Below, in pieces: positions 1-64,000 of a DNA stretch of 64,000 bases; within the stretch, counting starts at the first letter, position 1, and every line of letters starts with the position of its first letter. The DNA is taken from contig CANQVE010000008.1 in assembly GCA_947627205.1 (NCBI GenBank), positions 6,944 to 70,943 on the forward strand. Reading direction: 5' to 3'. The DNA is from an uncultured Clostridia bacterium. Lineage in GTDB: Bacteria; Bacillota; Clostridia; Oscillospirales; Ruminococcaceae. The translations under genes and the position numbers were made by a program. The notes beneath the pieces are model-generated. The model had not been told where the DNA came from, ran no database searches, and saw nothing but the letters and a program-made list of their open reading frames with translations.

Positions 1-501
1 CTGGATGAGGCGGGAGAACGCTTTGAAAAAGGGAAGATGTTCCTCCCCCAGCTTATACGCGCGGCAGGAGCGGCGCAGGCGGCGTTTGACGAGGTAAAGA
101 CGGCAATTTCCAAAAACGGCGGCGAAAACAAAGCGAGAGGGAAAGTTGTCCTTGCGACGGTAAAGGGCGACGTTCACGATATAGGAAAGAACATTGTCAA
201 AACGTTGCTTGAGAATTACGGATTTGAAGTAATCGACCTCGGAAAAGACGTTGAATACGAGGCTGTAGCGGACGCCGCCGAAAAGACGGGCGCAAAGCTC
301 GTAGGGCTTTCGGCGCTTATGACGACGACGCTTAAAAGCATGGAAAACACTATAAAGCTCATCAGAGAGCGCGGCATTGACTGCAGGATAGTCGTGGGCG
401 GAGCGGTCCTTACTCCCGAATATTCGGCAAAGATAGGCGCAGACTATTATGCAAAGGACGCAAAGGAAACGGTAGATATAGCGAAAAAAGTTTATGAATA
501 A
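1..501 (+). CDS. metH: Cobalamin-dependent methionine synthase, C-terminal cap + B12-binding domain (5' truncated by window edge)
   Basis: Frame open from base 1 (LDEAGERFEKGKMFLPQ); B12-binding motif ATVKGDVHDIGKNIV, then LSALMTTT and VGGAV. Confidence 0.85.
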   Translation: MDEAGERFEKGKMFLPQLIRAAGAAQAAFDEVKTAISKNGGENKARGKVVLATVKGDVHDIGKNIVKTLLENYGFEVIDLGKDVEYEAVADAAEKTGAKLVGLSALMTTTLKSMENTIKLIRERGIDCRIVVGGAVLTPEYSAKIGADYYAKDAKETVDIAKKVYE

Positions 502-506
502 AAAAC

Positions 507-540
507 AACGCGGAGAATTTTTATTTCTCCGCGTTTTATT
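507..540. terminator. Bidirectional intrinsic terminator between convergent metH and hpf
   Basis: Arms AACGCGGAGA (507-516) / TCTCCGCGTT (526-535), A-tract before and T-rich tail after. Confidence 0.75.
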
Positions 541-556
541 TATTGCTTCGTTATGG

Positions 557-1078
557 TCAATTGTCCTCGGGAACAAGCACCGCATAATTTCCGTCGTCGC
601 GCTTGTAAACAACGTTTACAATGCCCGTCGTTGCATTCTTGAACATAAAGAAATTGTGTCCGAGGAGATCCATTTGCAGGATAGCTTCTTCAACGGTCAT
701 AGGTTTCATACGGAAATTCTTGTAACGTATAACTTCATAATCGGGCTCTTCTGGCTCGGGATCAAGTCCCGCAAAAGCGTTTTCACGCAGATTTTTTTCG
801 ACTCTTGTCTTATGCTTTCTTATCTGACGGATAATGCGGTCGATCGTAACGTCAAGCGCGTCGTTCTTATCTCTCGCGGTCTCTTCTGCGCGGTAAATTA
901 TCCCGTTATAGCTTACCGTAAGCTCCAGGACTATCTGTTCGCGCCTTTCGGATAAAGTTATTTTTGCTTCTGCTTCTTCGGGGAAAAACCTGTCGAGCTT
1001 TGCCGCAAACTTCTTTTCCGCATAATCGGTAAATGCCTGTGAGATGTTTATTTTCTTTGCCGTAATCGTAACCTTCAT
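557..1078 (-). CDS. hpf: Ribosome hibernation promoting factor (long HPF/RaiA)
   Basis: N-terminal HPF domain (DALDVTIDRIIRQIRKHKTR) plus C-terminal MKPMTVEEAILQMDLLGHNFFMF...VVYKRDDGNY. Confidence 0.92.
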   Translation of the reverse strand: MKVTITAKKINISQAFTDYAEKKFAAKLDRFFPEEAEAKITLSERREQIVLELTVSYNGIIYRAEETARDKNDALDVTIDRIIRQIRKHKTRVEKNLRENAFAGLDPEPEEPDYEVIRYKNFRMKPMTVEEAILQMDLLGHNFFMFKNATTGIVNVVYKRDDGNYAVLVPEDN

Positions 1079-1216
1079 CGGTCAGACCTTCTTCCGTTAA
1101 ATATTAGGCTTTAGCCTTATTTAATTTTATCATATTCTTTAAATTATTGCAAGAGTGTAAGAACATTTTCAGTCATTTTTCACAAAAAACTAATGAAAAT
1201 TTCTCTATCTGTTTTT

Positions 1217-1621
1217 TTATTTAAGAATAAGCGAATGATTGTAAGAGTCGGTTTTGTCGTTTATCTGCTCGGTTATCATATCGAAAAGAGTTTTCCCCTC
1301 GTGCATTTCGGCGGACTTTATTTTGCCGAGTATTTTTTCGCGGTTTGAGGGGTGGCATTTTTCGAGCAGTTTTTTATAATACCGTGCCGTCGCTTCATAG
1401 CCAAGCTCCATACGGCTTTTTTCGGAGTTCAGCCACACAAATTCCGCCGATTCTCCGTATTCAAAAACGCCGAATCCCCCGCGCAAAAGGTCGTGAAAAG
1501 CGTCGAAATTATGTCCCGCTCTGAAACCCGTATCATTTGTAAGAACGCGCTGCGCCTCGTCAAAAAACTCGTCGAGCGAAGAAAAGTTGTTTCCGTTTAT
1601 TTCAATTGTAATAATGCCCAT
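1217..1621 (-). CDS. Barstar-family protein
   Basis: IEINGNNFSSLDEFFDE...GHNFDAFHDLLRGGFG...WLNS matches the barstar pattern. Confidence 0.7.
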   Translation of the reverse strand: MGIITIEINGNNFSSLDEFFDEAQRVLTNDTGFRAGHNFDAFHDLLRGGFGVFEYGESAEFVWLNSEKSRMELGYEATARYYKKLLEKCHPSNREKILGKIKSAEMHEGKTLFDMITEQINDKTDSYNHSLILK

Positions 1622-1872
1622 AATTACTCCTCAATTATTATTAGTTTCAATTACAATAATTATAACATTATTTTCATTTTATTTCAAGTGAAATATAGCA
1701 AATAATCATGTGCAATTGTCAATAAATAAAACAGATTTGGTAAAAATAAATAAACTAAGTCAAGTCAATATGTCTGAACTTACAAAAATTGAAAATTAAA
1801 AACAAAAGTCTTGATTTTAATATACGGCAGATGATAAAATAAAGACGGAAAACTTCAGAAAAGGAGAACAAA

Positions 1873-2775
1873 ATGATATATACAATAACGTTCAATCCTG
1901 CGGTAGATTATGTAATGCGCATAGGAAAAATAACGGCGGGCATTGTAAACCGCTCCGAAAGCGAGGAAATATATTTCGGGGGAAAGGGAATAAATGTTTC
2001 GATAGTGCTGAACGAGCTTGGGGTAAAATCGACAGCGCTCGGATTTGTCGCGGGATTTACGGGAAAAGCGATTGAAAGCGGTCTTTCAGAAGCGGGAATA
2101 AAAACGGACTTTATTTTTCTTAAAAGCGGATATTCGAGGATAAACGTAAAGATAAAATCGACCGAAGAAACGGACATAAACGGCAGAGGACCGGATATCC
2201 CCGAAGAAGCGATAGATGAACTGTTGAAAAAACTGAAAGATATAAAAGACGGAGACACGCTTGTTTTAGCGGGGAGCGTTCCGAAAAGCCTGCCCGAAAA
2301 TATTTACGAAAAGATACTCGAAGAAATATCGGACAGGAAAATAAAGATAGTTGTCGATGCGGAGAAAGATCTTTTGTTAAACGCTCTTAAATACAAGCCG
2401 TTTCTGGTAAAGCCGAACAGCCGTGAGCTGGGAGATATGTTCGGCGTTTCGCTCAACACCAAAGAGGAAATAAATCTTTACGCAAGAAAGCTGAAAGAAA
2501 TGGGAGCGCAGAATGTTCTCGTTTCAATGGCGGGCGACGGAGCGTTATTGCTTGATGAAAACGGCGAAACGCATATATGCGGGGTTTGCAGGGGAGAAGT
2601 CAGAAACTCGGTCGGCGCGGGCGACTCAATGGTCGCGGGATTTATCGCGGGTTCTGCAAACGGAGACTATGAATACGCTTTGAAGCTCGGCACAGCCGCG
2701 GGCGGCGCAACGACCTTTTCCGAGGGCATAGGGAAAAGAGAGGAAATTTTAAGGCTTTTGGAACAGCTGGGGTGA
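1873..2775 (+). CDS. pfkB: 1-phosphofructokinase (PfkB family)
   Basis: MIYTITFNPAVDY, GGKGINVS, KPNSREL, NSVGAGDSMVAGF motifs. Confidence 0.9.
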   Translation: MIYTITFNPAVDYVMRIGKITAGIVNRSESEEIYFGGKGINVSIVLNELGVKSTALGFVAGFTGKAIESGLSEAGIKTDFIFLKSGYSRINVKIKSTEETDINGRGPDIPEEAIDELLKKLKDIKDGDTLVLAGSVPKSLPENIYEKILEEISDRKIKIVVDAEKDLLLNALKYKPFLVKPNSRELGDMFGVSLNTKEEINLYARKLKEMGAQNVLVSMAGDGALLLDENGETHICGVCRGEVRNSVGAGDSMVAGFIAGSANGDYEYALKLGTAAGGATTFSEGIGKREEILRLLEQLG

Positions 2776-2822
2776 ATGATTTTTAAAAGTATCCATGCTC
2801 GGTCGGGGCGGGGAGAAGCGCA

Positions 2823-3923
2823 TTAGTGGTTATTTCGATGATAGAAGAAGCTTATGACGCTTCTTATATACCTGTATATTTCGGCATCTTCAAGATTATG
2901 CTTCAGCATATCTTCTTTTCTAACAGAATAGCAGAGATTTTGCGGTGTACAGCCTTTCTTAATGGAGAAAAGATATGAATTCATAATTTCTGCTGTCACG
3001 ACCTCATATGGGAACAGCATTACGTTTGTTCCAATTGCGCCGATGACAAGAGTTGCCATATCCTTTATCTCCGCACACTTGTTGAAGATTTTTATGACTG
3101 CTTCTCGCGAATCAATACCCGCAATACTTTCGCTTTTATCATCATTGGAGACCATTCCAGAGTTGGCGATAAGCAACAGATTTACGGAAAATTGTCGAAA
3201 TACTTTGGGCATAATCGGGATACTCACCGTGATTATATCACCAAGGCAAAGAGGAGTTCCGTCTTTGTGGAGCTCTCCTATAGCGGTGTCCATTTTTGCC
3301 TGTAAACTCTCTGGCATAACGCCGAATTCGTCCTTTAAATATTGACACACGCTCCAAAAAATGCCCGATTTTGTAAGCTTGCTTATTTTCCCTGATACAT
3401 CCATACCCATAGCGAAGTATGTCGTGCCTGCGTCAACTTTCCCATTGTCGATCAGAAATTTCATGTTTGAATCAAAATTACCCTTTATTAGTGAGAACTT
3501 GTGCCCGTGAGAATCTATATCTGTTTCGAAATATCTTTCTCCCATGCTTATTTCGTTAATGAATCCTTTAAGGTTTAGGTTGTTTATATCGAAGCGCTGC
3601 GAACGTCCAATCTTGTATCTCAGCTCATCTGCTATATCATTTTCCGCTGTGTTATCAATTTTAAGCACCCATATTTTTCGATGTATCTTCTTGGCTCGCT
3701 CAATCTCATCATAAACATAATCAGAAGTCTCCGTGTTTTTGGACAGGAGCAGTAGAAAGATACTGCACGCCTGTATATTCTCAATCTCTGCTAATGTGTG
3801 GTCTTCCGTACCCGGTAAGATATCCTCGGGGGCAATCCAGGTCTCAATTCCATGCAGTTCAAGTATGTTTCTTATGAGCAGAGCGATACTGTGGTCTTTA
3901 CTGCTATGACTAATAAATATCAT
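2823..3923 (-). CDS. TIR domain fused to a probable Macro-like (ThsA-Macro/DUF6430-like) domain
   Basis: Likely start ATG at 3923 (TGA-G-ATG coupling to upstream gene); IFISHSSKD...TWIAPEDILPG...IFLLLLSKN..SDYVYDEIERA is a TIR with the catalytic Glu; C-terminal SLIKGNFD...LLLIANS...LVIGAIGTN resembles a Macro fold (less certain). Confidence 0.7.
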   Translation of the reverse strand: MIFISHSSKDHSIALLIRNILELHGIETWIAPEDILPGTEDHTLAEIENIQACSIFLLLLSKNTETSDYVYDEIERAKKIHRKIWVLKIDNTAENDIADELRYKIGRSQRFDINNLNLKGFINEISMGERYFETDIDSHGHKFSLIKGNFDSNMKFLIDNGKVDAGTTYFAMGMDVSGKISKLTKSGIFWSVCQYLKDEFGVMPESLQAKMDTAIGELHKDGTPLCLGDIITVSIPIMPKVFRQFSVNLLLIANSGMVSNDDKSESIAGIDSREAVIKIFNKCAEIKDMATLVIGAIGTNVMLFPYEVVTAEIMNSYLFSIKKGCTPQNLCYSVRKEDMLKHNLEDAEIYRYIRSVISFFYHRNNH

Positions 3924-3924
3924 C

Positions 3925-4353
3925 TCAAATATCCCTAAAATCGTCGTTCCACATAGACATCCACGCATTTGTTTCGGCGTTTGGGGTCACAAGTACCTTA
4001 TCGTTTCCACCGGGAACTTTTGAGAAAATGATTCGTGTCCCAGGTAGATATTTCGATACATATGGTTCGTTACTGTTTATGACATAGAGGTCGCCCTTCC
4101 CAAATTTGTATTCCGTTTTCCCGTTCAGCAGAAGCAACTTGACCTCACCCTCAATCACATAGTTATACTCGGTATTGAACGAATGATAATGTGGCATATC
4201 TGCTTTAAATCCTTGGTAATTGCTAACTCCTATTTCGTATCCGTCCGTAGGTATATGTCTTACTCCGTTTTCGCTATGAAGGTAGCCGCAAAGGTATACC
4301 CTATTGGAAGCCGTAAGACCTTTTTCTATATCCTTACCATAAACAATATTCAT
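3925..4353 (-). CDS. Cupin-domain protein
   Basis: PHYHSFNTEYNYVIEGEV...FGKGDLYVINSNEPY double-stranded beta-helix motifs with metal-binding HxH...E. Confidence 0.75.
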   Translation of the reverse strand: MNIVYGKDIEKGLTASNRVYLCGYLHSENGVRHIPTDGYEIGVSNYQGFKADMPHYHSFNTEYNYVIEGEVKLLLLNGKTEYKFGKGDLYVINSNEPYVSKYLPGTRIIFSKVPGGNDKVLVTPNAETNAWMSMWNDDFRDI

Positions 4354-4412
4354 TTAAATGTACTCCCTTTTCTTCGAATCAAAAACGTGTGGTTGATGTC
4401 AATTATTCAAAA

Positions 4413-4690
4413 AAAGCCTGTCGGCATTGATTTCGAGTTCGTTTGAAAGAATGTAGTTTAAGACGAATATACCGTTAGGGTAAATCCATAATTTTCGCTG
4501 GAAACGGACATTTATCCGTCCTCGATATATTTTTCAGCTTTGCAACGTATGCCGTGCCGAAATCCTTATCGAACGTCCTAATGAACTTCTGCAAACAAAT
4601 CCATCCACTAATCTCATGCGGGGAATAATCTTTCCGCTGAGCACCTCATATAACGGAATTTCCTCGTAATCGTATGAGCCGACAGGCTTT
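4413..4690. repeat. ~280-bp non-coding segment bounded by a perfect 13-bp inverted repeat
   Basis: AAAGCCTGTCGGC (4413-4425) / GCCGACAGGCTTT (4678-4690); T-run follows the distal arm on the minus strand. Confidence 0.6.
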
Positions 4691-4697
4691 ATTTAAT

Positions 4698-5732
4698 TCA
4701 ATTTTTTATTTGCGGTTTGCACAAGACTGTTAAGCCTTTCATAGCCTCTTCAACCGCAACAGCGCAAGCGACTGTAGCGCCTACCATGGGGTTGTTGCCC
4801 ATGCCGATAAGTCCCATCATCTCAACATGCGCGGGAACTGACGAAGAACCCGCAAACTGCGCGTCGGAGTGCATGCGTCCCATTGTATCGGTCATACCGT
4901 AAGAAGCAGGGCCCGCCGCCATGTTGTCGGGGTGGAGGGTACGTCCCGTGCCGCCGCCCGATGCAACGGAGAAGTATTTCTTGCCCTTTTCAACGCACTC
5001 TTTCTTGTAAGTGCCTGCAACGGGGTGCTGGAAACGGGTGGGGTTTGTGGAGTTGCCCGTAATTGAAACGTCAACGCCCTCTTTCCACATTATCGCAACG
5101 CCCTCTGTAACGTCGTTCGCGCCGTAGCAGTTTACCTTTGCACGAAGTCCCGTAGAATAAGCCTTGCGGAATACTTCTTTAACTTCGCCGGTGTAGTAGT
5201 CCATTTCGGTTTCAACGTATGTAAAGCCGTTTATGCGCGCGATTATTTGCGCCGCGTCCTTTCCGAGACCGTTAAGTATAACTCTCAGCGGTTCTTTGCG
5301 GACCTTGTTTGCCTTTTCGGCAATTCCTATAGCACCCTCAGCCGCCGCGAAACTCTCGTGACCTGCAAGGAATGCAAAGCACTTTGTGTCCTCTTCGAGG
5401 AGCATCTTTCCGAGGTTTCCGTGTCCGAGACCAACTTTTCTCTGATCAGCAACAGAGCCGGGAATGCAGAACGCCTGAAGTCCCTCTCCGATAGCCGCAG
5501 CCGCGTCAGCAGCCTTTGTGCAGCCTTTCTTTATCGCAATAGCGCAGCCTACGGTATAAGCCCACTTTGCGTTTTCAAAGCAGATAGGCTGAATGCCCTC
5601 GGTTATCTTATAAGGATCAAAGCCTTTAGCCAGGCAGATATCGCGGCATTCTTCTATAGTGTTTATTCCGTATTCTTTCAAGACAGCGAGGATCTGCTTT
5701 TCGCGTCTTTCATAAGATTCAAATAAAGCCAT
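4698..5732 (-). CDS. GGGtGRT family protein (function unknown)
   Basis: Signature SVASGGGTGRTLHPDNMAAGPASYGMTDTMGRMHSDAQFAGSSSVPAHVEMMG. Confidence 0.9.
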   Translation of the reverse strand: MALFESYERREKQILAVLKEYGINTIEECRDICLAKGFDPYKITEGIQPICFENAKWAYTVGCAIAIKKGCTKAADAAAAIGEGLQAFCIPGSVADQRKVGLGHGNLGKMLLEEDTKCFAFLAGHESFAAAEGAIGIAEKANKVRKEPLRVILNGLGKDAAQIIARINGFTYVETEMDYYTGEVKEVFRKAYSTGLRAKVNCYGANDVTEGVAIMWKEGVDVSITGNSTNPTRFQHPVAGTYKKECVEKGKKYFSVASGGGTGRTLHPDNMAAGPASYGMTDTMGRMHSDAQFAGSSSVPAHVEMMGLIGMGNNPMVGATVACAVAVEEAMKGLTVLCKPQIKN

Positions 5733-5749
5733 TCTTCGTTACCTCCCCA

Positions 5750-6442
5750 TTACTGCTTTCTCGGATCAATTATCTTGACCGCGTCGGCAACTCTTCCGTA
5801 CTGACCTTGAGCTTTTTCATAGGCTTCTTTAACGTCCATTCCGCCCTTTATAAAGTCCATCATCTTGCCGAAGTTTATAAACTTATAGCCGATTATCTCA
5901 TTGTCCTCATTCAGAGCAAGTCCCGTTACATATCCGTCTGTCATTTCAAGATAGCGGGGACCTTTTTTAAGAGTGCCGTACATTGTGCCTATCTGCGAGC
6001 GTAAGCCCTTTCCGAGGTCCTCAAGACCTGCGCCTATTGTAAGACCGTCTTCGGAGAAAGCGGACTGCGAGCGTCCGTAAACTATCTGTAAGAACAGTTC
6101 TCTCATAGCCGTGTTTATAGCGTCGCATACAAGGTCGGTATTGAGCGCCTCGAGAATAGTTCTGCCGGGGAGTATCTCCGCCGCCATAGCCGCAGAATGT
6201 GTCATACCCGAACAGCCGATCGTTTCAACGAGAGCCTCCTGTATAACACCGCCCTTTACGTTGAGCGACAGCTTGCACGTTCCCTGCTGGGGAGCGCACC
6301 AGCCTATGCCGTGCGTAAAACCGTTGATGTCTGAAATTTCCTTTGCCTTTACCCATTTAGCTTCTTCGGGAATAGGCGCAGCGCCGTGAGCAACGCCCTG
6401 TGCCACAGGACACATTGCTTCGACTTCATGAGAATAAGTCAT
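5750..6442 (-). CDS. IscU/NifU-like Fe-S scaffold-family protein, usual partner of GGGtGRT
   Basis: GWCAPQQGTCKLSLNVK.G.IQEALVETIGCSGMTHSAAMA...NTDLVCDAIN with conserved Cys. Confidence 0.8.
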   Translation of the reverse strand: MTYSHEVEAMCPVAQGVAHGAAPIPEEAKWVKAKEISDINGFTHGIGWCAPQQGTCKLSLNVKGGVIQEALVETIGCSGMTHSAAMAAEILPGRTILEALNTDLVCDAINTAMRELFLQIVYGRSQSAFSEDGLTIGAGLEDLGKGLRSQIGTMYGTLKKGPRYLEMTDGYVTGLALNEDNEIIGYKFINFGKMMDFIKGGMDVKEAYEKAQGQYGRVADAVKIIDPRKQ

Positions 6443-6620
6443 TTTAATTTCTCCTTTTTTCCAATATTTAGCAGTTTATCTGCCATACAACTTTATTATA
6501 CAATATTTTTTTCAATATTTCAAGTACATAATGACTAAAATTTTAATTGATAACAATATGTAGGTATGTTGATTAAGACTTGTTTCGGAATTTGGCGCTA
6601 TTCGGGCGGAGGGGGGTAGG

Positions 6621-6843
6621 CAAGTATACAGTGTACAGTGGATAGTGTACAGCATTGGTGTCCTCTTCGCGGACAGTATTTAGATTGTTTTAAGTCGATA
6701 GGCACACGAACAACCTTTTATGGGTACATTTTAAAACGTTTCGGTTTGATAACAATCAAAAATGTCCGCATAGCGTTTTGCGCGAAGCGCATAATGCGTG
6801 GACAACCATAACTGACTACTTTACACTTTACACTGTATACTGT
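6621..6843. repeat. Heptamer-ended palindromic interspersed repeat, copy A
   Basis: Ends AGTATACAGTGTACAGTG / CACTTTACACTGTATACT; core TAGATTGTTTTAAGTCGATAGGCACAC...AAAACGTTT...GATAACAATC shared with 10904-11130 (inverted) and 27322-27522. Confidence 0.8.
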
Positions 6844-6845
6844 GT

Positions 6846-7466
6846 CTAGATGGTGAAATCAAAAAACTCTTTTCCTTTCACCTCAAACCCGACATTTCCC
6901 GAACAGGCGTCTGTGAGTTCTGTTCTGAGCTTTTCCGAAAGCTCCTCTTTTACATAAACGGCGAGCTTAACGCCGTTTCCGAAATCCTCGTCTGCAATCT
7001 TTGCGCCCAGCTCGTCAAATATCCTCGCTAACTTCCCGTAAAACGAATAGTCTACGGTTATCTCGGTTTTCACCGCAAAAGCCATTTCCTTTATCTTCGC
7101 CATTCCCACGGCGTCCGCGGCGGCTTTCGTATACGCTCTCACAAGCCCGCCCGCGCCGAGCAGTATCCCGCCGAAATACCTCGTAACAACACAGCATACC
7201 CCGCTTAAACCCTCTTTTTGCAATACTTCGTATATCGGCACACCCGCCGTTCCTTGGGGTTCGCCGTCGTCCGAGTGACGGGAGGTCTTGTCCGTCAGAA
7301 TATACGCATAGCAGTTGTGGCGAGCCTTTCGGTTCGCCGCGCGTATTTCGTTTATAAATGCCGTCGCTTCTTCTTCGCTCGAAACGGGCGCAAGATAGCC
7401 TATAAACTCCGACTTCTTTTCCTCAAACCGTGACACAACGCGGCTTTCAATTGTCCTGTATTCCAT
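6846..7466 (-). CDS. yigZ: YigZ/IMPACT family protein
   Basis: EEKKSEFIG, ARHNCYAY, SDDGEPQGTAGVP, VVTRYFGGILLGAGGLVRAY. Confidence 0.9.
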   Translation of the reverse strand: MEYRTIESRVVSRFEEKKSEFIGYLAPVSSEEEATAFINEIRAANRKARHNCYAYILTDKTSRHSDDGEPQGTAGVPIYEVLQKEGLSGVCCVVTRYFGGILLGAGGLVRAYTKAAADAVGMAKIKEMAFAVKTEITVDYSFYGKLARIFDELGAKIADEDFGNGVKLAVYVKEELSEKLRTELTDACSGNVGFEVKGKEFFDFTI

Positions 7467-7567
7467 TTTACTCCTCGGGATATAACAAATTCACGCGCAT
7501 CACAAGACGCGCGTGAGCTTGTTTATAAACAAAATTAACAAAACGATATGAGCGTTTTAATACCAAA

Positions 7568-7771
7568 TTACTTTCCGAGATTATAACGCTTATTAAATCT
7601 GTCAACGCGTCCGCCGCTGTCAACGAGCTTCTGCTTGCCCGTGAAGAAAGGGTGGCACTTTGAGCAAATTTCAACTCTTATGTCTTTTTTGGTGGAACGT
7701 GTTTCAATAACGTTTCCGCAGGCACATCTGATAGTTGTCGCTTCGTATGCGGGATGAATACCCTCTTTCAT
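7568..7771 (-). CDS. rpmE: 50S ribosomal protein L31 (Zn-binding type)
   Basis: MKEGIHP...CACG...[30 protein letters not shown]; ATG at 7771 behind a GAGGTG RBS. Confidence 0.95.
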
Positions 7772-7892
7772 TCTTCTCACCTCACAAAAATATGCTGTGC
7801 ATAAATCACAAAAACAATTATAACATATTTGCCCCGAAAAATCAAGGGAATTTCAAAAAATATTATTATGTTATAATATACAAATTATTCCG

Positions 7893-9605
7893 TTAAATGC
7901 CGAGAATTTTGGTAAATTCAACGGACAATTCTTTCTGGATCTCAACAGCAATATCTCTTGCGGGAGCCTTTGTGGTATAGTAAACCTTTATCTTAGGCTC
8001 CGTGCCCGACGGTCTGATTATAATGCTCGCGTCATTTTCGAGGTTGTAGGTAATAACGTTCGACTTCGGGAGCTTTACTTCGCTCTTTGTTCCGTCGGCT
8101 TCTACTCTCTCGCTTGCCTTATAGTCGGTCGTAGCGAGGACTTTAAGACCGCCGATATTGTCGAGCTTTGTATTGCGGAGTCCCGCCATTATCTCGCTCA
8201 TCTTTGTCATTCCCGCTTCGCCCTCAAAGCCGAAGTTCTCAACTTTGTTGAGATATACGCCGTATTCGTCATAAAGACGAGCTCTCGCTTCTATCATTGA
8301 AATGCCCTTTGAGCGGTAGAACGCAGCCATTTCGCAGATAAGCATAGAAGCAACGACAGCGTCCTTGTCTCTTACATATCCGCCCGCAAGATAGCCGTAG
8401 CTCTCCTCAAAGCCGAATATATAGCGCTCTTCTTCGCCTGCCGCTTCGAGCAGACCTACCTGTTCGCCGATATACTTAAATCCCGTGAGGACTTCTCTAA
8501 GCTCTACTCCGTACTTTTTCGCAATTGCCTTTGTAATGTCGCTGGTTACAATTGTCTTTACAGCGACAGGGTTTTTCGGCATTCTTCCGAGCGCAAGACG
8601 TTCTCTGCAGACATATTCGAGCAGGAGAGCACCTGTTTCGTTTCCTGTAAACAGTTCGTAGCCGTCGCCGTCGGGAACGGCAATTCCCACTCTGTCGCAG
8701 TCGGGATCGGTCGCAAGCATAAGATCGGGCTTTTCCTTTTCGCAGAGCTTAAGACCAACTGCAAGAGCTTCTCTTATCTCGGGGTTCGGGAACGGGCAGG
8801 TCGGGAAGTTTCCGTCGGGATTTTCCTGCTCGGGAACAACTACAACGTCCTTTACGCCGATCTCGGAAAGTATTCTTCTGACAGGCTTGTTGCCCGTGCC
8901 GTTGAGCGGTGAGTAAACGACTTTCAGTCCGCTCTTTGCGACAACGTCGGTATGCAGGCTCTGTTCTCTTACTTTTGCGATATAAGCGTCGATAACGTCG
9001 TCGCCTATGTAGTTTATCATTCCGCTTTCGACCGCAGAATTAAAGTCCGCAGACTTTATACCGCTGAAAGTATCGATGTTATTTATTTTAGCAAGAACGG
9101 CGTCCGCCGCTTCGGAAGTCATCTGACAGCCGTCCGCGCCGTATACCTTATAGCCGTTGTATTTGGCAGGGTTATGAGAAGCAGTAACAACAATGCCCGC
9201 ACCGCATTTAAGATAGCGCACCGCCCACGAGAGCATGGGGGTAGGCATAAGCTCTTTGTAGATATGTACCTTTATGCCGTTTGCCGCAAGAACTTCCGCC
9301 GCGCACTGAGCGAAATATGTAGACTTTATACGGCTGTCATAGCCTATAGCGACTTTCTTTTCGAGACCGCTCGAAAGAATGTATTCCGCAAGTCCCTGGG
9401 TAGCCTTTTTTACGGTATAGACGTTCATTCGGTTTGTGCCTGCGCCGATAACGCCGCGCAGACCTGCCGTTCCGAATTCAAGCTCACGGTAAAAACGGTC
9501 GTTTATTTCTTCGGGTTTGTCTTTGATCTGTTCCAGCTCGGGTTTAAGATCGGGATCTTCGGTCGCCTTTTCGAGCCACAGTTCATATTCTTTACGGATA
9601 TCCAT
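7893..9605 (-). CDS. pgm: Phosphoglucomutase/phosphomannomutase
   Basis: FGTAGLRG, TASHNP active Ser loop, DPDCDR metal loop, GFEESYG, RPSGTEPKIK. Confidence 0.92.
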   Translation of the reverse strand: MDIRKEYELWLEKATEDPDLKPELEQIKDKPEEINDRFYRELEFGTAGLRGVIGAGTNRMNVYTVKKATQGLAEYILSSGLEKKVAIGYDSRIKSTYFAQCAAEVLAANGIKVHIYKELMPTPMLSWAVRYLKCGAGIVVTASHNPAKYNGYKVYGADGCQMTSEAADAVLAKINNIDTFSGIKSADFNSAVESGMINYIGDDVIDAYIAKVREQSLHTDVVAKSGLKVVYSPLNGTGNKPVRRILSEIGVKDVVVVPEQENPDGNFPTCPFPNPEIREALAVGLKLCEKEKPDLMLATDPDCDRVGIAVPDGDGYELFTGNETGALLLEYVCRERLALGRMPKNPVAVKTIVTSDITKAIAKKYGVELREVLTGFKYIGEQVGLLEAAGEEERYIFGFEESYGYLAGGYVRDKDAVVASMLICEMAAFYRSKGISMIEARARLYDEYGVYLNKVENFGFEGEAGMTKMSEIMAGLRNTKLDNIGGLKVLATTDYKASERVEADGTKSEVKLPKSNVITYNLENDASIIIRPSGTEPKIKVYYTTKAPARDIAVEIQKELSVEFTKILGI

Positions 9606-9895
9606 GAAAAAGTCCTCCTTAATGGAAATTAAAATATAGAATTACCCGATAAAATTATAGCATATTTGCAGAAAATTTTCAAGATAGATTTTGTATTTTT
9701 GTGAAATTTGCAAACAAATACATAAAACGGCAATTGTGAAGTAAAAAAACAGCAGGCACAGCAGGAAACATTTGTGCAAAACGCTGAATTTAAAAATAAA
9801 AAAAGGATTTTTGATGTCGAAAGTTGTATTTATAAATAGAGCAGGAAAATTGTGAGAGAGTGAATTATTGACAATTAAGAAAGGACAGTGAGTTT

Positions 9896-10906
9896 ATGCT
9901 TCCGCGTGAAAGGACCGAACAAAACGAGAAAATTTTACTTAGCGAATATGCCTGCCGCGCGGATATGTCAAAGGGGCGCGCTTTTTATGAAAAGCCCTGC
10001 GACCTGCGGACGGATTTCCAGCGCGACCGCGACCGCATAATCCACTGCAACTCCTTTCGCAGGCTCAAACGAAAAACGCAGGTCTTTCTTGATCCCCTCG
10101 GCGACCACTATCGAACGCGTCTGACGCATACCCTAGAAGTGAGCCAGATTGCAAGAACGGTTTCGAGAGCGCTCGGACTGAACGAAGATCTGACGGAGGC
10201 AATTGCTCTCGGTCACGATCTGGGGCATACTCCTTTCGGTCATGACGGCGAGAGGATTTTGAACGCCCTTATGAAAACAGGCTTCAGGCATAATCTCCAA
10301 AGCCGGCGTGTCTGCGAGAGGATAGAAAAAGACGGAAGCGGGCTTAATCTGACGTTCGAGGTGCTTGATGGGATAGCCGCCCACACGGGAAAGGAGCTTC
10401 CCGAAACGCGCGAGGGAATGGTCGTAAGATTTTGCGACAAGATAGCATACATAAACCACGACATCGAGGACGCGATACGCGGGGGAGTGATAACCGAAGA
10501 CATGCTCCCCGAATTCCCGATAAAGGTCCTCGGAAAAACAAAATCCGCGAGAATTTCGGCGCTTGTAAACAGCCTTGTGCAGAACAGCGGCGACGAGATA
10601 AAAATGGATTATACCACCCGAAAAGCTCACGACGAGCTGAGGGATTTTATGTTTGAAAAAGTCTACCGTTCTTCGAGGACCGTTGCCGAAAAAGGAAAAG
10701 CCGAGTTTATCATTGAGTATCTTTTCAGATATTTTTCCGAAAACAAGGACAAGCTCCCGAGACTGTACCTTGATATTTCCGAACAGGACGGTCTTGAAAG
10801 AGCGGTCGCGGATTTCATCAGCGGAATGACCGATGACTATGCCGTTGATTACTTTACTTCACTTTGCGTGCCTAAAAGCTGGAAGAACGGATATATAGAC
10901 AGCTGA
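9896..10906 (+). CDS. dgt: Deoxyguanosinetriphosphate triphosphohydrolase-like HD protein
   Basis: RTDFQRDRDRIIH, RRLKRKTQVF, RTRLTHTLEVSQ, LGHDLGHTPFGH, DFISGMTD. Confidence 0.9.
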   Translation: MLPRERTEQNEKILLSEYACRADMSKGRAFYEKPCDLRTDFQRDRDRIIHCNSFRRLKRKTQVFLDPLGDHYRTRLTHTLEVSQIARTVSRALGLNEDLTEAIALGHDLGHTPFGHDGERILNALMKTGFRHNLQSRRVCERIEKDGSGLNLTFEVLDGIAAHTGKELPETREGMVVRFCDKIAYINHDIEDAIRGGVITEDMLPEFPIKVLGKTKSARISALVNSLVQNSGDEIKMDYTTRKAHDELRDFMFEKVYRSSRTVAEKGKAEFIIEYLFRYFSENKDKLPRLYLDISEQDGLERAVADFISGMTDDYAVDYFTSLCVPKSWKNGYIDS

Positions 10907-11130
10907 CAGGGTACAGTGTACGCATTGAACGCTTCGCGTGCAACGCTGTATGCAGTAAAATATATCCGCCTTGCGGCGGATAATATTAGATTGTTATCGG
11001 ACTGAAACGTTTTGGAAACAACTGTAAGTATAGGTTCGTGTGCCTATTGACTTAAAACAATCAAATAATGTCCGCGAAGTGGACAACTACTACTGTACAC
11101 TGTACACTGTAAACTTTACACTGTAAACTG
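10904..11130. repeat. Heptamer-ended palindromic interspersed repeat, copy B (inside dgt-dnaG operon)
   Basis: TGACAGGGTACAGTGTAC...TATCCGCCTTGCGGCGGATA...TGTCCGCGAAGTGGACA...CTGTACACTGTACACTGTAAACT; core is the reverse complement of copy A. Confidence 0.8.
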
Positions 11131-11140
11131 ACGACAGGAG

Positions 11141-13090
11141 ATGATAACGACGGCGATTTCACCTGAATTTCAAAACTACCTCGACGAGCTTTGCCAAAAC
11201 AACGATATCTCTTCTGTTGCAACAGAACACGGTATCGCCGTAAAGCGTTCGGGAAACAATTATATGTGCTGTTGTCCGTTTCATACGGAGAAAACACCCT
11301 CCTGCCAGCTTTATCTTGAGGACAATCATTTCCACTGTTTCGGCTGCGGCGCACACGGAAACGTCATAAAGTTCCTTATGCAGGCAGAAAATATCGACTT
11401 TATGAACGCGGTAGAAATATTGTCCGACCGTGTCGGAATGACTATTCCCAAAAGAAGCGGGAAAAACAGCGGGTATAAAAAACGCCCCGCCTACAGTCAC
11501 AGCTCCGCCTCCAAAACAATTTCACATATCACATCTCCGCCCGAACCCGAACCGCCCCCCGAATACGAGCAGGCGCCCGATATTCCCGAGGATATCCCGC
11601 CAGAAAACATTCCGCCCGAAAATATCCCTCCCGACAGAAATGAGGAATATTATTTTCACAGCGGCGGATATTCAAAAAAAGAACGGATCTACCAAATGAA
11701 CAAGGCGGCGGGAAAATTTTTCCACGAACAGCTTTTCTCTCCCGACGGAAAAGCAGGTCTTGATTATTTTAAAGAACGCGGACTGAAGTATGAAACAATA
11801 AAGCGCTTCGGGCTGGGGTTTGCTGCGGACGATTATCACAAGCTCCACTATTATATGAAAAGCCTCGGATATACCGACGCAGAGCTTAAAGAAGCGGCGC
11901 TTATCACAACGCGCGACGGGAAAAAATATTATGACAAATTCCGAAACCGCGTTATGTTCCCCGTATTTGACGAGCGGGGGAGAGTCATTGCTTTCGGCGG
12001 CAGGATAATAACGAGCGATACAAAGGCTCCGAAATATTTAAACTCCGACGAAACGCCCATCTTTCAGAAACGAAAAACGCTTTTCGCACTCAATTATGCG
12101 AAGAAGTCAAAAGCGGATCATTTCATAATCTGCGAGGGATATATGGACGTTATCGCCATGCACCAGGCGGGTTTTGACAGCGCCGTGGCATCGCTCGGAA
12201 CAGCGGTCACCTCCGAACAGGCAGAGCTTCTTTCAAAACGCGGAAAGAAAAAAGCCGTTCTGTCATACGACTCGGACAGCGCAGGTCAAAAAGCTACTTC
12301 GAGAGCTATAGACCTGTTTATGCAGACGGCGTTTGAAAAAGTTACGGTGCTTAAAATATCGGGCGCAAAAGATCCCGACGAGTTTATAAAAAAATACGGC
12401 GGCGAGGCATTTTCCTTGCTTATAGACAATTCTATAGGCGCTGTCGTATTTGAAATGGAAAGGCTCTCGAACGGACTTAAAATGAACGATCCCGACGACA
12501 AAAACGTCTTTATTAGGCGAGCGGTCCGGTTTATGGCTGACATACATGATGATGCATTCAGAGAATTGTGCGCGGAAAAGGCGTCAATACTCGGAGATGT
12601 TTCAAAAAAGACGGTGCTTGACGGAGTAAACGAGCTTATCCAAAAAAAAGCTCCTTATCTGAAAAAAAAGCAGAATGACAATGCCGAAAGCCGCGCCGAA
12701 GAAGAAATGTACGACAGCGGTCTTAAAGGCGAGGAAAACGCCGAAACGGCGGTGTTGTCCTATCTGTTTCACAATCCCGACGAGATAACAAAGGTAGAAG
12801 AACAGCTTTCGGACGGACTTTTGACGGATTTCGGAAACGGCGCATATAAAACGCTTGTCGAAAAGATCCGGACAAGCAGCGGAGAATGTGAAATTTCATG
12901 GCTTTCCGAAAAATTCCCCGAAGAAAAGGGAAGAATAAACGATATCCAAAACGATACGATATATGCATTCAGCGAAGAATGTTTTCTTGAAGCAGCGGGA
13001 AAAATATCGGATATAAAACGTAAAAGGACAAGCGTCCACAATTTTGCGGATCTTGCAAATTATATCAAGTACAAACAAGGCGACGAATAG
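11141..13090 (+). CDS. dnaG: DNA primase with Pro/acidic linker insertion
   Basis: Zn finger CPFHTEKTPS...CFGC; DKFRNRVMFP, KYLNSDET, CEGYMDV, SYDSDSAGQKA TOPRIM motifs. Confidence 0.92.
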   Translation: MITTAISPEFQNYLDELCQNNDISSVATEHGIAVKRSGNNYMCCCPFHTEKTPSCQLYLEDNHFHCFGCGAHGNVIKFLMQAENIDFMNAVEILSDRVGMTIPKRSGKNSGYKKRPAYSHSSASKTISHITSPPEPEPPPEYEQAPDIPEDIPPENIPPENIPPDRNEEYYFHSGGYSKKERIYQMNKAAGKFFHEQLFSPDGKAGLDYFKERGLKYETIKRFGLGFAADDYHKLHYYMKSLGYTDAELKEAALITTRDGKKYYDKFRNRVMFPVFDERGRVIAFGGRIITSDTKAPKYLNSDETPIFQKRKTLFALNYAKKSKADHFIICEGYMDVIAMHQAGFDSAVASLGTAVTSEQAELLSKRGKKKAVLSYDSDSAGQKATSRAIDLFMQTAFEKVTVLKISGAKDPDEFIKKYGGEAFSLLIDNSIGAVVFEMERLSNGLKMNDPDDKNVFIRRAVRFMADIHDDAFRELCAEKASILGDVSKKTVLDGVNELIQKKAPYLKKKQNDNAESRAEEEMYDSGLKGEENAETAVLSYLFHNPDEITKVEEQLSDGLLTDFGNGAYKTLVEKIRTSSGECEISWLSEKFPEEKGRINDIQNDTIYAFSEECFLEAAGKISDIKRKRTSVHNFADLANYIKYKQGDE

Positions 13091-13186
13091 CCTTTATAAA
13101 ATGAAAGACAGTCTGTCGAGAAAGCCCCGGACGCTGACGCCGCAGATGGAGTTTTATCGTCAGACTGAAAAAGGAGAGAGATAATT

Positions 13187-14278
13187 ATGACAGTCAATTC
13201 AAGAGGAGATAACCTGCTCGAAGAGCTTTTCAGGCAGGGAAAGAAAAAAGGATTTCTAACGGCGAGGGAGATAACGGACGCGCTCGAAGAACTGAGTTTC
13301 GACGCAAACCAGATAAACCGCGTCTTTGATAAGATCGCGGCGATGGATATAAAGATAGTCGATAACTTCGAGGCGGACGCGGATTTTGACATTGAAAATC
13401 TGTTCGACTACAGCGACAGAGATTATGACAATCCCGACGCGGACGTTGTGACTGCCGACGATTCCGTAAAGCAGTATCTGAAAGAAATAGGCAGGATACC
13501 GCTTTTGTCTACGGAAGAAGAAATTGAGCTTGCCGCGAGAATGGCGGCAGGCGACGAGAGTGCTAAAACAAGACTTCAGGAGGCAAATCTGCGTCTTGTT
13601 GTAAGCATTGCCAAAAAGTATGTAAGAAGAGGCATGCAGTTCCTCGACCTTATTCAAGAGGGAAACGTCGGACTTTTAAAGGCAGTAGAAAAGTTCGATT
13701 ATACAAAGGGCTTTAAGTTCTCCACCTATGCGACATGGTGGATAAGACAGGCAATAACAAGAGCTATCGCCGATCAGGCGAGGACCATTCGCATACCTGT
13801 TCACATGGTCGAAACAATTTCAAGAGTAAAGAAAGCCGAAACTTTCCTGCTCCACGAAAACGGAAGCGAGCCCACCGAGGACGAGATAGCGGAGTATCTC
13901 GGAATGTCTACCGAAAAGGTGCGCGAGATAATCCGCCTCGCACAGGATCCCGTGTCGCTTGAAACTCCTATAGGAGAAGAAGAGGACAGTCACCTCGGCG
14001 ATTTCATTCCCGACGAGGACGCTCCTGCGCCCGCCGACGAAGCCTGCAACAGTATGTTAAAGCAAATGTTAAGCGATGTTCTCGACACGCTTTCCGAGAG
14101 GGAAAAGCGCGTTATAATCATGCGCTTTGGTCTTATCGACGGCAGGGCAAGAACTCTCGAAGAAGTCGGTCAGGAGTTTCAGGTAACGCGCGAGCGTATC
14201 AGACAGATCGAAACAAAGGCTTTGAGAAAACTGCGCCATCCGACCAGAAGCAGAAAACTGAGAGATTTTCTTGAATAA
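13187..14278 (+). CDS. rpoD: Primary (group 1) sigma factor, copy 1
   Basis: Region 1.1 plus [72 protein letters not shown]; follows dnaG. Confidence 0.9.
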
Positions 14279-14612
14279 ATTCCTCTACATAAAGAGCATT
14301 TGCGGTATATTTTCTGTTTTGAATTTCTGAAAATTATATAGTATGTGCAATTATAGGAGCCAAGCTCTACAAAATGCGCCGATTGTCGGGCATAATAATG
14401 CCTGCAGAAGTTTATCAATTAAACTCGGAGAATTGCAATAATAACAATAGGTGACAATAAATAAAAAAGGAAATATGCCGGGAGTTTCAGACTTAAGCAA
14501 AAATGAAATTTCGGGCTTTACGGACAGCCTGAATTTCTGAAACGTGCGTGCGCGGATATATAGTGTGCATAAGGACTGTGCACATTGCGCATTAGCCGAA
14601 AGGATATAATAA

Positions 14613-15668
14613 ATGAACAATACGGATAGAATTTTAAACGAGCTGTTGGAAAAAGGAAAGCAGACAGGAACGATAAGTGCAAAGGAGCTGTATATTCTCG
14701 CGGACGAAACAGACCTTGACATAGACAAGGTCAGCGATTATCTTGAAAAGAACAATATAAAGCTGATAGACGACTATGCCGTTGAGGACGACTTGGAAAG
14801 CGACATCAAAAGCTGTGAAGAAAACGATCCGAACGCTTCGGGATTTGACGATCCTGTCAGGATACATCTTCGCGAAATAGGCAGGATACCGCTTCTTACG
14901 CCCGAAGAAGAAACGGAGCTTGCGGAGCAGATAGCCGAGGGAAATTCGGAAGCGCGCGACAAGCTGATAGTGGCGAACATGAGACTTGTGGTAAGCATAG
15001 CCAAGCATTATGTCGGACGCGGAATGCCTCTGCTTGACCTTATACAAGAGGGCTACAGCGGACTTATAAAGGCTGTGGAAAGATTTGACCATACAAAGGG
15101 CTATAAGTTTTCGACGTATGCCACATGGTGGATAAGACAGGCAATAACGAGAGCAATTGCAGACCAGGCGAGGACTATACGAATTCCCGTGCACATGGTC
15201 GAAACGATATCCCGCGTAAAGAAAGCGCAGAACAGCCTGCTTCACAAAAACGGCAGAGAGCCTACGACAAACGAAATTGCAGAAGAACTCGGAATGACGC
15301 CCGAAAAAGTGAGAGAAGTGCTAAGGATATCACAAGAGCCTGTGTCGCTCGAAGCTCCCGTCGGAGAAGAAGAGGACAGTTTTCTCGGTGATTTTATTCC
15401 TGATGAAGAAGCGCCGACGCCTGTTGATACGGCGATGAAGTCGGCATTCAAGGACGAGCTGAATAAGGCATTGAATACGCTCCCCGAACGTGAAAGAGAA
15501 GTTCTGAAATTCCGCTACGGCGTAGGATATGACCGTTCGCATACGCTTGAAGAAGTAGGACGTCAGTTCAAGGTCACGCGGGAAAGAATACGCCAAATAG
15601 AAGCAAAGGCATTGAGAAAGCTCCGCACCCAAGGAAAGAGCAAGGGATTAAAGGTGTTTTTGGATTAA
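14613..15668 (+). CDS. rpoD: Primary-like sigma-70 factor, tandem paralog (copy 2)
   Basis: Same regions 1.2-4.2; variant QEGYSGL and divergent C-terminus [15 protein letters not shown]. Confidence 0.85.
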
Positions 15669-15718
15669 ATGTTGTCCGGTGATAAAACGTTTTCTAAAGA
15701 GATAAAGAACACGAAATT

Positions 15719-15748
15719 GCAAGTATGCAGTGTACACTGTATACTGCC
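15719..15748. repeat. Minimal (ends-only) copy of the TACAGTG-heptamer palindrome
   Basis: GCAAGTATGCAGTGTACACTGTATACTGC: the two terminal arrays joined with no core. Confidence 0.55.
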
Positions 15749-15810
15749 TACACCGCAGTTTATTGGGATATTTATCCATAAATGCCTATAAATTCTTTTT
15801 AAATTTATAA

Positions 15811-15924
15811 ATATTGACTATTGAAAATCTCGTCAATATGTGTTATACTAACGTTTGAAGATACAAAAGTATGTATTTTGTACAGCGCTAATTGGTTAGT
15901 AAGTTAATTGGTTAGTTGGTTAGT
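15811..15924 (+). promoter_or_regulatory. Sigma-A promoter with flanking inverted repeat and downstream direct repeats
   Basis: TTGAAA(15821)-17-TATACT(15844); ATATTGAC/GTCAATAT IR (15811-15839); TAATTGGTTAGT x2 + TGGTTAGT (15889-15924). Confidence 0.55.
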
Positions 15925-15972
15925 CGATCAGACGGTTATTTGGGCGGTGCCCAAAATTACAGGAGGAAAAAT

Positions 15973-16551
15973 ATGAATAATGTAGAACTTGTAAAGAAGA
16001 TAGAGGGCTATTTAAAGTCTTCTGCATCAAAGGCAAAGAAGTTTGAGGATCTGGTCGCTGTGACAGTTTCCTTGATTTCCGAAAACAATGAGGATCTTTA
16101 TGTTGAGGTAAAGGACGGAAAGATAAGCGTTGCTCCTTATTCTTACAATGATTACGGCTGTGCTGTTGAGGCATCTGCCGAGAGCATCGACAAGATCTTC
16201 TCCGGAGCAGTTTCTTTTGATAAGGCGCTTTCCGACGGACTTGTAAGAGTATGCGGCGGCGACGTTGCTAAGTTTAAGGCACTCGAAGTTCTTGTTCCCG
16301 CAAAGAAAGCTCCTGCGAAGAAGACTTCTGTAAAGGCTGAAACAGCTAAGAAGACAACAGCAAAGGCAGCTAAGGCTCCCGCAAAGAAGACGGCTGAAAA
16401 AGCTCCTGCAAAGGCTGAAACAAAGACCGAAGCAAAAGCTGAAGTAAAGGCTGAGGTTGTTAAGGCTGAAGCGGTAAAGGCACAGGCTCCCGCTGAAAAG
16501 GCTGTTGACAAAGCTCCCGCGGCAAAGAGATGCTGCAAGAAAAAGCAGTAA
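15973..16551 (+). CDS. SCP2 (sterol carrier)-like domain fused to a Lys/Ala/Pro-rich histone-H1-like tail
   Basis: AGGAGG RBS then ATG 15973; YVEVKDGKISV...ESIDKIFSGAVSFDKALSDGLVRVCGGD is SCP2-like; tail PAKKAPAKK...AKAPAKKTAEKAPAKAE. Confidence 0.7.
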   Translation: MNNVELVKKIEGYLKSSASKAKKFEDLVAVTVSLISENNEDLYVEVKDGKISVAPYSYNDYGCAVEASAESIDKIFSGAVSFDKALSDGLVRVCGGDVAKFKALEVLVPAKKAPAKKTSVKAETAKKTTAKAAKAPAKKTAEKAPAKAETKTEAKAEVKAEVVKAEAVKAQAPAEKAVDKAPAAKRCCKKKQ

Positions 16552-16572
16552 TAAAATTTCAGAAAGATGTAT

Positions 16573-16598
16573 GCTCCCGTGACAAAAAGCGGGAGCTT
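16573..16598 (+). terminator. Hairpin, probable terminator
   Basis: GCTCCCG / CGGGAGC just after the stop codon; U-tail weak. Confidence 0.5.
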
Positions 16599-16774
16599 AC
16601 AGCTTAAAACCAACGGTTATAGCGCTTGCGGTCCCGACATGTATTGTTTATACGATGCGGCGAAATTGCACGGTATTATTTAAAGTCTTTTCGTATTTTA
16701 CTTTCGTTATGTTGCTGTTATAAGGAAGACATGTTGAACAGCGCACATTCCAAAGGCAAATACTCTTATTATCT

Positions 16775-16848
16775 GCGGATATAGTTTATCGGTAAAACAT
16801 TAGCTTCCCAAGCTGAGGTGGTGGGTTCGACTCCCATTATCCGCTCCA
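16775..16848 (+). tRNA. tRNA-Gly (anticodon CCC)
   Basis: GCGGATA acceptor stem, anticodon arm TTAGC-TTCCCAA-GCTGA, T-loop GGTTCGACTCC, encoded CCA. Confidence 0.95.
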
Positions 16849-17056
16849 CGCATTGAAGCCCGCCTTTACGGCGGGCTTCAACGTTGCACATTTGCCCTAA
16901 CGGCAATTCAATTTTGCTCGCTGTGCTCGCAAAACCGTAAAAATGCGCACTCCCCGAAAAGTGGTTTAGGTATATTGGGCAGAAAAATCTTTTTTGTAAA
17001 GGTTAGACATTTAGAAATAAGAGGTAAGAATTTGAGATTCTTACCTCTTATTTCTT
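16849..17056 (+). repeat. tRNA-abutting repeat element (copy 1)
   Basis: CGCATTGAAGCCCGCCTTTACGGCGGGCTTCAACG...CGCAAAACCGTAAAAATGCGCACT..CCGAAAAGTGGTTT...GTAAAGGTTAGACATTTAGAAATAAGA, homologous to 23243-23490. Confidence 0.8.
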
Positions 17057-17420
17057 TTATAACAAACTTGCTTTAATAAGGGAAACAAACTTTCGGCTTG
17101 AACTCTTACTTCTTATCTCTAACCTCTTACCTCTAAAAGCGCAATTCAATTTTGCTCGCTGCGCTCGCAAAACCGTAAAAATGCGCTGGCGTTGTTTTTC
17201 TTGGATAAGGTTTTTGAGGTAAAAATTTGTATCGAACGATTGTTCGCTCATTTCTTACCTCTTATTTCTTTTTTTATTCGTTAATTTCAGCAAACAACAT
17301 CTTGGCTCAAACTCTTACCTCTTACTTCTTACATCTTACCTCTAAAAGCGTAAAAATGCGCTGATGTTGCTTTTCTTGGATAAGGTTTTTGAGGTAAGAA
17401 TTTGTACCGAACAGATATTC
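17039..17420. repeat. Imperfect ~180-210 bp tandem duplication built from CTCTTAC/TAAGAGG heptamer arrays
   Basis: TTCTTACCTCTTATTTCTTTT, CTCTTACCTCTAAAAGCG and TTTCTTGGATAAGGTTTTTGAGGTAA each occur twice in the same order. Confidence 0.7.
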
Positions 17421-17469
17421 GCCGAGTTCTTATCTCATTTCTCGGAAAACGAGGATTATTACTCGTAAG

Positions 17470-17584
17470 TTGACTTTTGCAGAAAATTGTTGTATAATAA
17501 TCGCAGAGCGATTATTATACATTTATGTCCATGCACATCCGCAAAATTTTTTACAAAATTTTGCTTCGTGCGGTAAGGGACATA
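17470..17584 (+). promoter_or_regulatory. Sigma-A promoter + long-hairpin leader cassette (copy 1)
   Basis: TTGACT-17-TATAAT (17470-17498), then TATGTCC..GCAC..GCAAAATTTT-TTAC-AAAATTTTGC..GTGCG..GGACATA; near-identical to 31738-31850. Confidence 0.75.
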
Positions 17585-17609
17585 ACTAATTTTTCAGAAC
17601 GGAGAATAT

Positions 17610-18350
17610 ATGAATACAGAAAACAACGATATGCAAATAAGCAGTGACAGGACCGACACGCAAAAGGAGCGCAGGCATTTTTTTACGAAAAAGAGAATAA
17701 TTGCTCTTTCGGTTGTTGCAGCATTGATTTTATTCAATGTGTTTGATATTTTCATTGATCCGCCCGCATGGTGGAGATTTGAGCGTCAGGAGGATAAGCG
17801 GGCGATGTTGAAATATGTAAAAGACAATTATCCCGACACAATAAAAATACTTGATATGTCATTCCCTGTCCAGCTTCCGGCTGGTCCTCATCAAGCTAGT
17901 AGTATGCAATTGGAACTTGACGGTGTAGTTTTTAATGTCGGAGCAAAATACGGTAAGATTATTTTTGACAGTTACTACTATAGGAAAGCAGCCACACAAT
18001 TTGACAAAATTATTAAAGACGGATTCTTTAATCCGCGAAACATCACAGCATCACTCGACTATTCTTTTACTGACAATTATGAAACTGCAGCTCCATACAC
18101 GGGCGGTTTAGGGTTAGAAATTATAATTGTTGATCAAGGTGCAACAGCTCGGGAAGTCGGCTGGATATATGATTTCTATAAATTTTGGCAAAATGAGGGC
18201 GCTTTCCTTAGGGATTACAAGGTTTGGATACTTATATACCAAAACGCAGAGGAAAAGGAACGGATCATTTGGGACAAAGAAACCGATTTTTCAGATGAGC
18301 TTGATTTTTTCTATGCCATAAGACATAATGACGGAATTTTGCTCGACTAA
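17610..18350 (+). CDS. Hypothetical membrane-anchored protein (accessory to ABC exporter)
   Basis: 246 aa; N-terminal TM (IIALSVVAALILFNVFDIFI); GGAG RBS. Confidence 0.7.
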   Translation: MNTENNDMQISSDRTDTQKERRHFFTKKRIIALSVVAALILFNVFDIFIDPPAWWRFERQEDKRAMLKYVKDNYPDTIKILDMSFPVQLPAGPHQASSMQLELDGVVFNVGAKYGKIIFDSYYYRKAATQFDKIIKDGFFNPRNITASLDYSFTDNYETAAPYTGGLGLEIIIVDQGATAREVGWIYDFYKFWQNEGAFLRDYKVWILIYQNAEEKERIIWDKETDFSDELDFFYAIRHNDGILLD

Positions 18351-18605
18351 TGCGCACATCATTTTCTCCTAGCGAAATTTTTAATAGATCCTCATTTAAA
18401 GGATATTTTATATTTCTTTTACAATAATTTATGATAAATATACAAATTACCGCCGAGAAATCGGCGGATTTTTATGCTTTTAGTATATTGCAATATATAG
18501 TACCTTGTGATATAATTAAACTGTATAGAAAGATATTGAAAATTCTTGTTATGCGCGGCAGGCAAAAAACGTCCTATATATTATTTTCTGCAAAAGGAGA
18601 AAACA

Positions 18606-19769
18606 ATGTTCAAAAAATACATCTTAAACTCATTCAGAAAAAATCCTATAAGATACGTTGCTATAATGCTCTGCGAGATAGTTCTGCTCGGCGTTTCGCT
18701 TTTTGCAAGCTGTACGGTGATGAATTATGTTATCGAAAAGAACTATGTTGTGGAAAATGCAAAGGGATTTACTTTTTCATTTCCCGATGTTGAGGGTTTA
18801 AATAATGACGATCCTAAATACGCCGAGGAAATTGCAAAATGTCCTGAAGCTGAAAGCCTAAGAGAAAGGATATATGAATTTTGCAGACGCTCGCCTGTTG
18901 AATTGTCATATATGTCTATAAGACTTGCCGATGATAAATATAAATATACTGTTACAGATTACTACTTTGTTACATACGACGACCTTGTGGATTTCTATGA
19001 GAAATCAATGTCAATGTCTGCGGGTTCGTATCCTACCGAAGAACAGTATTTAAATCACGAAAAGGTCGCTGTTATCGGAATGCTCCCAACATGGATGGGA
19101 CGAGATCCGTTCGCCTATTCCGATGAAAGTCATGTACTTTTCGGAGAAAATGACGACGAATATCTTGTTGTCGGGAATAATCCCATAAACGATTGTTTCA
19201 GCATTTTATGGGGAAGCGAGCCGGATAATTCAAAGGTTTGTTCTGTCGCTCTTATCTCAAAGGACTTAGTGTCAGATGAACAGAAAAAAGAAACAGAAGC
19301 CCTGTTTAAAGAAATAGTCGCTCCCGATATAAATATTGCAAACACCTGGCTCCCAAGCAACGACGGCTTGCTTGAGATACGCAAAAGCGTTTCTATCGTC
19401 ATAATGACGTTGGCTCTGCTCGTAATATCCGCATTTATTATTCTTGCGATCTTTAAGTATATGACAGACGAGCGCAGAAACGAGTATGCCGTTTTGAGGC
19501 TTTGCGGATACGGAAAATTTACGGCATTGGCTTTTCCGCTTGTTGAGATAATTTCTATTTCGGTGGTGTGTTCGGTTTTGTCGTGCGTTATTTTCTCGCT
19601 TTTCATTCCGCTTTTAAAGACGTTTTTCCCTGTTGTTTCGGTGTTGTTTGACTTCGGATTTTTTGCGGCTTTTACAATAGGATTTATAGCAATAACGGCT
19701 ATTATGTTCGCTGTTTATATTGCCCCGTCGCTGAACAAATCAATAAGCGATGAGCTTAGGGAAATGTGA
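18606..19769 (+). CDS. ABC transporter permease (FtsX/MacB-like)
   Basis: AGGAG RBS, ATG 18606; N-terminal TM, extracellular loop, ERRNEYAVLRLCGY motif followed by 3 TMs. Confidence 0.8.
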   Translation: MFKKYILNSFRKNPIRYVAIMLCEIVLLGVSLFASCTVMNYVIEKNYVVENAKGFTFSFPDVEGLNNDDPKYAEEIAKCPEAESLRERIYEFCRRSPVELSYMSIRLADDKYKYTVTDYYFVTYDDLVDFYEKSMSMSAGSYPTEEQYLNHEKVAVIGMLPTWMGRDPFAYSDESHVLFGENDDEYLVVGNNPINDCFSILWGSEPDNSKVCSVALISKDLVSDEQKKETEALFKEIVAPDINIANTWLPSNDGLLEIRKSVSIVIMTLALLVISAFIILAIFKYMTDERRNEYAVLRLCGYGKFTALAFPLVEIISISVVCSVLSCVIFSLFIPLLKTFFPVVSVLFDFGFFAAFTIGFIAITAIMFAVYIAPSLNKSISDELREM

Positions 19770-19779
19770 GGTGAAATAA

Positions 19780-20943
19780 ATGAAATATTTAAAACTTTCA
19801 TTATCTTCTATAGGAAAGAACAAACTTACATTTCTGCTCATTACCATTGAAATAGCTGTTCTTCTGCTCACTGTCAATTTTATGGTTTCAACTATTTCCG
19901 ACCGGCAAATGCTTACAAAGGGTTATGAGAAAATTTTGGGAGATAATTCGGCGTTTGTCTGGGATATCAATTTCACCCAAAATAAAATAAACGGTCTTGC
20001 GAATGATATGAAAGGATCGCGAGAGCTTATACTTTCCGACATAACGGATGAATATGAAATACACGAGGCTGTGTCGGTATATGCACACTTAATGAATGCA
20101 GACAACCTTATTGTGGTTTCCGATGAGATCTATGACAATCTGGCTTTACCTCTTGTGTCGGGAGATTATTCGGGAGCAATAGCAAGTTTTAATTATCCGA
20201 ACGACAATTGTTTCGGTTCATATAACGTAGATTATCAGGAAAAAGCTAAGGATTTCTACTTAACTATTTCGGGAAAACTTACTCCCGACACATACATTCC
20301 TCTTATGCGCTCATTCAGCAGTGCAAATGACTTTACGACCAAAGACCTTTATGTTGATTCAAGCGAACTTGACAACTTTGTAATTTGCAGAAAAAGCGAT
20401 CTTGAAGAGGAAGTATTGTCATATTGCGGAGTGTATGAAATGGGATTTATTATCCGCTTCCCCGAAAACTATGATGAGAACATAGCTAAACTCAAACAGA
20501 AAGCAGGCGTTCAAGAGGGCAAAGCGATCCTCGAAAACTCGCAAAAGGCTTTGTGGGAGGACTTGGCGGATTTCATTCCCGTTGTGATCTGCATTTTGCT
20601 TGTGGTAATAATCGGCACAATGAGCATTTCCATTATCTTAAACAAATACAATGAAAAACGCGGCGGGGTGCTTTGGATATGCGGTTTCAGCAGACGGCAA
20701 ATATTGTTCGCGCATTTTGTGAATATGCTTATAATTTTTGTTGTCGCGGCGATTTTGAGCGTAGGAGCATTTTTCATAATGTCGCTTTTGCAAATAGAAC
20801 TTGTCGTTTCGGCAAATCTTTCAATTGCAAATATAATAGCAACTGTCGCTCTGTCATTGATTTTGATTTTAGCGTCAATGATAATCCCGGCGATAAAGAG
20901 CAAAAACACTTCACCTGTTGAATATCTGAGGAGGGCGAAATAA
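19780..20943 (+). CDS. ABC transporter permease (FtsX/MacB-like)
   Basis: Same topology; KRGGVLWICGFSRRQI, C-terminal SPVEYLRR. Confidence 0.8.
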   Translation: MKYLKLSLSSIGKNKLTFLLITIEIAVLLLTVNFMVSTISDRQMLTKGYEKILGDNSAFVWDINFTQNKINGLANDMKGSRELILSDITDEYEIHEAVSVYAHLMNADNLIVVSDEIYDNLALPLVSGDYSGAIASFNYPNDNCFGSYNVDYQEKAKDFYLTISGKLTPDTYIPLMRSFSSANDFTTKDLYVDSSELDNFVICRKSDLEEEVLSYCGVYEMGFIIRFPENYDENIAKLKQKAGVQEGKAILENSQKALWEDLADFIPVVICILLVVIIGTMSISIILNKYNEKRGGVLWICGFSRRQILFAHFVNMLIIFVVAAILSVGAFFIMSLLQIELVVSANLSIANIIATVALSLILILASMIIPAIKSKNTSPVEYLRRAK

Positions 20944-21115
20944 AGTATACAGTTTACAATGTACAGTAAACAGCAAAGGTATCTGCTTCGCAGATGAAAT
21001 TTAGATTGTTTAAAATGACCGCAAACCGTTCGGCAGATTATGTCGATTTAATCTAAAAACAATCTAAATCCAAACATTAGTTCTAGCATCTAGCTTCTGA
21101 ATTTCTAGTTTCTAG
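20944..21115. repeat. Hybrid heptamer-ended repeat (TACAG left end, CTAG right end)
   Basis: AGTATACAGTTTACAATGTACAG..GTATCTGCTTCGCAGAT..TAGATTGTTT...AACAATCTA..TTCTAGCATCTAGCTTCTGAATTTCTAGTTTCTAG. Confidence 0.7.
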
Positions 21116-21127
21116 GAGGGCAAAAAA

Positions 21128-21790
21128 ATGATTGATTTAAGGAACATAACAAAAGTCTACAACCCAAAAAAGCACAATGAATTTACGGCGCTTAACGACG
21201 TAACATTAAAGATAAACGACGGGGAATTCTGCGCTGTCATCGGGAAATCGGGTTCGGGCAAATCGACGCTTCTGCACATAATAGCATTGCTCGATAAATT
21301 TTCTTTTGGGGATTATTTTCTGAACGGAAAGGACGCTGCGAAAACTCCCGAAAGCGCCGCGGCAAAATACCGCGCGAAAAACATCGGCTTTGTAAAGCAG
21401 GATTTCGCGCTTATTGAGGACTACACCGCGCTCGACAATGTAATGCTCCCGCTTTATCCGATAAAAGCAAAGGATAAAAAGAAAAAGGCGCTTGCGGCGC
21501 TGAAGAAAATGGGAATTGAAAGGCTTTCGGAAAAGGAAACGCGTAAGCTCTCGGGTGGCGAGAAACAGCGCGTTGCCATTGCGAGGGCAATCGTAAACGA
21601 GCCGAGCATAATTCTTGCGGACGAGCCGACGGGTTCGCTCGACAGCAAGACCGCCGCCGAGATCATGAGCGTTTTCAAACAACTCAATGCCGAGGGGAAA
21701 ACCGTTGTTATCGTAACGCACGACCAAGGTATCGCGAAGCAGTGCAGCAGGATAATTGAAATCTCGGACGGAAAGATAATTTCGGCGTGA
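21128..21790 (+). CDS. ABC transporter ATP-binding protein (LolD/MacB-like)
   Basis: GKSGSGKST Walker [15 protein letters not shown] signature, [12 protein letters not shown]. Confidence 0.92.
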
Positions 21791-21921
21791 CTTATTATAC
21801 GTTCTGTTAAGCGAACAGCCTTTCGGTTCAAGTTCCTATCTCTTACTTTTTATGTTGACAAAATATATTAAGATGTGCTATAATAAAAATGCTGATAAAA
21901 ACTGCAAGCAAAGGGGCGGGA

Positions 21922-22938
21922 ATGATAATGAACTTTTACGATATGACCGTTGATAAATTAAGAAAATTTCTCGCCGAACAAAACGAAAATCCCTCAAAGG
22001 CTCTTTTGCTTTTTGACGGGATATACCGCAAGGGCTTTGATGATTTCGGGCAGTTCGGGTTCAGCGGGCGTGTTGTAAATAAACTGTCAGGCTTTAAACT
22101 TGAAACGCCCGAAGTCGTGCGAAAATTAGACGGCGGTGACGCCGCAAAGCTCTTGCTGAAACTCTCCGACGGCAATTTCTGTGAAACGGTACTTATGCGT
22201 CAGAGGTTTGGAAACTGCGTTTGCGTTTCAACTCAGGTGGGCTGCAACATGGGCTGTAAATTCTGCAGGAGCGGTATGCTCAAAAAGCAAAGAAACCTTT
22301 CGGCAGGAGAAATAGTCGGACAGCTCATAGCTATTTCAAAAGAGTTTTCATGCAGGATAGACGGCGTTTCAGTCATGGGAATCGGCGAGCCGTTCGACAA
22401 TTTTTCTGCTGTTTCGGATTTTTGCGCCATAATAACCGAGGACAAAGGGCTTGCAGTTTCAAGAAGAAAAGTCACTGTTTCGACCTGCGGGATCGTTCCG
22501 AAAATACGGGAGTTTGCGGATATTAAAGCGCCCGTGAGCCTTGCGGTAAGCCTGCATGCGCCGAATGACAAGCTGAGAACAGCGCTTATGCCCGTAAACA
22601 AGCTCTATCCCATAAATGATGTTCTTGACGCGGCGGAGTATTATTCAAAAAAGACAAACAAGCGCGTTACTCTTGAATATATCCTTTTGGCGGGGATAAA
22701 TGACAGTGAAGCGCACGCCAAAGAACTTTCCGAGCTTATTCACGGCAGAGATTTTTACATCAACCTTATTCCGTACAACGAGACCGACACCGAGTTTAAA
22801 AAGCCGTCCTCGGACGTTGCGGACAATTTTTGCCGTGTTCTGAAAGAAAACGGCGTTGTCGCAACAAAGCGCAAGGAATTCGGCGCGGAGCTCAAAGCCG
22901 CCTGCGGACAGCTCGCTTCGGTTTACGAGGACAATTGA
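21922..22938 (+). CDS. rlmN: Dual-specificity RNA methyltransferase RlmN (radical SAM)
   Basis: CVSTQVGCNMGCKFC, MGIGEPFDN, SLHAPND.LR, NLIPYN, AACGQL; start uncertain (21889/21922/21928). Confidence 0.85.
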   Translation: MIMNFYDMTVDKLRKFLAEQNENPSKALLLFDGIYRKGFDDFGQFGFSGRVVNKLSGFKLETPEVVRKLDGGDAAKLLLKLSDGNFCETVLMRQRFGNCVCVSTQVGCNMGCKFCRSGMLKKQRNLSAGEIVGQLIAISKEFSCRIDGVSVMGIGEPFDNFSAVSDFCAIITEDKGLAVSRRKVTVSTCGIVPKIREFADIKAPVSLAVSLHAPNDKLRTALMPVNKLYPINDVLDAAEYYSKKTNKRVTLEYILLAGINDSEAHAKELSELIHGRDFYINLIPYNETDTEFKKPSSDVADNFCRVLKENGVVATKRKEFGAELKAACGQLASVYEDN

Positions 22939-23109
22939 GAATAAAACGAGATTGTTAAAAAGTATGTGCCGATATCAAAAGGCACGACTATAAATTTCGG
23001 CGCTGTAAACTTTGACATAAGCCGTTATTCAAAGGTTTTGCCTTGTTTTAAGGGAAAATCAGCCATTTTGCCGAGCTTTTACAAAACTAAAAAAAATTTT
23101 AAAAAACCC

Positions 23110-23138
23110 TTGACAATTCGATAAGTATGTGATATAAT
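23110..23138 (+). promoter_or_regulatory. Consensus sigma-A promoter of tRNA-Leu
   Basis: TTGACA-17-TATAAT with upstream A-tracts (UP element-like). Confidence 0.85.
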
Positions 23139-23157
23139 TAAATAGTCGTCAGGAAAT

Positions 23158-23242
23158 GCGAGTGTGCTGGAATAGGCAGACAGGCTAGCTTGAGGTGCTA
23201 GTGTTTCACGACGTGTGGGTTCAAGTCCCGTCACTCGCACCA
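23158..23242 (+). tRNA. tRNA-Leu (anticodon GAG)
   Basis: GCGAGTG acceptor stem, D-loop GGAATAGGCAGAC, arm CTAGC-TTGAGGT-GCTAG, long variable arm, GGTTCAAGTCC, encoded CCA. Confidence 0.95.
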
Positions 23243-23490
23243 CGCATTGAAGCCCACCTTTACGGTGGGCTTCAACGCTGCGTATTTTTACTTTGAAATT
23301 CCCTAATGGAATTTCAATTTTGCTTCGCAAAACCGTAAAAATGCGCACTTCCCGAAAAGTGGTTTTAAATTATAACTTGCAAAAATCTTTTTTGTAAAGG
23401 TTAGACATTTAGAAATAAGATGTTAGAGGTAAGAGGTAAGAATCTAGCGTAACGGTGGTTAGCTAATTTATTCCTCTTATCTTTTTTTGT
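23243..23490 (+). repeat. tRNA-abutting repeat element (copy 2)
   Basis: CGCATTGAAGCCCACCTTTACGGTGGGCTTCAACG...; homologous to 16849-17056, ends in TTAGAGG/TAAGAGG heptamers. Confidence 0.8.
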
Positions 23491-23553
23491 AAGATTTCAG
23501 GATTTTAAACGCATAGATATATAGATCAAGCTTGATAAATATAACGGGGTGAT

Positions 23554-24096
23554 ATGTTGACGGATGTGGAACTGCTTGAACTTCTGAAAACAAAGCCCGA
23601 AAAGGGCATAAATGCGCTTTTAAAGCAATACGGCGGGCTTGTGTATGCGGTAGTCAGGCGAAAACTTTCGGGGCTGAATTTTGCCGAAGCGGATATTGAA
23701 GCCTGCGCCGCCGACACTTTCAGCGAATTTTATACCGACATTTGTAAATTTGATCCCGCAAAAGGAAGTATAAGAGCCTGGCTCTGCGTTATTGCTCGGC
23801 ATAATGCCGCAGACATTATAAGGCGGAACGCGCCTTTGCCTTTGGACGACGAGCTGAACGCCGCCGACTGCTCGCTTGAAAGCGACCTCGAAGAACAGGA
23901 AATGCGAAAAGCCGTTTTAGAAGCAGTAAAGGCATTAGCCGAACCCGACCGCGAAATACTTATGCGAAAGTTCTACCTCGGCGAAAGCTCAAAGGACATA
24001 GCAAAAAGGCTTAAAATGACGGTGTCAAATGTAGACACAAGAACGAGCCGCGCTGTTGAAAAACTTCGCAAAAGTCTTGAAGATTGGAGGAAATGA
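23554..24096 (+). CDS. ECF sigma-70 factor
   Basis: DIEACAADTF, KGSIRAWLCVIARHNA (region 2); DREILMRKFYLGESSKDIAKRLKMTVSNVDTRTSRA (region 4). Confidence 0.88.
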   Translation: MLTDVELLELLKTKPEKGINALLKQYGGLVYAVVRRKLSGLNFAEADIEACAADTFSEFYTDICKFDPAKGSIRAWLCVIARHNAADIIRRNAPLPLDDELNAADCSLESDLEEQEMRKAVLEAVKALAEPDREILMRKFYLGESSKDIAKRLKMTVSNVDTRTSRAVEKLRKSLEDWRK

Positions 24097-25616
24097 GAAT
24101 GAAATATTCTTTGGACAATTTATTAGACGAATTAACTCCCGGCGAGCTTGATGAAATAATGCCCGATAATATTGACGTCAATTTGTCGGGTAAGACGCTT
24201 CGCGGCGTCAGGAAAAGAGTTCTTAAAAATGCAAAGATAAAGCCCCGGCATTTAAGCGTAAAGATAGCCGTACCCGCCGCCTGCGTTGCTGTTGCTGCGG
24301 GAGTAGGAGGCTTTGCAATTGCAGAGGAGGCGAAGGAATACAACTCGGCGGTCGAGTTTTTCGAGGAGAACGGCTTGTCGTCCGAGGGGCTGAGCCGTGA
24401 TGATCTGAAGGCGGTATACCGCGACATAACCACAAACAGCTTTACAAACGGAAAAACCGCCGAGGTGTTCAGAAACTCTGTCGCAGGAACGGAGATACTT
24501 CAGAGCGAACCCTCTCCCGACGAGCTTGAATATTTCTGGAACAACAACGTAAATACAAGCACATACGCATACACCAAAGAAACGCCCGTGAAATATTCCA
24601 TTGATTATGTCGGCAGCAAAAGAGGCGACGATCATGAAAAAGTTACGGTAAAATGCGAAAAGAACGGCGCTGTTTTATGGACGGCCGATTTCCCGAATTT
24701 CGGAACAAGGTGGGAGGACGACGACCTTTATATTGAACAGGCGCAGTATATTTCGGACAAGACCGCTGTTATCGGTTCAACTTGCCATTACAGAGTAGTT
24801 ACCTCAGGCAGTAAGTCGGACGGCGTTACACACAGCTTTCTGACCTTGATTGACAACAGCGGAAACAAACTTTGGACGCACAGTTTTGACCATGGTTTTG
24901 ACTGGGATTATTTGTACAGAGTTGTTGAAAACGGGGATAATCTGATTTGTCTGGGAGTGTGCGACAATGATTGTCTGTTCTTCACCGAACTTGACAAAAA
25001 CGGAAACGAGATTAATTTCAACAAGGCGAAAATCGACGGCATTATTGACGTAAGAAACGCCGTAAAGCTCGGCAATGAGTATCTTGCGCAGATTTGGACC
25101 GATAGCGGCGAAAGGCTCGTAAAAATTGACGAGAACGGATACGTGACCGAAAACTATTTCTACGAAAGCGACGACTGCGACTACAGCATAGTTGATATGG
25201 CAGAATTTGAGGGGAAAGTTTATCTGTCGGCTTATTCATTCCCTAAGGGGGAAAGCGGCGCATATAGCGAACACGATTCGCTCTGGGATGCTATTGCAAG
25301 CAGAAACTCAGATGAACCGTTTGATATAACAGAGCATATCCGCGAATTTTACACGGCTGTCCTGCTTGTATGCGACCCGAACGGCGGAAAGCCCGAAACA
25401 TTCTGGTCGGCAAAAAATGCTCTCGGAGGCGACCTTGACGTTTCTGACGGAGAGCTTATCTGGGATGTCAAAAGCATAGTAAATGCGGGATTTATGCCGT
25501 ATGTAAGCAGTTATCCCTTCACAGGCAACTGCAAGGTTTACCGTTATACGTTCGATACTTCGGGGAAACTGACAAATTGCGAGGATACGGGGAAATATGT
25601 GCCTTTCGCCAGATGA
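24093..25616 (+). CDS. Probable membrane-anchored anti-sigma factor with extracellular beta-rich (propeller-like) domain
   Basis: ATGA overlap with the sigma stop; short cytoplasmic N-terminus, TM (IAVPAACVAVAAGVGGFAIA), repeated D..G...W motifs. Confidence 0.7.
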   Translation: MRMKYSLDNLLDELTPGELDEIMPDNIDVNLSGKTLRGVRKRVLKNAKIKPRHLSVKIAVPAACVAVAAGVGGFAIAEEAKEYNSAVEFFEENGLSSEGLSRDDLKAVYRDITTNSFTNGKTAEVFRNSVAGTEILQSEPSPDELEYFWNNNVNTSTYAYTKETPVKYSIDYVGSKRGDDHEKVTVKCEKNGAVLWTADFPNFGTRWEDDDLYIEQAQYISDKTAVIGSTCHYRVVTSGSKSDGVTHSFLTLIDNSGNKLWTHSFDHGFDWDYLYRVVENGDNLICLGVCDNDCLFFTELDKNGNEINFNKAKIDGIIDVRNAVKLGNEYLAQIWTDSGERLVKIDENGYVTENYFYESDDCDYSIVDMAEFEGKVYLSAYSFPKGESGAYSEHDSLWDAIASRNSDEPFDITEHIREFYTAVLLVCDPNGGKPETFWSAKNALGGDLDVSDGELIWDVKSIVNAGFMPYVSSYPFTGNCKVYRYTFDTSGKLTNCEDTGKYVPFAR

Positions 25617-25643
25617 GCATTAAAACAAGCGAGGTGAATTTTT

Positions 25644-25769
25644 ATGAAAAAAGTAATCATCATTTTTTCGGGAATATTTTTAGCAAGCGCCATTTTAACA
25701 CTAAGTCATTTTACAAAAAACACATCAGCCGATGCAATACATCCAAATTCAGTAATTGCCGAAAGGTAG
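25644..25769 (+). CDS. 41-aa secreted-type peptide (not in ORF track)
   Basis: GAGGTG RBS; MKKVIIIFSGIFLASAILTLSHFTKNTSADAIHPNSVIAER*; basic N-terminus, hydrophobic core, A-x-A site. Confidence 0.55.
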   Translation: MKKVIIIFSGIFLASAILTLSHFTKNTSADAIHPNSVIAER

Positions 25770-25870
25770 TCCGCTTATTTCTCACTTTTAAATAATCTCA
25801 ACGAACTTCTTTCCCGCTCAAAAGTAAATGCAATTCAAGGGCGGTTTTACGCTCAAAACATCTTTGTAAG

Positions 25871-26104
25871 ATTGCCGTTTCAAAGCACGGCTTTGAAACG
25901 GCAATGCGGGGAAAACTCTTGTTTTCCCCGCACCCTTTAGCGCTAAGAATCGTTATTGAGGGAAAACTTTTTTGAAAAAAAGTTTTCCCTCAAACTCCTT
26001 TTCAAAAAACTTTCGTGCGCCCGCCAGTTAGGCGGCTTGAACGGAAAAGCGCTTCGCCGCTCAAAACAAATTCTAGCCTCTAACTTCTAACCTCTAGCCT
26101 CTAG
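25871..26104. repeat. Cluster of three palindromes plus a CTCTAGC heptamer array
   Basis: ATTGCCGTTTCAAAGC/GCTTTGAAACGGCAAT; GCGGGGAAAAC/GTTTTCCCCGC; GAGGGAAAACTTTTT/AAAAAGTTTTCCCTC; TTCTAGCCTCTAACTTCTAACCTCTAGCCTCTAG. Confidence 0.7.
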
Positions 26105-26139
26105 ATGGGTTTTCCCCCTTGCGCGTCTTTGTGCCTGAA

Positions 26140-27228
26140 TTATCTCTTGATGTCGTAGTTCATATTCATCAGGTTGCGAATACTCTGAACGTCGTCGGTG
26201 ATATTTCCGTCGCCGTGGATAGTATGCTTGATAACGCTTGATGCAACAGCGAAGTTTATCATATCTATCGGCTTGAAATTATTCATCATAGCATAGATAA
26301 GTCCGCTCGCGAATGCGTCGCCACCGCCGACTCTGTCAAGGATATTGAACGTAAACAAACGGCTCTCAAACGTATGTCCGTCATACCACATAAACGCTTT
26401 AAGGCTGTTCTCGCTTCCGCTGTGAGCATAGCGTACATGGCGCGCAATGCACTTTAAGTTCGGATATCTGTCGACAAAGTGGCAGAACACTTCTTCCTGT
26501 TCCTCATAAGATGGCTGGAGCGGAACACCGTCTTTCCAGTCGCCCTTTGAATGGTCGTCCTCGTCTTTCCAGAGATGATAAGGTTCAATTCCAAGAAGAA
26601 CGTCAACATAAGGCAGGCACTCCGTGCAATAGTCGCGCGCTTCTTCCCAGCTCCAGAGCTGACTTCTGAAGTTTCCGTCAAAGCTGACTATAAGTCCCTT
26701 TTCCTTTGCCTTTTTAATACAGTTCATGATAAGTTTACGGCAGTTCTCTCCGAGCGCGGGAGTAATTCCGCTCAAGTGAAGCCAATTAAATCCCTCAAGA
26801 AGCGAATCAATGTCGTAGTTGTCAAAGTTATACTCGGTTATAGCGCTGTGCATACGGTCGTATGTAACCTTGCTCGGGCGTATTCCGTAGCCTGTTTCAA
26901 GGTAATAAGTACCGAGCCTGTGGGTAGGCGTCTCCTCGGCTGTGGACAAAATAACGGGCGTGCAATGAACGTCGTTTGAACGAAGCATGCGCACTGCGCT
27001 CTTTCCGAGGCTGTTGTTGGGAACAACGCTGAAAAACGTACTGTCAACGCCAAGGTTTGCAAGCGCAAGAGCGATATTGGCTTCACTTCCTCCGTAGCTT
27101 GCTTCAAACGTAGAAGCCATACGGATCTTCTCATAGTTCGGGGGAGTAAGGCGAAGCATTATCTCGCCGATAGTTATAAATTTCTTTTGGTTTCCGTCTT
27201 TGGGGAGCAGAGGGTTATAATGTTCCAT
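26140..27228 (-). CDS. kdgK: PfkB-family sugar kinase, 2-keto-3-deoxygluconate kinase-like
   Basis: ITIGEIMLRLTPP, GGSEANIA, LHLSGITPAL, SFDGNFRSQLW, DRVGGGDAFASGLIY; AGGAG RBS before ATG 27228. Confidence 0.8.
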   Translation of the reverse strand: MEHYNPLLPKDGNQKKFITIGEIMLRLTPPNYEKIRMASTFEASYGGSEANIALALANLGVDSTFFSVVPNNSLGKSAVRMLRSNDVHCTPVILSTAEETPTHRLGTYYLETGYGIRPSKVTYDRMHSAITEYNFDNYDIDSLLEGFNWLHLSGITPALGENCRKLIMNCIKKAKEKGLIVSFDGNFRSQLWSWEEARDYCTECLPYVDVLLGIEPYHLWKDEDDHSKGDWKDGVPLQPSYEEQEEVFCHFVDRYPNLKCIARHVRYAHSGSENSLKAFMWYDGHTFESRLFTFNILDRVGGGDAFASGLIYAMMNNFKPIDMINFAVASSVIKHTIHGDGNITDDVQSIRNLMNMNYDIKR

Positions 27229-27321
27229 AGTTTTTCTCCTTAAAAGTGATATAAGAGAAAAATATTCTCTATCAATTATTATACACCATACACAGGAAAA
27301 TTTCAAGTGGGGAAATTGAAA

Positions 27322-27522
27322 AGTTTACAGTATACAGGGTACAGTATGCAGTAGTAGGTATCCGCCTTACGGCGGATAAGATTTAGATCGTTTTTGAACA
27401 ATAGGCACACTAGCAAACTTTTATTGTTACGTTCCAAAACGTTTAAGTTTGATAACAATCCAAAATTATCCGCGAAGCGGATACCATAACTGACTACTGT
27501 CCGCTGTACCCTGTATACTTGC
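27322..27522. repeat. Heptamer-ended palindromic interspersed repeat, copy C
   Basis: TACAGTATACAGGGTACAGTATGCAG..TATCCGCCTTACGGCGGATA..ATAGGCACAC..AAAACGTTT..GATAACAATC..TATCCGCGAAGCGGATA..CTGTACCCTGTATACTTGC. Confidence 0.8.
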
Positions 27523-27526
27523 ATAT

Positions 27527-27557
27527 AAAAACCGCTCCCGCCTGTTACAGCGGGAGC
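27527..27557 (-). terminator. Intrinsic terminator of the large ncRNA
   Basis: Minus strand GCTCCCGC-TGTAACAG-GCGGGAGC-GGTTTTT. Confidence 0.75.
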
Positions 27558-27559
27558 CT

Positions 27560-28155
27560 CAATTATTCAATTTTAAATTCATCCTGCTTGTAAGCTGAAG
27601 TATTACATCGGACCGTACCTCTCAATAAAATTCGTACTTCACACAAATTTTACCGCCCATGGGACTCAATCCTTTCGGTCAAATTTTCCTCTCCGTAATT
27701 TCAAAGCGCACATTCTAATCACCTAATTCTTTTTGGGGGTTATATGTAAACGCCTCTGAGCGACTTCGTCGCTGCAAGCGGTAGAAAAATGTCTGCGGAC
27801 TGCCTACTCGCAAAGGTTTTTATCAAACGGGTAATGCCCCTCACATCAGCGTATCGACGCACTCACTCGCGCGGATAAACACTCTCAAATTCGACCTAAG
27901 CGGTCGGCGGAACACGAATCCGCAGACTGTTCAAAAAATCCCTCGCTCATTTCCATTGGACTCGCTTCCTTTCTGCTTCAAGCTGAATTTTTTCGGCTTT
28001 CATTGCCGTAGGATAATTCCTCATCTCTCACCGATTACTTAGCTATATACCTATAGACCTTTCTTCGGGTTTAAATCAGATACCCATCGGACTGAACCGC
28101 CTTTCTTGGTTTTTACTTTAAGGAAGATCCGCCGTCGCGGTCTGTCTTTCCTTGT
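27560..28155 (-). ncRNA. Large structured ncRNA, ROOL-like (~600 nt)
   Basis: ORF-free; own promoter and terminator; long-range helix GTCTGCGGA/TCCGCAGAC and several hairpins; segments CTATAGGT..GCTAAGTAATC..GAGAG, AATGAAAGCCGAAAAAA..AGCTTGAAGCAGAA, GAGTGAGT..ATACGCT, GTTTGATAAAA match my recollection of ROOL conserved blocks (not computed). Confidence 0.7.
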
Positions 28156-28161
28156 GATTAT

Positions 28162-28190
28162 ATAATAACATATTTTTTGTTAAAAGTCAA
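28162..28190 (-). promoter_or_regulatory. Sigma-A promoter driving the large ncRNA
   Basis: Minus strand TTGACT-17-TATTAT with extended -10 TG. Confidence 0.7.
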
Positions 28191-28393
28191 TAGAAGTTTT
28201 TAATTTTTTTGTTGTGAATTTGTATATATTTTTAAAAATCAATTTGGGCAAACTAATGATAATTTCATGTAATGCACGTCAAAACGCTGTTTTTCATAAA
28301 TTTCCTATTGACACAAAACAAAAAATAGTGTAAAATAATAAAGTCGGCGTTATTCATATCTGAAAATACTGCGCCGAAAAAGGCGGCGGTAAA

Positions 28394-28711
28394 ATGGCTG
28401 AAAATAACGATGCATTTCTTGACGAAGAAGAGGGAATAATTGAACTTGAGGACGAAGACGGAAACGTCACGAGATTTGAGTTTGTAGATCGTGCCGAGTA
28501 TAACGGAACGGTTTATTATGCGCTTATTCCCGACGACGCCGAAGACGAGGGCACGGCTGAATTTGTCGTTCTGAAAGAACAGGAAGTCAACGGCGATATA
28601 ATGCTCGCAACTGTCGATGACGACGACGAATACAACGAGGTCGGAGAGATGTTTCTGAAAAGATTTTCTGAACTGCCAGATCTTGAAGAGCCCGAGGACG
28701 ACAATCTTTAA
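28394..28711 (+). CDS. DUF1292 family acidic protein
   Basis: IIELEDEDGNVTRFEFVD..EYNG..YYALIP...DDDEYNEVGEMF. Confidence 0.8.
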   Translation: MAENNDAFLDEEEGIIELEDEDGNVTRFEFVDRAEYNGTVYYALIPDDAEDEGTAEFVVLKEQEVNGDIMLATVDDDDEYNEVGEMFLKRFSELPDLEEPEDDNL

Positions 28712-28763
28712 TTTTGTTTACATACTGCCTTGCAGCGCGAATGTGTGCTGTTATAATCCCAAC

Positions 28764-28925
28764 ACATTGTAAAAGGGATCTCGACTCCGTCAGCGGATTG
28801 CAGACCTCCTGTTCCGAAAGGACAGTTGGCGGGAGCGTGAAACTGTCGGGCGACTTTACCCACCCTGCTATTTGCGGGTTTTATATTGCATCTTACGGCA
28901 AGGCGGTACTTTTAAAAATTACGCA
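28764..28925 (+). ncRNA. ssrS: Probable 6S RNA (ssrS)
   Basis: Downstream of TTGCAG..TGTTATAAT; contains GGGAG then ACCCACCCTGC..GCGGGTT..ACGGCA blocks typical of Firmicute 6S; 5'/3' arms partially complementary; ends approximate. Confidence 0.5.
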
Positions 28926-29108
28926 GAGGGGCATTTGCTCCGCTTTTTCGGGACAGCACTGTATAATAACCGTAAAAACGCTTGTTATACAAAACTGTTC
29001 GTAAAGTCACATCTGCGAAGCCGGCGGCAATGCAACACAGGCAAAGTTGCATTGCCGTTTTGGCGTTATGCGTTTTGAGCACAATAAACGGTCCGAAAGG
29101 AGGCCGCT

Positions 29109-29633
29109 ATGGCTGAATTTTATGAGATATTGGTAAAAGAACTTGAAAAGGCTTTTGTAAAGGAACTTTGGGAAATACGGCGCGCTGCGGGAGATGAAAA
29201 GATCTATGCCGCCGCGCTTTTAACGGACAGCAACTGTACTTCTGTTTCACTTTATGTAAATACCCTTGAACATCTTACCCGAACGCTCGGCGAAAACACT
29301 TCCGATGAGAAATTAAAATGGAAAATAGAAAGCTGGGGTTATTCGGACCGAATGAACGGCAGAAAAAGTCTGCTTTTAAAATCGTGTCAAATGCTTTCAA
29401 TTCATGACAAAAAGGATCATGACGAGCACATGAGAATGCGGGATGTGTTTATTGAAACGGCGGTTTCGGCATTCAGGCGGGCAATACTTAAACACCCGCT
29501 GACGGCAGACACCGATGATGTGACCTATTACATCTCTATTTCGGACAGCGACGAGGCGAAAAGGCTCGAAAACTTTTCCTCGAAAATGCTTAATTCAAAA
29601 GCAGTGTACAAGGAATTTTTCAAAAGGTCATAA
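29109..29633 (+). CDS. DUF4303-like protein
   Basis: EKIYAAALLTD...SLYVNTLE...KWKIESW...YYISISD pattern; AGGAGG RBS. Confidence 0.55.
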   Translation: MAEFYEILVKELEKAFVKELWEIRRAAGDEKIYAAALLTDSNCTSVSLYVNTLEHLTRTLGENTSDEKLKWKIESWGYSDRMNGRKSLLLKSCQMLSIHDKKDHDEHMRMRDVFIETAVSAFRRAILKHPLTADTDDVTYYISISDSDEAKRLENFSSKMLNSKAVYKEFFKRS

Positions 29634-29668
29634 AGTAAACGGCACTACAACTTCCGAATGGTGAACAA

Positions 29669-30028
29669 ATGAAAGCAAAGTATTATATAAAGCAGATAAT
29701 TATTCTTGTGGTGTGGTTTCTGGCAATGGCATGGCTGGTATACGATCTTGTAAAAGATGAAGCAGAACTTAGGAATGTACTTGCAGATGACGATTATCCG
29801 AGATACATTGAAAGCGCGCCGGAAGCCGTAACATTTCCTATAAACATAAACACCGCAACTTTGCGCGAGCTTAAAGCCATTGAGGGTATCGGCACAGCAA
29901 AAGCCGAAGCCATAATCGGCTATCGCGAGGAAAACGGCGGTTTTTCATCTGTTGACGAGCTTATAAACGTAACAGGCATAGGAAAGGCAACTCTTGAAAA
30001 GATAAGGAAATATGTTACTGTCGGGTGA
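29669..30028 (+). CDS. comEA: ComEA-like helix-hairpin-helix DNA-binding protein (short form)
   Basis: N-terminal TM; ININTATLRELKAIEGIGTAKAEAIIGYREENGGFSSVDELINVTGIGKATLEKI. Confidence 0.8.
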   Translation: MKAKYYIKQIIILVVWFLAMAWLVYDLVKDEAELRNVLADDDYPRYIESAPEAVTFPININTATLRELKAIEGIGTAKAEAIIGYREENGGFSSVDELINVTGIGKATLEKIRKYVTVG

Positions 30029-30035
30029 ATAACAG

Positions 30036-30070
30036 CTCTAGAGGTAAGAGGTTAAACTCTTGCCTCTAAC
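30036..30070. repeat. Short TAAGAGG-heptamer hairpin
   Basis: CTCTAGAGGTAAGAGGTTAAACTCTTGCCTCTAAC after the comEA stop. Confidence 0.55.
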
Positions 30071-30192
30071 CTTTTAAAACATTATACAAATTATTTCAGT
30101 CACACCCATACATGTATATTGTCGGATAAAAACCAAAAAACCGAATATCAACATACCTGTCTGCAATTAAATAAAGTTGTTTTATATTAAAA

Positions 30193-31587
30193 TTACTGTC
30201 CTTTCAGCTTTTCAGCAATATTTTTAAAGAAAGGCTTAATTCCTGCATATATAGGCAAATATAATTTATTCAGCTTTTCGTTTAAAGCATCTGACACATC
30301 AAGCAATGCGGATATGTCTGTTTTCTTTTTATGAGACAGGAATGGGGACATAAACATAACGGCGGTTTGTGAAAAAATCGCCGCGGCAGCGGCTTGAAAA
30401 TCCCCTTGCTCTTTTTTTATTTTATCAATAAACCGTGTAATGTTGTCCATATATATTTCCCCAATGTCCGCCGCCTCTTTTCCGTCCTTTGTAAACAGCA
30501 GACTGAGCAATGCGGGAGCCGACGCCATAATTATTCCCTTTACCGTATCTTTTGCTGAAACAAAATCGCCGTTGACAGGGACAGTTGAATTGCCTAAGAT
30601 CCTTTGCAGTATGCTCATTATGCTTAGTGTTATGTACTGCCTTTCCGACGGCTCAATTGCCATTATAGTGTGTGACAGGTTTTGCATATATTGTGATATA
30701 TCCCCCTGGACATCTTGTTCATTTAATCTTCCGTCATTGTCCGTAAGTGTTTCAACATAGTGGTAAGCAAAGGGACTGTCGCTAATATCCGGGGACTTTA
30801 AGAAATAGATCTGTTCCGCAGGTGCAAGCGGCTCGCCTAAAACATTGACAAAATCGTTATCAGCGGAAAAGCTGTATATTTTTCTTCTGCGCTCTTCAAA
30901 AGATTTGCCGAATTTTTTCTTGAACATTGTCATTGCCTCAGGCGAAAATCCCTGACCGTCAAAGCTGATACACATATCAGCAAAGCGGGAATTTATCGTG
31001 ACGAACTGTGCCTTATTGCCTCCCTTTGAGTGTCCTGAAAGTATTATGCGCGTATTTTCGTTCCAGCCGTTTTCCCCGCATATCCTGCTGAACCAGTTTA
31101 AAGCCTCAGCTTGTTGGTCGGTGGCATAATCCTTTTCAACGGCGGCAGTGTATAGGAGCTGACCGAATTTATCGTATTTTTCATACAGATTGTATTCGGG
31201 TATGCCGGACAAACTTTCCCCGTTATCTATCCATTCACCCGCACCTGTACCTGCGAAAATTACATAAACCGTTCCCGTGCCGTGAACAAAGGTGCAGGCT
31301 TTCATTCCGCCGTTTTTGTTGTTGTAGTCTACGGCAAAGTTTCCTATTACCGAATTTGCAAGCGCATTGTCTGCCATGCAGGCTTTTTGTATTATTTCAG
31401 AACGCTTTTCAAATTGAGACTTTTCCATTTCTTTTAAAGTGCTTGTATCCATGTTTTTCAGGTCAGACGCAATATCCGAAAGTTTGTCTCCGTTCCTCAC
31501 ATTTTCAGAGGTCAGAAGATATAAAAAAATATTGTAGACAATTGCCGTGTTTGCAATATTCAAAACTGATTTATCAATATTGTTCAA
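30193..31587 (-). CDS. Mbeg1-like/DUF2974 alpha/beta-hydrolase (lipase-like)
   Basis: YVIFAGTGAGEWIDNG, nucleophile elbow LSGHSKGGNKAQF, SFDGQGFS, DFVNVLG; TTG start behind GAGGGGGG. Confidence 0.8.
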   Translation of the reverse strand: MNNIDKSVLNIANTAIVYNIFLYLLTSENVRNGDKLSDIASDLKNMDTSTLKEMEKSQFEKRSEIIQKACMADNALANSVIGNFAVDYNNKNGGMKACTFVHGTGTVYVIFAGTGAGEWIDNGESLSGIPEYNLYEKYDKFGQLLYTAAVEKDYATDQQAEALNWFSRICGENGWNENTRIILSGHSKGGNKAQFVTINSRFADMCISFDGQGFSPEAMTMFKKKFGKSFEERRRKIYSFSADNDFVNVLGEPLAPAEQIYFLKSPDISDSPFAYHYVETLTDNDGRLNEQDVQGDISQYMQNLSHTIMAIEPSERQYITLSIMSILQRILGNSTVPVNGDFVSAKDTVKGIIMASAPALLSLLFTKDGKEAADIGEIYMDNITRFIDKIKKEQGDFQAAAAAIFSQTAVMFMSPFLSHKKKTDISALLDVSDALNEKLNKLYLPIYAGIKPFFKNIAEKLKGQ

Positions 31588-31737
31588 AAAAACACCCCCC
31601 TCTGCATATTATACGCGAAATGCCTTAACATTGACCAAACAAAATGTCAATCTAGATAGCTATGCCTTGAAGTAATGATAATAAAACACCCTGCCGTTGT
31701 CTGAACTTTTGGAGTTCGGATTACGGCAGGTGTCCGC

Positions 31738-31850
31738 TTGACATATTGCAGGCGATATGGTATAATAATCACAAGGCGATTATTATATGTTTATGTCCAC
31801 GCACATCCGCAAAATTTTTTACAAAATTTTGCTCCGTGCGGTAATGGACA
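31738..31850 (+). promoter_or_regulatory. Sigma-A promoter + long-hairpin leader cassette (copy 2)
   Basis: TTGACA-17-TATAAT then TGTCCACGCACATCCGCAAAATTTTTTACAAAATTTTGCTCCGTGCGGTAATGGACA; near-identical to 17470-17584. Confidence 0.75.
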
Positions 31851-31892
31851 ATTATATCATAAAGTAAAATTTAAATTAAAGGAGAAGTTAAA

Positions 31893-34286
31893 ATGGCTGA
31901 CGAAAATTTTCAAAAGATTTATAATCATTATGAGGGCGAAGCAAATAATAAGATAAGTTTTTATGTGACTGTCATTAAAGATTGGAATAAGCGCAGGGCA
32001 CAAATTACGGAGCAAATGACATTGGACGACTACATAGAACTTGTTGACTTTTTGGGCAATAAGTCAGGGGCGTTTGTTGAACTTAGTTCCCGTAATCCCG
32101 AACACTATATGATTTATAAAGATAAAGATGATGATAAATATAAAGATGATGATAAATATAAAGATAAAGATAATGATATATATTCCGTATCTAAGACGTA
32201 TTATACACCCGAAGAGTTAGAGACAAAAAATGCAGAAAATAAAAAGAGCAAAACTGTTAAGGTTAATAATGCTGAAGCTGAAAAAATTTTTAATGAACAT
32301 ATTCGCCCTTTGCTGAAGCTGGTTATCGATGCGTTTAATGAAAACGGATTTAAAGAGAATAAGACATTAGAAGATAGTTTATTAGACAACATAAAAGCTA
32401 GTATAACTAATATTATAACTAAACTGCAAAAATCTATTAATAATAAAACGTCGGATGAAATCAAAAAGAAAAAGGAAGCTATTATAAAAGCGTTGGAAAC
32501 AGCTAAAAATGAAGCAACCAAAGGAAATATAAAAACTAAACTCGTTAAAATGTCTGATAATAAAGACTATAATACAATAAACAAAAATATAAAAGAGATA
32601 ATATCTGAAATAGAGGAGATTGAAAATTTACTTAAACCCCCCACAGGTCCCACAGGTTTGAATGCTCTCGATCTTGTTCAGCACACTAAGCTCTATAAGG
32701 ATTACAGCGGAAAACAGCTGATCATAAAAATAATGGTTCTGGAATCTGCAAGATATGAATTGGTTCCCGAAAATGATAAAGGTAAATTTCCCGAAGAACT
32801 CAGATTCGCACTGCCGATTATACTTGAAAACGGTACAATAACCAGCCTTTATAAAAAACACGTTTCTGAAAACGATAAAGGTTTGACAACAACAAGAAAA
32901 TCTGCCGAAATTTTTAAAACGTTTAAAGAAAAATTGAAAAAAAAGTCCGCAGACAACCTCGAAAATAAACCCGCAGAAGCCACTGCAGAAACCCCCGGAG
33001 AACCCTCCGCAGAATTTAAACAATATGTTGCAATAGGCTATGTGCTTTGGGATATGGAACGCGGAGATATACTTGACGTTACGGACGAAACGCCGAACGT
33101 TATATACTACGGAAGTCCGGGAACAGGAAAAACTTATACCGTGACGCAGGGCATTAAAATGAACTTGATTTCTGACGGTAAGGGTGATAAAGAGAAAGAT
33201 TATTCGGTAACAGTTCAGTGCCACCCGGGATTTGGCTATGAAGAATTTGTAGAGGGACTTAAACCCGTTGGTTTTACAAGCAACGGCACGCTGAAGCTCG
33301 AACCGGTAAACGGAACTTTTAAAAACCTCTGTATTAGGGCAAGAAAACACCTAAACGAAAAATATTATTTTGTTGCCGACGAAATAAACCGCGCTAATCT
33401 TTCGGCTATGTTCGGAGAAACTCTCTCACTTCTGGAAACTGATTACAGGGATTTCAGAGAGCCAAGTGATAATAAGGTTGAACGCCAGACTATACGCAAG
33501 ACTATAGAAACCCCCATGTCACAGCTTACTGCGGTGTATTTCAACGATAAAATCAAGACTGCAAACGGCGACCAGTCTGTACTTAAAGAGATACTTGATG
33601 ACATCAGGGAAAAAGTCTACGAATGCGATTTGATATTCGGCGAGGGCGATAATAACAAGTGCAAACTTTCGGATTTGGATTGCAATGACAACGAGAAAAA
33701 AGCAAAAGCCCAAAAATTGGCGGGAAATCCTGAAAAGCTGGAGAAAATTGAAAACGTAGAATTCGGAATACCGAAGAACATTTACTTTATCGGCATGATG
33801 AATGACGTTGATAAAAGCATTGACGCGTTTGACCTTGCTCTGCGCAGGCGTTTCAAGTGGATAAGAAAAGACTGCGACTATGGAGTTCTGGAGAGTATGC
33901 TGGCAGATTGCGAAGCTGATTCAAAGATAAGATTCCGCAATGCATGCGAAAATTTGAACAACAGTATATCGGGCGGTGAATTGCGATTCGGGAAACCGTA
34001 TGAATTCGGTCACGCCTACTTCATGAAAATCAAGAATTATGTTAAAACAGACGGCGAGATAACAAAGGACTGCGTTAAAAAATTCTTTGCCGAACATCTT
34101 GAACCCGTTTTAAGAGAATACATCAGGTCTTTCAAAGATGAAAGCGAGATAGATTTACAGGTTAAAAGAATAAAGACAGCTTTTCTGAATGATATTGAAG
34201 AAGAAACAGGATTTGCGCCAGCTGACAGCACAGACCAACAGCAGAGTGATGATAACGATAAAAATGACGAAAAACCCGAAGAATAA
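31893..34286 (+). CDS. mcrB: McrB-family AAA+ GTPase with ~400-aa unrecognised N-terminal region
   Basis: YYGSPGTGKT Walker A, CHPGFGYEEFVEG, VADEINRANLS..FGE, MMNDVDKSI (NxxD), LALRRRF, FGHAYF. Confidence 0.85.
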   Translation: MADENFQKIYNHYEGEANNKISFYVTVIKDWNKRRAQITEQMTLDDYIELVDFLGNKSGAFVELSSRNPEHYMIYKDKDDDKYKDDDKYKDKDNDIYSVSKTYYTPEELETKNAENKKSKTVKVNNAEAEKIFNEHIRPLLKLVIDAFNENGFKENKTLEDSLLDNIKASITNIITKLQKSINNKTSDEIKKKKEAIIKALETAKNEATKGNIKTKLVKMSDNKDYNTINKNIKEIISEIEEIENLLKPPTGPTGLNALDLVQHTKLYKDYSGKQLIIKIMVLESARYELVPENDKGKFPEELRFALPIILENGTITSLYKKHVSENDKGLTTTRKSAEIFKTFKEKLKKKSADNLENKPAEATAETPGEPSAEFKQYVAIGYVLWDMERGDILDVTDETPNVIYYGSPGTGKTYTVTQGIKMNLISDGKGDKEKDYSVTVQCHPGFGYEEFVEGLKPVGFTSNGTLKLEPVNGTFKNLCIRARKHLNEKYYFVADEINRANLSAMFGETLSLLETDYRDFREPSDNKVERQTIRKTIETPMSQLTAVYFNDKIKTANGDQSVLKEILDDIREKVYECDLIFGEGDNNKCKLSDLDCNDNEKKAKAQKLAGNPEKLEKIENVEFGIPKNIYFIGMMNDVDKSIDAFDLALRRRFKWIRKDCDYGVLESMLADCEADSKIRFRNACENLNNSISGGELRFGKPYEFGHAYFMKIKNYVKTDGEITKDCVKKFFAEHLEPVLREYIRSFKDESEIDLQVKRIKTAFLNDIEEETGFAPADSTDQQQSDDNDKNDEKPEE

Positions 34287-34298
34287 AAGGATCGTGAT

Positions 34299-35768
34299 AT
34301 GGCAAAAGATATAAAAACATTTAAGGAATCTGCAAACAGCAATTTCTATAAACCGCCGTCAGCTGACAAGCTGAAAAAATCCAACTCGGGTTTGACAGGG
34401 TTGCTTAATAAGATATACGGCAGTCCTAAAGCGCAGAAATTCTATGTTAAAGGTCAGGGAGATTTTGAAAAGCGCGGATATAAACTTTTTGAACTTCAGT
34501 CTTTTGAAAGCAACGGTTTTTCAAAGAATTACGATGAAAGCCGTCTTGTATATGAATTGGCAATAACTGCGGACGAAGACAACAATTCAAAAAATTATTA
34601 TTATTTCAAAACAGGTCTGTATACGGGTTTTTTATACATCACCGTGAAAGACGAACGTTTATGCCTTGAGATCGATACGGGATACAGTGATATTTTCTTT
34701 CGGAGAATGTTGAACGTTGCGAATAATGTCTTTCTGGACAACACTTCAAGCGGTGCAAAAAGCGCAAAAGCAAATTCTCTGACAGGTCTGGTTAGCTTTA
34801 TGTTCCTTTCGAGATTTAAATCCGCATTTGCTATGGGTATGCCGTCTGAGTATAAAACTATAAACGAACACGGTTTTAACGTAAAGGGAAAGATCGACGT
34901 TAAAAAGTACATTCAAAAGGATATGCTTCTGGGCGGGGCGCTGTCGTATTCTTACAAACAGAGGCAATACGTTCAGGACGTGATCGACGTGCTGTATCTT
35001 GCAATGAAAACACTAAAGGAATCGGGCGAGATAAACACGGCGGATTATGAGAAATATTACCGCGAATTAAGACAAATGCGCTCAGATAAAACGGTGACGC
35101 ACGCCACTATTCACAATATCAGAAAACACCGTTCTCTTAATAATCCTTTGTACAACAGGTATAAAACTGCGCTGTACTTTGCGGAAATGGTTCTTGAAAT
35201 GAAAGAGGTATTTCATAACGACGAAAGCAGTGAAATGGGCTTTTCGGGATTTTTGCTCGACATTTCCCAGCTTTGGGAAGTATACCTTGTAAATCTGCTT
35301 AGGAAGCGTTTTGATAATGAGTATAATATATTAGCGCAGGAAGAACTCGAACTGTATAACGACGCTTTCTACAAAAGAACCAACAGACCTGATATTGTAA
35401 TTGAAACAAAGGACGGAGTGCCTGTTGCGGTGCTTGACGCTAAGTTTAAGAAAATGAATTATGATAAAGATGATGTTGACAGGGGCGATATGTTTCAGAT
35501 CCATTCATATACGGGATATTACAACGAACATAGCAAACTTACAGGAAACCCGCCCCTGCGTTTCAGCGCGCTTGTCTATCCGTCAAAAAGCGCCCCCGGT
35601 GTTCAGACATATTCGCCTTTATACGGTCTGAACAATGCCATAACTCAATTTGCGGTCGAGTATATATGTGTCAAAGATAATGACAACTTTGAAGATATTA
35701 AAAATTCTGAAGATGCGTTTCTTGACAGGATAGAACAGCTTCTTGAAAATAAGACCTCCGCGCTGTAA
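34299..35768 (+). CDS. mcrC: McrC-family PD-(D/E)xK nuclease subunit
   Basis: LLDISQLWEVYL, RPDIVI...VLDAKFK, DRGDMFQIHSY motifs; directly after mcrB. Confidence 0.82.
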   Translation: MAKDIKTFKESANSNFYKPPSADKLKKSNSGLTGLLNKIYGSPKAQKFYVKGQGDFEKRGYKLFELQSFESNGFSKNYDESRLVYELAITADEDNNSKNYYYFKTGLYTGFLYITVKDERLCLEIDTGYSDIFFRRMLNVANNVFLDNTSSGAKSAKANSLTGLVSFMFLSRFKSAFAMGMPSEYKTINEHGFNVKGKIDVKKYIQKDMLLGGALSYSYKQRQYVQDVIDVLYLAMKTLKESGEINTADYEKYYRELRQMRSDKTVTHATIHNIRKHRSLNNPLYNRYKTALYFAEMVLEMKEVFHNDESSEMGFSGFLLDISQLWEVYLVNLLRKRFDNEYNILAQEELELYNDAFYKRTNRPDIVIETKDGVPVAVLDAKFKKMNYDKDDVDRGDMFQIHSYTGYYNEHSKLTGNPPLRFSALVYPSKSAPGVQTYSPLYGLNNAITQFAVEYICVKDNDNFEDIKNSEDAFLDRIEQLLENKTSAL

Positions 35769-35808
35769 ATAAAACTCGGCGCGGAGATCTCTTTCGGGAA
35801 TTTATTCA

Positions 35809-36972
35809 TCAGTCAAGGTCCATTTCAATATCAACAGGTTTCGCTATATCTCCGCGAAGAGTATAATCGACCATAACTCTTATGCCGTCTTCTTCGGGGT
35901 AATATCTTTCGTTTGAAGTTACTATTTCAAAATCACTATAGAAATTCTCCTCAAAGAGGGCAATTTGTTTTTTAAGTTCCGAAACAGCGTTTTCGGGACT
36001 TCTTTTTATTTCTTTAGGAACATACTGCGTAAATATCTCCGTTCTTATTTTCACGTTTCCGTTTAATATCAGCTTTGTTTCCTCGGAATAAAGCGAGTTT
36101 TCGGCAAACGCTCTCCCGAAGAAAAGCGGATATTCGTCGTCGCCGAAAATAAGATAGCTAAAGCGTTTTTGTTCGCCCTCCGCGCGCAATACGGTTTCAC
36201 TGTATGGAACAAAAAACTCTTTTGTTTCAGAAAATTCTCCGATTATTTCCGCGTCCGAATGTATGAACATTGTCTTGGTTTCGCCGTCAAAGACCGTCCC
36301 CGAAACAAGCAGGTCGCCCTCATTCACGCCGCTTCCTACCGTAACGACCGAACCGCCTTTTCTTATGGTCTGCGAAATGATGACGGCAGAATGCGAAGCA
36401 ACGATATTTCTCGGATTTGTGCTTTCTATTTCGGGAGCGGGTATTCCTTTATGCACTTCAACTTTCAGCCTGAATCCCTCGCACGAAACGTCCGCCCATG
36501 CACAGTCGGGAACTTCGAGCATTATGCGCTGTTCGGCTTCGGAAAAGTTTATTTTTGAAACGCTCGTGCCTATTCCTATCCCGCATTCTTCGAGAATAGG
36601 ATTTATCTCGGCAGGCACTGCCTCGCCGTCATACTGTATGTCAATAACCTTTGTTCCGAAAATTGATATTATCAGGATAAACACAAGAAGCCCCACATAA
36701 AGCCCCGCTCTTGTGCGGTATTTATACAATGTGAAATACAATCCTTTCCGCTCTCCCGCGCGTATTCTTACGCCGTTTTTCCGCGCAAGAGAAGCGGTCT
36801 TGTAATAATCGAACGGCGACACTTCTCCGCTTATTTCCGCTCCCGAAACTCTGAGATTCCTTACGGGAATACCGCTGTCAATAATTGCCGTCAGGAGATT
36901 TTCCTGAAACCCGCCTATTCCCGAAAAACCGACCGTTCCGAAAAACAAGTCGGAACGCTTTTCTTTTTTCAT
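35809..36972 (-). CDS. yqfD: Sporulation protein YqfD
   Basis: Follows yqfC; TM, AWADVSCEGFRLKVEVHK, PRNIVASHSAVI, VNEGDLLVSG. Confidence 0.8.
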   Translation of the reverse strand: MKKEKRSDLFFGTVGFSGIGGFQENLLTAIIDSGIPVRNLRVSGAEISGEVSPFDYYKTASLARKNGVRIRAGERKGLYFTLYKYRTRAGLYVGLLVFILIISIFGTKVIDIQYDGEAVPAEINPILEECGIGIGTSVSKINFSEAEQRIMLEVPDCAWADVSCEGFRLKVEVHKGIPAPEIESTNPRNIVASHSAVIISQTIRKGGSVVTVGSGVNEGDLLVSGTVFDGETKTMFIHSDAEIIGEFSETKEFFVPYSETVLRAEGEQKRFSYLIFGDDEYPLFFGRAFAENSLYSEETKLILNGNVKIRTEIFTQYVPKEIKRSPENAVSELKKQIALFEENFYSDFEIVTSNERYYPEEDGIRVMVDYTLRGDIAKPVDIEMDLD

Positions 36973-37253
36973 GACTTTCCTCCCGAACAATTTAAGTCCA
37001 CGGAAGAAATTTTCCCCGTTATTTTAACTCCCCCTGCGCCAAAATTTTCGAGAACGAGAGGCGTTCCCGAAATGCGTATATCGGTTTTGCAAACGCAAAG
37101 CGTTATAAATTCCTCGTCGCAGGACAAGACTTTCCGACAGTTTTCAACGTATATCTCCGACATATCCGAGCTTGAATTCATGCGTATGGTTATCACACAT
37201 TCGCGCATCGAAAGCTCATCGAGCGCTATAAGTTTGTCGTATAATATTCCCAT
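36969..37253 (-). CDS. yqfC: YabP/YqfC family sporulation protein
   Basis: EIYVENCRKVLSCDEEFI...ISGTPLVLENF..GGVKITGKISSV. Confidence 0.75.
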   Translation of the reverse strand: MGILYDKLIALDELSMRECVITIRMNSSSDMSEIYVENCRKVLSCDEEFITLCVCKTDIRISGTPLVLENFGAGGVKITGKISSVDLNCSGGKS

Positions 37254-37318
37254 ATAAACACCCCTTTAAAATACTTGTCTATTTATATGCATACGGACAA
37301 GAAAATAGACCGTGTCGG

Positions 37319-37478
37319 CAGTATACAGTTGACGGGGTACAGTATCCAGTTAAGGTATCCGTTTCGCGGATAAAATAAAGATTATTTTATAATAAAAAGA
37401 GCGTAAACCTATCGCAGGCTTACGCTCTTTCCTCTAAAACTCTAGCCTCTTGCCTCTGAATTTCTAGCTTCTAGCTTC
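37319..37478. repeat. Hybrid heptamer-ended repeat (TACAG left end, CTAG right end)
   Basis: CAGTATACAG..GTACAGTATCCAG..GTATCCGTTTCGCGGATA..AAAAGAGCGTAAACCT..AGGCTTACGCTCTTTCCTCT..CTCTAGCCTCTTGCCTCTGAATTTCTAGCTTCTAGC. Confidence 0.75.
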
Positions 37479-38741
37479 CCACCAATCGCATACATAATAT
37501 TCCACATTACCGTTTATGGCGTTTACATAAATGATGTATTTCAAATCGTCATTCGTATTGTGACAGCGGAATTTCCAAACGGGAAAAGCCTTTTCAACGG
37601 AGCGGTCTGCTGCTCCTCCGGAATTTTCATTGTTTTCATCGTCTTCGCTTGCGGGATACATACCCGTATATATAAGCTCTGCTCTTGAAACCGACAATTC
37701 CATTTGCGAGGCAAGCTCTTTTTCCAATATCTTTACCGCGCCAGAAAATGAAATAACTTTGTCGTGAGAAGCCGTTTCTTTTGCGGTGTATCCGGAATAT
37801 CCTCCATGAAAACGCTCAAACTGTCCGTATTCCATCATAAATGCCTGAGGCATAAACAGATCATAATCGTGACTAAGTGCTTTTTCGCCGTACATGGATT
37901 GCCCTGCGCTGTCCGTAAATTCATAACTGTCGAATATAACGCCTTTATATGACGGAGTAAAAGTAAAATCAAAGCCGTATTTTCCGCCGCCGATGTCAAT
38001 TATTCTCACCTGATAAACTTCGGGTTTGAGATCGCCGCCCCAGCTGTAATTATATTCCGCCGTCATTTCTTTTGCCTTTTCGACTGCTTCTTTGACAGAC
38101 ACTTCTCTGTCAAGAAGAGCATATTTGTCTTCGGAATCAACGTTAAGATAGTTTTCAGCAACTTCAAAAAAGTTGGTCGGATCGTACATTGAAACGGATA
38201 TGTAGTCGGTAACGCCCGCTTGTTTTAGCAGGTCATCATGACTAAGACCGTATACGCCTGTGCCAAACAAAAATAACGTGAGATATGCCTTGTCGGTATC
38301 TACATATATCTGACCGAGTTTCTGTTCTCCGCTTTTGAGCTTGTCTATCCTGTTTTTCAAAAGCACTGTATCTTCGAGATAGTTTTCGCCGTTTTCGCCC
38401 TCATAGAGAACGCGGTATAGTGAGTCCTTATCTTCCTGCGTGTAAATATCGCCGAACTCTTTGTCAAAAATCTTGTCAAATTTATCGTAAAATTGCTGAA
38501 AATCAAAAGTTTCGGCAGTTAAAGTAAGGTCGTATACTACGTCGCTGTCGGGAATTTTTGCAACAAAATCATCACTCAAAGTGACGACTTTATATCCTGC
38601 GTTTTTAACTTCCTCTATCTGTTTATTAAGCTCATTGCGAAGATCGGATATTTTCTGGAGATCCTTTCCGCCTGTATCATCGCACCCGGGAATAAGCAGT
38701 ACTAGAACTATGCTGAGAATAATTGTTAATATTTTTTTCAT
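37464..38741 (-). CDS. Lipoprotein, paralog family member 4
   Basis: GGAGG RBS, MKKIL..LVLLIPG-C lipobox; C-terminal PVWKFRC.NTNDDLKYIIYVNAING motif. Confidence 0.8.
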   Translation of the reverse strand: MKKILTIILSIVLVLLIPGCDDTGGKDLQKISDLRNELNKQIEEVKNAGYKVVTLSDDFVAKIPDSDVVYDLTLTAETFDFQQFYDKFDKIFDKEFGDIYTQEDKDSLYRVLYEGENGENYLEDTVLLKNRIDKLKSGEQKLGQIYVDTDKAYLTLFLFGTGVYGLSHDDLLKQAGVTDYISVSMYDPTNFFEVAENYLNVDSEDKYALLDREVSVKEAVEKAKEMTAEYNYSWGGDLKPEVYQVRIIDIGGGKYGFDFTFTPSYKGVIFDSYEFTDSAGQSMYGEKALSHDYDLFMPQAFMMEYGQFERFHGGYSGYTAKETASHDKVISFSGAVKILEKELASQMELSVSRAELIYTGMYPASEDDENNENSGGAADRSVEKAFPVWKFRCHNTNDDLKYIIYVNAINGNVEYYVCDWWEARS

Positions 38742-38769
38742 ATATACCTCCAAAAGTATTTGCTTTCAA

Positions 38770-39402
38770 TTACCTTATCACCGTCAGAACTCCCTTGTCC
38801 ATTTCGCATACCGTATCACAAAGCACGTCGATATCCTCGGCGGAATGTGATGCGATAAGAATTGTTATGCCTTGTGCTTTCAAATCAAGAAGATATTGTC
38901 TCATATCTTTTACGCCGTCTTTGTCCAGACCGTTCATAGGCTCGTCGAGGATAAGCAGGTCGGGGTTTTCCATTATCGCCTGTGCAAGGCCCAGACGCTG
39001 GCGCATGCCGAGAGAATATTTGCGGACGTGACGTTTAAGGTCGGGATCAAGTCCGACTTGTTCCATTGTCTTTCGTATGTCGTCTCTTGAAATATGCCCT
39101 CGCAGATCCGCCAGCAGTTTCAGATTTTTATACCCCGAATAATACGGTATAAATCCGGGAGTTTCTATGATTATTCCGACGTTTTTCGGAAAGTCGCAGT
39201 CTTTTCCTATCCGCTTGTTATCGACAATTATCTCTCCCGTATTCGGTTTTACAAATCCGCATATACATTTCATGAGCATGGTTTTTCCGCTACCGTTTCT
39301 GCCGATAAGTCCGTGTATTTTTCCGCGCTCAAAGTGTACGTTGATGTTCTTTAAGATCGGGTTTTTCTGTAATGTCAGGTTTACATTTTTAATGTCTATC
39401 AT
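38770..39402 (-). CDS. ABC transporter ATP-binding protein
   Basis: GRNGSGKT, YSLGMRQRLGLAQA, ILDEPMNGLD, ASH. Confidence 0.92.
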   Translation of the reverse strand: MIDIKNVNLTLQKNPILKNINVHFERGKIHGLIGRNGSGKTMLMKCICGFVKPNTGEIIVDNKRIGKDCDFPKNVGIIIETPGFIPYYSGYKNLKLLADLRGHISRDDIRKTMEQVGLDPDLKRHVRKYSLGMRQRLGLAQAIMENPDLLILDEPMNGLDKDGVKDMRQYLLDLKAQGITILIASHSAEDIDVLCDTVCEMDKGVLTVIR

Positions 39403-39403
39403 A

Positions 39404-40276
39404 TCAGTGATTCTCCGTAAATTTCAATTTTTTCAAAGCTATAAAACAGCCTATTGTCAGTGCCGCTATCAATGCCCCGAAGTATAAGAAAGAAGCCCAT
39501 AAGGGGTAGATAGGATCGCTGAATATATTTGTGTAGTGATACCAGAGTATAGTGTTTGCCGCGGGAAACGCCCACCTTATTCCGCCGGAAAGATTTGCCG
39601 TTACTGTTCCGAGAGCCATTACTGCAACTGCAGCTGCAAGTCCCGCGGGACCGCCGTATAGAATTTTGACCAGATAAATTATAAGCGACAGTGCCAGCAG
39701 ATAAGCTCCGAGCAGAACGCTTGTCTGCCAGACAGCCGTAATCATCGGTATCTGGTTATAAAGATTAGGCGGAAGAAGCAGACTGTCAAAGCTGAATGCC
39801 TCATCGGGAAACCGCGCCGCATATTTTCTTACAGCCTCGCTCCATTCCGTTCCGAAATGTCCTCCCGAAAAAAGGATACTCGCTGAAAATATTACTGCGA
39901 TAAACGTCGTTATCGCCATTATCAGAAACAATATCTGCCCGCAAAGCCAGCTCTTTTTTCCCGTCCTTGATATAAAGAACATGGAGTTTCCACCGAGCCT
40001 CGGATAATCCGCCAGCAATATCAGAAAGACCAGCGGCATAAACAGCAGAAGCGCCGATGAATTTCCTACGGCAATATACGGCTCAAAAATTATCATAGTG
40101 TCGCCGAACTTGTCCGCGCGCGCCGCAAGCGGATCTATTACTAGGGTTTTTATGAATATCATCAGGACGCCGAGGATTATTATTCGGGGATCGGTTATCC
40201 AATTTACATATTCCGTCCTTGCGACGCCCCAGATCTTTCGCAGTTCATGCACCGAAATCGCCCCGCTTTCTTTCAA
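39404..40276 (-). CDS. ABC-2-type permease (true start probably ~40250)
   Basis: Multiple TM segments; DYPRLGGNSMFFISRTGKKSW motif. Confidence 0.75.
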   Translation of the reverse strand: MKESGAISVHELRKIWGVARTEYVNWITDPRIIILGVLMIFIKTLVIDPLAARADKFGDTMIIFEPYIAVGNSSALLLFMPLVFLILLADYPRLGGNSMFFISRTGKKSWLCGQILFLIMAITTFIAVIFSASILFSGGHFGTEWSEAVRKYAARFPDEAFSFDSLLLPPNLYNQIPMITAVWQTSVLLGAYLLALSLIIYLVKILYGGPAGLAAAVAVMALGTVTANLSGGIRWAFPAANTILWYHYTNIFSDPIYPLWASFLYFGALIAALTIGCFIALKKLKFTENH

Positions 40277-41081
40277 TTATCATAAACGCCGCCAACGAGA
40301 CCGCAAGAAGTATTCCGTACATTATAAATGTCTCATAGAATTTCGTCATGCTTATATCCATTAGTCCGTCGGGATTTATAAACTTTAACATCTCATTAAA
40401 GCTCTCGCCGTAATCGTTGCTCCAGCTGTCCATAGTGAGCTTGCTGAACAGCTGTGACAGAGCGTATTTAAGGAAAAAAGGTATACATATTATCAGATAT
40501 TTGCTCTGCAAAACGCTCGTAAGAAACATTGAGGGAATGCTCCAGAATATTGCAAAAATCCACATGTCAAGAACGAGAATGTAAAACTCCCCTGATATCA
40601 TTTTCACCGTTTCCGCCGCGAAAGGCTCCATTTCGGAAATGCCGGGGAAAAAGAGCATTACAATACCAGAGAATATGACATACCCCAGAGTGACCGCTGT
40701 GCCACCCGAAATAATTCCCGAAAAGAAGTTTGACAACTGCCACTTCGTTTTTGAGGAGCGCACCACCTGAAACCGCAGAGCATTTTCTTCTCTCTCTGCG
40801 CACATTTGGGGAACGAAACAAAACGCGGTTATGATCGGAACGAAAAGCGAAAACCACGAGCCTCGCGCGCCATAATACACATACATATTGCAGAACTCAT
40901 AATGGCTTTTCATTTCATCAGCTGAAAAGCTAAAGAGCGCATTTATCACGGAATACCTGTTTCCCGTTTGGGTGTCCTCGTATATCACGGAAAAGAACAG
41001 CAATGCAACCGTCGCTCCCGCGCAGAGCCAGAAATTCCATGAAGTAACTGTTTTTTTGAAAGATACTGCTATTTCACGCAT
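40245..41081 (-). CDS. ABC-2-type permease
   Basis: GAGG RBS, MREIAVSFKK; multiple TMs; AEREENALRFQVVRSSK. Confidence 0.75.
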   Translation of the reverse strand: MREIAVSFKKTVTSWNFWLCAGATVALLFFSVIYEDTQTGNRYSVINALFSFSADEMKSHYEFCNMYVYYGARGSWFSLFVPIITAFCFVPQMCAEREENALRFQVVRSSKTKWQLSNFFSGIISGGTAVTLGYVIFSGIVMLFFPGISEMEPFAAETVKMISGEFYILVLDMWIFAIFWSIPSMFLTSVLQSKYLIICIPFFLKYALSQLFSKLTMDSWSNDYGESFNEMLKFINPDGLMDISMTKFYETFIMYGILLAVSLAAFMIIERKRGDFGA

Positions 41082-41136
41082 AATGATCCCTCGTTTCTTA
41101 TCTCCTTTCATAATGCCGAAATCGGCATAAACGGTT

Positions 41137-42459
41137 TTATTCTTTAATGACACCAATGTTTTTTGACACGGAGTATTGTCTTAAATTCCCGCCGTCTTTG
41201 GCGTCGATGTAGACGAAATATGTAAGATGATCGTTCGGGTTATAGGCGGTGAGCTTCCATGCGGGAACGACTTTGGATTCGTGCGTCACAGGATTTAAAC
41301 CGCCGAGCTCGGTCGGAACATAAGACGAATAGTATACAAACTCTAAATCGTTTATTTCAAATTCAACTTCTTTTGTTAAGCCCTCGGAGAATTTTTTTAC
41401 AGCCTCGTCTGCCGAGATAACCTTATCAACGCTTTTTGCGCTTGAAATTCCAATATGCAAGGGCATTGACGAAAACATGTCTACTGTATCGCTTTCTATC
41501 ATCAGCGCGGTTGCGCCCTCGCCGAGATAGTGATTTTTCATATTGTTCTCGGAAACCGTATTTCCTATAGGACAATGCTCAAAATTGACATCTGTCAGTT
41601 GCTTTTGCAGATCAAAATAAAATCCGTATATATCGCCTATCTCCAAAACCTTTACGGAGTAAACCTTTGTGGTCATATTTTTCTCTACGCTTTTTCCTAT
41701 AGGCGCGTTGTTGATATAATCTTCAAAGAAACGCACCGCGTCGCATATCCTTGTTTCTTTGTCAAGGAGCTTGAATGACTGTTCGCTTGTGGGACTGTAT
41801 GTGCCTGCCACACGGAAATACTGATCTAAAGGAGCAACAGGCGACATACGTTCATAAACAAGTTTGTTTTTATATGCATATTCAAAGATCTTTCCATGGC
41901 AGACGCTGAAACTCGAAATATTCGGCGTAGAGGACATATTGACGGGAATTTCCGCGTCATCTCCCTCGCTGTAATTTAAACTGATTATTCCCTCTGTCTG
42001 CGAAAAGTCTTTTACAAATCCGCTTTCTACTTCTGGGTTTTCGGGAAGATCTTTATAACTTTTCAGATCTTCTAAAGGCTCTGTCCATGTATAAGAAAAA
42101 TAGTCCTCGTTAAGTTCGCTGTCGGGGAAGAAATAGGAGTATGCCTTTCTGAAATCTTCTATAGCCATTTTGGGAGTATATTCTCTCCCGACATAATCGT
42201 TGTCGGAAAACGACCTGAATTCATAGGCCTTTGCTCTTTCGGGAGCGTTTAAATAAAAGTCTTCCGAGGCCTTGAAATTATCGCAGGCGTCTATAGCGCT
42301 TTTTATCTCGTCTTTCGGCTTGTTCAATATTTCGATTTCCTTTCCGCCCATTTCTTCTAAAGATATGTTTTTAAGTTCGCCTATCGGCGTAGACTGGTCG
42401 CACCCCGACATAAGCACCGCGCAAGCTAATACCGCTAAAATTGTTGTTTTTGTTTTCAT
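41137..42459 (-). CDS. Lipoprotein, paralog family member 3
   Basis: MKTKTTILAVLACAVLMSG-C lipobox; C-terminal PAWKLTAYNPNDHLTYFVYIDAKDG. Confidence 0.8.
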   Translation of the reverse strand: MKTKTTILAVLACAVLMSGCDQSTPIGELKNISLEEMGGKEIEILNKPKDEIKSAIDACDNFKASEDFYLNAPERAKAYEFRSFSDNDYVGREYTPKMAIEDFRKAYSYFFPDSELNEDYFSYTWTEPLEDLKSYKDLPENPEVESGFVKDFSQTEGIISLNYSEGDDAEIPVNMSSTPNISSFSVCHGKIFEYAYKNKLVYERMSPVAPLDQYFRVAGTYSPTSEQSFKLLDKETRICDAVRFFEDYINNAPIGKSVEKNMTTKVYSVKVLEIGDIYGFYFDLQKQLTDVNFEHCPIGNTVSENNMKNHYLGEGATALMIESDTVDMFSSMPLHIGISSAKSVDKVISADEAVKKFSEGLTKEVEFEINDLEFVYYSSYVPTELGGLNPVTHESKVVPAWKLTAYNPNDHLTYFVYIDAKDGGNLRQYSVSKNIGVIKE

Positions 42460-42553
42460 AATGATTTTTCCTTTCGTGTTTAAAATTGTTGATAGAGTTG
42501 TAGTTTGCATAGTGTAAAATTAAATGACATCGCCCGTTATAGCAATAACTTTC

Positions 42554-43852
42554 TCATCTCCCTCCGTTAAATTCTCCCGTAAGAGCATTCACATAGGCTA
42601 CATATCTAACGCCGTCGTTGGTGTTTTCTAAGGTCAGCTTCCACGCGGGGTGTGCTTGTGTAAAGTTTTCGCCGATCTGCCCCCAATATATTTTTTTGTT
42701 ATCTCTGTACAAAAGCTCAGCCCTTGTCACTTCAAAGTCTACATAGTCCGTCAGTTTTTCGGAGATGGTCTTTACCGCTTTTTCAAACGGAATGAAGTCC
42801 GTGTGCTTTTTTTCGTCAAAAGCCTTATATGCATTATAAGTCGAATATGCTCCCTCAACGTCGTCCGTAACGACCATACACCCTACAGACATATCTCTGT
42901 CCATACCGTCTACATCAGTGCCGTCATAGACATAACTAAACGGGATATTGTCAAACGATCTTGAAGTTATAAACTGAAATACGCAATGATCGTCGGTTTC
43001 CGAAATTTGATAGACATAAACTTCATTTACATGTATACCAAACCCCGAATGTTCTGCGGCGGTCGGGATAGATACGATATAATCTTCAAAAAACTTTACT
43101 GCTTCTTTTATTGATATTTCTTTGTCGTCAAGCATTTTAAATTTTTCTTCGCTGTCTGGAGGAAAGCTCCCTACAAATTCGGTCGCATGGTTCGTTATGA
43201 ACGCGCAAATATTACTTGATGCAAAATAAGTTGTTTCGCCGTTCTTTTGAGCAGAATATTTTTCGAGAACGCCTTTGTTAAAAGCGCAATAATCGTTTCC
43301 GAACGGGCTTCGATAGTACAAAGAAACGCTTTCCTCGCGTTCGGCATAATCCTCTTTATAAACCATAAACGTCAAACCGTCGTGGACATATCCGCCCGAC
43401 ATATAGGTGTCATATACCTCTTTGTTGCTGAGTGGGAAATAACCATCATCTACAGCCAAGGTTTTATCAACATCTTCATAATTGTTAAAATAATAAAGGC
43501 AATTTTCATCTAGTTCATGGTTGGGGAAAAGGTATTTAAAAACGGTTTTAAATTCTTCAAGTTCTTCTTTCGGCTGGAGCTGATAAGAAGTGCCTGTGAC
43601 AAATTCGCTCACATGGTCTATGGTTTTAGGAACTAAAGTATAAAAGAAATCATCGCTTACTTTAAGGTTGCTGTTTTGTTCTATCATTTCTTTTACTTCT
43701 TCTTTTGTATAATAGGTTATAGGATTTTCATGTTTATCTATAGGATCGCCAAAATTGAGGTCGGGGTTTGACGAATTGTTGTCATTATTTTCACAGGCTG
43801 AACATAATGTAATTACGGTAATCGATAAGAATAGTGCCGCTAATTTTTTCAT
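42554..43852 (-). CDS. Lipoprotein, paralog family member 2
   Basis: AAGGAGG RBS; MKKLAALF..TLCSA-C lipobox; C-terminal PAWKLTLENTNDGVRYVAYVNALTG. Confidence 0.82.
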   Translation of the reverse strand: MKKLAALFLSITVITLCSACENNDNNSSNPDLNFGDPIDKHENPITYYTKEEVKEMIEQNSNLKVSDDFFYTLVPKTIDHVSEFVTGTSYQLQPKEELEEFKTVFKYLFPNHELDENCLYYFNNYEDVDKTLAVDDGYFPLSNKEVYDTYMSGGYVHDGLTFMVYKEDYAEREESVSLYYRSPFGNDYCAFNKGVLEKYSAQKNGETTYFASSNICAFITNHATEFVGSFPPDSEEKFKMLDDKEISIKEAVKFFEDYIVSIPTAAEHSGFGIHVNEVYVYQISETDDHCVFQFITSRSFDNIPFSYVYDGTDVDGMDRDMSVGCMVVTDDVEGAYSTYNAYKAFDEKKHTDFIPFEKAVKTISEKLTDYVDFEVTRAELLYRDNKKIYWGQIGENFTQAHPAWKLTLENTNDGVRYVAYVNALTGEFNGGR

Positions 43853-43902
43853 GGTAGTTACCTCCTTAAATTTTTTCGGCATTTTATGACAATTTTAATT
43901 TC

Positions 43903-45210
43903 TTATCTCCCTCCGCTGAATTCTCCCGTCAGAGCGTTTAAATAGGCTACATACGTTATATCGTCGTTCGGATTTTCAAGAGTCAGTTTCCATGCGGGAT
44001 AAGCTCGTGTATAGGTTTCTCCTATCTTATGCTCGCCTACAAATTCGCCCCATCTGTACAAAAGCTCGGCTTTTGTTACTTCAAAGTCTACATAGTCCGT
44101 CAGTTTTTCGGAGATTGTTTTTACTGCTTTTTCAAACGGAATGAAGTCCGTGTGCTTTTTTTCATCAAAAGCCTTATATGCATTATAAGTCGAATATGCT
44201 CCCTCAACGTCGTCCGTAACTACCATACATCCATTAGCCATATCTCTGTTTCCGCCGTCAACATCAGTGCCGTCAATATAAGTAAATGGTATATTGTCGA
44301 ACGATCTGGAAGTAGTATAATCAAATCCATAATAATCGTCGTCTTCCGAGAGCTTATAGACATAGACGTCATTTACATGGATATCAAATCCCGAATGTTC
44401 TGCGGCGGTCGGGATAGATTCTATATAACTTTCAAAAAACTTTACCGCGTCTTTTATTGAAATTTCTTTGCCGTCAAGCATTTTGAATTTTTCTTCGCTG
44501 TCGGGAGGATAGTGTCCGACATATTCTGCCGCATAGGAGCGAACACTAATACTCGATGCTGCACGATAAGTTTGTTCGCCGTTCTTTTGTGCAATATATT
44601 TTTCAAGAACGCCTTTGTTAAAATTGCAATAATCGTTTCCGAACGGGCTGCGATATGACAAAGCAACGCTTTCCTCGTGCGGAAACTTCATCTCATCATA
44701 AACCAGAAATGTAAGACCGTCATAAATATATTCACCCGCCAAGTATGCATTTAATATATCGCTGTTGTTTAGCGGGCGTCCAAATACCATCTGATCAATC
44801 AGCTCTTCATCAGTAGCGCTGTCATCATATTCATCAAAAGGATAGTAATAATATAAACATCTTTCGTCTAATTCGTGGTTGGGGAACAGATAGTTATAAA
44901 TGGTTTTAAATTCTTCGAGTTCTTCTTTCGGCTCGAGATCAAAGGAAGTGCAGGTGACAAATTCGCTCACATGGTCTATAGTTTTTGGAACTAAAGTATA
45001 AAAGAAATCATCGCTTACTTTGAGGTTGCCGTTTTGTTCTATCATTTCTTTTACTTCTTCTTTTGTATAATAAGTTATAGGATTTTCATGTTTATCTATG
45101 GGATCGCCAAAATTGAGGTCGGGGTTTGACGAATTGTTGTCATTATTTTCACAGGCAGAGCATAATGTAAGTACGGCGATTGACAAAAATAGTGCCGCTA
45201 ATTTTTTCAT
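43903..45210 (-). CDS. Lipoprotein, paralog family member 1 (close tandem duplicate of 42554-43852)
   Basis: Near-identical leader, N-terminus and long internal blocks to member 2. Confidence 0.82.
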   Translation of the reverse strand: MKKLAALFLSIAVLTLCSACENNDNNSSNPDLNFGDPIDKHENPITYYTKEEVKEMIEQNGNLKVSDDFFYTLVPKTIDHVSEFVTCTSFDLEPKEELEEFKTIYNYLFPNHELDERCLYYYYPFDEYDDSATDEELIDQMVFGRPLNNSDILNAYLAGEYIYDGLTFLVYDEMKFPHEESVALSYRSPFGNDYCNFNKGVLEKYIAQKNGEQTYRAASSISVRSYAAEYVGHYPPDSEEKFKMLDGKEISIKDAVKFFESYIESIPTAAEHSGFDIHVNDVYVYKLSEDDDYYGFDYTTSRSFDNIPFTYIDGTDVDGGNRDMANGCMVVTDDVEGAYSTYNAYKAFDEKKHTDFIPFEKAVKTISEKLTDYVDFEVTKAELLYRWGEFVGEHKIGETYTRAYPAWKLTLENPNDDITYVAYLNALTGEFSGGR

Positions 45211-45423
45211 GGTAATTACCTCCTTAAATTTCTTTGGCATTTTATGCCGATTTTACTTAGTCGCTGTAAATGGTAAACTCTTCTGTTTTACCTGTGCCGT
45301 CGGTCAGCGAGAAAAACCATTTTTATCACCTCCGTTTTAAAAATTTTTTTCAGAGGATTATTTAGTCCTCTATAATATAAGACCTTTAAAAAAAATAGTT
45401 TTATACCATAACTATTATATTTT

Positions 45424-46161
45424 TTATTCGGTTTCTGAAAGTTTGGCACTTTTAGCTAAATTTAAAGTAGTGTTTTTGTCAAAATAGCAAAATAATTCTA
45501 ATATGTAATCTCCGTCGTCCCATAGAATGTCAGTGAAATGATCATTTTCAATAATTGCTTCAAGCAATAATCCTCTGTGTCCGTTTATATCGACCTCGAC
45601 CAACTTGCCTTGATCCGTGTTTAAATGAATAACACCACAGGTTTTTTTAATGCGCTGGTCGAACCAAATATGTTGATTTGTTTCATGATTTATGTATTCG
45701 GTACCTACACCGAATACATCTTCTTTTTCGTCTCTGATTTCAAATCCCTCGGGAATATCGGTCAAAACGTATTTTTTCTCTATAGTCTCGGGAGCGTTAT
45801 TTATGTTTTTGGGGCGAATTTCGGTGTGGTCGGGATATTCCCTGCCGGTAAAATCAGTAAATATAACGTCGGGTTTTAAAAAACAACCCGATATTAAGGC
45901 TAGAAAAATCAAGATAGTTATGATAAGTATTAGTTTTGCAGAAATATGTTTCCTCTTGGGAAGCGCGGGCGCATAGGAAAGGGCAGTTTCGGCGCGGTCT
46001 TTCTTACGAAGAGCGGCGGCGTTGCGCTCATAGACTTTGAAGATCTTTTTCATTTTGAGGCGGTGTTTATAGGAGAATTTGTGGTCGGTAGTTTCGGGAT
46101 AGGAATTAAACTCGCGCTCGGCATATTCTTCTATTATAGATTTAAAAATGCTTTCAGACAT
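45424..46161 (-). CDS. DUF4367-type membrane anti-sigma factor
   Basis: HKFSYKHRLKMKKIF, TM, extracellular LTDIPEGF...VDINGHRG...ILWDDGDYILEL...TTLNLAKS; overlaps ECF sigma. Confidence 0.75.
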   Translation of the reverse strand: MSESIFKSIIEEYAEREFNSYPETTDHKFSYKHRLKMKKIFKVYERNAAALRKKDRAETALSYAPALPKRKHISAKLILIITILIFLALISGCFLKPDVIFTDFTGREYPDHTEIRPKNINNAPETIEKKYVLTDIPEGFEIRDEKEDVFGVGTEYINHETNQHIWFDQRIKKTCGVIHLNTDQGKLVEVDINGHRGLLLEAIIENDHFTDILWDDGDYILELFCYFDKNTTLNLAKSAKLSETE

Positions 46162-46708
46162 CGTCGCTGCTCCTTTCTAAAATAAATTTCTTGACAGCCT
46201 TTCGTGCTGTATAAAGCCGTTTATAAACCGCCGATACAGAAATTTTCAACGTCTTGGCTATCTCATTTGCCGGCATTTCTGAGGAATATGACAATATCAG
46301 AACGCTCCTTTGCTTTTCGGGAAGCGTAGCGATGAAATCAATTATTTCGTCGCGGGAGATAAGAGCAAGCAAAGAATTTTCAATAATATCCTCATCATAT
46401 TGTGCAATATTGTCCTCGGTCTCTGTTTCGTCAGTGAGAGGCTTTCTTTTTTTGATAAAATCAAGACAGACATTTTTGACTGTAACATACATATAATGGA
46501 CGCGTTTTAAATTGCTTAGCGACAAAAAGACTTCGGGATCGTCGGCAATTCTCAAAAACGCCTCTTGTACAGCGTCCTCGGCGTTTTCGGGATTATTAAG
46601 AATTTTAAGGGCTATGTTGAAAAAGCGGGCTTTGTACCTTTCGTAAAACTCGGCAAATTCATTTCTTTGTTCTTCATTTTCCAGAACAGCTAAAGCGGCA
46701 GATATCAT
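46154..46708 (-). CDS. ECF sigma-70 factor
   Basis: AEDAVQEAFLRIA; LPEKQRSVLILSY..EIAKTLKISVSAVYKRLYTARK. Confidence 0.88.
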   Translation of the reverse strand: MISAALAVLENEEQRNEFAEFYERYKARFFNIALKILNNPENAEDAVQEAFLRIADDPEVFLSLSNLKRVHYMYVTVKNVCLDFIKKRKPLTDETETEDNIAQYDEDIIENSLLALISRDEIIDFIATLPEKQRSVLILSYSSEMPANEIAKTLKISVSAVYKRLYTARKAVKKFILERSSDDV

Positions 46709-47009
46709 TTTTACCTATCCTTGTTTTTCACTGTGTTTTTTTTATTATATCACTAATATATGTAAATTGCAATATAATTTTGTAACAAGGCGTGCTTTAG
46801 TGAACAATAAAGCCCTTTTGCTTTTATAAAATGCCGTGTCATGTCGATATCCCGCAGGGGGCGGGGTTTAGTATAAGTCTACAAAAAACGGAGCAATTTG
46901 GTTTTAAATTTTGTTTGTTCATACATTGACGGGAAAATACAAAATAATATATAATAACATTATGGCTTTAAATGCGGCATTGCCGCGCGTTATCAAGAAA
47001 GGAAATAAT

Positions 47010-49787
47010 ATGTTTTGTAAAAAATGTAATTCGGAAATACCCGAGGGCTCCAAGTTCTGCCAGAACTGCGGAGAGCCTGTTCCCGCGCCCGCAGACAGGG
47101 GAACAGTATGCCCGAAATGTAAAATGATCTTGCCCGAAAACACAAAGTTCTGTGCTTTCTGCGGAACACCGATAGGCGAGGCGGCTGTTGATACAACGGC
47201 TGATACTGTAAGTTTAGCGGATAGTGTTGACGCTACCGTAAGCCTCGAAAAGCAGAGCTCTATTCCGCAGATGAGCGAACCCTCTTATGCAGGAACAGCA
47301 CAGCAGGTCGCTTATTCGGGAACAACAGGCTACATACCGCCCTTTGCTCCCTCGGAGAATACGGCGCAGACGCCCGTTATAGTTTCAAATGAACCCGCTG
47401 CGGCGGCAGTAAAACAGAAGAGCGCAAAGAAGCCTCTTATTATCACGATAGTGGCTGTTTTAGTTGCGGCGATCATCGGTGGAGGGGTTTTGTGCTTTTT
47501 TAATTCCGCGGCAGTTTTAAGTACCTTTATGGGAAAAGCAAACTATGCGGCTATGGTCGAGGGCAACTCGCTAAAGCAGATGGCAGAGTCTTTCGACAAG
47601 TCTTCTCTTGCGAGCAGCATTAAAACCTATTCCGAGCTTTATGCTTCTCTCGGCACGCTCGCAAATACGGGCAGTTATCGCGGAATGTCCGTTCCTATGT
47701 CGGATACGGTAACATCTGATGACGGGCAGAGCGTTGACCTTTCTTCGGCTTTTGCGGCGCTTAATGAGACCATGAAGAACTATCTTGGCGCAAACTCTGC
47801 GGAATTTTCTCTGGGAATGGACGTAGAGTTTACCGACGAAGCGAAAAGCGAGATATTAAAGAACACGGAAATGACCGAAGAGGAGCTCGGCGAGATCGTT
47901 GAATTTATAAATAAATCCAAGATATCGGCTGGTATCGCTTCGAGCGAAAACTCCGCGGCATATACCTTTGCGGCTGAAACAAGCGGATTTAAAGCCGACG
48001 CAAGGATCCTTGTAAACGACGAGGGAGAGACTTATCTTGTTCTGCCGTTTGCTTCGGAAAAAGGGCTTATGGTAAAGCTCGAAAATGTAAACGGAACTGA
48101 CATTGAAATTTCCGAGCCCGAAGAGGCTGTTTCTCTTGAAATTGACGAAAAGGAAATAGAGCGCTTTATAAACGAAGTAGTTGAGACCTACATCGAAAAC
48201 TACAAGGACTCCGAAATAGAAATGGAAGACGGCGAAATAAGCGCGGCGGGCGTCTCGGTTTCGGGAAAGGTCCTTACTGCCGAGTTTGACAGCGATAAGA
48301 TCGAAAAGCTCATAACCGACATTGCGGACAAATTCGCGTCAGACGATTACTTCGCAGACAAGATAGTTGAATATATAAACAACATCGGCATTGACTACAG
48401 CACAAGCGATCTCAAAGAAGATATCGAAGATTATATTGACAATATAACAATAAACAGTTCTCTTTCGCTCAAGATCACAACTGTTATAAACAACAGGGGA
48501 GACGTTCTCGGAAAAAGCTGTGAATTGTCCTCGGGCAAAGAAAACAGCATAGTATTTTCTTATGTTGCAGGCGGAACAAAGGAAAGCGGGTTTGAAGTAA
48601 AGTCCAAGGGACAATATACCGTTTCCGTAAAGAACGAACCCGAAAACAACGAAAACGGTCTTGTCACTATAAAAATGACTGTTATAAACGGCGATGAAAA
48701 GCAGACGGCTTCTTTAAAGCTCAAATACAGCGACGCAAAGACCGAAAAGTTCTGCGGCAGAGATGTTTATGTCGGAAAGTATGAGATGAGCATTGACCTG
48801 CCCGATGAATTTGCAGAATACAACGCCGAAGCGGCAGAGTTTCTGGACGGCACGAGCTTTTCCGTAACTAACTCGGTAGAAGAAAATTCATGCTCGACTA
48901 CTTTCGGAATTAAGAACAAGACCTACGGAAGCGTTTCGGTAGACTATGTTCTGACAGTAAAGGACGACAATTCCGCACTTGAAAAGCCCTCGTCTGTTCT
49001 CGACTTTACGCCTTATATGGACGGAACTCAGCCCGATGATGATTTCAAAAACGAGCTTATAGACTATCTCAAAACGGTGCGCGACGCTATTACAAAACAG
49101 GACGCGGGAGATCTCGGCGATACGGTCGCAGACCGGATAGATGGTATTATAGGACAGGTAGACACTGTAAGCACTGATGCTCTCAAAGGGCTTCTTGTTG
49201 ATATCGAAGATGACGTAGAAGAGATCGAAAAAGATTATACCAAATACGGCTTCTATTTCAGCATGGAAGAAAACGAGGACAAATTTGAACAGCTTTCGGA
49301 ATTGGCAGAGGATTATGAAGATCTGTATGATGAGATCGAAAGCGAATGTTACTACAGTTACAGTGACACAATAACCTCCGAGGAATACAAGGAATACCAG
49401 TCGAAGCTCAAAGAGCTTTCAGACAGAAAGGACGCTATTATCGCCGAAGCGGCAGGCTATACGCCAAATCCCGACGATCTTACGAGCATAGACGCTCTTT
49501 ATATCATAAGCGCCGTGACGTCAAACGGCAAAAGTGATGTAGATGACATTTATTCGGAATATTACAGCTATTTTAATACCGAGGATTTCTACAACGAAGC
49601 CAACGAGCTTTACACTGACTACGGCGAGCTTTACTCTGATGTGAACGATGTTTTGTATTCGTCAAAGGAAACCCTTACTTATTCGGAATACAACGAATAT
49701 CTTGAGCGGCTGAATGCGCTTGAAGCAAGGAAAGACGAGCTTGAGAAAAAAGCAAAGATACAGGCGGGAGAAATGGCGGCGGCGTAA
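47010..49787 (+). CDS. Double zinc-ribbon membrane protein with large acidic extracellular region
   Basis: AAGGA RBS; CKKC..FCQNCG and CPKC..FCAFCG ribbons, Pro-rich linker, single TM, two C-terminal ~95-aa repeats. Confidence 0.8.
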   Translation: MFCKKCNSEIPEGSKFCQNCGEPVPAPADRGTVCPKCKMILPENTKFCAFCGTPIGEAAVDTTADTVSLADSVDATVSLEKQSSIPQMSEPSYAGTAQQVAYSGTTGYIPPFAPSENTAQTPVIVSNEPAAAAVKQKSAKKPLIITIVAVLVAAIIGGGVLCFFNSAAVLSTFMGKANYAAMVEGNSLKQMAESFDKSSLASSIKTYSELYASLGTLANTGSYRGMSVPMSDTVTSDDGQSVDLSSAFAALNETMKNYLGANSAEFSLGMDVEFTDEAKSEILKNTEMTEEELGEIVEFINKSKISAGIASSENSAAYTFAAETSGFKADARILVNDEGETYLVLPFASEKGLMVKLENVNGTDIEISEPEEAVSLEIDEKEIERFINEVVETYIENYKDSEIEMEDGEISAAGVSVSGKVLTAEFDSDKIEKLITDIADKFASDDYFADKIVEYINNIGIDYSTSDLKEDIEDYIDNITINSSLSLKITTVINNRGDVLGKSCELSSGKENSIVFSYVAGGTKESGFEVKSKGQYTVSVKNEPENNENGLVTIKMTVINGDEKQTASLKLKYSDAKTEKFCGRDVYVGKYEMSIDLPDEFAEYNAEAAEFLDGTSFSVTNSVEENSCSTTFGIKNKTYGSVSVDYVLTVKDDNSALEKPSSVLDFTPYMDGTQPDDDFKNELIDYLKTVRDAITKQDAGDLGDTVADRIDGIIGQVDTVSTDALKGLLVDIEDDVEEIEKDYTKYGFYFSMEENEDKFEQLSELAEDYEDLYDEIESECYYSYSDTITSEEYKEYQSKLKELSDRKDAIIAEAAGYTPNPDDLTSIDALYIISAVTSNGKSDVDDIYSEYYSYFNTEDFYNEANELYTDYGELYSDVNDVLYSSKETLTYSEYNEYLERLNALEARKDELEKKAKIQAGEMAAA

Positions 49788-49810
49788 TTGCACGAATATA
49801 ATGACCAAAC

Positions 49811-49836
49811 TTCACCTCGGAATTTTCCGGGGTGAA
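49811..49836 (+). terminator. Probable terminator hairpin
   Basis: TTCACCTCGG / CCGGGGTGAA after the stop codon. Confidence 0.55.
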
Positions 49837-50067
49837 TTGCTTTATACGGCAATGATCATATTCGGTTGTTTTTAGCCAAGATGAATGAGAGTTTCAAAAG
49901 CATTTTTTCATTATTTATTATATCACAAGGTACCATATATTGCAATATACTTAAAGCATAAAAAACCGCCGAATATTCGGCAGTTTTTGTATATTTTATA
50001 CTATAAATTAACAGCGCCGCACGGACAGTATTCCGCGCGGCGTTTGTTTATGTAGGTTTTCTTATCC

Positions 50068-50283
50068 TTAGAAATCAATGTCATTAACGGCAGAGTTCGC
50101 GAGCTGAAGCTCTTTTTTGGGTATTCTCTTCAGCGGGTTGTAAACATACTTCTTGCACGAATCGTAGGACTTTACATCTCCGAATTTCGAGCAGGTTATT
50201 GTATCGCCTGAAGCCGCCGTACCGAGAGCGCAGTACTTGCACGCAGGCTTTATATTATTTCCGAACAACGCTTTTCTTGCCAT
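50068..50283 (-). CDS. Small Cys-rich hypothetical protein
   Basis: GGAGG RBS; ACKYCALG...CSKFG...SCKKYVYNPLKRIP. Confidence 0.65.
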   Translation of the reverse strand: MARKALFGNNIKPACKYCALGTAASGDTITCSKFGDVKSYDSCKKYVYNPLKRIPKKELQLANSAVNDIDF

Positions 50284-50412
50284 AGTAAATACCTCCGTAT
50301 AAAACAATTTACCTATTTACATTATATCACGCTTTTTTTAAAATGTCCACAGGAATTTTCTTTTAAAACGTAAAAATAATGGAAATATTTTTAGCTATTT
50401 TAACAATAAACC

Positions 50413-51216
50413 TCATTTCGAGTATATCGGGAGAACATTAAGCGTAGCTTTTCTTCCTAGGTCTCCGTTAAGCGGAACGATATGCAGGGGCATTTTCCCG
50501 ATGAAATCTTTTCCCGCTGTGCCGAAAATATCGTAAAAGCGGTCGGGCTGGGGCGCATTTATAACAAGCAGATAGCCTCTGTCGCCGTTTAATGTTATTC
50601 CGCGAAGCCAGAGAGCGCTTACCTCGGGGAGTTTTTTCGCTGTCTCGCAGAGCTTGTTTGAAAGCTGGAGAGGATAGGGATTAGGCGTATACAGATCGAC
50701 GGGCGTATTTCCCGTAACAAGGTGATTTGCGCGTCCCGTTTTCAATACCTGCTTTTTTTCGCGCCATTTGGAAACGGCGTTTCGGCTTATAAACATATTG
50801 TCGTCGAAAGGATTTACCATCATTCCCTCGCAAACGCCGCCGTCAGCTATCACTCCCGAAATATAGTCGAAGTCGGTTATTATCGTATAATAATCGCTGA
50901 ATGCATCACATTTTTCAAGCTCGCTTTCGTCCGTAAAGACAGGGAAAATACTTCCGAATTTTGGGTTTTCAAGAAGCATAAAAGAAACCTTTGCATTGTC
51001 GTCGGCATTATATGTTCCGTCGCTTTTCTTTATAGGCTCGGGCGAAATTTTAACGGCGCAGACAAATTTTGCGTTCATTACTATTTCCGTAGCTATGGCG
51101 TCCATCAGCTTGTTCTGAGCCGAAGTATCGTTTTCGTCTGTTGTGCGCCTGCTTATTATAAGTTTATGAAGCTCCTGCGGTTCGAGCTTTTCGTTTATTC
51201 TGTATTTATTTGGCAT
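50413..51216 (-). CDS. SseB-family protein (SseB + SseB_C)
   Basis: FPVFTDESEL, GMMVNPFDDN, EVSALWLRGI; GGAGG RBS. Confidence 0.75.
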   Translation of the reverse strand: MPNKYRINEKLEPQELHKLIISRRTTDENDTSAQNKLMDAIATEIVMNAKFVCAVKISPEPIKKSDGTYNADDNAKVSFMLLENPKFGSIFPVFTDESELEKCDAFSDYYTIITDFDYISGVIADGGVCEGMMVNPFDDNMFISRNAVSKWREKKQVLKTGRANHLVTGNTPVDLYTPNPYPLQLSNKLCETAKKLPEVSALWLRGITLNGDRGYLLVINAPQPDRFYDIFGTAGKDFIGKMPLHIVPLNGDLGRKATLNVLPIYSK

Positions 51217-51281
51217 TTTTGACCTCCGTGTTATAAAAGAAATATGCCCGTCATTAAATACGGCATTATTGAAAAATGCGT

Positions 51282-52091
51282 TCAGTAATTGTCTTTATAT
51301 ATCGCCGCAACGGAAATATCGTCCCTGCTTCCGCTGCGTGAGCGTGTTCTCAGATGTTCTTCGAGAGCGTCTGCGGTGTCGGTTTCAATAGCCGAGAAGA
51401 TCCTTTTCCCGAATTTCATGAAATCCCCGACATTCACAAATGAATTTATCAGCCCGTCGCTTGAAAGCGACACGCCCGAAAAGTTCCCCTCGCTGTAAAA
51501 CGAACGGAAGCTCTCAATGGCGTTATTGTCGCAAAGTGAAGTCGTAAGGTTTCCGACAAGCTCCGCGTCGTCGGGCATAGGGCAGAATATTTCCCCGTCC
51601 TTTTGCACAAGAAAGTTCCCGTCGCCTATCTGAAGCCCGAAACAGCCTTTTTCGCTTATCCCTGCGACAATAAGCGTCGCTCCGTACATTACTTCGTTCG
51701 CTATTCCGCCGTATTTTTCGCAGACAGCCTTTTCGCTTTCACTAAGCGGATTTTCGCGGATATGTTCGGCAATTTCGCTGTTCCAGCCGCAAATTATGTT
51801 TGCGGCAATTCTCCTGGCGGCGGTAGTGCGGTCGTTTTGAAATATCCTGTCGATACCGCCGTTCTGCGCGGCAAAATCACTGACAGAACGTATAGCGACA
51901 TTTACAGCCATTTCGCTCCCTATTGCACTGCGAAAATGCCGTTCGCTTCCGTGACCGTCGGAAAGAACGGCCAATGCAAGGTTTTCTGACAGACAGACCT
52001 TTGCGCTGTCCTGGCAAGGCAGTCCCTCGCACTCATGAGAAGCGCCGCGCACCGACAGGGCATAACCCCTGAATTTTGTGTTTTCAAGCAT
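51282..52091 (-). CDS. PP2C-like phosphatase of TerY-P type
   Basis: SVRGASH...PCQD, VLSDGHGS, GATLI, QIGDG, TTSLC, LSSDGL, SRDDISV. Confidence 0.85.
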   Translation of the reverse strand: MLENTKFRGYALSVRGASHECEGLPCQDSAKVCLSENLALAVLSDGHGSERHFRSAIGSEMAVNVAIRSVSDFAAQNGGIDRIFQNDRTTAARRIAANIICGWNSEIAEHIRENPLSESEKAVCEKYGGIANEVMYGATLIVAGISEKGCFGLQIGDGNFLVQKDGEIFCPMPDDAELVGNLTTSLCDNNAIESFRSFYSEGNFSGVSLSSDGLINSFVNVGDFMKFGKRIFSAIETDTADALEEHLRTRSRSGSRDDISVAAIYKDNY

Positions 52092-52111
52092 AATTTACCC
52101 TATAGAGCGCA

Positions 52112-52840
52112 TTACCAGCCCTCTTCTATATCCTCGCTTATTTCGGAGCTTTCTGCATACTCGCGTATCTGCTCTGCGGCAGTCTGCTGTTTTGTACGGA
52201 AATCTTCTTCTGTTTCCGCAAGGCGTATGCTCCTGCTCCCTATCTGAGATGAAGTTATGGCTACAAACTTTACGAGCTTTGCGAGCGCTTCTCCGTTATG
52301 CGCCGCGACAACGCTGTCGGGGTTTTCGGTAAAGCGGGCTAAAATGTCTAAGTCTGCGTCCTCGCCTATTGCAACAGCGGCTTTTATTCCTGCGGAATAC
52401 CAGCGGTTTCTGCGGAGCTCTTCAAGCCCTTTTTCAAAGTTATCCGTAGGATATCCGTCCGACATAAGTATCATAACAGGCGCAAAAGACAGCGACGGAC
52501 TGTTCATAAACGAATTTCTGGAGAGCTTTGAATTAAGCTCGGAAAACGCGCTTCCGAGGTCCGTAACGTTTTCCGCGTCGAGCGGTTTCCATTCAAAATT
52601 TTCGACAGAAATAGGCTCGGGATACATCCACTCGCTCCCGCCCGAAAATTTTAGTACCGCTATTTTTATATCCGCGTCTGCTCCGCCTATTCCGCGTATT
52701 TCCGAAATAAGCTCTTCCATAACGGCGTTTACTGTTCCTATCTTAGAACCGCTCATACTTCCCGAGCAGTCTATAAGCAGGAAAAGCACCATTGATTTTT
52801 TGGCGATCTCTTCTGCATCGTCAAACGGATTTATGGGCAT
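52112..52840 (-). CDS. TerY-like von Willebrand factor A protein
   Basis: MIDAS LLIDCSGSMSG, TDLGSAF, MSDGYPTD, AIGEDADL..L..F; GGAGG RBS before ATG 52840. Confidence 0.85.
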   Translation of the reverse strand: MPINPFDDAEEIAKKSMVLFLLIDCSGSMSGSKIGTVNAVMEELISEIRGIGGADADIKIAVLKFSGGSEWMYPEPISVENFEWKPLDAENVTDLGSAFSELNSKLSRNSFMNSPSLSFAPVMILMSDGYPTDNFEKGLEELRRNRWYSAGIKAAVAIGEDADLDILARFTENPDSVVAAHNGEALAKLVKFVAITSSQIGSRSIRLAETEEDFRTKQQTAAEQIREYAESSEISEDIEEGW

Positions 52841-52910
52841 TTTTCTTCCTCCCTTAAAAGATGTAACTTTATAAGCGTTTACTCTTCCGCTCAAACACGT
52901 TGCCAGAGGG

Positions 52911-53176
52911 ATACAGTATACAGTGCATCTAGAAGCTGGAGATTAGAGACAAGAGGCTAGAATTTTAGAGGAGAGGTTATTCGATTTTCATAAGAATTCT
53001 AGCCTCTAGCCTCTTTATCCGAAAACTAAACAACTTTCCTTTCAAAAGTTCCCCGAAATTCTTATCTCTTACATCTTACTTCTTACCTCTAGCAGGATAG
53101 GGCGAGAAAACGTTATTTAGAAAGATAACGTTTAAAAAGAACCACTGCTAAATACTGCATACTGTCTACTGCATAC
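52911..53176. repeat. Composite/nested heptamer repeat (TACAG ends enclosing CTAG and CTCTTAC arrays)
   Basis: ATACAGTATACAGTG..CTAGAAGCTGGAGATTAGAGACAAGAGGCTAG..TTCTAGCCTCTAGCCTC..CTTATCTCTTACATCTTACTTCTTACCTCTAG..CTGCATACTGTCTACTGCATAC. Confidence 0.65.
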
Positions 53177-53340
53177 CGCCAACAGGTCTGATCAAACTAT
53201 ACACCGTAATTATACCACATTTAATGCTTTTCGTCAAGAGAAATATAGCATTGTTGAAAACTTTTTAATATATTTTGTCAAAAAACGGTTGAATACAAGT
53301 CTGATTTATGCTACAATATGAGAAAGGGGAGCATTTAAAT

Positions 53341-54735
53341 ATGAAATTCAGAATTATTGCCATTTTAATATTAGCTGTATTTATGTTTGCAGGGTGCGCA
53401 CAACAACGGGATATAAGCGAGCTTACTATATTTATCGCTGAAGAGAGCGGGTATGCAGGGAATAACAGTGATACGGAAAGTTCGAGCGAAGAGAGCGCGC
53501 CTGTGCTCGAGCCCGAAAAAAAGCCCGAAGAGCCCGAATATGCCGAATTTTTTAAGGAAATGAAAGTTCATACTCTTGAGCTTGAAATGGAACAAAAAGA
53601 TTGGAATTTCCTTTTGTATAACCCGTTTGCTAAACAATACAGAACAGCAAATGTAATTATTGACGGTGAAAGATATGACAACACCGCCATAAGGACGAGA
53701 GGAAATTCGACGCTTAAATCGGCTATAACAGAAAGCGGGATCTACCGCCCGCCGCTCAAGCTGAAGTTCGACAAGTATGTTGAGGACAGGACGTTTAAAG
53801 GGCTTGACGAGCTGGCGCTTTTAAATGTTGCGGGAGACAATTCTTATGCGCGCGAATATATAGGATATGAGGCGTTTCGTGTATTAGACCTGTGTGCGCC
53901 GTATGTTACATTCTTCAACATTTATATAAACGGAAAGCTCCACGGCTTTTATGTCGGAGTGGAAATAATAGACAACAGTTTTCTTGACCGCGTATTCGAC
54001 AGTCATAAGCACAGTCTGTATAAAGCCGACAACAATTCAACGCTTCTTACGAATATGGACTTTTCGGTTATGGAACAGAAAAAAGGAAGCGACACCAGCA
54101 AGACCGATCTAAAATATTTGACACAAGTCTTGGACGAAATGACGCTCGGCGAAAAGGGAAATATTGAGGATATACTTGACGTGGATTCGGTGCTGAAAAA
54201 TTTCGCGGTAAATGCCGTATTGCACAATTGGGACGACTATGCGGGATATTATGCTCATAACTATTATCTTTATCTGCATGACGGGAAGTTTTATTTTATC
54301 CCGTGGGATATGAACCAGATATGCTTTCAGTGGCAAAGACATTTTACCGACAGCGACGGCTCAAAGCAGGATATCATCACGCCCGTAACGGGAGGCGCTT
54401 CGGTCTCACAGCGCCCGCTGGTAAATAAGCTCCTTTCGGTAAATGAATATTATCTGAAGTATCTTGATTATTGCGAACAGCTTAATGCGTGGCTGAAAGA
54501 ACTTGACGAAAGCAATAGGCTCAATGATATAAAAGATATGCTGGACGAAAATGTAAAAAACGATCCCACCAGATATTACGGCTATTATGATTTCGTCCGT
54601 GAATTCAGCAAATCATATTCCTATGGGCTGGCTTATTTTATTCACGACCGCTCGGCTTATCTTACAAAACGGATAGAACAGATACGCACGGAAAACAAAA
54701 ATCCCATAACGGGCTTAGAGCTTATTGCGTCATAA
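53341..54735 (+). CDS. CotH kinase-family lipoprotein 1
   Basis: FMFAG-C lipobox; IRTRGNST, KLKFDKY, DNSYAREY, HNYYLY..GKFYFIPWDMN. Confidence 0.85.
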   Translation: MKFRIIAILILAVFMFAGCAQQRDISELTIFIAEESGYAGNNSDTESSSEESAPVLEPEKKPEEPEYAEFFKEMKVHTLELEMEQKDWNFLLYNPFAKQYRTANVIIDGERYDNTAIRTRGNSTLKSAITESGIYRPPLKLKFDKYVEDRTFKGLDELALLNVAGDNSYAREYIGYEAFRVLDLCAPYVTFFNIYINGKLHGFYVGVEIIDNSFLDRVFDSHKHSLYKADNNSTLLTNMDFSVMEQKKGSDTSKTDLKYLTQVLDEMTLGEKGNIEDILDVDSVLKNFAVNAVLHNWDDYAGYYAHNYYLYLHDGKFYFIPWDMNQICFQWQRHFTDSDGSKQDIITPVTGGASVSQRPLVNKLLSVNEYYLKYLDYCEQLNAWLKELDESNRLNDIKDMLDENVKNDPTRYYGYYDFVREFSKSYSYGLAYFIHDRSAYLTKRIEQIRTENKNPITGLELIAS

Positions 54736-54795
54736 TTCAATGCATTTACGGCACTATTATTCGTATATATGACTTACAGACTTTAAAGGAGCATT

Positions 54796-56145
54796 ATGAA
54801 AAAATTCCATGCACTAGCCTTGGCAATGACCGTGTTATTGCTGTCGGGGTGCCGCGGCAATACTAAAGATGTTCCGCTTGAACTGATAATAAGCAGTCAG
54901 GCAGAAAGCTCCGATACCGAAATAATTGACAATAATGATGATGAACCAAATTCGGGCTACGGCTTTTCCAAGGAAGAAAAGGAGCCCGAATATGTCGGTT
55001 TTTTCAAGGAAACAGCCGTTCATACCATAGATTTTCAAATGCCCGCTTCCGATTGGGACTATTTTATAAACCACCCTCTGGCAAAGACCTATAGAACTGT
55101 TGATGTTGTTATTGATGGCGAAATGTATGAAAACGCAGGTATACGCACAAGAGGGAATACTTCTCTTTTAGCATACATTGATTATACGAAAATGCGCCCG
55201 CCGTTTGAAATAAAATTCGATAAATATATCGACGGCAGGCTGTTTTTGGGACTTGACGAGCTTAGCCTTTTGAACGTTGTTGACGACAGAGCGTTTTTGC
55301 GCGATTACATCGGCTATGAAGCGTTCAGGGCAATAGACGGTTTTGCTCCTTATGTGACGTTTTTCAATATCACGGTAAACGGAAAACTTCACGGTCTGTA
55401 TGTCGGAGTTGAATCGGTTGACAGCAGTTTTCTTGACCGAGTTTTCAACAGCCATAAGCACAATCTTTATAAAAGCGAAACGCAGACAACGCTCCTGCCG
55501 ACTATGAGGAAAAGTGCAGTTTCCCAGCAAAAGGGGAGCGACGAGAGCAGAGCCGACCTTAATTACCTTATAAAAACGCTCGATACAATGAAGCTCGGTG
55601 AAAAGGAAAATATCGAGGACATTTTAGACGTGGATTCTGTCCTCAAATATCTCGCTGTAAATGCCGTATTGCATAATTGGGACAGCTATGCGGGATACTA
55701 TGCGCATAATTTTTACATGTATATAAACGACGGAAAATTTTATTTTATACCGTGGGATATGAACGAGGTATGCTTGCAATGGCAAAGGCAATATGAGCCG
55801 AGCGACGGCTCAAGGGAAGATATTGCTTCGCCCATAACGGGAGATATTTCCGTTTCACAGCGTCCTCTGGTAAATAAACTGCTCGCGGTAGACGAATATT
55901 ATAATAAGTATCTAGACTATTGTTCGATACTCAACGAATGGCTAAAGGGCATTGACGAAAGCGGTTGGCTGAATGATATGCATGATATGCTTGATGAATA
56001 TGTAAAAAACGATCCCACCAAATTCTATGACTATTCATCATTTAACAATCAGTTCAATAACGCCTATTATTACGGTATTTCATACTTTATCCACGACCGC
56101 ACGGCTTATCTCACAAAAAGGCTTAATGAGCTTCGCCGCGAATAA
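54796..56145 (+). CDS. CotH kinase-family lipoprotein 2
   Basis: LLLSG-C lipobox; GIRTRGNTS, HNFYMY..FIPWDMN. Confidence 0.85.
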   Translation: MKKFHALALAMTVLLLSGCRGNTKDVPLELIISSQAESSDTEIIDNNDDEPNSGYGFSKEEKEPEYVGFFKETAVHTIDFQMPASDWDYFINHPLAKTYRTVDVVIDGEMYENAGIRTRGNTSLLAYIDYTKMRPPFEIKFDKYIDGRLFLGLDELSLLNVVDDRAFLRDYIGYEAFRAIDGFAPYVTFFNITVNGKLHGLYVGVESVDSSFLDRVFNSHKHNLYKSETQTTLLPTMRKSAVSQQKGSDESRADLNYLIKTLDTMKLGEKENIEDILDVDSVLKYLAVNAVLHNWDSYAGYYAHNFYMYINDGKFYFIPWDMNEVCLQWQRQYEPSDGSREDIASPITGDISVSQRPLVNKLLAVDEYYNKYLDYCSILNEWLKGIDESGWLNDMHDMLDEYVKNDPTKFYDYSSFNNQFNNAYYYGISYFIHDRTAYLTKRLNELRRE

Positions 56146-56255
56146 AAATATTTTATTAAATTTTTCTGCAACTTTTTCGACATTAGAAAAGTATTTATTT
56201 TAGAAACGTCATTTGGAAATTTTATAAAAAGCTCGGAATTTATAAGGGGAAAATT

Positions 56256-57593
56256 ATGAAAAAAATACTTGTGGTATTCACTATATCTGCTTTGCTTTTG
56301 CTTTCGGGGTGCGGCAAGAGTGAAACAAGCTCCCTGCAGATAGAAATAAACAATACCGAGAGCGGCGGCTATGCCGAAGAAAACAGCGGCTATCCCTATG
56401 AAAACGTGCAAAGCAGCTCTGACTATTATCACGAAAACGAGCTTGAACAGCCCGAATATGCAGAGTTTTTTGAAGAAAAGAAAGTGCACAGGCTGGACAT
56501 AAGTATCACTTCGGAGGATTGGAGCGCGATATGCGCCGCGCCGCTGAACAAGGAATACAAAAGCGCGGATATAACGATAGACGGTGTGACAATAGAAACC
56601 TGCGGTCTTAAAACTCACGGAAATTCAACGCTCAATGAGGTGGTTAAAGCCGAAAAGACCTGTTTCCCGTTTAAAATTAAATTTGACAAGTACACCGAAA
56701 ACACATTTATGGGTTTGGACGAGCTTGTATTGTGCAACAATTATATAGACGTTTCATATACGAGACAGTATGCGGGGTATGAAGCATTCAGGGCGATAGG
56801 AAAAGACGCACCGTTATCCGCGTTTTTCAATGTCTATGTAAACGGTGAGCTTATGGGGCTTTATACGGGCGTAGAAGAAATAGACGACAGCTATCTCGAA
56901 CGCGTTTTCGGAAGTCACAAGCACAATCTCTACAAAGCGGACGAGATGGCGACGCTTGCGCCAAGTATGCCCTCATGGTCAATGAAGCAGAAAAATGGGA
57001 ACGACACAGCGGATCTTAAAAAGCTGGTAAAGGTCCTTGATGAAACGCCTCTCGGAGAAAAGGGAGAAATAGAAAGCGTGCTTGACGTGGATTCGGCGCT
57101 CGCGTATATTGCGGTAGGCGCGGTTATTCATCATTGCGACGGCTACGGCGGTTATTCGGCTCATAACTATTGTTTATATTTTAACGACGGAGTATTCTAC
57201 GTGTTGCCGTGGGATATGGACTTGTGTTTTTATCAGACGGGCTGGGGATTTTTGCCGAGCGAGGGAGCGCAGATGGATATTGCCGACGGGCTTACGGGAG
57301 CGGAGAATATAAAGGAGCGTCCGCTTATCCAAAAGCTCCTGGCGGTAGACGAGTATTATGAAACGTATCTTGAATATTGCAAAGAAGCTCTCGAATGGCT
57401 CAAAGAGTATGACTTAAACGGAGCAGACGAGCTTTATGAACTTATCGGCGAGAGCGTTAAAAACGATCCGCGCGGGAAATACAACCTCTTTAACAGCGAG
57501 TTTAACCACACCTATCACTACGGCTTCGCGGGATATATAAGAGAGCGCGTGGCTTACCTCGAGAATAGATTAAATGAACTTGCAGGCAGTTGA
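56256..57593 (+). CDS. CotH kinase-family lipoprotein 3
   Basis: LLLSG-C lipobox; GLKTHGNST, HNYCLY..VLPWDMD. Confidence 0.85.
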   Translation: MKKILVVFTISALLLLSGCGKSETSSLQIEINNTESGGYAEENSGYPYENVQSSSDYYHENELEQPEYAEFFEEKKVHRLDISITSEDWSAICAAPLNKEYKSADITIDGVTIETCGLKTHGNSTLNEVVKAEKTCFPFKIKFDKYTENTFMGLDELVLCNNYIDVSYTRQYAGYEAFRAIGKDAPLSAFFNVYVNGELMGLYTGVEEIDDSYLERVFGSHKHNLYKADEMATLAPSMPSWSMKQKNGNDTADLKKLVKVLDETPLGEKGEIESVLDVDSALAYIAVGAVIHHCDGYGGYSAHNYCLYFNDGVFYVLPWDMDLCFYQTGWGFLPSEGAQMDIADGLTGAENIKERPLIQKLLAVDEYYETYLEYCKEALEWLKEYDLNGADELYELIGESVKNDPRGKYNLFNSEFNHTYHYGFAGYIRERVAYLENRLNELAGS

Positions 57594-57804
57594 CAGGGTA
57601 CAGGGTACAGTATGCAGTAGTAAGTGTCCGCCTTTCGGCGGACATTTTTTAGATTGTTCAATAATTAAAAGAGCGTAAGCCTGTGAAAGGTTTACGCTCT
57701 TTCCTCTTAACACAATTTAAATATTATCCGCGAAGCGGATACCTAAACTGACTACTGTCCACTGTACACAGCGTTGCACGCGAAGCGTTCAATGCGTATA
57801 CTGA
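57591..57804. repeat. Heptamer-ended palindromic interspersed repeat, copy D (alternative core)
   Basis: TGACAGGGTACAGGGTACAGTATGCAG..TGTCCGCCTTTCGGCGGACA..AAAAGAGCGTAAGCCT..AGGTTTACGCTCTTT..TATCCGCGAAGCGGATA..CAGCGTTGCACGCGAAGCGTTCAATGCGTATACTG. Confidence 0.8.
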
Positions 57805-57837
57805 CAACCCGCCCGAATTTATTTCACAGCCTATAAA

Positions 57838-58605
57838 TTAAATAACATCTTTCAGTGATTTTACAAACTTATAAATCTCCTCAGGCGCGCCCTCGCCGTA
57901 TTTTTCTACGAGCCTTACTATTGCCGAGCCGACAATTACGCCGTCCGAAAGCTCGGACATTTTTTTCGCCTGTTCGGGATTTGAAATTCCGAAGCCTATT
58001 GCCGCGGGAACTTTTGAGTATTTCCTTACGCTCGCCATAATTGACGCAAGGTCGGTCTTTATCTCGCTTCTGACGCCTGTAACGCCCATTGAGCTTACTA
58101 TGTACAAAAATCCGTTTGCACTTTGGGCTATGGACTTTATGCGCTGTTCGCTGGTGGGAGCTATCATTGAAATAAGCGCAACGCCGTGAGCTTTTGCAGA
58201 ACTGTCTGCTTCGCTCTTTTCCTCAAACGGAAGATCGGGGCAGATAAGACCGTCTATGCCTATCTGTGCGCATTTTGCGAAAAACCTGTCGTAGCCGTAT
58301 TTATAAACGGGATTTACATACGTCATAAACACAAGCGGAATGTCAGTTTGCGAACGTACTTTTTCGGCAAGCTCAAAGGCTTTGTCAGTAGTCATTCCCG
58401 CCTTTAATGCCCTTACGTCTGCACCCTGAATAACGGGGCCCTCTGCAATAGGATCGGAAAACGGAATGCCTATTTCTACCATATCCGCGCCTGCTCTTAT
58501 CAGTGCCATTATATTTTCATAAGAAGCCTCATAGCTCGGATCGCCCGCCGTCAGAAAGCCAATAAAGGCTTTTTTGTTTTTGAATGCGTTTTCAATTCTG
58601 TTCAT
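57838..58605 (-). CDS. trpA: Tryptophan synthase alpha chain
   Basis: FLTAGDPS, EIGIPFSDPIAEGPVIQ, SSMGVTG, GFGIS, DGVIVGSA. Confidence 0.95.
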   Translation of the reverse strand: MNRIENAFKNKKAFIGFLTAGDPSYEASYENIMALIRAGADMVEIGIPFSDPIAEGPVIQGADVRALKAGMTTDKAFELAEKVRSQTDIPLVFMTYVNPVYKYGYDRFFAKCAQIGIDGLICPDLPFEEKSEADSSAKAHGVALISMIAPTSEQRIKSIAQSANGFLYIVSSMGVTGVRSEIKTDLASIMASVRKYSKVPAAIGFGISNPEQAKKMSELSDGVIVGSAIVRLVEKYGEGAPEEIYKFVKSLKDVI

Positions 58606-58617
58606 CTTTTGTTCTCC

Positions 58618-59802
58618 TTATTCATGCAGATCAATTCCGCGATAGCGGGCAATTGCCGCGACATCTTTATCTCCGCGTCCCGACAGACAGCAAATTATGA
58701 TATCGTCTTTTTTCATTGTAGGCGCTATCTTCATAAGATAAGCGACAGCGTGAGCGCTTTCTATTGCGCAGATAATGCCCTCTGTGCGCGCGATATACTC
58801 AAACGCATTTACGGCTTCGTCATCTGTAACGGGGACATATTCCGCTCTGCCTATTGAGTGAAGATAAGCGTGCTCGGGACCTATCCCGGGATAGTCAAGT
58901 CCCGCGGATATAGAGTAAACAGGCGCTATTTGTCCGTATTCGTTCTGGCAGAAAAGGCTCTTCATTCCGTGGAAAATGCCGAGCGTTCCCGTGGCGATAG
59001 TTGCCGCGGTCTCTCCCGTATCAACGCCGCGCCCCGCCGCTTCACAGCCGATAAGGCGAACATCTTTGTCGTTTATAAAGTTGTAGAACATTCCCATAGC
59101 GTTTGAGCCGCCGCCTACACAAGCCATAACGGCAGTCGGGAGCTTTCCCTCTTTTTCGAGTATCTGCTCTCTTGCTTCTTTGGAGATAACGCTCTGAAAA
59201 TCGCGCACTATCATCGGGAAAGGGTGCGGTCCCATTACCGAGCCTAAAACGTAAAGCGTGTCGTCTACTCTGTTCGTCCAGTCGCGCATAGCCTCGTTTA
59301 CAGCGTCTTTTAGCGTCATTGTTCCGCTCGTTACGGGGTGTACCTTTGCGCCCAAAAGCTCCATTCTGTATACATTCAGCGCCTGCCTTATTGTATCTTC
59401 CTTGCCCATGAAAATCTCGCACTCTAAGTCCATAAGTGCCGCAGCCGTTGCCGCAGCAACGCCGTGCTGTCCTGCGCCTGTTTCAGCGATTATGCGCGTT
59501 TTTCCCATTTTTTTGGCAAGCAGGCACTGACCGAGAACATTGTTTATTTTATGAGAACCCGTGTGGTTTAAGTCCTCGCGCTTGAAATAAATTTTTGCGC
59601 CACCCAGATCGCGCGTCATCTTCTCCGCATAATACAGCAGGGACGGTCTGCCCGCATATTCGCGGTTCAGCCTGTCAAGCTCCGCGACAAAATCGGGATC
59701 ATTCTTATAGTGTTCATAAGCCTCTTCGAGCTTGTGTATTTCGTTCATCAGCGTTTCGGGGATATACTGTCCGCCGAAATCGCCGTAACGTCCTTTTGAC
59801 AT
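58618..59802 (-). CDS. trpB: Tryptophan synthase beta chain
   Basis: [56 protein letters not shown]. Confidence 0.96.
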
Positions 59803-59836
59803 AGTAACTTAGCTTCCTTTCGTTCAAGTTTAGTTT

Positions 59837-60448
59837 TTAAAGATTTCTTATCGCCTTTACGGCGGCTATCATTTTTTCTCGGTCTTTTATTTTGTCGGTT
59901 TCAATGCCGCTGCTAAGGTCTACTGCGAACGGCTTTGATTTTGCGGCGGCTTCGGCTAAGTTTTCGGGAGTAAGCCCGCCCGCGAGAAAGAACGGAGTTT
60001 TTATTTTTTCGGTGTCAATAAGTGAATGATCGAAACTTATCCCGCTTCCCGTGCCGCTGTCGAGCAGGAGAAAATCAGCTCCCATATCGTCCGCTTTTTT
60101 TATGTCATCTTCAGTTGTCACCTTTACGGCTTTGATTATCGGAACGCCCGTAAGCTCTTTTAATCTTTTGATATATTCCGCATTTTCATTTCCGTGACAT
60201 TGAAGCATATCCGCTATACCGCGCCTTGCAAATTCCGCAAACTTCTCTATATCGGCATTTACCGAAACAGCAACAGACTTTATCTTCGGAGAAAGCCTCG
60301 CTTTCAGATTTTCGGCTGTCTCAATGTCAATGTTCCTGTGGCTTTGGGGAAACATTACAATAAAGCCGATATAATCGGGGTTAGCCTCGTTTGCGTATTC
60401 AATATCTTCTTCGCGGAACATTCCGCATAATTTTATTTTGACCGACAT
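59837..60448 (-). CDS. trpF: Phosphoribosylanthranilate isomerase
   Basis: KIKLCG, LLLDSGTGSG..FD, FFLAGGLTPEN, AVDLSSGIE. Confidence 0.92.
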   Translation of the reverse strand: MSVKIKLCGMFREEDIEYANEANPDYIGFIVMFPQSHRNIDIETAENLKARLSPKIKSVAVSVNADIEKFAEFARRGIADMLQCHGNENAEYIKRLKELTGVPIIKAVKVTTEDDIKKADDMGADFLLLDSGTGSGISFDHSLIDTEKIKTPFFLAGGLTPENLAEAAAKSKPFAVDLSSGIETDKIKDREKMIAAVKAIRNL

Positions 60449-60449
60449 T

Positions 60450-61235
60450 TTACTTTTCTCCGCGCAGTTCTTTCAGCTTTGCCGTTTTGTCCTCTGCTCT
60501 CATAAGAGCTTCTCCGATGAGAGCCGCGTTTGCGCCGATTTCCCGCAGTTTTTCAACATCAGCTTTTGTAGTTATCCCGCTTTCCGAAACAAATATTCTG
60601 TCTCGGGGAATAAGTTCGCGCAATCGAGCGGAATTTCCCACGTCAACCGTAAATGACCTGAGGTCGCGGTTATTTACGCCGATTATCTTCGCCCCGATAT
60701 TTACGGCGGTTTTAATTTCTTCTTCATTGTGAGTTTCGACAATTGCCGACAATCCCAAAGAATGTGCAAGATTTAGATAATCCTTTAATTGCTGTTCACT
60801 AAGAATTGAGCATATAAGCAAGACCGCGCCTGCGCCGAGAATTTTCGCTTCGTATATCATATACTCGCTTATGGTAAAATCCTTGCGCAGAACGGGAATA
60901 TTTACCGCGCCCGTTATTTCTTTCAGTATCTCATCACTGCCCTTGAACCAGAACGGCTCTGTCAGGCAGGAAATTGCCTCCGCGCCCGCTTTTTCATAGT
61001 CCTTTGCAATTTGCAGATAAGGAAAATCCTCTGCAATAACGCCCTTTGACGGAGAGGCTTTCTTGACCTCGCAGATAAAAGAGATATCATTTCCGCAAAG
61101 CGCCTTATAAAACGGAAATTTCGTATCAACAGGCAGTGCTTCGGCTTTTTCGCGGACTTCTGAAAGCGGTATTTCCCGTTGTTTTTCGGCAATTCTCTCG
61201 CGCGTCTTTGCCGCTATTTCGTCGAGAATGTTCAT
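60450..61235 (-). CDS. trpC: Indole-3-glycerol phosphate synthase
   Basis: ICEVKKASPSKG, ISCLTEP, LRKDF, VETHN, IGVNNRDL, VSESGI. Confidence 0.95.
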   Translation of the reverse strand: MNILDEIAAKTRERIAEKQREIPLSEVREKAEALPVDTKFPFYKALCGNDISFICEVKKASPSKGVIAEDFPYLQIAKDYEKAGAEAISCLTEPFWFKGSDEILKEITGAVNIPVLRKDFTISEYMIYEAKILGAGAVLLICSILSEQQLKDYLNLAHSLGLSAIVETHNEEEIKTAVNIGAKIIGVNNRDLRSFTVDVGNSARLRELIPRDRIFVSESGITTKADVEKLREIGANAALIGEALMRAEDKTAKLKELRGEK

Positions 61236-61240
61236 AGTTA

Positions 61241-62251
61241 TTATTCAACCTTGTTTGAAACTTCGATATACTTTTCGAGAGTTTTCATTGCTGCGCCGCT
61301 GTCTATCATCTCTGCCGCCTGCTTTATGCCGTCCTCGATAGAAATGCCCTTATAGATATGGAGCGCCGAGCCTGCATTAAGCAAAACAGCGTCGCGTCCC
61401 GCGCACTTCTTTCCTCCGAGAATTTCTTTTGCGATTTTAGCGTTTTCCGCAGGATCGCCGCCTTTTATCTCGGACATATCATGGCGCGAAAGACCGAACT
61501 GTTCGGGAGTTATCTCGTATTTTGTAAACTTGTCGCCCTCGAATTCAATTACCGAAGTGGGAGCGCTGACGGAAATTTCGTCGAGCTTATCCTGACCGTA
61601 AACTGCTATTCCGCGCTTAACTCCGAGCTTTACGAGAGTTTTCGACATAGGCTCCAAAAGGCTCTCGTCATAAACTCCCAAAAGCTGATAAGAAGCATGA
61701 GCGGGGTTTGTAAGCGGACCGAGGAGATTGAACACAGTAGGAATTCCTATTTCCTTGCGGACAGGTCCGACATACTTCATAGCCGTATGGTATTTCTGCG
61801 CGAACATAAAGCACATTCCGACTTCATCAAGAAGTTTTATACAGCCCTCAGGAGATACCGAAATGTTTATGCCAAGCGCCTCTAAAACGTCCGCTGCTCC
61901 GCATTTTGAAGAAGCCGCGCGGTTTCCGTGCTTTGCTATTTTAACGCCCGCCGACGCGCATATAATTCCTGAAATTGTCGAGATATTTATAGACTGTGCG
62001 CCGTCGCCGCCCGTTCCTACGATTTCCATAACGTCGCCGTTATAGCTTACGCGCGTTGCGCAATCGCGCATTACATAGGCGCTCGCCGAAGTTTCCTCGA
62101 CTGTTTCGCCCTTTAGGTGAAGCGCAGTGAGATAAGCGGCGGTCTGGGCGGGAGTTGTATTTCCCGTCATTATTTCGCGCATTACTTCCGACGCTTCGTC
62201 AAATGTGAGGTTTTCGCCTTTTGCGGTTTTGATGATAGCTTCTCTGATCAT
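61241..62251 (-). CDS. trpD: Anthranilate phosphoribosyltransferase
   Basis: VGTGGDG..SINIST, AKHGNRAASSKCGAADVLEALG, TVFNLLGPLTNP. Confidence 0.95.
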   Translation of the reverse strand: MIREAIIKTAKGENLTFDEASEVMREIMTGNTTPAQTAAYLTALHLKGETVEETSASAYVMRDCATRVSYNGDVMEIVGTGGDGAQSINISTISGIICASAGVKIAKHGNRAASSKCGAADVLEALGINISVSPEGCIKLLDEVGMCFMFAQKYHTAMKYVGPVRKEIGIPTVFNLLGPLTNPAHASYQLLGVYDESLLEPMSKTLVKLGVKRGIAVYGQDKLDEISVSAPTSVIEFEGDKFTKYEITPEQFGLSRHDMSEIKGGDPAENAKIAKEILGGKKCAGRDAVLLNAGSALHIYKGISIEDGIKQAAEMIDSGAAMKTLEKYIEVSNKVE

Positions 62252-62276
62252 GATAAATTCTCCTTTTCGGTTAAAA

Positions 62277-62855
62277 TTAAGTTCTTATTTTCAAAAAGTT
62301 TTCGGCAAACGCCTTTCCTTTTGTGGTCAGTATACTTTCGGGGTGGAACTGAAGTCCGAACACGGGAAATTCTTTGTGCTGGACTGCCATTACTTCGCCG
62401 TCGTCAGTTCTTGCCGTTATTTTCAGCACCTCGGGTATTGTGCTTTCGTCTGCGGCAAGAGAATGATAACGCGCAACTTCAAGCTCTCCGCTTATCCCCG
62501 CGAATATCGGGGAAGAGGTATCGTATTCGATAGTTGACTTTTTCCCGTGCATAAGCCTTTTCGCGTATGTTATTTTCGCGCCGAAAGCCTCGCAAATTGC
62601 CTGATGTCCGAGGCAAACTCCGAGTATCGGGACTTTTCCCTCCGCTTTTATTACAAGCTCCTCGCAGATACCTGCGTCGGCAGGTCTTCCCGGACCGGGG
62701 CTTATTATTATATGCGAGGGTTTTAACGCGAGGACTTTTTCACAAGAAAGCTCGTCGTTTCTTATCACCTTTATATCGGGATCGATCGCTCCGATAAGCT
62801 GATAAAGGTTATACGAAAAGCTGTCGTAATTGTCTATAAGCAATATCATATTCAT
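62277..62855 (-). CDS. trpG: Anthranilate synthase component II
   Basis: LIDNYDSFSYNL, ISPGPG, LGVCLGHQ, ARYHSL, LQFHPESI. Confidence 0.93.
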   Translation of the reverse strand: MNMILLIDNYDSFSYNLYQLIGAIDPDIKVIRNDELSCEKVLALKPSHIIISPGPGRPADAGICEELVIKAEGKVPILGVCLGHQAICEAFGAKITYAKRLMHGKKSTIEYDTSSPIFAGISGELEVARYHSLAADESTIPEVLKITARTDDGEVMAVQHKEFPVFGLQFHPESILTTKGKAFAENFLKIRT

Positions 62856-64000
62856 ACCTCCTGTGAGGCTTCGAGCGCCTTTACGACTGCCTTAGCCTTG
62901 TTTATACATTCGGTAAATTCGTTTTCGGGAACGCTGTCCGCTACTATTCCCGCTCCACTTCTTACGAAAACCTTTCCGTTTTTCTTAAAGCAAAGCCGTA
63001 TAGCAATACAGGTGTCGAGGTTCCCTCTGAAATCAATGTAGCCTATCGCGCCTCCGTAGATACCGCGCTTGTTGTTTTCAAGCTCGTTTATTATCTCACA
63101 GGCGCGTATCTTCGGCGCTCCCGAAAGCGTTCCCGCGGGCAATACCGCGTCTACTGCGTCCAAGGCGCAGAACTCTTTTCTTATCTGCCCGCGCACCGTC
63201 GAGCCTATGTGCATAACATGCGAGTAGCGTTCAATTGACATGTATTTTTCAACTTCAACGCTTCCGAACTCCGAAATTTTTCCTATATCGTTTCTTCCCA
63301 GATCTACGAGCATATTGTGCTCGGAAAGTTCTTTTTCGTCTTTCAGAAGTCCTCGTTCAAGTTCCTTGTCCTCTTCGTCGGTCTTTCCGCGGGGGCGTGT
63401 TCCTGCGAGAGGGAACGTATGCAAAACGCCGTTTTCAAGTTTTACGAGCGTTTCGGGACTTGATCCCGCGACTTCCATATCGTCGCTCGAAAAATAGAAC
63501 ATATACGGCGAGGGATTTAAAGTTCTTAACATTCTGTAGGTGTTTAAAAGGCTTCCCTCAAAGTCCGCTTCGAGCCTGTTTGAAAGAACGACCTGGAAAA
63601 TATCGCCCTCGTAGATATACTTTTTCGCCTTTTCCACCATTGCGCAGTATTGCTCTTTGCTGAAAAGCGGGTGAAACTCGCTCATAAGGCGCGCTTCGTG
63701 TTCCTGCTCGGGTTTTCCCTCGGTTATCAGCTTTGCCATTTTATCAAGCTCTTTTTCGGCAAGCTCATATTCCTCGTCAATATTGCTCCCCGAAATGTTT
63801 GTTATGAGGATTATTTTCTGTCGGATATTGTCAAAGGCTATAACGTTGTTAAAAAGCATAAGGTCAACGTCCTTGAAATGCTCCTCGTCAAGAGCGTCGA
63901 GCGTCAGTCTCGGCTCGCTGTACTTTATATAGTCATAGCTGAAATATCCCACAAGTCCTCCCGTAAAGCTCGGAAATCCTGCTATAACAGGCGACTTAAA
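62852..64000 (-). CDS. trpE: Anthranilate synthase component I (5' truncated by window edge)
   Basis: GDIFQVVLS, NPSPYMF, PLAGTRPRG, EHNMLVDLGRND, PAGTLSGAPK, RGIYGGAIG; frame open to 64000 (..PGFTGGLVGYFSYD). Confidence 0.93.
   Translation of the reverse strand, partial: FKSPVIAGFPSFTGGLVGYFSYDYIKYSEPRLTLDALDEEHFKDVDLMLFNNVIAFDNIRQKIILITNISGSNIDEEYELAEKELDKMAKLITEGKPEQEHEARLMSEFHPLFSKEQYCAMVEKAKKYIYEGDIFQVVLSNRLEADFEGSLLNTYRMLRTLNPSPYMFYFSSDDMEVAGSSPETLVKLENGVLHTFPLAGTRPRGKTDEEDKELERGLLKDEKELSEHNMLVDLGRNDIGKISEFGSVEVEKYMSIERYSHVMHIGSTVRGQIRKEFCALDAVDAVLPAGTLSGAPKIRACEIINELENNKRGIYGGAIGYIDFRGNLDTCIAIRLCFKKNGKVFVRSGAGIVADSVPENEFTECINKAKAVVKALEASQEV

Follow-up and report, generated by a model that had tools for sequence, protein, structure and literature searches.

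We identified, in a 64,000-nt stretch of a rabbit-gut Clostridia genome (the window), a pair of abutting genes for a cupin and a TIR-Macro protein that belongs to a rare, undescribed family and that looks like a phage defense module. We put the odds at about even (roughly 50%) that the pair is a two-gene conflict module of the abortive-infection type, probably directed against phage. The 366-aa TIR-Macro protein would be its effector: once switched on, the N-terminal TIR domain would destroy NAD+, and the Macro-like domain would serve as the switch by binding either a small molecule of the ADP-ribose type or a partner that has been ADP-ribosylated. The cupin, translated together with the effector, would be the constant partner that controls this switch; most likely it depends on a metal and acts, as an enzyme or a sensor, by making, converting, or removing the Macro ligand upon infection. 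Known effectors that are activated by a signal are built in this way, with a TIR or transmembrane (TM) region at the N terminus and a ligand sensor at the C terminus. What suggests a "sensor plus suicide effector" module of phage defense is that this cupin is also found paired with other versions of the effector, some membrane-spanning and some with a different TIR. We found no paper that mentions a module of cupin plus TIR-Macro protein, and no PADLOC model matches the architecture beyond its TIR domain, in agreement with the first-pass annotation of this DNA, which had not recognized it as a named system and had put it forward as a candidate undescribed defense module, a proposal that the present comparisons support.

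Features of the two genes are listed in Table 1. The cupin stop codon and the TIR-Macro start codon are joined exactly as first annotated, with TGA at 3927 to 3925, a single G at 3924, and an ATG at 3923 to 3921 that opens the 366-aa open reading frame (ORF). A start at the in-frame ATG at 3968 was considered and rejected: all 18 full-length homologues begin with MIFISH, indicating that position 3923 is the real start of the TIR-Macro gene. Tight spacing is common to the family, since the gap between the cupin gene and its partner ranged from -4 to +6 nt in 11 distinct homologous junctions. A scan for promoters and terminators around the operon returned nothing convincing, and no RNA-seq run was found to contain the locus. 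The spacer 5' of the cupin gene is strongly structured and was considered as a third, RNA component; such a structure was absent as a conserved feature from the other loci, and it was therefore dropped as part of the module.

Table 1. Positions in the window of the cupin and TIR-Macro genes and of their predicted features
Feature	Position	Strand	Basis or remark
Cupin gene	3925..4353	-	142 aa plus stop; ORF call; Pfam Cupin_2
TIR-Macro gene	2823..3923	-	366 aa plus stop; ORF call
TGA-G-ATG junction, cupin stop to TIR-Macro start	3921..3927	-	Translational coupling
AGGGA, Shine-Dalgarno-like, putative internal ribosome-binding site	3932-3936	-	8 nt 5' of TIR-Macro ATG, within cupin 3' end
AAGGGAG, Shine-Dalgarno-like	4363..4369	-	9 nt 5' of cupin ATG; sequence reading
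TIR domain, residues 1 to about 125	3549..3923	-	Pfam, PADLOC, and PDB matches
E73 codon, predicted catalytic Glu of TIR NADase site	3705..3707	-	Conserved; Cat1 alignment
Macro-like domain, residues about 128-360	2844..3542	-	AF2 and Foldseek
G295-A-I-G298-T299-N300, equivalent to Macro loop 2 (diphosphate/ribose-binding glycine loop)	3024..3041	-	Aligns with aIGTG loop of PARP14/15 macrodomains
Cupin motif 1, H55-x-H57-x4-E62, predicted metal ligands	4168..4191	-	Invariant in alignments of 31 and 21 cupins, all partner classes
Y98 codon	4060..4062	-	Invariant Tyr where canonical motif-2 third His would sit
K112-V-P-G-G-N-D-K119 loop, signature of cupin family	3997..4020	-	Alignments across partner classes

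The N-terminal domain of the effector was matched by Pfam TIR_2 over residues 2 to 95 (E = 4.4e-13; 50.2 bits against a cutoff of 28), and the same model matched 18 of the 19 family members; Pfam ThsB_TIR matched 16 of the 19. The best PADLOC match of the window TIR was SAVED-TIR (2e-8), with the ThsB models of Thoeris equal to it (2.4e-8), and the best PDB sequence match was the TIR-CARF effector Cat1 (E = 3.5e-5). Alternating beta and alpha elements were seen in the AF2 model of this domain. E73, located in SDYVYDEIERA, was kept in 18/18 full-length homologues (33 to 41% identity) and pairs with the Glu of SDWCWDELEQA in Cat1, bearing out the earlier observation that the TIR retains its catalytic residue. 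No hydrophobic segment was found in the window TIR-Macro protein.

The AF2 model of the whole protein had a mean pLDDT of 85 (mostly 80 to 95 over residues 140 to 345), and on this model its C-terminal half is a three-layer alpha/beta/alpha Macro fold. The top Foldseek matches of this half in the PDB were macroH2A1.1, PARP14/15, and the Oceanobacillus and Af1521 macrodomains; the values against solved macrodomains were E = 2.5e-7 to 1e-5, probability 1.00, and target TM 0.55 to 0.69. At the level of sequence, no Pfam Macro-type family matched any of 19 members at E <= 1, and Pfam, NCBIfam, PADLOC, and PDB phmmer returned no match for the window protein beyond the TIR. When PDB sequences were searched with profiles built from the TIR-class and TM-class alignments, the only matches were weak ones to loop 2 of the PARP14/15 macrodomains (E = 0.06 to 1.1). 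Judged by its modeled structure, the Macro-like domain has a Macro fold, and its sequences form a new family. Its profile found 66 representatives among 1.84 billion proteins; P0099 and P0118 were discarded as spurious beta-propeller proteins.

A pocket-like set of residues is conserved in at least 92% of the Macro-like domains across the TIR, TM, and fused classes (N153, G173, D175, G187, N254, S255, G295, G298, T299, N300, Y306, S333, R335, and D338), with G295, G298, T299, and N300 conserved in at least 94% of 36 domains. The Gly-rich loop formed by the latter four, together with N153, D175, N254, and S255, is compatible with predicted binding of ADP-ribose or a derivative. Counting against this explanation, the window protein has Asn where canonical macrodomains have the Asp of the G-D pair that reads adenine N6.

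Residues 54 to 97 of the upstream protein matched Pfam Cupin_2 (32.4 bits; cutoff 27.2), and its AF2 model was a cupin barrel (pLDDT 94.5) whose Foldseek neighbors were small metal-dependent cupins, among them KdgF and archaeal phosphomannose isomerase (E about 5e-6). The family to which it belongs comprised 146 clusters, and the identity of the window cupin to any solved cupin was about 20% or less. Its motif 1 (pattern G-x5-HxH-x3,4-E-x6-G, in which N60 and G69 are likewise invariant) lines up with the HxH...E motif of solved cupins. The motif-2 histidine, a third or fourth metal ligand, is absent; in the alignment to archaeal phosphomannose isomerase 7zvm, Y98 stands opposite it, completing a conserved His-His-Glu-Tyr site. 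Thus, the window cupin shares a single-domain barrel and HxH...E motif 1 with KdgF, the archaeal Cupin_2 phosphomannose isomerases, and RemF but differs from them in this Tyr, in its K-x-PGG(N/D)DK loop, in a C-terminal W-x3-W helix (a further trait of the family), and in its linkage to effector genes. In cupins of all partner classes, K101 is invariant, as are K112, P114, G115, G116, D118, and K119 of the loop.

Conservation of the pair as a unit, on which the first-pass annotation had staked its proposal, was evident throughout: the cupin gene lay immediately upstream at all 16 loci with upstream DNA and at further loci found later, and it was the only conserved neighbor across loci. Cupin-effector pairing extended over more than 17 distinct loci, all in gut or rumen Clostridia, with the operon present also in the cultured Ruminococcaceae bacterium FB2012, and the partner genes of the cupin family were always of effector type. 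The pairing of cupin with TIR-Macro is far beyond chance. Cupins clustered by partner type, and pairwise distances among cupins tracked those among Macro-like domains (r = 0.85; Mantel P <= 0.0005; 21 pairs), also within the TIR class (r = 0.71).

Sister systems replace the TIR domain. TM-Macro proteins of roughly 300 aa consist of one or two predicted N-terminal TM segments and then the Macro-like domain, and their genes are likewise preceded by a cupin gene. Cupin-2TM-Macro fusions were also found (n = 3); a cupin that regulates in cis would explain such fusions no less well than one that synthesizes a diffusible signal. A third cupin clade (at least 75 collection blocks, human gut) is encoded 12 nt downstream of a gene for a CAP12/Pycsar-type TIR protein (Pfam PF10137, 1.3e-23; PADLOC CBASS "Effector TIR," 2.8e-25; PDB Cap12, 4e-13). 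No Macro-like character was detected in the C-terminal domain of this partner (hhalign probability 0.4, from a single sequence), and the three classes may therefore not share one ligand. A TM hairpin has no means of making a signal, so the N-terminal domain acts like an effector that can be exchanged and the cupin like the partner that stays the same. From these comparisons, we infer that the cupin is the constant part of the module and the TIR or TM region a swappable killing domain. These natural swaps (TIR, 2TM, fusion, and Cap12-type TIR) would then form a comparative series on one sensor with different killing domains.

The same observations could be read as a toxin-antitoxin-like pair that uses no small-molecule signal, in which direct binding of the cupin holds the TIR-Macro or TM-Macro toxin inactive until infection or loss of the cupin frees it, and in which the Macro domain is a docking or oligomerization surface or a feedback sensor of the ADPR product. 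As in type II toxin-antitoxin systems, a small upstream gene abuts, and is translationally coupled to, a larger gene with a toxic domain; in addition, the two proteins co-diverge strongly, the cupin is better conserved than its partner (mean identity of 57% versus 49%), and the fusions imply 1:1 proximity. Weighing the other way, the invariant metal site and K-x-PGG-DK loop are enzyme-like and are kept in all three classes, including the one whose partner has no detectable Macro, a pattern that suggests a cupin with a ligand or chemistry of its own and not an interface specific to one partner. Antitoxins of type II systems also typically carry a DNA-binding domain, whereas Pfam found no HTH, RHH, or AbrB domain in the cupin. 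We consider a toxin-antitoxin-like pair unlikely.

The closest comparison for the module is with type II Thoeris, in which a ThsB TIR protein makes the signal His-ADPR and the Macro domain of a ThsA/ThsC 2TM-Macro effector receives it; ThsA_amylo (297 aa) consists of a TM region (residues 1 to 82) and a Macro domain (residues 83 to 297) (Sabonis et al., bioRxiv 10.1101/2024.01.03.573942; Shi et al., PMC11204291). Like the window pair, type II Thoeris is a two-gene operon whose effector ends in a Macro fold, the ligand sensor in Thoeris. The TM-Macro sisters have the layout and size of ThsA_amylo (an N-terminal TM region, then Macro; about 300 aa), and both kinds of Macro domain have generic structural neighbors in common (Oceanobacillus MacroD and Capsaspora/human macroH2A). 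However, the partner gene in Thoeris encodes a TIR signal synthase and here a cupin, and in the window protein the TIR, which Thoeris keeps on a separate gene, takes the position of the TM hairpin and is fused to the Macro domain. A two-TM-plus-Macro effector occurs only among the sister proteins, and no separate TIR gene was found within about 6 kb at their loci. The first-pass annotation had likened the C-terminal half to the Macro domain of ThsA variants. The fold held up. A specific kinship may exist, but no sign of it was found in the PDB sequence searches or among the top 50 Foldseek matches, where no ThsA Macro chain appeared.

That annotation had further cast the TIR as the producer of a signal and the Macro domain as its receiver. 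In its full form, this would be a Thoeris-like protein complete in itself, with a TIR that both detects infection and makes an ADPR-derived signal and a fused Macro domain that receives that signal; the cupin would act as an accessory modifier or as the downstream effector. Macro domains do receive TIR-made signals in type II Thoeris, and the window TIR fits ThsB about as well as it fits effector TIRs (the near-equal PADLOC scores and the 16/19 ThsB_TIR matches above). The sister systems speak against it, since they retain the Macro-like domain and cupin while exchanging the TIR for a 2-TM hairpin with no capacity for synthesis, and the third class joins the cupin to an effector-type TIR of CBASS/Pycsar. 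Moreover, the cupin is a soluble 142-aa protein without any feature of a killing effector. Production and reception of the signal within one protein is thus less likely than first proposed, and we judge the Thoeris-like explanation quite improbable. Type I Thoeris offers a looser parallel. Its ThsA joins an NAD+-destroying domain to one that binds an ADPR-derived ligand, the same logic as is predicted for TIR-Macro, but does so with SIR2 and SLOG folds rather than TIR and Macro; it also has a separate ThsB, whereas the window pair has none and its partner is a cupin.

The preferred reading, an effector controlled by the cupin, has further parallels among TIR effectors. CBASS Cap12 TIR-SAVED and TIR-STING, PycTIR, and Cat1 all begin with a TIR that has a catalytic Glu and end with a domain that senses nucleotides, sensing being only predicted for TIR-Macro, and the partner of the third cupin clade is a bona fide TIR of the Cap12/PycTIR type. 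In contrast, TIR effectors of CBASS, Pycsar, and type III CRISPR sense through a SAVED, STING, CARF, or cNMP-binding domain, where the window protein has a Macro fold. Those systems also possess a CD-NTase, cyclase, or Cas10, whereas no CD-NTase, pyrimidine cyclase, or Cas10 gene was present among the called flanking genes at 12 or more distinct loci.

A more far-reaching possibility is that the cupin is a new immune signal enzyme that, upon infection, makes or converts an ADP-ribose-type molecule without a TIR, CD-NTase, or cyclase, to be read by a new family of Macro sensors on interchangeable TIR or membrane effectors. Alternatively, the cupin might be a decoy substrate: a phage enzyme would ADP-ribosylate it, and the Macro domain would detect the modification. 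Even jointly, we hold these two proposals to be unlikely. No cupin is known to synthesize a nucleotide signal, a point that also counts against the preferred reading. If the cupin were such an enzyme, the module would join CBASS/Pycsar, type III CRISPR, and Thoeris as a fourth class of second-messenger defense. The ligand of the Macro domain could be a new messenger derived from ADP-ribose. More generally, if the module defends against phages, it would add a family with the cupin fold as a conserved upstream component, a use of cupins that we found in no described defense system, and a new family of Macro sensors driving NAD+ depletion or membrane damage. The sole hosts of the family, gut and rumen Clostridia, are poorly covered by defense screens that rely on E. 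coli and Bacillus hosts.

Flanking genes differ among homologous loci, and several are of defense or mobile type. At one locus, a patatin gene adjoins the pair, and sister strains have a different gene in place of the FokI-type restriction-modification system found there. Elsewhere, two further TIR proteins are encoded nearby together with an AAA protease; another locus has a Schlafen-like ATPase, Fic, and DUF4007 as neighbors, DUF4238 occurs at yet another, and IS21, IS256, and IS481 elements lie near others. PADLOC matched 112 families among 132 neighbor proteins versus 18 among 42 housekeeping controls; many of the matches were generic ATPase or HTH models, and housekeeping DnaG, dGTPase, and ABC ATPases also match PADLOC models in this crude, noisy scan. 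The family had no match on mobile elements in IMG/VR, the INPHARED phages, or the PLSDB plasmids. The defense-gene neighborhood considered from the outset is found at some homologous loci but not in the window, where the pair sits between housekeeping genes, which counts against a defense role. As first described, the TIR-Macro gene is convergent with pfkB (1873-2775, + strand), and the GGGtGRT gene (4698-5732, - strand) lies upstream of the pair on the same strand. All nine contigs that carry an identical PfkB protein also carry the pair (9/9), with no presence/absence polymorphism seen.

This setting, beside a sugar kinase gene, would suit a housekeeping or metabolic pair acting on NAD+ or ADP-ribose, for instance in NAD turnover, with the Macro domain as a hydrolase and the cupin as a sugar isomerase on the ribose product. 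Some macrodomains are known hydrolases, and the closest structural relatives of the cupin (KdgF and phosphomannose isomerase) act on sugars. Such a role sits poorly with the absence of any conserved metabolic neighbor across loci, with the interchange of the TIR with a membrane hairpin, and with the several loci that adjoin restriction-modification genes, other TIR proteins, IS elements, and the like. TIR-Macro proteins are also extremely sparse and patchy in distribution, being found in 8 of 185,579 species genomes. We regard a metabolic role as highly doubtful. The AT-richness that had been noted by eye in the module is real relative to its immediate neighbors (40.2% GC versus 46 to 51%) but weak across the window, whose GC content averages 43.0 +/- 3.4% and in which 22% of equal-sized windows are at or below the value for the module.

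The minus-strand cupin and TIR-Macro genes of the window, which comes from an uncultured bacterium in rabbit gut metagenomes, lie exactly at the coordinates proposed in the first-pass annotation. Shine-Dalgarno-like motifs were found at both starts (AAGGGAG before the cupin gene; AGGGA within its last codons). A mechanical ORF list offered an earlier ATG for TIR-Macro at 3968; this was rejected in favor of 3923, since every homologue begins MIFISH. The pair sits among housekeeping genes, with a GGGtGRT-family gene upstream on the same strand and a convergent pfkB kinase gene, and all contigs with an identical pfkB carry it. The description of the pair as AT-rich held only weakly: its GC content is 40.2%, compared to 46 to 51% in adjacent genes, but 22% of equal-sized stretches of the window (43% GC overall) are as low or lower.

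Coordinates of features in the window and at homologous loci
Feature	Location	Strand	Details
Cupin ORF	3925-4353	-	142 aa; stop TGA at 3927-3925
TIR-Macro ORF	2823-3923	-	366 aa; ATG 3923-3921, one base past the cupin stop
Inverted repeat	4409-4425 / 4678-4694	-	17 nt, 94% complementary
Predicted RNA structure	4409-4694	-	~290 nt; MFE -98.3 kcal/mol; z = -6.7 versus shuffles
McrBC-like restriction pair	31893-35765	+	797-aa AAA_5 protein, then 489-aa McrC-family protein (PF10117, E 1.6e-32)
Barstar-family (barnase inhibitor) ORF	1217-1621	-	134 aa (PF01337, E 3.8e-6)
Three tandem paralogous ORFs	53308-57590	+	~445-475 aa each
Variable region, L048-L051	~1-8000		mouse gut Christensenellaceae; upstream of patatin gene and pair; HTH gene, C5 DNA methylase and FokI-cleavage-domain endonuclease (two contigs) versus unannotated 798-aa protein (two others)
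TIR-rich surroundings, L020	6209-15539		pair with the genes named in the text
CAP12/Pycsar-type TIR and cupin variant, L034	5853-7408		human gut; also L031, L035-L037; flanked by IS21, IS256 and IS481 transposases

In the 343-nt spacer between the GGGtGRT-family and cupin genes, an inverted repeat forms the closing stem of a predicted RNA structure, after which a U7 run lies ~55 nt ahead of the cupin ATG. The structure matched no Rfam family, identical copies occurred only in same-strain contigs, and in 19 other loci the region upstream of the cupin mostly showed no unusual structure. Candidate explanations are a long terminator or insulator, a noncoding RNA, and a decayed insertion.

Among 5.8 billion clustered proteins, only 18 full-length TIR-Macro relatives were found (33 to 41% identity), and the GTDB species set held 8 loci in 185,579 species, all in Clostridia of the gut or rumen (Christensenellaceae, Oscillospiraceae, Lachnospiraceae, Dorea, and Ruminococcaceae bacterium FB2012). 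The family was absent from phage, plasmid, and IMG/VR collections. The cupin gene was directly upstream of TIR-Macro in 16/16 loci with upstream DNA, as in loci found later, with a gap of -4 to +6 nt (11 distinct junctions), while the flanking genes varied from locus to locus. Cupin and TIR-Macro are a conserved unit.

The N-terminal domain of TIR-Macro is a TIR (TIR_2, E 4.4e-13), matching the PADLOC SAVED-TIR and ThsB models about equally (~2e-8); the best PDB chain was Cat1, a TIR-CARF effector. Every full-length homologue retains E73, the Glu of SDYVYDEIERA, which lines up with the Glu of the equivalent Cat1 motif. Residues ~128 to 366 had no match in Pfam, NCBIfam, PADLOC, or, by sequence, the PDB. 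However, an AlphaFold2 model (19 sequences; mean pLDDT 85) gave this half a Macro fold, with macroH2A1.1, PARP14/15 macrodomains, an Oceanobacillus MacroD-type domain, and Af1521 as top Foldseek matches (E 2.5e-7 and upward; probability 1.00; target-normalised TM 0.55 to 0.69); SPX entries among the matches were macro-carrier fusion constructs. Sequence profiles matched PARP14/15 macrodomains weakly and only at glycine-rich loop 2 (GA(M/I)GTN versus aIGTG). Together, the model, the Foldseek matches, and the loop 2 match bear out at the fold level the earlier reading of a TIR-Macro-like fusion, and by sequence the domain represents a new Macro family.

When profiled on its own, the Macro-like domain matched 66 of 1.84 billion representative proteins, two of which were spurious (beta-propellers). 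The non-TIR matches fell into two groups: proteins of ~285 to 340 aa in which the Macro-like domain follows one or two strongly hydrophobic segments at the N terminus (TM-Macro), and three fusions of a cupin homologue, two TM helices, and a Macro-like domain (P0085, P0086, P0096). Unfused TM-Macro genes also have a cupin directly upstream; at locus L024, a cupin with the C terminus NPGGNDKV...W...W ends 5 nt before the TM-Macro gene, an arrangement repeated in L027-L029, L032, and L038-L041 (L038 partner, hhalign 99.7%). In an abundant human gut clade (P0183; at least 75 collection blocks), the cupin lies 12 nt downstream of a 378-aa protein with an N-terminal CAP12/Pycsar-type TIR (PF10137, 1.3e-23; PADLOC CBASS "Effector TIR," 2.8e-25; PDB Cap12, 4e-13) and a C-terminal domain not detectably Macro-like. 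At L037, this TIR gene is probably a pseudogene, since it is broken into 115-aa and 264-aa ORFs. Cupins group by partner class, cupin and Macro distances are correlated (r = 0.85; Mantel P ≤ 0.0005), and mean pairwise identity is 57% for the cupin versus 49% for the partner.

Within the Macro-like domain, conservation over the TIR, TM, and fused classes reaches at least 92% at N153, G173, D175, G187, N254, S255, G295, G298, T299, N300, Y306, S333, R335, and D338, a set compatible with one shared ligand pocket. Residues 148-149, where an Asp reads adenine N6 in canonical macrodomains and the Thoeris ThsA Macro, are G-D in most members and G-N in the window protein. The cupin (Cupin_2, above the Pfam cutoff; 146 clusters by profile search, all 115 to 174 aa) is modeled by AlphaFold2 as a single cupin barrel (pLDDT 94.5). 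The solved structures nearest to it are those of small metal-dependent cupins, most of which act on sugars, for example KdgF and archaeal phosphomannose isomerase. In all partner classes, H55, H57, and E62 (motif 1), N60, N64, Y98 (in the canonical motif-2 His position), K101, W131, W135, and the loop K112-x-P-G-G-(N/D)-D-K119 are invariant or nearly so. Such a pattern suggests an enzymatic or metal-dependent ligand site more than an interface specific to one partner.

Known signal-activated suicide effectors, including TIR-SAVED, TIR-STING, PycTIR, and Cat1, are built from a TIR or TM hairpin at the N terminus and a nucleotide-sensing domain at the C terminus. The first-pass annotation had cast the TIR as signal producer and the Macro domain as receiver; the wider family of TM-Macro proteins, fusions, and CAP12-TIR partners changed this interpretation. 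Because the N-terminal position can be filled by a TIR, 2TM, or Cap12-type TIR while the cupin is constant, we read TIR-Macro as the likely effector. Most likely, it would deplete NAD+ via E73, the Macro-like domain would act as a switch binding an ADP-ribose-type ligand, and the cupin would control that switch. The cupin may make or convert the ligand, remove it, sense a phage product, or directly inhibit the effector; the metal site invariant across classes favors chemistry or ligand binding, and the cupin-2TM-Macro fusions favor a cis-acting, 1:1 relationship.

Among known systems, type II Thoeris comes closest; its effector combines two TM helices with a His-ADPR-binding Macro domain at the C terminus (10.1101/2024.01.03.573942; PMC11204291). 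Both follow a two-gene logic in which the effector carries the Macro sensor, and ThsA_amylo has the size and layout of the TM-Macro proteins. In contrast, the ThsB TIR gene that defines Thoeris is missing here, with a cupin in its place; no PADLOC model matched the Macro-like part, and neither PDB sequence searches nor the top Foldseek results contained a ThsA Macro chain. Therefore, by the features tested, the pair is probably not a Thoeris member. The word "cupin" was absent from the accessible text and supplements of a recent survey of 29 Thoeris configurations, and the literature searched held no paper combining a cupin with Thoeris or using the term "TIR-Macro." We would classify the pair as a known type, the ligand-gated TIR or TM abortive-infection effector, with a putative new sensor family and a new partner type.

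Genomic context is suggestive of a defense system but not conclusive. In mouse gut Christensenellaceae, a patatin-like gene adjoins the pair, and a FokI-type restriction-modification pair a few kilobases off is replaced in sister strains by an unrelated 798-aa gene; the region looks like a variable hotspot. At L020, which looks like a TIR-rich island, the pair lies amid a TIR protein of 358 aa with a GNAT acetyltransferase, a TIR-TPR protein (810 aa), and an AAA+/M41 protease (1159 aa). One further locus has Schlafen/AlbA-like ATPase, Fic, and DUF4007 neighbors, and others have DUF4238 or three IS families. Against a defense role stand the housekeeping surroundings of the pair in the window, its presence in all contigs with the identical pfkB, and the lack of family members in the phage, plasmid, and IMG/VR collections. 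A bulk PADLOC comparison of neighbors with controls was too noisy to count.

Elsewhere, the window encodes a McrBC-like restriction pair and a barstar-family ORF with no obvious adjoining ribonuclease partner. A bulk Pfam scan found three CotH kinase-family proteins, which are probably the three tandem paralogues.

Follow-up and report, generated by a model that had tools for sequence, protein, structure and literature searches.

What are the palindromic repeats with heptamer-array ends that recur through the 64-kb window (the whole stretch of clostridial DNA analysed here), and how did they spread between its genes? A sequence-only reading had listed eight copies, and all of them are present (Table 1); its description of a mix-and-match build is also borne out, as the modules recombine freely across copies. 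A full copy is 190-225 nt long and consists of two inverted ends of ~68 nt around an exchangeable core; each end has 4-7 CAGTnnA heptads, then a 7-8-bp GC hairpin, and then TTTAGATTGTT. The arm ends are fuzzy and often run on into CTGTTGT-like units, and many right arms have TAACTGA itself as their innermost unit. As for the cores, alternatives exist, as proposed, and their count is at least three rather than at least two: core 1 is about 60 nt long, core 2 is a hairpin of 12 bp (AGAGCGTAAACC/GGTTTACGCTCT) that looks like a two-way terminator, and core 3 is represented in the window by a single copy.

Two corrections concern whole copies: the copy at 15719 is made of two fused arms only, lacking both hairpin and core, and that at 52911 is a nested composite. 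Two copies were said to have one heptamer type on one side and the second on the other; in positional order, these are the copies at 20944 and 37319, whereas both sides of the copy at 27322 are of TACAGTG type. The core 1 of copy B is oriented opposite to those of copies A and E, and the right arm of copy B has 7 heptads. Further CTCTTAC/CTCTAGC-type arrays lie elsewhere in the window; the first cluster of these belongs to the same module pool as the element copies, and the palindromic modules of the block at 25780-26106 recur in related loci.

Table 1. Repeat copies, M cassettes and type-2 arrays in the window (positions from its first letter).
Feature	Position	Strand	Description
Copy A	6617..6850	.	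full; CAGTnnA arms both sides; left hairpin 6659-6675; core 1
Copy B	10897..11140	.	full; M cassette in left arm; hairpins 10963-10982 and 11069-11085
Copy C	15715..15760	.	heptad arms only, left and right joined head to head (AGTATGCAGTGTAC to ACTGTATACT)
Copy D	20941..21120	.	hybrid: type-1 arm, hairpin 20980-20996, TAGATTGTT, core 3, AACAATCTA, type-2 (TTCTAGC) array
Copy E	27317..27525	.	full; hairpins 27359-27378 and 27467-27483; core 1
Copy F	37317..37480	.	hybrid: type-1 arm, hairpin 37356-37372, core 2 hairpin 37396-37430, type-2 array
Copy G	52905..53185	.	nested composite: short outer type-1 arms around inverted type-2 arrays and AACGTTAT...ATAACGTT palindrome module
Copy H	57584..57808	.	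full; hairpins 57625-57644 and 57725-57741; core 2 57668-57702; M cassette in right arm
M cassette, copy B left arm	10922..10947	+	GCATTGAACGC-TTC-GCGTGCAACGC(T), at AC^T junction
M cassette, copy H right arm	57770..57795	-	orientation relative to arm as in copy B
M-type variant	6772..6797	-	GCATTATGCGC-TTC-GCGCAAAACGCT, in loop of copy A right small hairpin
Type-2 (CTCTTAC / TAAGAGG) array cluster	16995..17343	.	tandemly duplicated units 3' of tRNA; arrays 16995-17060, 17100-17136, 17308-17343
Type-2 array (TAAGAGG)	23405..23441	.	3' of second tRNA
Type-2 array (TCTAGCC)	26068..26106	.	closes block of other palindromic modules
Short inverted type-2 unit pair	30037..30075	.	CTCTAGAGGTAAGAGG...CTCTTGCCTCTAACC

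The heptad-array pattern ACAGNNNACAGNNNNCAG has 9 matches in the window, against 0.00 in 100 shuffles, and TAGATTGTT has 5, against 0.62 in shuffles; these motifs are not due to chance. A profile search with the 68-nt end gave 10 hits in the window, an unselected stretch of 64 kb; with 14 related loci added (164 kb in all), the number rose to 53. The small hairpin with compensatory variants, already pointed out from the sequence, is real: it is 95.1% paired, compared with 91.0 +/- 0.6% after shuffling of the 3' arms, 0/5000 shuffles reaching the observed figure, and compensatory pair switches occur at 5/7 positions. One A-T/G-C switch dominates this covariation (31 vs 11), and it may mark two subfamilies, not many independent events. 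Whole copies, folded against dinucleotide shuffles, give z-scores from -5 to -25; the arms belonging to a given copy were tested for covariation with each other and show none.

A second, smaller unit, M, is a hairpin cassette of 25-26 nt, found at varied depths in the arms and also in hairpin loops, with one case of an M lying inside another; in 13/13 cases it has an AC^T junction and a single orientation relative to its host arm. Alternatively, the AC and T could be part of the module, inherited with arm variants. In copy A, the right hairpin is broken by a 26-nt M-type cassette. A CGCATTGAACGCTTCGCGTGCAACGCTG module had been reported as shared in inverted form by two copies; the sharing holds, but the pair consists of the copies at 10904 and 57591, with a variant inside the right hairpin of the 6621 copy.

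As for its distribution, the family is seen only in a narrow clade, namely the genome of the window and at least five rabbit-gut "Lapin" MAG species (Clostridia), and copies lie on other contigs, beyond this region. It was not found in JGI metagenomes, IMG/VR, plasmids, phages or Rfam, and the literature yielded no matching paper, in keeping with the initial view that the family is undescribed. The M and hairpin modules reach a summed depth in metagenome contigs 25-50x that of the flanking genes. The core type is genome-specific, with core 2 in 11/11 copies of Lapin-033 and core 1 in 16/16 copies of three other MAGs, which could reflect gene conversion instead of transposition. An assembly artefact, or a repeat limited to a single contig, has next to no probability: assemblies of short metagenome reads are prone to breaks and mis-joins at repeats, and several Logan contigs do terminate at the element, but the independent assemblies of ENA and NCBI contain identical structures, and the structure of copy E recurs in contigs of three independent DNA runs, from three studies, with 0-5 differences across the span.

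Orthologous sites show the elements to be a derived and variable state. The spacer between the HD-dGTPase gene and dnaG (the site of copy B) is 43 nt in a more distant relative at 84% protein identity and 12 nt in another at 76%, neither of which has heptad arrays within 11 kb; a relative with 87% TrpA identity has a plain terminator alone after trpA. Relative to such outgroups the elements are insertions, and the copies are not fixed at orthologous sites across distant relatives. Close relatives, in turn, reshuffle modules rapidly. In a sister genome, ~94% identical in genes, the HD-dnaG copy has the same left end and an inverted core that retains an idiosyncratic 19-nt middle (17/19 bases); its right hairpin has been swapped out, and its right arm has 6 heptads, against 7 in the window. 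The same genome has different modules at the sites of copies A and C, and a 267-nt composite absent from the window at 9867. A strain encoding an identical HD-dGTPase protein has no M and a different left arm, and in one with 96% TrpA identity the trpA-site copy has another arm and a doubly compensated hairpin, TGTCTGC/GCAGACA. Finally, L007 and L008 have opposite core orientations at two orthologous sites.

Such changes raise the question of whether a dedicated enzyme is needed, since palindromes could be self-generated, with heptads growing by replication slippage and hairpins copied by template switching or illegitimate recombination. Differences of whole heptads between orthologous copies and arm-only remnants such as copy C agree with this proposal, and flipped orientations and 60-nt tracts replaced in patches match recombination among inverted repeats; nevertheless, one and the same 68-nt end, with its position-specific heptad variants, is found at dozens of unrelated sites spread over at least six genomes, whole composites look like clean insertions, and the M cassettes obey a strict junction and orientation rule, all of which makes the proposal very improbable.

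Only slightly better placed, and still improbable, are ordinary MITEs, i.e., deletion derivatives of a DDE-type insertion sequence that move by cut-and-paste via ~68-nt terminal inverted repeats. Long terminal inverted repeats, a size of ~200 nt, high copy number and no coding capacity would fit, and arms that evolve independently are expected of protein-binding ends. However, target-site duplication is absent, the longest flanking direct repeat having a mean of 2.1 nt vs 1.94 +/- 0.24 in controls, and no full-length partner with the same ends was found in the 164 kb, IMG/VR, plasmids or phages. Moreover, in place of a defined terminus the ends (CAGTATACAGTG...-type) have graded arrays of heptads that vary in length, the conservation of the subterminal hairpin concerns its structure and not its sequence, and the nested 25-nt cassettes are too small for DDE ends.

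Regarding their position relative to genes, 27/52 outer ends face a stop codon, and 12 of those overlap it or lie within 10 nt. In the window, the right end of copy A adjoins the UPF0029 gene stop codon (6846); copy B provides the HD-dGTPase gene with its TGA stop and places an AGGAG ahead of the dnaG start; copy D begins at the TAA stop of an FtsX-like gene and its array terminates in the ribosome-binding site of an ABC ATPase gene, CTAGGAGGG; a CTAG in the array of copy F is the stop of a minus-strand 429-aa gene; and copy H, between the convergent cotH and trpA, provides the cotH TGA stop. This preference for sites directly after stop codons, along with the donated stops and ribosome-binding sites, would suit structural or regulatory elements selected by the host (terminators, mRNA 3'-end stabilisers, translation-coupling signals or arrays bound by an abundant nucleic-acid-binding protein) and kept alike by gene conversion rather than transposition. 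Likewise, the clade has a core 2 element after trpA where the outgroup has its plain terminator, some small hairpins with the TTTAGATTGTT tail pass a terminator scan, hairpin pairing is conserved, one low-depth RNA contig spans copy E, and the published TAACTGA and GGGAATC arrays, similarly placed, were proposed to be regulatory (PMC4679880, PMC4692102). Against host selection, the sites are unconserved, with other modules, other orientations or nothing in close relatives, and the outgroups do without the elements; core 2 fails the terminator scan; the two arms do not covary; elements also lie within operons and in divergent promoter regions; and spread to new sites would still require a transfer mechanism. 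Such a role is unlikely overall, even if it is the most plausible of the alternatives considered.

Among known systems, of which BOX, REP/REPIN and STRR had already been named as parallels from the sequence, the REP/BIME/REPIN sequences of Proteobacteria, with their RAYT transposases (PMC3116915, PMC3337134), are alike in being short, GC-rich extragenic hairpins of high copy number, often in inverted pairs around a spacer; they also form mosaics with linker motifs, make no target duplications, lie mostly 3' of genes, and are vertically inherited and lineage-specific. Here, by contrast, the hairpin is flanked by CAGTnnA heptad arrays, GTAG, the REP hallmark, is not invariant (near only 24/48 hairpins), the arms of one copy are uncorrelated, and the host is a Firmicute. 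Intergenic tandem 7-nt units are shared with cyanobacterial STRR, with TAACTGA (MacGregor 2015, PMC4679880) and with the GGGAATC repeats of Xanthomonas, which form about 70 convergent pairs (Rehm 2015, PMC4692102); these also lie close to where the upstream ORF ends or shortly ahead of start codons, and some form inverted pairs. The arrays described here differ in having few units (3-7), which are imperfect and vary according to position, and in always being within a larger element with hairpin, TTTAGATTGTT and core. Pneumococcal BOX and enterobacterial ERIC/IRU are similarly modular with variable internal units, are co-transcribed with their neighbours and form long stem-loops, but no sequence relation was seen, BOX modules are 45-59 nt and not heptads, and the nested 25-nt cassette has no counterpart. 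As for IS200/IS605 ends with their PATE derivatives and IS607-family ends (PMC6188088), they too have subterminal hairpins or short repeats, no simple terminus and no target duplication, and the insertion point of IS608-type elements is 3' of a short sequence that is fixed, much as M follows AC; unlike the present elements, whose ends are inverted copies of each other, they lack terminal inverted repeats and are strand-asymmetric. A Pfam scan of the 30 window ORFs found no transposase or recombinase, as had been stated of the window, and the 20 ORFs adjoining copies in related loci include no mobilising enzyme; neither tnpA nor tnpB was seen in either set. These results weigh against a mobile origin, as does the failure of any clean filled-vs-empty pair with near-identical flanks to turn up for a full type-1 copy, whose termini and target are accordingly provisional.

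In conclusion, the elements are probably lineage-specific, non-coding and non-autonomous mosaic palindromic repeats that have spread among the intergenic regions of a small rabbit-gut Oscillospiraceae clade and are moved in trans. Each end would be an independent module, two of them bracketing, in inverted orientation, an exchangeable core. The enzyme moving the copies, or the small hairpin cassettes inside them, would recognise structure and have its gene elsewhere in the genome; the best analogy for it is a single-strand HUH/Y1 enzyme of RAYT or IS200/IS605 type, and the second option a serine transposase binding subterminal repeats, as in IS607. After insertion, ectopic recombination among the many copies, which can pair in either orientation because their ends are inverted, would account for core flips, arm swaps and changes in heptad number. 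The family is real, abundant and fast-changing, similar in kind to E. coli REP/BIME, within the broader REP/BIME/MITE class, and apparently undescribed so far; once in place, its elements may be passive parts of transcripts from which genes can gain stop codons, ribosome-binding sites and terminator-like hairpins.

The heptad-armed repeats are a real, abundant and dynamic family, akin in kind to REP, BIME and MITE elements and apparently undescribed so far. The eight copies with modular palindromic architecture claimed by the sequence-only reading are all present in the places where it had put them, and their motifs are far above chance: the heptad-array pattern ACAGNNNACAGNNNNCAG had 9 matches in the window and none in 100 shuffles, the motif TAGATTGTT had 5 matches versus 0.62 in shuffles, and a search with a profile derived from ten clean ends located 10 ends in the window. 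The host is an uncultured Oscillospiraceae, the name carried by homologues with 73–84% identity, and an ENA rabbit-gut contig is 99.99% identical to the window; genome-wide statements rest on the window, on related loci from public collections and on metagenome contigs.

Heptad-armed repeat copies and other features, with positions in the window unless a related locus (L) is named
Feature	Position	Strand	Remark
Copy A	6617–6850		
Copy B	10897–11140		
Copy C	15715–15760		
Copy D	20941–21120		
Copy E	27317–27525		
Copy F	37317–37480		
Copy G	52905–53185		
Copy H	57584–57808		
Small hairpins passing the terminator scan	10963–10982; 11069–11085; 57622–57647		with T-rich tail
Further type-2 heptad arrays	26068; 30037		others near both tRNAs
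Insertion at the dnaG/rpoD junction	13079–13166		88 nt
ORF-free block adjoining copy E	27527–28190	minus	
6S RNA match	28719–28913	plus	RF00013
Post-tRNA module	16850–16960; 23240–23350		~110 nt, common to the 3' side of both tRNA genes
Direct repeat	17492–17582; 31760–31850		91 nt, 91% identity, upstream of two unrelated genes
Inverted repeat	18449–18541; 49892–49984		93 nt, 81% complementarity, arms 31 kb apart
Accompanying palindromic modules	25780–26106; L036 1100–1700; L018 3200–5900		
Tandem paralogous genes	41137–45240; 53308–57593		two sets of three genes
Composite after trpA	L038 3790–4110		GCA_947629335.1

Regarding the anatomy, the elements are 183–226 nt long, have no coding capacity and, as in MITEs, are small and bounded by inverted ends, here of ~68 nt, for which alignment gave the consensus cAGTatACAGtGtACAgTGtACAGTAttCAGTtatgG-TaTCCGC-tTc-GCGGAta-atatTTAGATTGTT. 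The arm array consists of four to seven CAGTnnA units whose variants are position-specific; the outermost heptads are degenerate and often run on as CTGTTGT, while TAACTGA is the common innermost unit of right arms. Between the two inverted ends lie the cores, bounded by TTTAGATTGTT and AACAATCTAAA: core 1 is ~60 nt and was found in both orientations, core 2 is a hairpin (AGAGCGTAAACC/GGTTTACGCTCT), and core 3 occurs once. Hybrids with a type-2 array (CTCTAGC/CTCTTAC heptads) on one side are represented by copies D and F, and recur in other genomes.

The small GC hairpin that follows each arm has a 7–8-bp stem and a 3–4-nt loop, and its conservation as a structure is read from the alignment of 48 ends: 95.1% of stem positions are paired versus 91.0 ± 0.6% with the 3' arms shuffled, the observed pairing being reached in none of 5000 shuffles, and the pair switches at five of the seven positions (TATCCGC/GCGGATA, TGTCCGC/GCGGACA, TATCTGC/GCAGATG, TGTTCAC/GTGAACG, ACCCGCC/GGCGGGT). 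Like REP sequences, it is a short, GC-rich, imperfect palindrome at high extragenic copy number. The folding z-scores of whole copies range from −5 to −25. Selection on the long stem was nevertheless dropped, because the left and right arms within a copy resemble each other no more closely than arms taken from different copies (identity 0.78 within a copy, 0.79–0.81 between copies; permutation p 0.68–0.95), so that the long stem is a by-product of the inverted ends and is not itself selected. Strand-specific folding was also discarded: by eye, the T.G wobbles of both ends had seemed biased towards the inward-reading strand, and once aligned the hairpin mismatches gave no strand preference (8 T.G versus 5 A.C).

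Nested in the arms or in hairpin loops is a second hairpin, the cassette M (a module already remarked on by the sequence-only reading), of 25–26 nt (GCATT-stem-loop-stem-AACGC; n = 13 in the window and the related sequence examined), with a conserved frame and an inner stem that varies with compensation. All 13 cassettes are preceded by AC and followed by T, and all have one orientation relative to the inward-reading arm; their depth in the arm varies, two were found in one arm, others occupy the small hairpin's loop (copy A; related locus L018), and one lies within another M. A strain with an identical HD-dGTPase protein has copy B without M, its arm differing also at several positions. In a further locus, L038, a composite bounded by CAGACTGTATAAAAAG / CTTTATCTACAGTCT ends includes two cassettes of M type, in which the small GC hairpin's sequence (GCATTATCCGCC...GGCGGATAA) forms the inner stem; this connects the M module with that of the small hairpin. 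A bolder reading of these cassettes, which we consider rather improbable, is that the true mobile units are ultra-small hairpins (the 25-nt M, perhaps the small GC hairpins too), placed by a structure-specific enzyme at AC^T junctions inside heptad arrays or hairpin loops, in one orientation and without duplication; the heptad arrays would then be landing pads or enzyme-binding platforms, and the ~200-nt elements accretions from repeated nested insertion and recombination. If true, this would be mobile DNA of a kind undescribed in Firmicutes, and smaller than every known transposable unit.

The data fit a lineage-specific, non-autonomous, recently active repeat family. The sequence-only reading had left to a genome-wide BLASTN search whether copies exist beyond this region, and they do: BLAST gave 35 copies across the window and the loci of rabbit-gut Clostridia MAGs (Lapin), and in a further Lapin MAG (GCA_947629335.1) related modules follow trpA. 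When 185,579 species genomes were scanned once for a 20-base pattern of the ends, only four species matched, all of them rabbit MAGs named 'uncultured Clostridia bacterium Lapin-...'. In rabbit metagenome contigs, the summed depth of M and the hairpin is 25–50 times that of flanking genes, which indicates that near-identical copies are numerous in the community, though they need not belong to a single genome. Five JGI metagenome matches were rejected as chance 19-mers; the viral scan of IMG/VR gave no heptad repeats, the plasmid and phage collections gave no match, and the literature gave no described equivalent in Clostridia or other Firmicutes. A cmscan of the window against Rfam (gathering score; E ≤ 1) matched no repeat copy, the Gut-1 RNA motif (RF01706) included; it found only two tRNAs, a sub-threshold 6S and a weak, chance-level snoRNA sR44 (E 0.22), none of them within repeat copies. 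The 6S match covers the full model with 43.6 bits versus a gathering score of 46.4 (E 1.8e-5), and the locus is probably a 6S RNA gene.

As for turnover, the comparison of orthologous intergenic sites proposed by the sequence-only reading found distant relatives to be devoid of arrays or to carry a plain terminator. The HD-dGTPase/dnaG spacer measures 43 nt in a relative with 84% protein identity and 12 nt in one with 76%, and both lack heptad arrays across 11 kb; in the lineage of the window, the last two HD-dGTPase codons are replaced by copy B, which gives a TGA stop and an AGGAG before dnaG. After trpA, an 87% relative has the plain terminator, and in a 96% strain the element is present, its arm being a different one and its hairpin doubly compensated. 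The sister Lapin-011_bin37, whose genes are ~94% identical to those of the window, has the same left end at the HD-dGTPase/dnaG site, M included, a different right hairpin, six right-arm heptads versus seven, and an inverted core that yet keeps the private 19-nt middle (17/19). Elsewhere the sister carries a 267-nt composite of known modules with ends CAGACTGTAGATAAAG/CTTTTATACAGACAG where the window is empty, and wholly different modules at sites A and C. The related loci L007 and L008, with flanks ~95–100% identical, share two sites at which right ends and junctions are conserved and the cores are different and in opposite orientation. Across genomes, core 2 accounts for all 11 copies in Lapin-033 and core 1 for all 16 in three other MAGs. 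The window has, in addition, the 88-nt insertion at the dnaG/rpoD junction: it is absent from the sister and from the 84% relative, is unique among the sequence examined, carries the dnaG stop codon, and has inverted ends, CAGTCTGTCGAGAAAG / TTTTATCGTCAGACTG, similar to the CAGACTGTAGATAAAG module that ends other composites.

A fast programmed inversion switch of the core was rejected. Copy E has one orientation in contigs from three DNA runs; at copy B, run X6 gave one 'opposite strands' joint, in which one side has 32 nt with 90% likeness and is most simply explained as a unitig that stems from a different copy. The copy-B core shares the private 19-nt middle with the sister's inverted core, but overall it is not the nearest to it (likeness 0.80, versus 0.90 for a copy from another species). 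At the two sites of L007 and L008 the cores are different copies, so that replacement occurred, not simple inversion. In the mechanism that we propose, the family, whose ends are independent modules, would spread without target duplication, landing or surviving mainly at gene 3' ends; after insertion, recombination among copies may reshuffle the modules, and the inverted ends would let a donor copy pair with a recipient either way round, which would explain core flips that come with sequence replacement, with no need of an invertase.

Regarding insertion, no target-site duplication was detected in 17 full copies (mean longest flanking direct repeat 2.1 nt versus 1.94 ± 0.24 in mismatched controls) or at the 267-nt and 88-nt insertions, and the full copies have no common left flank. 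Outer ends face a stop codon in 27 of 52 cases, 12 of them at most 10 nt away or overlapping it, and a start codon in 14 of 52, mostly more than 60 nt off. An intrinsic terminator is a GC-rich hairpin directly followed by a T-rich tract; three small hairpins passed the scan for this arrangement, whereas most of them, and core 2, failed it, and the promoter scan of the arms gave weak 9-of-12 matches only. In RNA-seq, one contig runs across copy E, with low depth, adjoining a very highly expressed RNA, and other copies occur in RNA contigs too; these are assembled contigs, they lack strand information, and DNA may be included in them. The ORF-free block adjoining copy E has a contig depth of ~940 in one run versus 0–17 over the neighbouring gene and copy E; it has no Rfam match, and it fits a highly expressed non-coding RNA.

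In agreement with the earlier claim that the window encodes no mobilising enzyme, neither a transposase nor a recombinase was found among its 30 ORFs, nor among 20 ORFs adjoining copies in related loci; these 50 ORFs include no RAYT, and the loci examined, IMG/VR, plasmids and phages yielded no autonomous partner IS that shares these ends. An autonomous element in L019, where two ends lie 1.4 kb apart, was rejected: between them lie a lipoprotein-like ORF and one of 146 aa that matches nothing in Pfam, neither recognisable as a transposase.

REP/REPIN systems have GTAG (CTAC) at the hairpin foot, inverted REP pairs with correlated arms, and a RAYT (Y1 HUH transposase) gene that has the repeats on its flanks. 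Here the layout is likewise inverted, but the arms are uncorrelated, and just 24 of 48 ends have GTAG in the 20 nt on the 5' side of the hairpin, as a variant of a heptad (CAGTAGT) that does not adjoin the stem; membership of REP/REPIN therefore fails. MITEs of DDE insertion sequences combine terminal inverted repeats, small size and lack of coding capacity with a target-site duplication and an autonomous partner IS, and membership of the DDE-type MITEs fails on the absence of duplication. PATEs, derived from IS200/IS605, carry subterminal hairpins, make no duplication, and insert on one strand at the 3' side of a tetra- or pentanucleotide that is fixed; here the hairpins and the lack of duplication agree with this, M invariably follows AC, the full copies have no common left flank, and the ends are inverted, not direct. 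STRR, TAACTGA and GGGAATC arrays are intergenic tandem iterations, near-perfect, of one 7-nt unit; the period-7 arrays confirmed here are short (3–7 units), imperfect and embedded in a larger conserved end. The heptad arms tie this family to those arrays, whose function is unexplained (PMC4679880, PMC4692102). By analogy, a single-strand, structure-recognising HUH enzyme would be a candidate mover, because the subterminal hairpin is conserved in structure, duplication is lacking, and M obeys a strict rule of junction and orientation; a second lead may be an IS607-like enzyme, a type that binds subterminal repeats (PMC6188088).

Other repeats accompany the family. The post-tRNA module is composed of a GC hairpin, CAATTTTGCTCGC...AAAACCGTAAAAATGCGCACT and CCCGAAAAGTGGTTT, and it is also found in related loci (L019, L036), adjoining type-2 heptad arrays. 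The 91-nt direct repeat, possibly a leader or operator common to both genes, has a 14-bp AT-rich hairpin (TGTATAATAATCGC...GCGATTATTATACA) within it; the 93-nt inverted repeat contains a bidirectional terminator-like hairpin, CCGCCGAGAAATCGGCGG. Palindromic module families such as GGGGAAAACTCTTGTTTTCCCC, GAGGGAAAACTTTTTTGAAAAAAAGTTTTCCCTC and CCCCTTCCCCGAAGGGGAAGGGGG occur alongside the heptad elements and occupy some intergenic regions of 300–750 nt. As for the paralogous genes, the last one of the second set matches the CotH kinase family (Pfam), and it is the only member of that set covered by the Pfam scan.

In conclusion, an uncultured clade of gut Firmicutes unites REP-like hairpins and heptamer arrays in a single element; to our knowledge, REP/REPIN-type repeats are almost exclusive to Proteobacteria, and the heptamer arrays of cyanobacteria, Beggiatoaceae and Xanthomonas have stood for decades without explanation. 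The repeats break short-read assemblies of such MAGs and might be used as strain markers. Since their turnover (insertions, flips, arm swaps and nested hairpin cassettes) is visible between genomes ~94% identical, the clade is a natural system in which to look for the enzyme that moves them, the purpose of the heptad arrays, and the extent to which gene ends, with their stop codons, ribosome-binding sites and terminators, are rewired.

Follow-up and report, generated by a model that had tools for sequence, protein, structure and literature searches.

A small hairpin-forming DNA element, probably mobile, located directly 3′ of extended −10 boxes in a genus of Ruminococcaceae

The window analyzed here (64,000 nt of contig CANQVE010000008.1, assembly GCA_947627205.1, genome G000) comes from an uncultured Clostridia bacterium of the Ruminococcaceae. 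An earlier note had described two stretches in which a promoter is followed by a long hairpin, and both were present as described. Their shared sequence was located as copies A and B. The parts are named after the full element: HP1, HP2 and HP3 are its hairpins, site L is the resident −10 box at its left end, and site R is the second −10 box at its right end. The features, in window positions, are as follows.

17,470 to 17,498, plus strand: native promoter of copy A, with −35 TTGACT (17,470–17,475), a 17-nt spacer and TATAAT (17,493–17,498), defined against the G011 ortholog.
17,499 to 17,581, plus strand: copy A, an 83-nt insert comprising the HP1 3′ arm, a spacer and HP2 (69.4 bits, model R1).
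17,493 to 17,519, no strand: HP1 palindrome of copy A, TATAATAATCGC aga GCGATTATTATA, with the −10 box as its 5′ arm (covariation).
17,527 to 17,581, no strand: HP2 of copy A, a long interrupted hairpin with conserved internal loops (covariation).
17,610 to 21,790, plus strand: operon 3′ of copy A encoding a 246-aa protein, two FtsX-like permeases and an ABC ATPase.
31,738 to 31,766, plus strand: native promoter of copy B, with TTGACA (31,738–31,743), a 17-nt spacer, TATGGTATAAT, and TATAAT at 31,761–31,766, defined against the G008 ortholog.
31,767 to 31,863, plus strand: copy B, comprising the HP1 3′ arm, HP2 (31,795–31,849) and the HP3 5′ arm (31,851–31,863) (77.8 bits).
31,761 to 31,787: HP1 of copy B.
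31,893 to 35,768, plus strand: mcrB-like (AAA_5) and mcrC (McrBC family) genes behind copy B.

Copies A and B showed ~91% identity across ~91 nt, and the 24-nt hairpin tip occurred twice in the window against a chance expectation of 0. The similarity started at the extended −10 box, and the −35 hexamers and spacers differed and were locus-specific. The promoter at copy A is that of the membrane-protein/ABC-exporter operon, and its −10 box is the insertion target (site L). In the G011 ortholog, identical −35, spacer and −10 sequences are followed at once by the native leader and the element is absent; compared with this site, the native leader of the window starts again at 17,582, after copy A. 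No Pfam match was found for the 246-aa protein. The copy B promoter, also a target site L, lies downstream of a divergent Mbeg1-like gene, and the same promoter in the G008 ortholog is directly followed by a lipoprotein gene. A DNA search of five sister genomes did not recover the mcrBC genes of the window. The promoters at both window copies are those of the genes and not of the element. The shared unit is portable and fronts unrelated genes, as had been proposed, but it does not bring its own promoter and is not a duplicated or mobile promoter: the −35 and spacer lie outside the repeat, and sister species carry element-free orthologous promoters. Full copies do add a second extended −10 box, though they land in pre-existing promoters.

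Beyond the window pair, five full copies and ~5 remnants were found in G000, with unrelated genes downstream, and at least seven clear copies plus remnants in one genome exceed what a single local duplication producing only two copies would leave. A full copy is non-coding and ~127 bp long, begins right after the resident TATAAT (site L) and terminates in its own GnTATAAT (site R), in the order −10 box, HP1, HP2, HP3 and second −10 box. In HP1 the resident −10 box is paired with an ATTATA inside the element, and in HP3 an inner ATTATAnC is paired with the GnTATAAT at the end; between them lies HP2, long, interrupted and with conserved internal loops. The 3′ module of full copies (HP3 3′ arm and second TATAAT) is missing from both window copies. 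Copy A has neither HP3 nor the second −10 box, and in copy B unrelated DNA takes the place of the HP3 3′ arm and second −10 box, with a breakpoint near the HP3 apex. Both copies are immobilised, 3′-truncated derivatives of the full element, A having lost HP3 and R; breakage of B near the HP3 apex would have left the acquired mcrBC joined to the resident promoter. The number of elements per genome ranged from 0 to 44 across 41 genomes of the genus, all compared genomes being metagenome assemblies in which repeats break contigs, and ~98 non-redundant copies were collected for analysis. Tandem arrays of 2–3 units with one box in common were also present.

In the three hairpins, 98% of the cells were paired (Watson–Crick) and 20 of 37 pairs showed double, compensatory changes. 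The observed pairing and covariation were reached by 0 of 500 shuffles, and slid controls paired at 26–48%. The AAAATTTT stem was swapped for unrelated yet complementary sequences in other subfamilies, and the loop regions showed weak 9–10-nt similarity in some subfamilies only. The ends of the element are two different self-complementary hairpins, with no terminal inverted repeats. TATAAT-initiated palindromes in G000 were family members only, apart from one chance hit, ruling out a palindromic −10 box as a general feature of the organism. G·U pairs were not in excess in the hairpins (16, against 19 A·C); since they were no commoner than A·C mismatches, the substitution pattern favors selection acting on the DNA or on mobility over selection acting on RNA.

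Insertions abutted the 3′ side of the extended −10 box (TGnTATAAT) in resident sigma-A promoters, and the element was always oriented toward the gene. A same-strand ORF with a Shine-Dalgarno motif was found at 52 of the 57 usable loci, its median distance downstream being 61.5 nt. At least four of the six −35 positions matched at 63 of 86 L sites versus 3 of 81 R sites, and the same score was reached at 147 of 176 TRTGnTATAAT sites genome-wide, all sites being counted. After insertion, the resident −35, spacer and −10 are intact, and a second extended −10 box now precedes the original start region of the gene.

The base at −13 was the same in L and R in 58 of 69 distinct loci (permutation mean, 34.3) and differed in 11 of the 69; the R base paired with the HP3 arm in 67 of 69. 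At the 20 loci in which R was not G, L equalled R in 18 and HP3 was matched in 19, and the R–HP3 match was kept at loci where L differed from R. This variable base, which precedes TATAAT, agrees among the left box, the right box and the HP3 inner arm, and the agreement suggests that targets are chosen through homology or base pairing. The 8-bp GnTATAAT present on both sides of full copies and once in empty sites behaves as a shared core, and it may be an 8-bp target duplication with later drift of L after insertion.

Empty-site alleles, which the earlier note had suggested looking for, were found in sister species at the bipA, hpt-ftsH, ssrA and ABC-operon promoters. The bipA promoter was empty in G003, filled in G000, G008 and G011, and empty in ~28 other species. 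The hpt promoter (hpt-ftsH) was empty in G003 and G008 and filled in G000 and G011. The ssrA promoter was empty in G011, full in G003 and G008 and internally deleted in G000, and in G010 and G021 an insertion of a different subfamily occupied the same promoter. The ABC-operon promoter of copy A was empty in G011. The junction in filled sites fell exactly after TATAAT, with the −35 and spacer native at each locus, and at these four loci the element was inserted alone, without cargo, in an otherwise unchanged promoter–gene unit.

Since the same orthologous promoter can be cleanly empty in one sister species and filled in another, the element reads as mobile. In our view the shared sequence is probably (roughly 0.8) mobile DNA of a non-autonomous kind, specific for both site and orientation, that integrates directly 3′ of the extended −10 sequence (T)GnTATAAT of sigma-A promoters. 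The empty sites could instead reflect precise excision or direct-repeat recombination, and mobility or instability would still be implied. The target would be recognized through homology or pairing with the terminal box or the ATTATAnC arm of the element, acting as a shared core or guide, and not by simple staggered-cut duplication, and movement would depend on some enzyme acting in trans or encoded by the host. The resident promoter L would still fire and read through the element, placing the hairpins in the 5′ leader, and insertions in the ssrA, bipA and hpt-ftsH promoters may be tolerated for this reason.

A classical MITE, formed by deletion from a DDE insertion sequence, with an 8–9-bp staggered-cut target duplication and a chance preference for TGnTATAAT, is an unlikely alternative. 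Like such MITEs the element is small, non-coding, multi-copy and polymorphic for insertion between relatives, and this origin would accommodate both the copy-number bursts and the 8–13-bp direct repeat that surrounds full copies and is single in empty sites. Plain duplication, however, predicts no match between the HP3 inner arm and the site-specific repeat base, as seen in 19 of the 20 non-G cases, nor its persistence where L and R differ. Terminal inverted repeats are also absent, the ends being separate hairpins, and no parent IS was found.

The strong covariation of three helices, the constant co-orientation close to the downstream gene and the stability of HP2 in the predicted 5′ leader would suit a cis-regulatory RNA leader or small RNA (riboswitch- or attenuator-like) whose structure is selected and which was copied along with a promoter. 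This reading, which the earlier note had raised as a new cis-regulatory RNA, is disfavored and in our judgment very unlikely. G·U was not enriched over A·C, the HP1 5′ arm is the −10 box and is untranscribed from that promoter, the ribosome-binding site is unsequestered, and no terminator-like T-run follows the hairpins. The downstream genes are functionally unrelated, the same housekeeping promoter occurs with or without the element in sister species, and tandem arrays exist. Rfam searches with gathering and E-value thresholds matched the element to no known family.

An integron-like attachment or recombination site for gene capture, which would place acquired cassettes behind resident promoters, has only a slim chance of being correct. 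The proposal held loosely, in that at the copy B site homology between species stops precisely at the −10 box and one promoter leads into different genes, that acquired mcrBC genes not found in five sister genomes lie behind copy B, and that the folded hairpins are reminiscent of attC sites. It failed at the four loci where the element sits alone in an unchanged promoter–gene unit. The 3′ end of mcrBC has no second site and an attC-type core is absent; integron attC sites lie at the 3′ end of a promoterless ORF and have a GTTRRRY core, whereas the element lies 5′ of genes with a TATAAT core. A cargo model for the window copies was rejected, as mcrBC is not followed by a right end and in G011 the ABC operon is native.

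The operator of a dimeric DNA-binding regulator over the −10 box, recognizing the HP1 palindrome or the AAAATTTT tip that the earlier note had considered and with the copies forming a regulon, is barely credible even though a palindrome overlaps the −10 box at every copy, for the stem positions vary compensatorily with no fixed bases, other subfamilies carry unrelated complementary sequences where the AAAATTTT tip would be, and orthologous promoters are polymorphic for the presence of the element.

For the mobile element, no linked transposase or recombinase was found. The Y1 HUH transposase (Y1_Tnp, PF01797) was absent from G000 (99.8% complete) and from G041 (44 copies), G050, G021 and G047; it occurred in 9 of 41 genomes of the genus, unrelated to copy number. 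The DEDD transposase (PF01548) of IS110, the bridge-RNA type of element, had matches in 6 of 41 genomes, no high-copy genome among them. Both were rejected as movers, as their presence does not track copy number. Every genome contained a ~600-aa, UvrC-sized GIY-YIG match, and extra matches did not track copy number either. The association with a small GIY-YIG gene known from the Ssn nuclease and its NTS/SRM hairpin repeats (PMC11893778) was not seen here, and an Ssn-type partner was rejected since small GIY-YIG genes do not follow copy number. A search for autonomous copies in G000 revealed no HP2 halves more than 200 nt apart, and solo HP1/HP3 matches in high-copy genomes, tried as autonomous copies, proved to be contig-end truncations or degenerate copies.

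Among known systems, the IS200/IS605-derived PATEs (palindrome-associated elements) and REP/REPIN sequences moved by Y1 (RAYT) transposases are likewise short, carry no genes and end in hairpins, not in terminal inverted repeats. They also share subterminal hairpins and strand-specific insertion beside a short fixed sequence resembling the element's own end. In IS608, cleavage sites are read through base pairing with an internal guide, and the three-way match among L, R and HP3 follows the same logic. In contrast to the PATE/REP systems, the Y1 transposase is missing from G000 and most high-copy genomes, the target is a promoter −10 box, there are three hairpins rather than two, and the complementary segment at the left end lies 3′ of the hairpin and not 5′. 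A self-guided single-strand or hairpin transposon is a tentative and rather improbable form of the mobile-element reading. ATTATAnC would pair with the promoter GnTATAAT, possibly melted in the open complex, and direct integration at the −7/−6 junction, and the mover would be an enzyme not recognized as a transposase and perhaps host-encoded. If so, this would be a novel kind of target selection, coupled to transcription initiation, and a natural means of rewiring promoters that leaves them intact.

Promoter-seeking transposons of the TnGBS/ISLre2 type likewise use sigma-A promoters as landmarks and avoid gene disruption. They are kilobases in length with a DDE transposase of their own, and their insertions fall 15–17 bp upstream of the −35 box; the element has no genes, and its insertions abut the −10 box on the 3′ side. 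XerCD/dif IMEX elements and integron attC sites resemble it in having a core on both sides, tandem arrays, folded single-strand sites and no element-encoded enzyme, but its core is TATAAT rather than dif or GTTRRRY, it has ~127 bp and no genes, and no recombinase is implicated. Correia elements (CREE/NEMIS, Neisseria) and ERIC are also small (~100–150 bp), multi-copy, hairpin-folding intergenic insertions with −10-like boxes able to drive neighbors. Correia elements carry 26-bp terminal inverted repeats, duplicate TA, insert in either orientation and need no promoter; the element has no such repeats, keeps to one orientation and settles at a pre-existing extended −10 box. Correia elements and other promoter-bearing MITEs such as ERIC have been cited as mobile promoter carriers, and putative mobile promoters (PMPs; Nijveen, Matus-Garcia, van Passel) are defined, within a genome, by non-homologous genes whose upstream sequences share ≥80% identity over ≥50 nt (PMC3575422). 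The element falls within this operational definition, but PMPs are a descriptive class without mechanism, whereas here the −35 and spacer fall outside the repeat and the point of insertion is placed to the nucleotide.

A literature search gave no mobile element that targets the −10 hexamer and restores it; this target specificity therefore looks undescribed. If the mobile-element reading is true, even essential genes (ssrA, bipA, hpt-ftsH) can have their promoters colonized by selfish DNA without much cost. The insertions would then provide natural experiments on promoter architecture, with a 127-bp structured spacer between the −35/−10 pair and the start site as well as a promoter with an extended −10 box only. 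The element may also foster promoter swapping or rearrangement at a fragile palindrome, as at the mcrBC junction. Annotators would need caution, as "conserved promoter plus leader" motifs from gut Clostridia may prove to be insertions, and the three-way complementarity would make guide-based targeting directly testable.

The element had no match in plasmid and phage collections. Sister families that share its layout have a patchy distribution in three further families of the order. Comparing DNA contigs from four other runs with the window gave a noisy picture, in which one short-sided joint of run X5 (17,264 to 17,596), very weakly supported, skipped copy A and the contigs of run X9 carried it.

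Both promoter–hairpin stretches that the earlier note had read as a portable promoter-leader cassette were confirmed as described by a sequence check, and the hairpin tip occurred twice in the window versus 0 expected. One stretch precedes a membrane-protein/ABC-exporter operon (copy A) and the other precedes mcrBC (copy B), with the following features.

Copy A, 17470-17475: −35 hexamer TTGACT, with a 17-nt spacer to the −10 box
Copy A, 17493-17498: −10 box TATAAT
Copy A, 17493-17519: HP1, a 12+3+12 palindrome with the −10 box as 5′ arm
Copy A, 17527-17581: HP2, an interrupted hairpin
Copy B, 31738-31743: −35 hexamer TTGACA
Copy B, 31761-31766: −10 box TATAAT
Copy B, 31761-31787: HP1
Copy B, 31795-31849: HP2
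Copy B, 31851-31863: 13 more shared bases

The two copies were alike only from the extended −10 box onward. The repeat is real, and its reading as a duplicated promoter was given up, since each copy has its own −35 hexamer and spacer and the promoters are native to their loci. The copies belong to a new genus-wide family of non-coding, −10-box-specific insertion elements that has sister families in other parts of the order, which is more interesting than a duplicated promoter would be.

The own genome (G000; 2.25 Mb, 54 contigs, 99.8% complete) contained five longer copies, the two window copies and remnants. Full copies were arranged in the order TTATGGTATAAT (site L, the resident −10 box), HP1, a short spacer, HP2 and HP3, a perfect 16-bp hairpin whose 3′ arm is a second TTATGGTATAAT (site R). 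The genes behind the copies were mutually unrelated and are listed below.

Own genome: bipA/typA
Own genome: hpt-ftsH, itself behind tilS
Own genome: aminotransferase gene with trpS
Own genome: rubrerythrin-like gene
Own genome: membrane protein gene
Own genome: AAA ATPase pair
Window, copy A: ABC exporter operon
Window, copy B: mcrBC

In C1:164004-167989, about 3.8 kb separates a diverged plus-strand copy from a full minus-strand copy; the two are oriented towards one another, each heading one of two convergent gene pairs (AAA ATPase and a 222-aa protein; a 368-aa membrane protein and a 92-aa protein).

Empty and filled sites were compared among genomes of the genus (G handles). At bipA, about 28 species have a native promoter ending GTTGTATAAT and then the leader; promoter and leader were element-free in G003, where the gene is 95% identical, and the same promoter and leader flanked a 127-bp insert ending in a second TTGTATAAT in G000, G008 and G011. 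The hpt site was empty in G003 and G008 (…TTATGATATAAT then leader) and filled in G000 and G011. At ssrA, which encodes tmRNA, the site was empty in G011, G003 and G008 had the full element, and G000 retained a remnant of HP1 and 11 nt of HP2 (locus L297, C1:74388-74485, minus strand), whose internal deletion also took part of the native leader. Another subfamily occupied the same promoter in G010 and G021, where R lies 10 nt ahead of the 5′ end of mature tmRNA. Across one set of four close species, the three housekeeping loci were filled and empty in different combinations; therefore, at least one precise loss or at least one parallel gain must have occurred.

The operon of copy A has an ortholog in G011 with the same −35, spacer and −10 and the native leader directly after; the 83 extra bases of G000 lie exactly between TATAAT and that leader. 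For copy B, G008 had the same upstream gene and promoter through TATGGTATAAT and then a lipoprotein gene. The G000 counterpart of this gene is on another contig, where its −35 and spacer are unlike those of G008; here too, homology started from TTATGGTATAAT. A search of five sister genomes gave no match to the mcrBC portion. In G002, the position corresponding to copy B and mcrBC of G000, about 280 nt past the Mbeg1-like ortholog, is taken by a CRISPR array (L205, contig C43; 36-nt repeat ending …GGGGCGGAGCGAC), so that this locus looks like a variable defence island.

The promoters at element sites are native to their loci and not borne by the element. A good −35 (match of at least 4/6 at 16-18-nt spacing) was detected at 63/86 L sites vs 3/81 R sites. 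Genome-wide, 147 (84%) of the 176 TRTGnTATAAT sites had a good −35, and specificity for a motif of 8-11 bp therefore suffices for constant siting in real promoters; the fixed orientation follows from the asymmetry of the target. At 52/57 usable loci, R was followed, at a median of 61.5 nt, by an ORF on the same strand that has a Shine-Dalgarno motif. The motif occurred 10 times in the 64-kb window versus 0.29 expected. Promoters of this organism are unusually near consensus.

L and R have GnTATAAT in common and may differ at −15 and −16. At −13, L equalled R in 58/69 distinct loci (permutation mean 34.3) and R paired with the HP3 inner arm in 67/69; among the 20 loci where R was not G, L equalled R in 18 and HP3 was matched in 19. 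At loci with unequal L and R, L varied, and R and HP3 usually retained the default G-C pair. The native base is idiosyncratic at bipA (TTG) and at hpt (GA), and at both sites the HP3 arm of the inserted copy was its complement. We propose that R and its complementary arm would travel with the element and that integration would favour sites that match this core exactly, whether by an overlap-homology requirement or by base pairing with an internal guide; the L/R/HP3 match would then be expected. An 8-bp duplication that later drifted and was compensated is also possible. A plain staggered-cut target duplication does not predict an HP3 arm complementary to a site-specific base.

RNAalifold predicted three helices, with 98% of cells paired and both-side changes in 20/37 pairs (172 cells). 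None of 500 shuffles attained any of five measures, and slid controls paired only 26-48%. G·U (16) was not commoner than A·C (19), the −10 box itself forms the 5′ arm of HP1, and HP2 kept the sequence of its basal stems and internal loops while its apical stem was swapped wholesale. No T-run of the intrinsic-terminator type followed HP2 or HP3; for both window copies, the predicted leader would have a stable HP2 and a free ribosome-binding site. We infer that the structure was selected at the DNA or mobility level, for example as a recognition hairpin, rather than as a regulatory RNA.

Copy A consists of the left part alone (HP1 and HP2), with HP3 and R both absent, and copy B retains only the 5′ arm of HP3. 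Breakpoints of copy B and several other R-less copies (L065, L082 and L144) fell within a few bases of the HP3 loop, suggesting that this perfect palindrome is a fragile site. Repair may then have joined new DNA (mcrBC at copy B) to the resident promoter and element stump. Inter-copy recombination and a subsequent precise loss would also explain different genes behind one promoter and the −10-box junction.

No element targeting the −10 box was found in the literature searched. By operational definition, the element counts as a putative mobile promoter (PMC3575422). In its workings it most resembles IS200/IS605, PATE or REPIN types, which are hairpin-ended and strand-specific, or core-sharing integrating elements. 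Membership tests placed it in none of these, nor among classical MITEs, Correia elements, integron cassettes or regulatory RNAs. Among genus genomes, element copy number was not tracked by Y1 transposase (absent from the own genome), IS110 DEDD transposase or small GIY-YIG nucleases, the last taken up on a lead from PMC11893778. A search of the own and high-copy genomes found no autonomous copy, which is weak evidence because MAG assemblies often lose IS copies.

A covariance model made from 64 full copies detected 0 to 44 copies per genome in 41 genomes of the genus; 11 had none, and the highest counts were in G041 (44), G050 (20), G010 (19) and G021 (16). No copy was found in plasmid and phage collections. 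A pattern scan of one genome per species placed the family in gut MAGs of rabbit, human and mouse labelled Oscillospiraceae, Clostridia or Ruminococcus. L-HP1-HP2-HP3-R elements with almost identical HP1 and different HP2 were found in three further families of the order as defined by GTDB (5 copies in one complete 2.4-Mb genome) and in 0 of 26 genomes from other genera of the own family, a patchy distribution that would fit horizontal spread.

Head-to-tail arrays of 2 or 3 units were also observed, with neighbouring units using one box in common. Some units in the tandem arrays L101 (2847-3043) and L152 (645-987) were fused by a deletion reaching from R to within the HP1 that follows (…GGTTAT|TATAC…), which shows slippage between repeated ATTATA/TATAAT blocks. 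A separate multi-copy repeat with arrays of CTTACCT-like heptamers occupies window positions 16849-17460 between a tRNA (16775-16845) and copy A, with dozens of matches in G003, G008 and G011. Contig C2:173000-181500 of the own genome is long and internally repetitive: a 350-nt segment from a G008 contig matches it over 100 times in staggered, self-like fashion at 70-75%. The region probably encodes a giant repeat protein.
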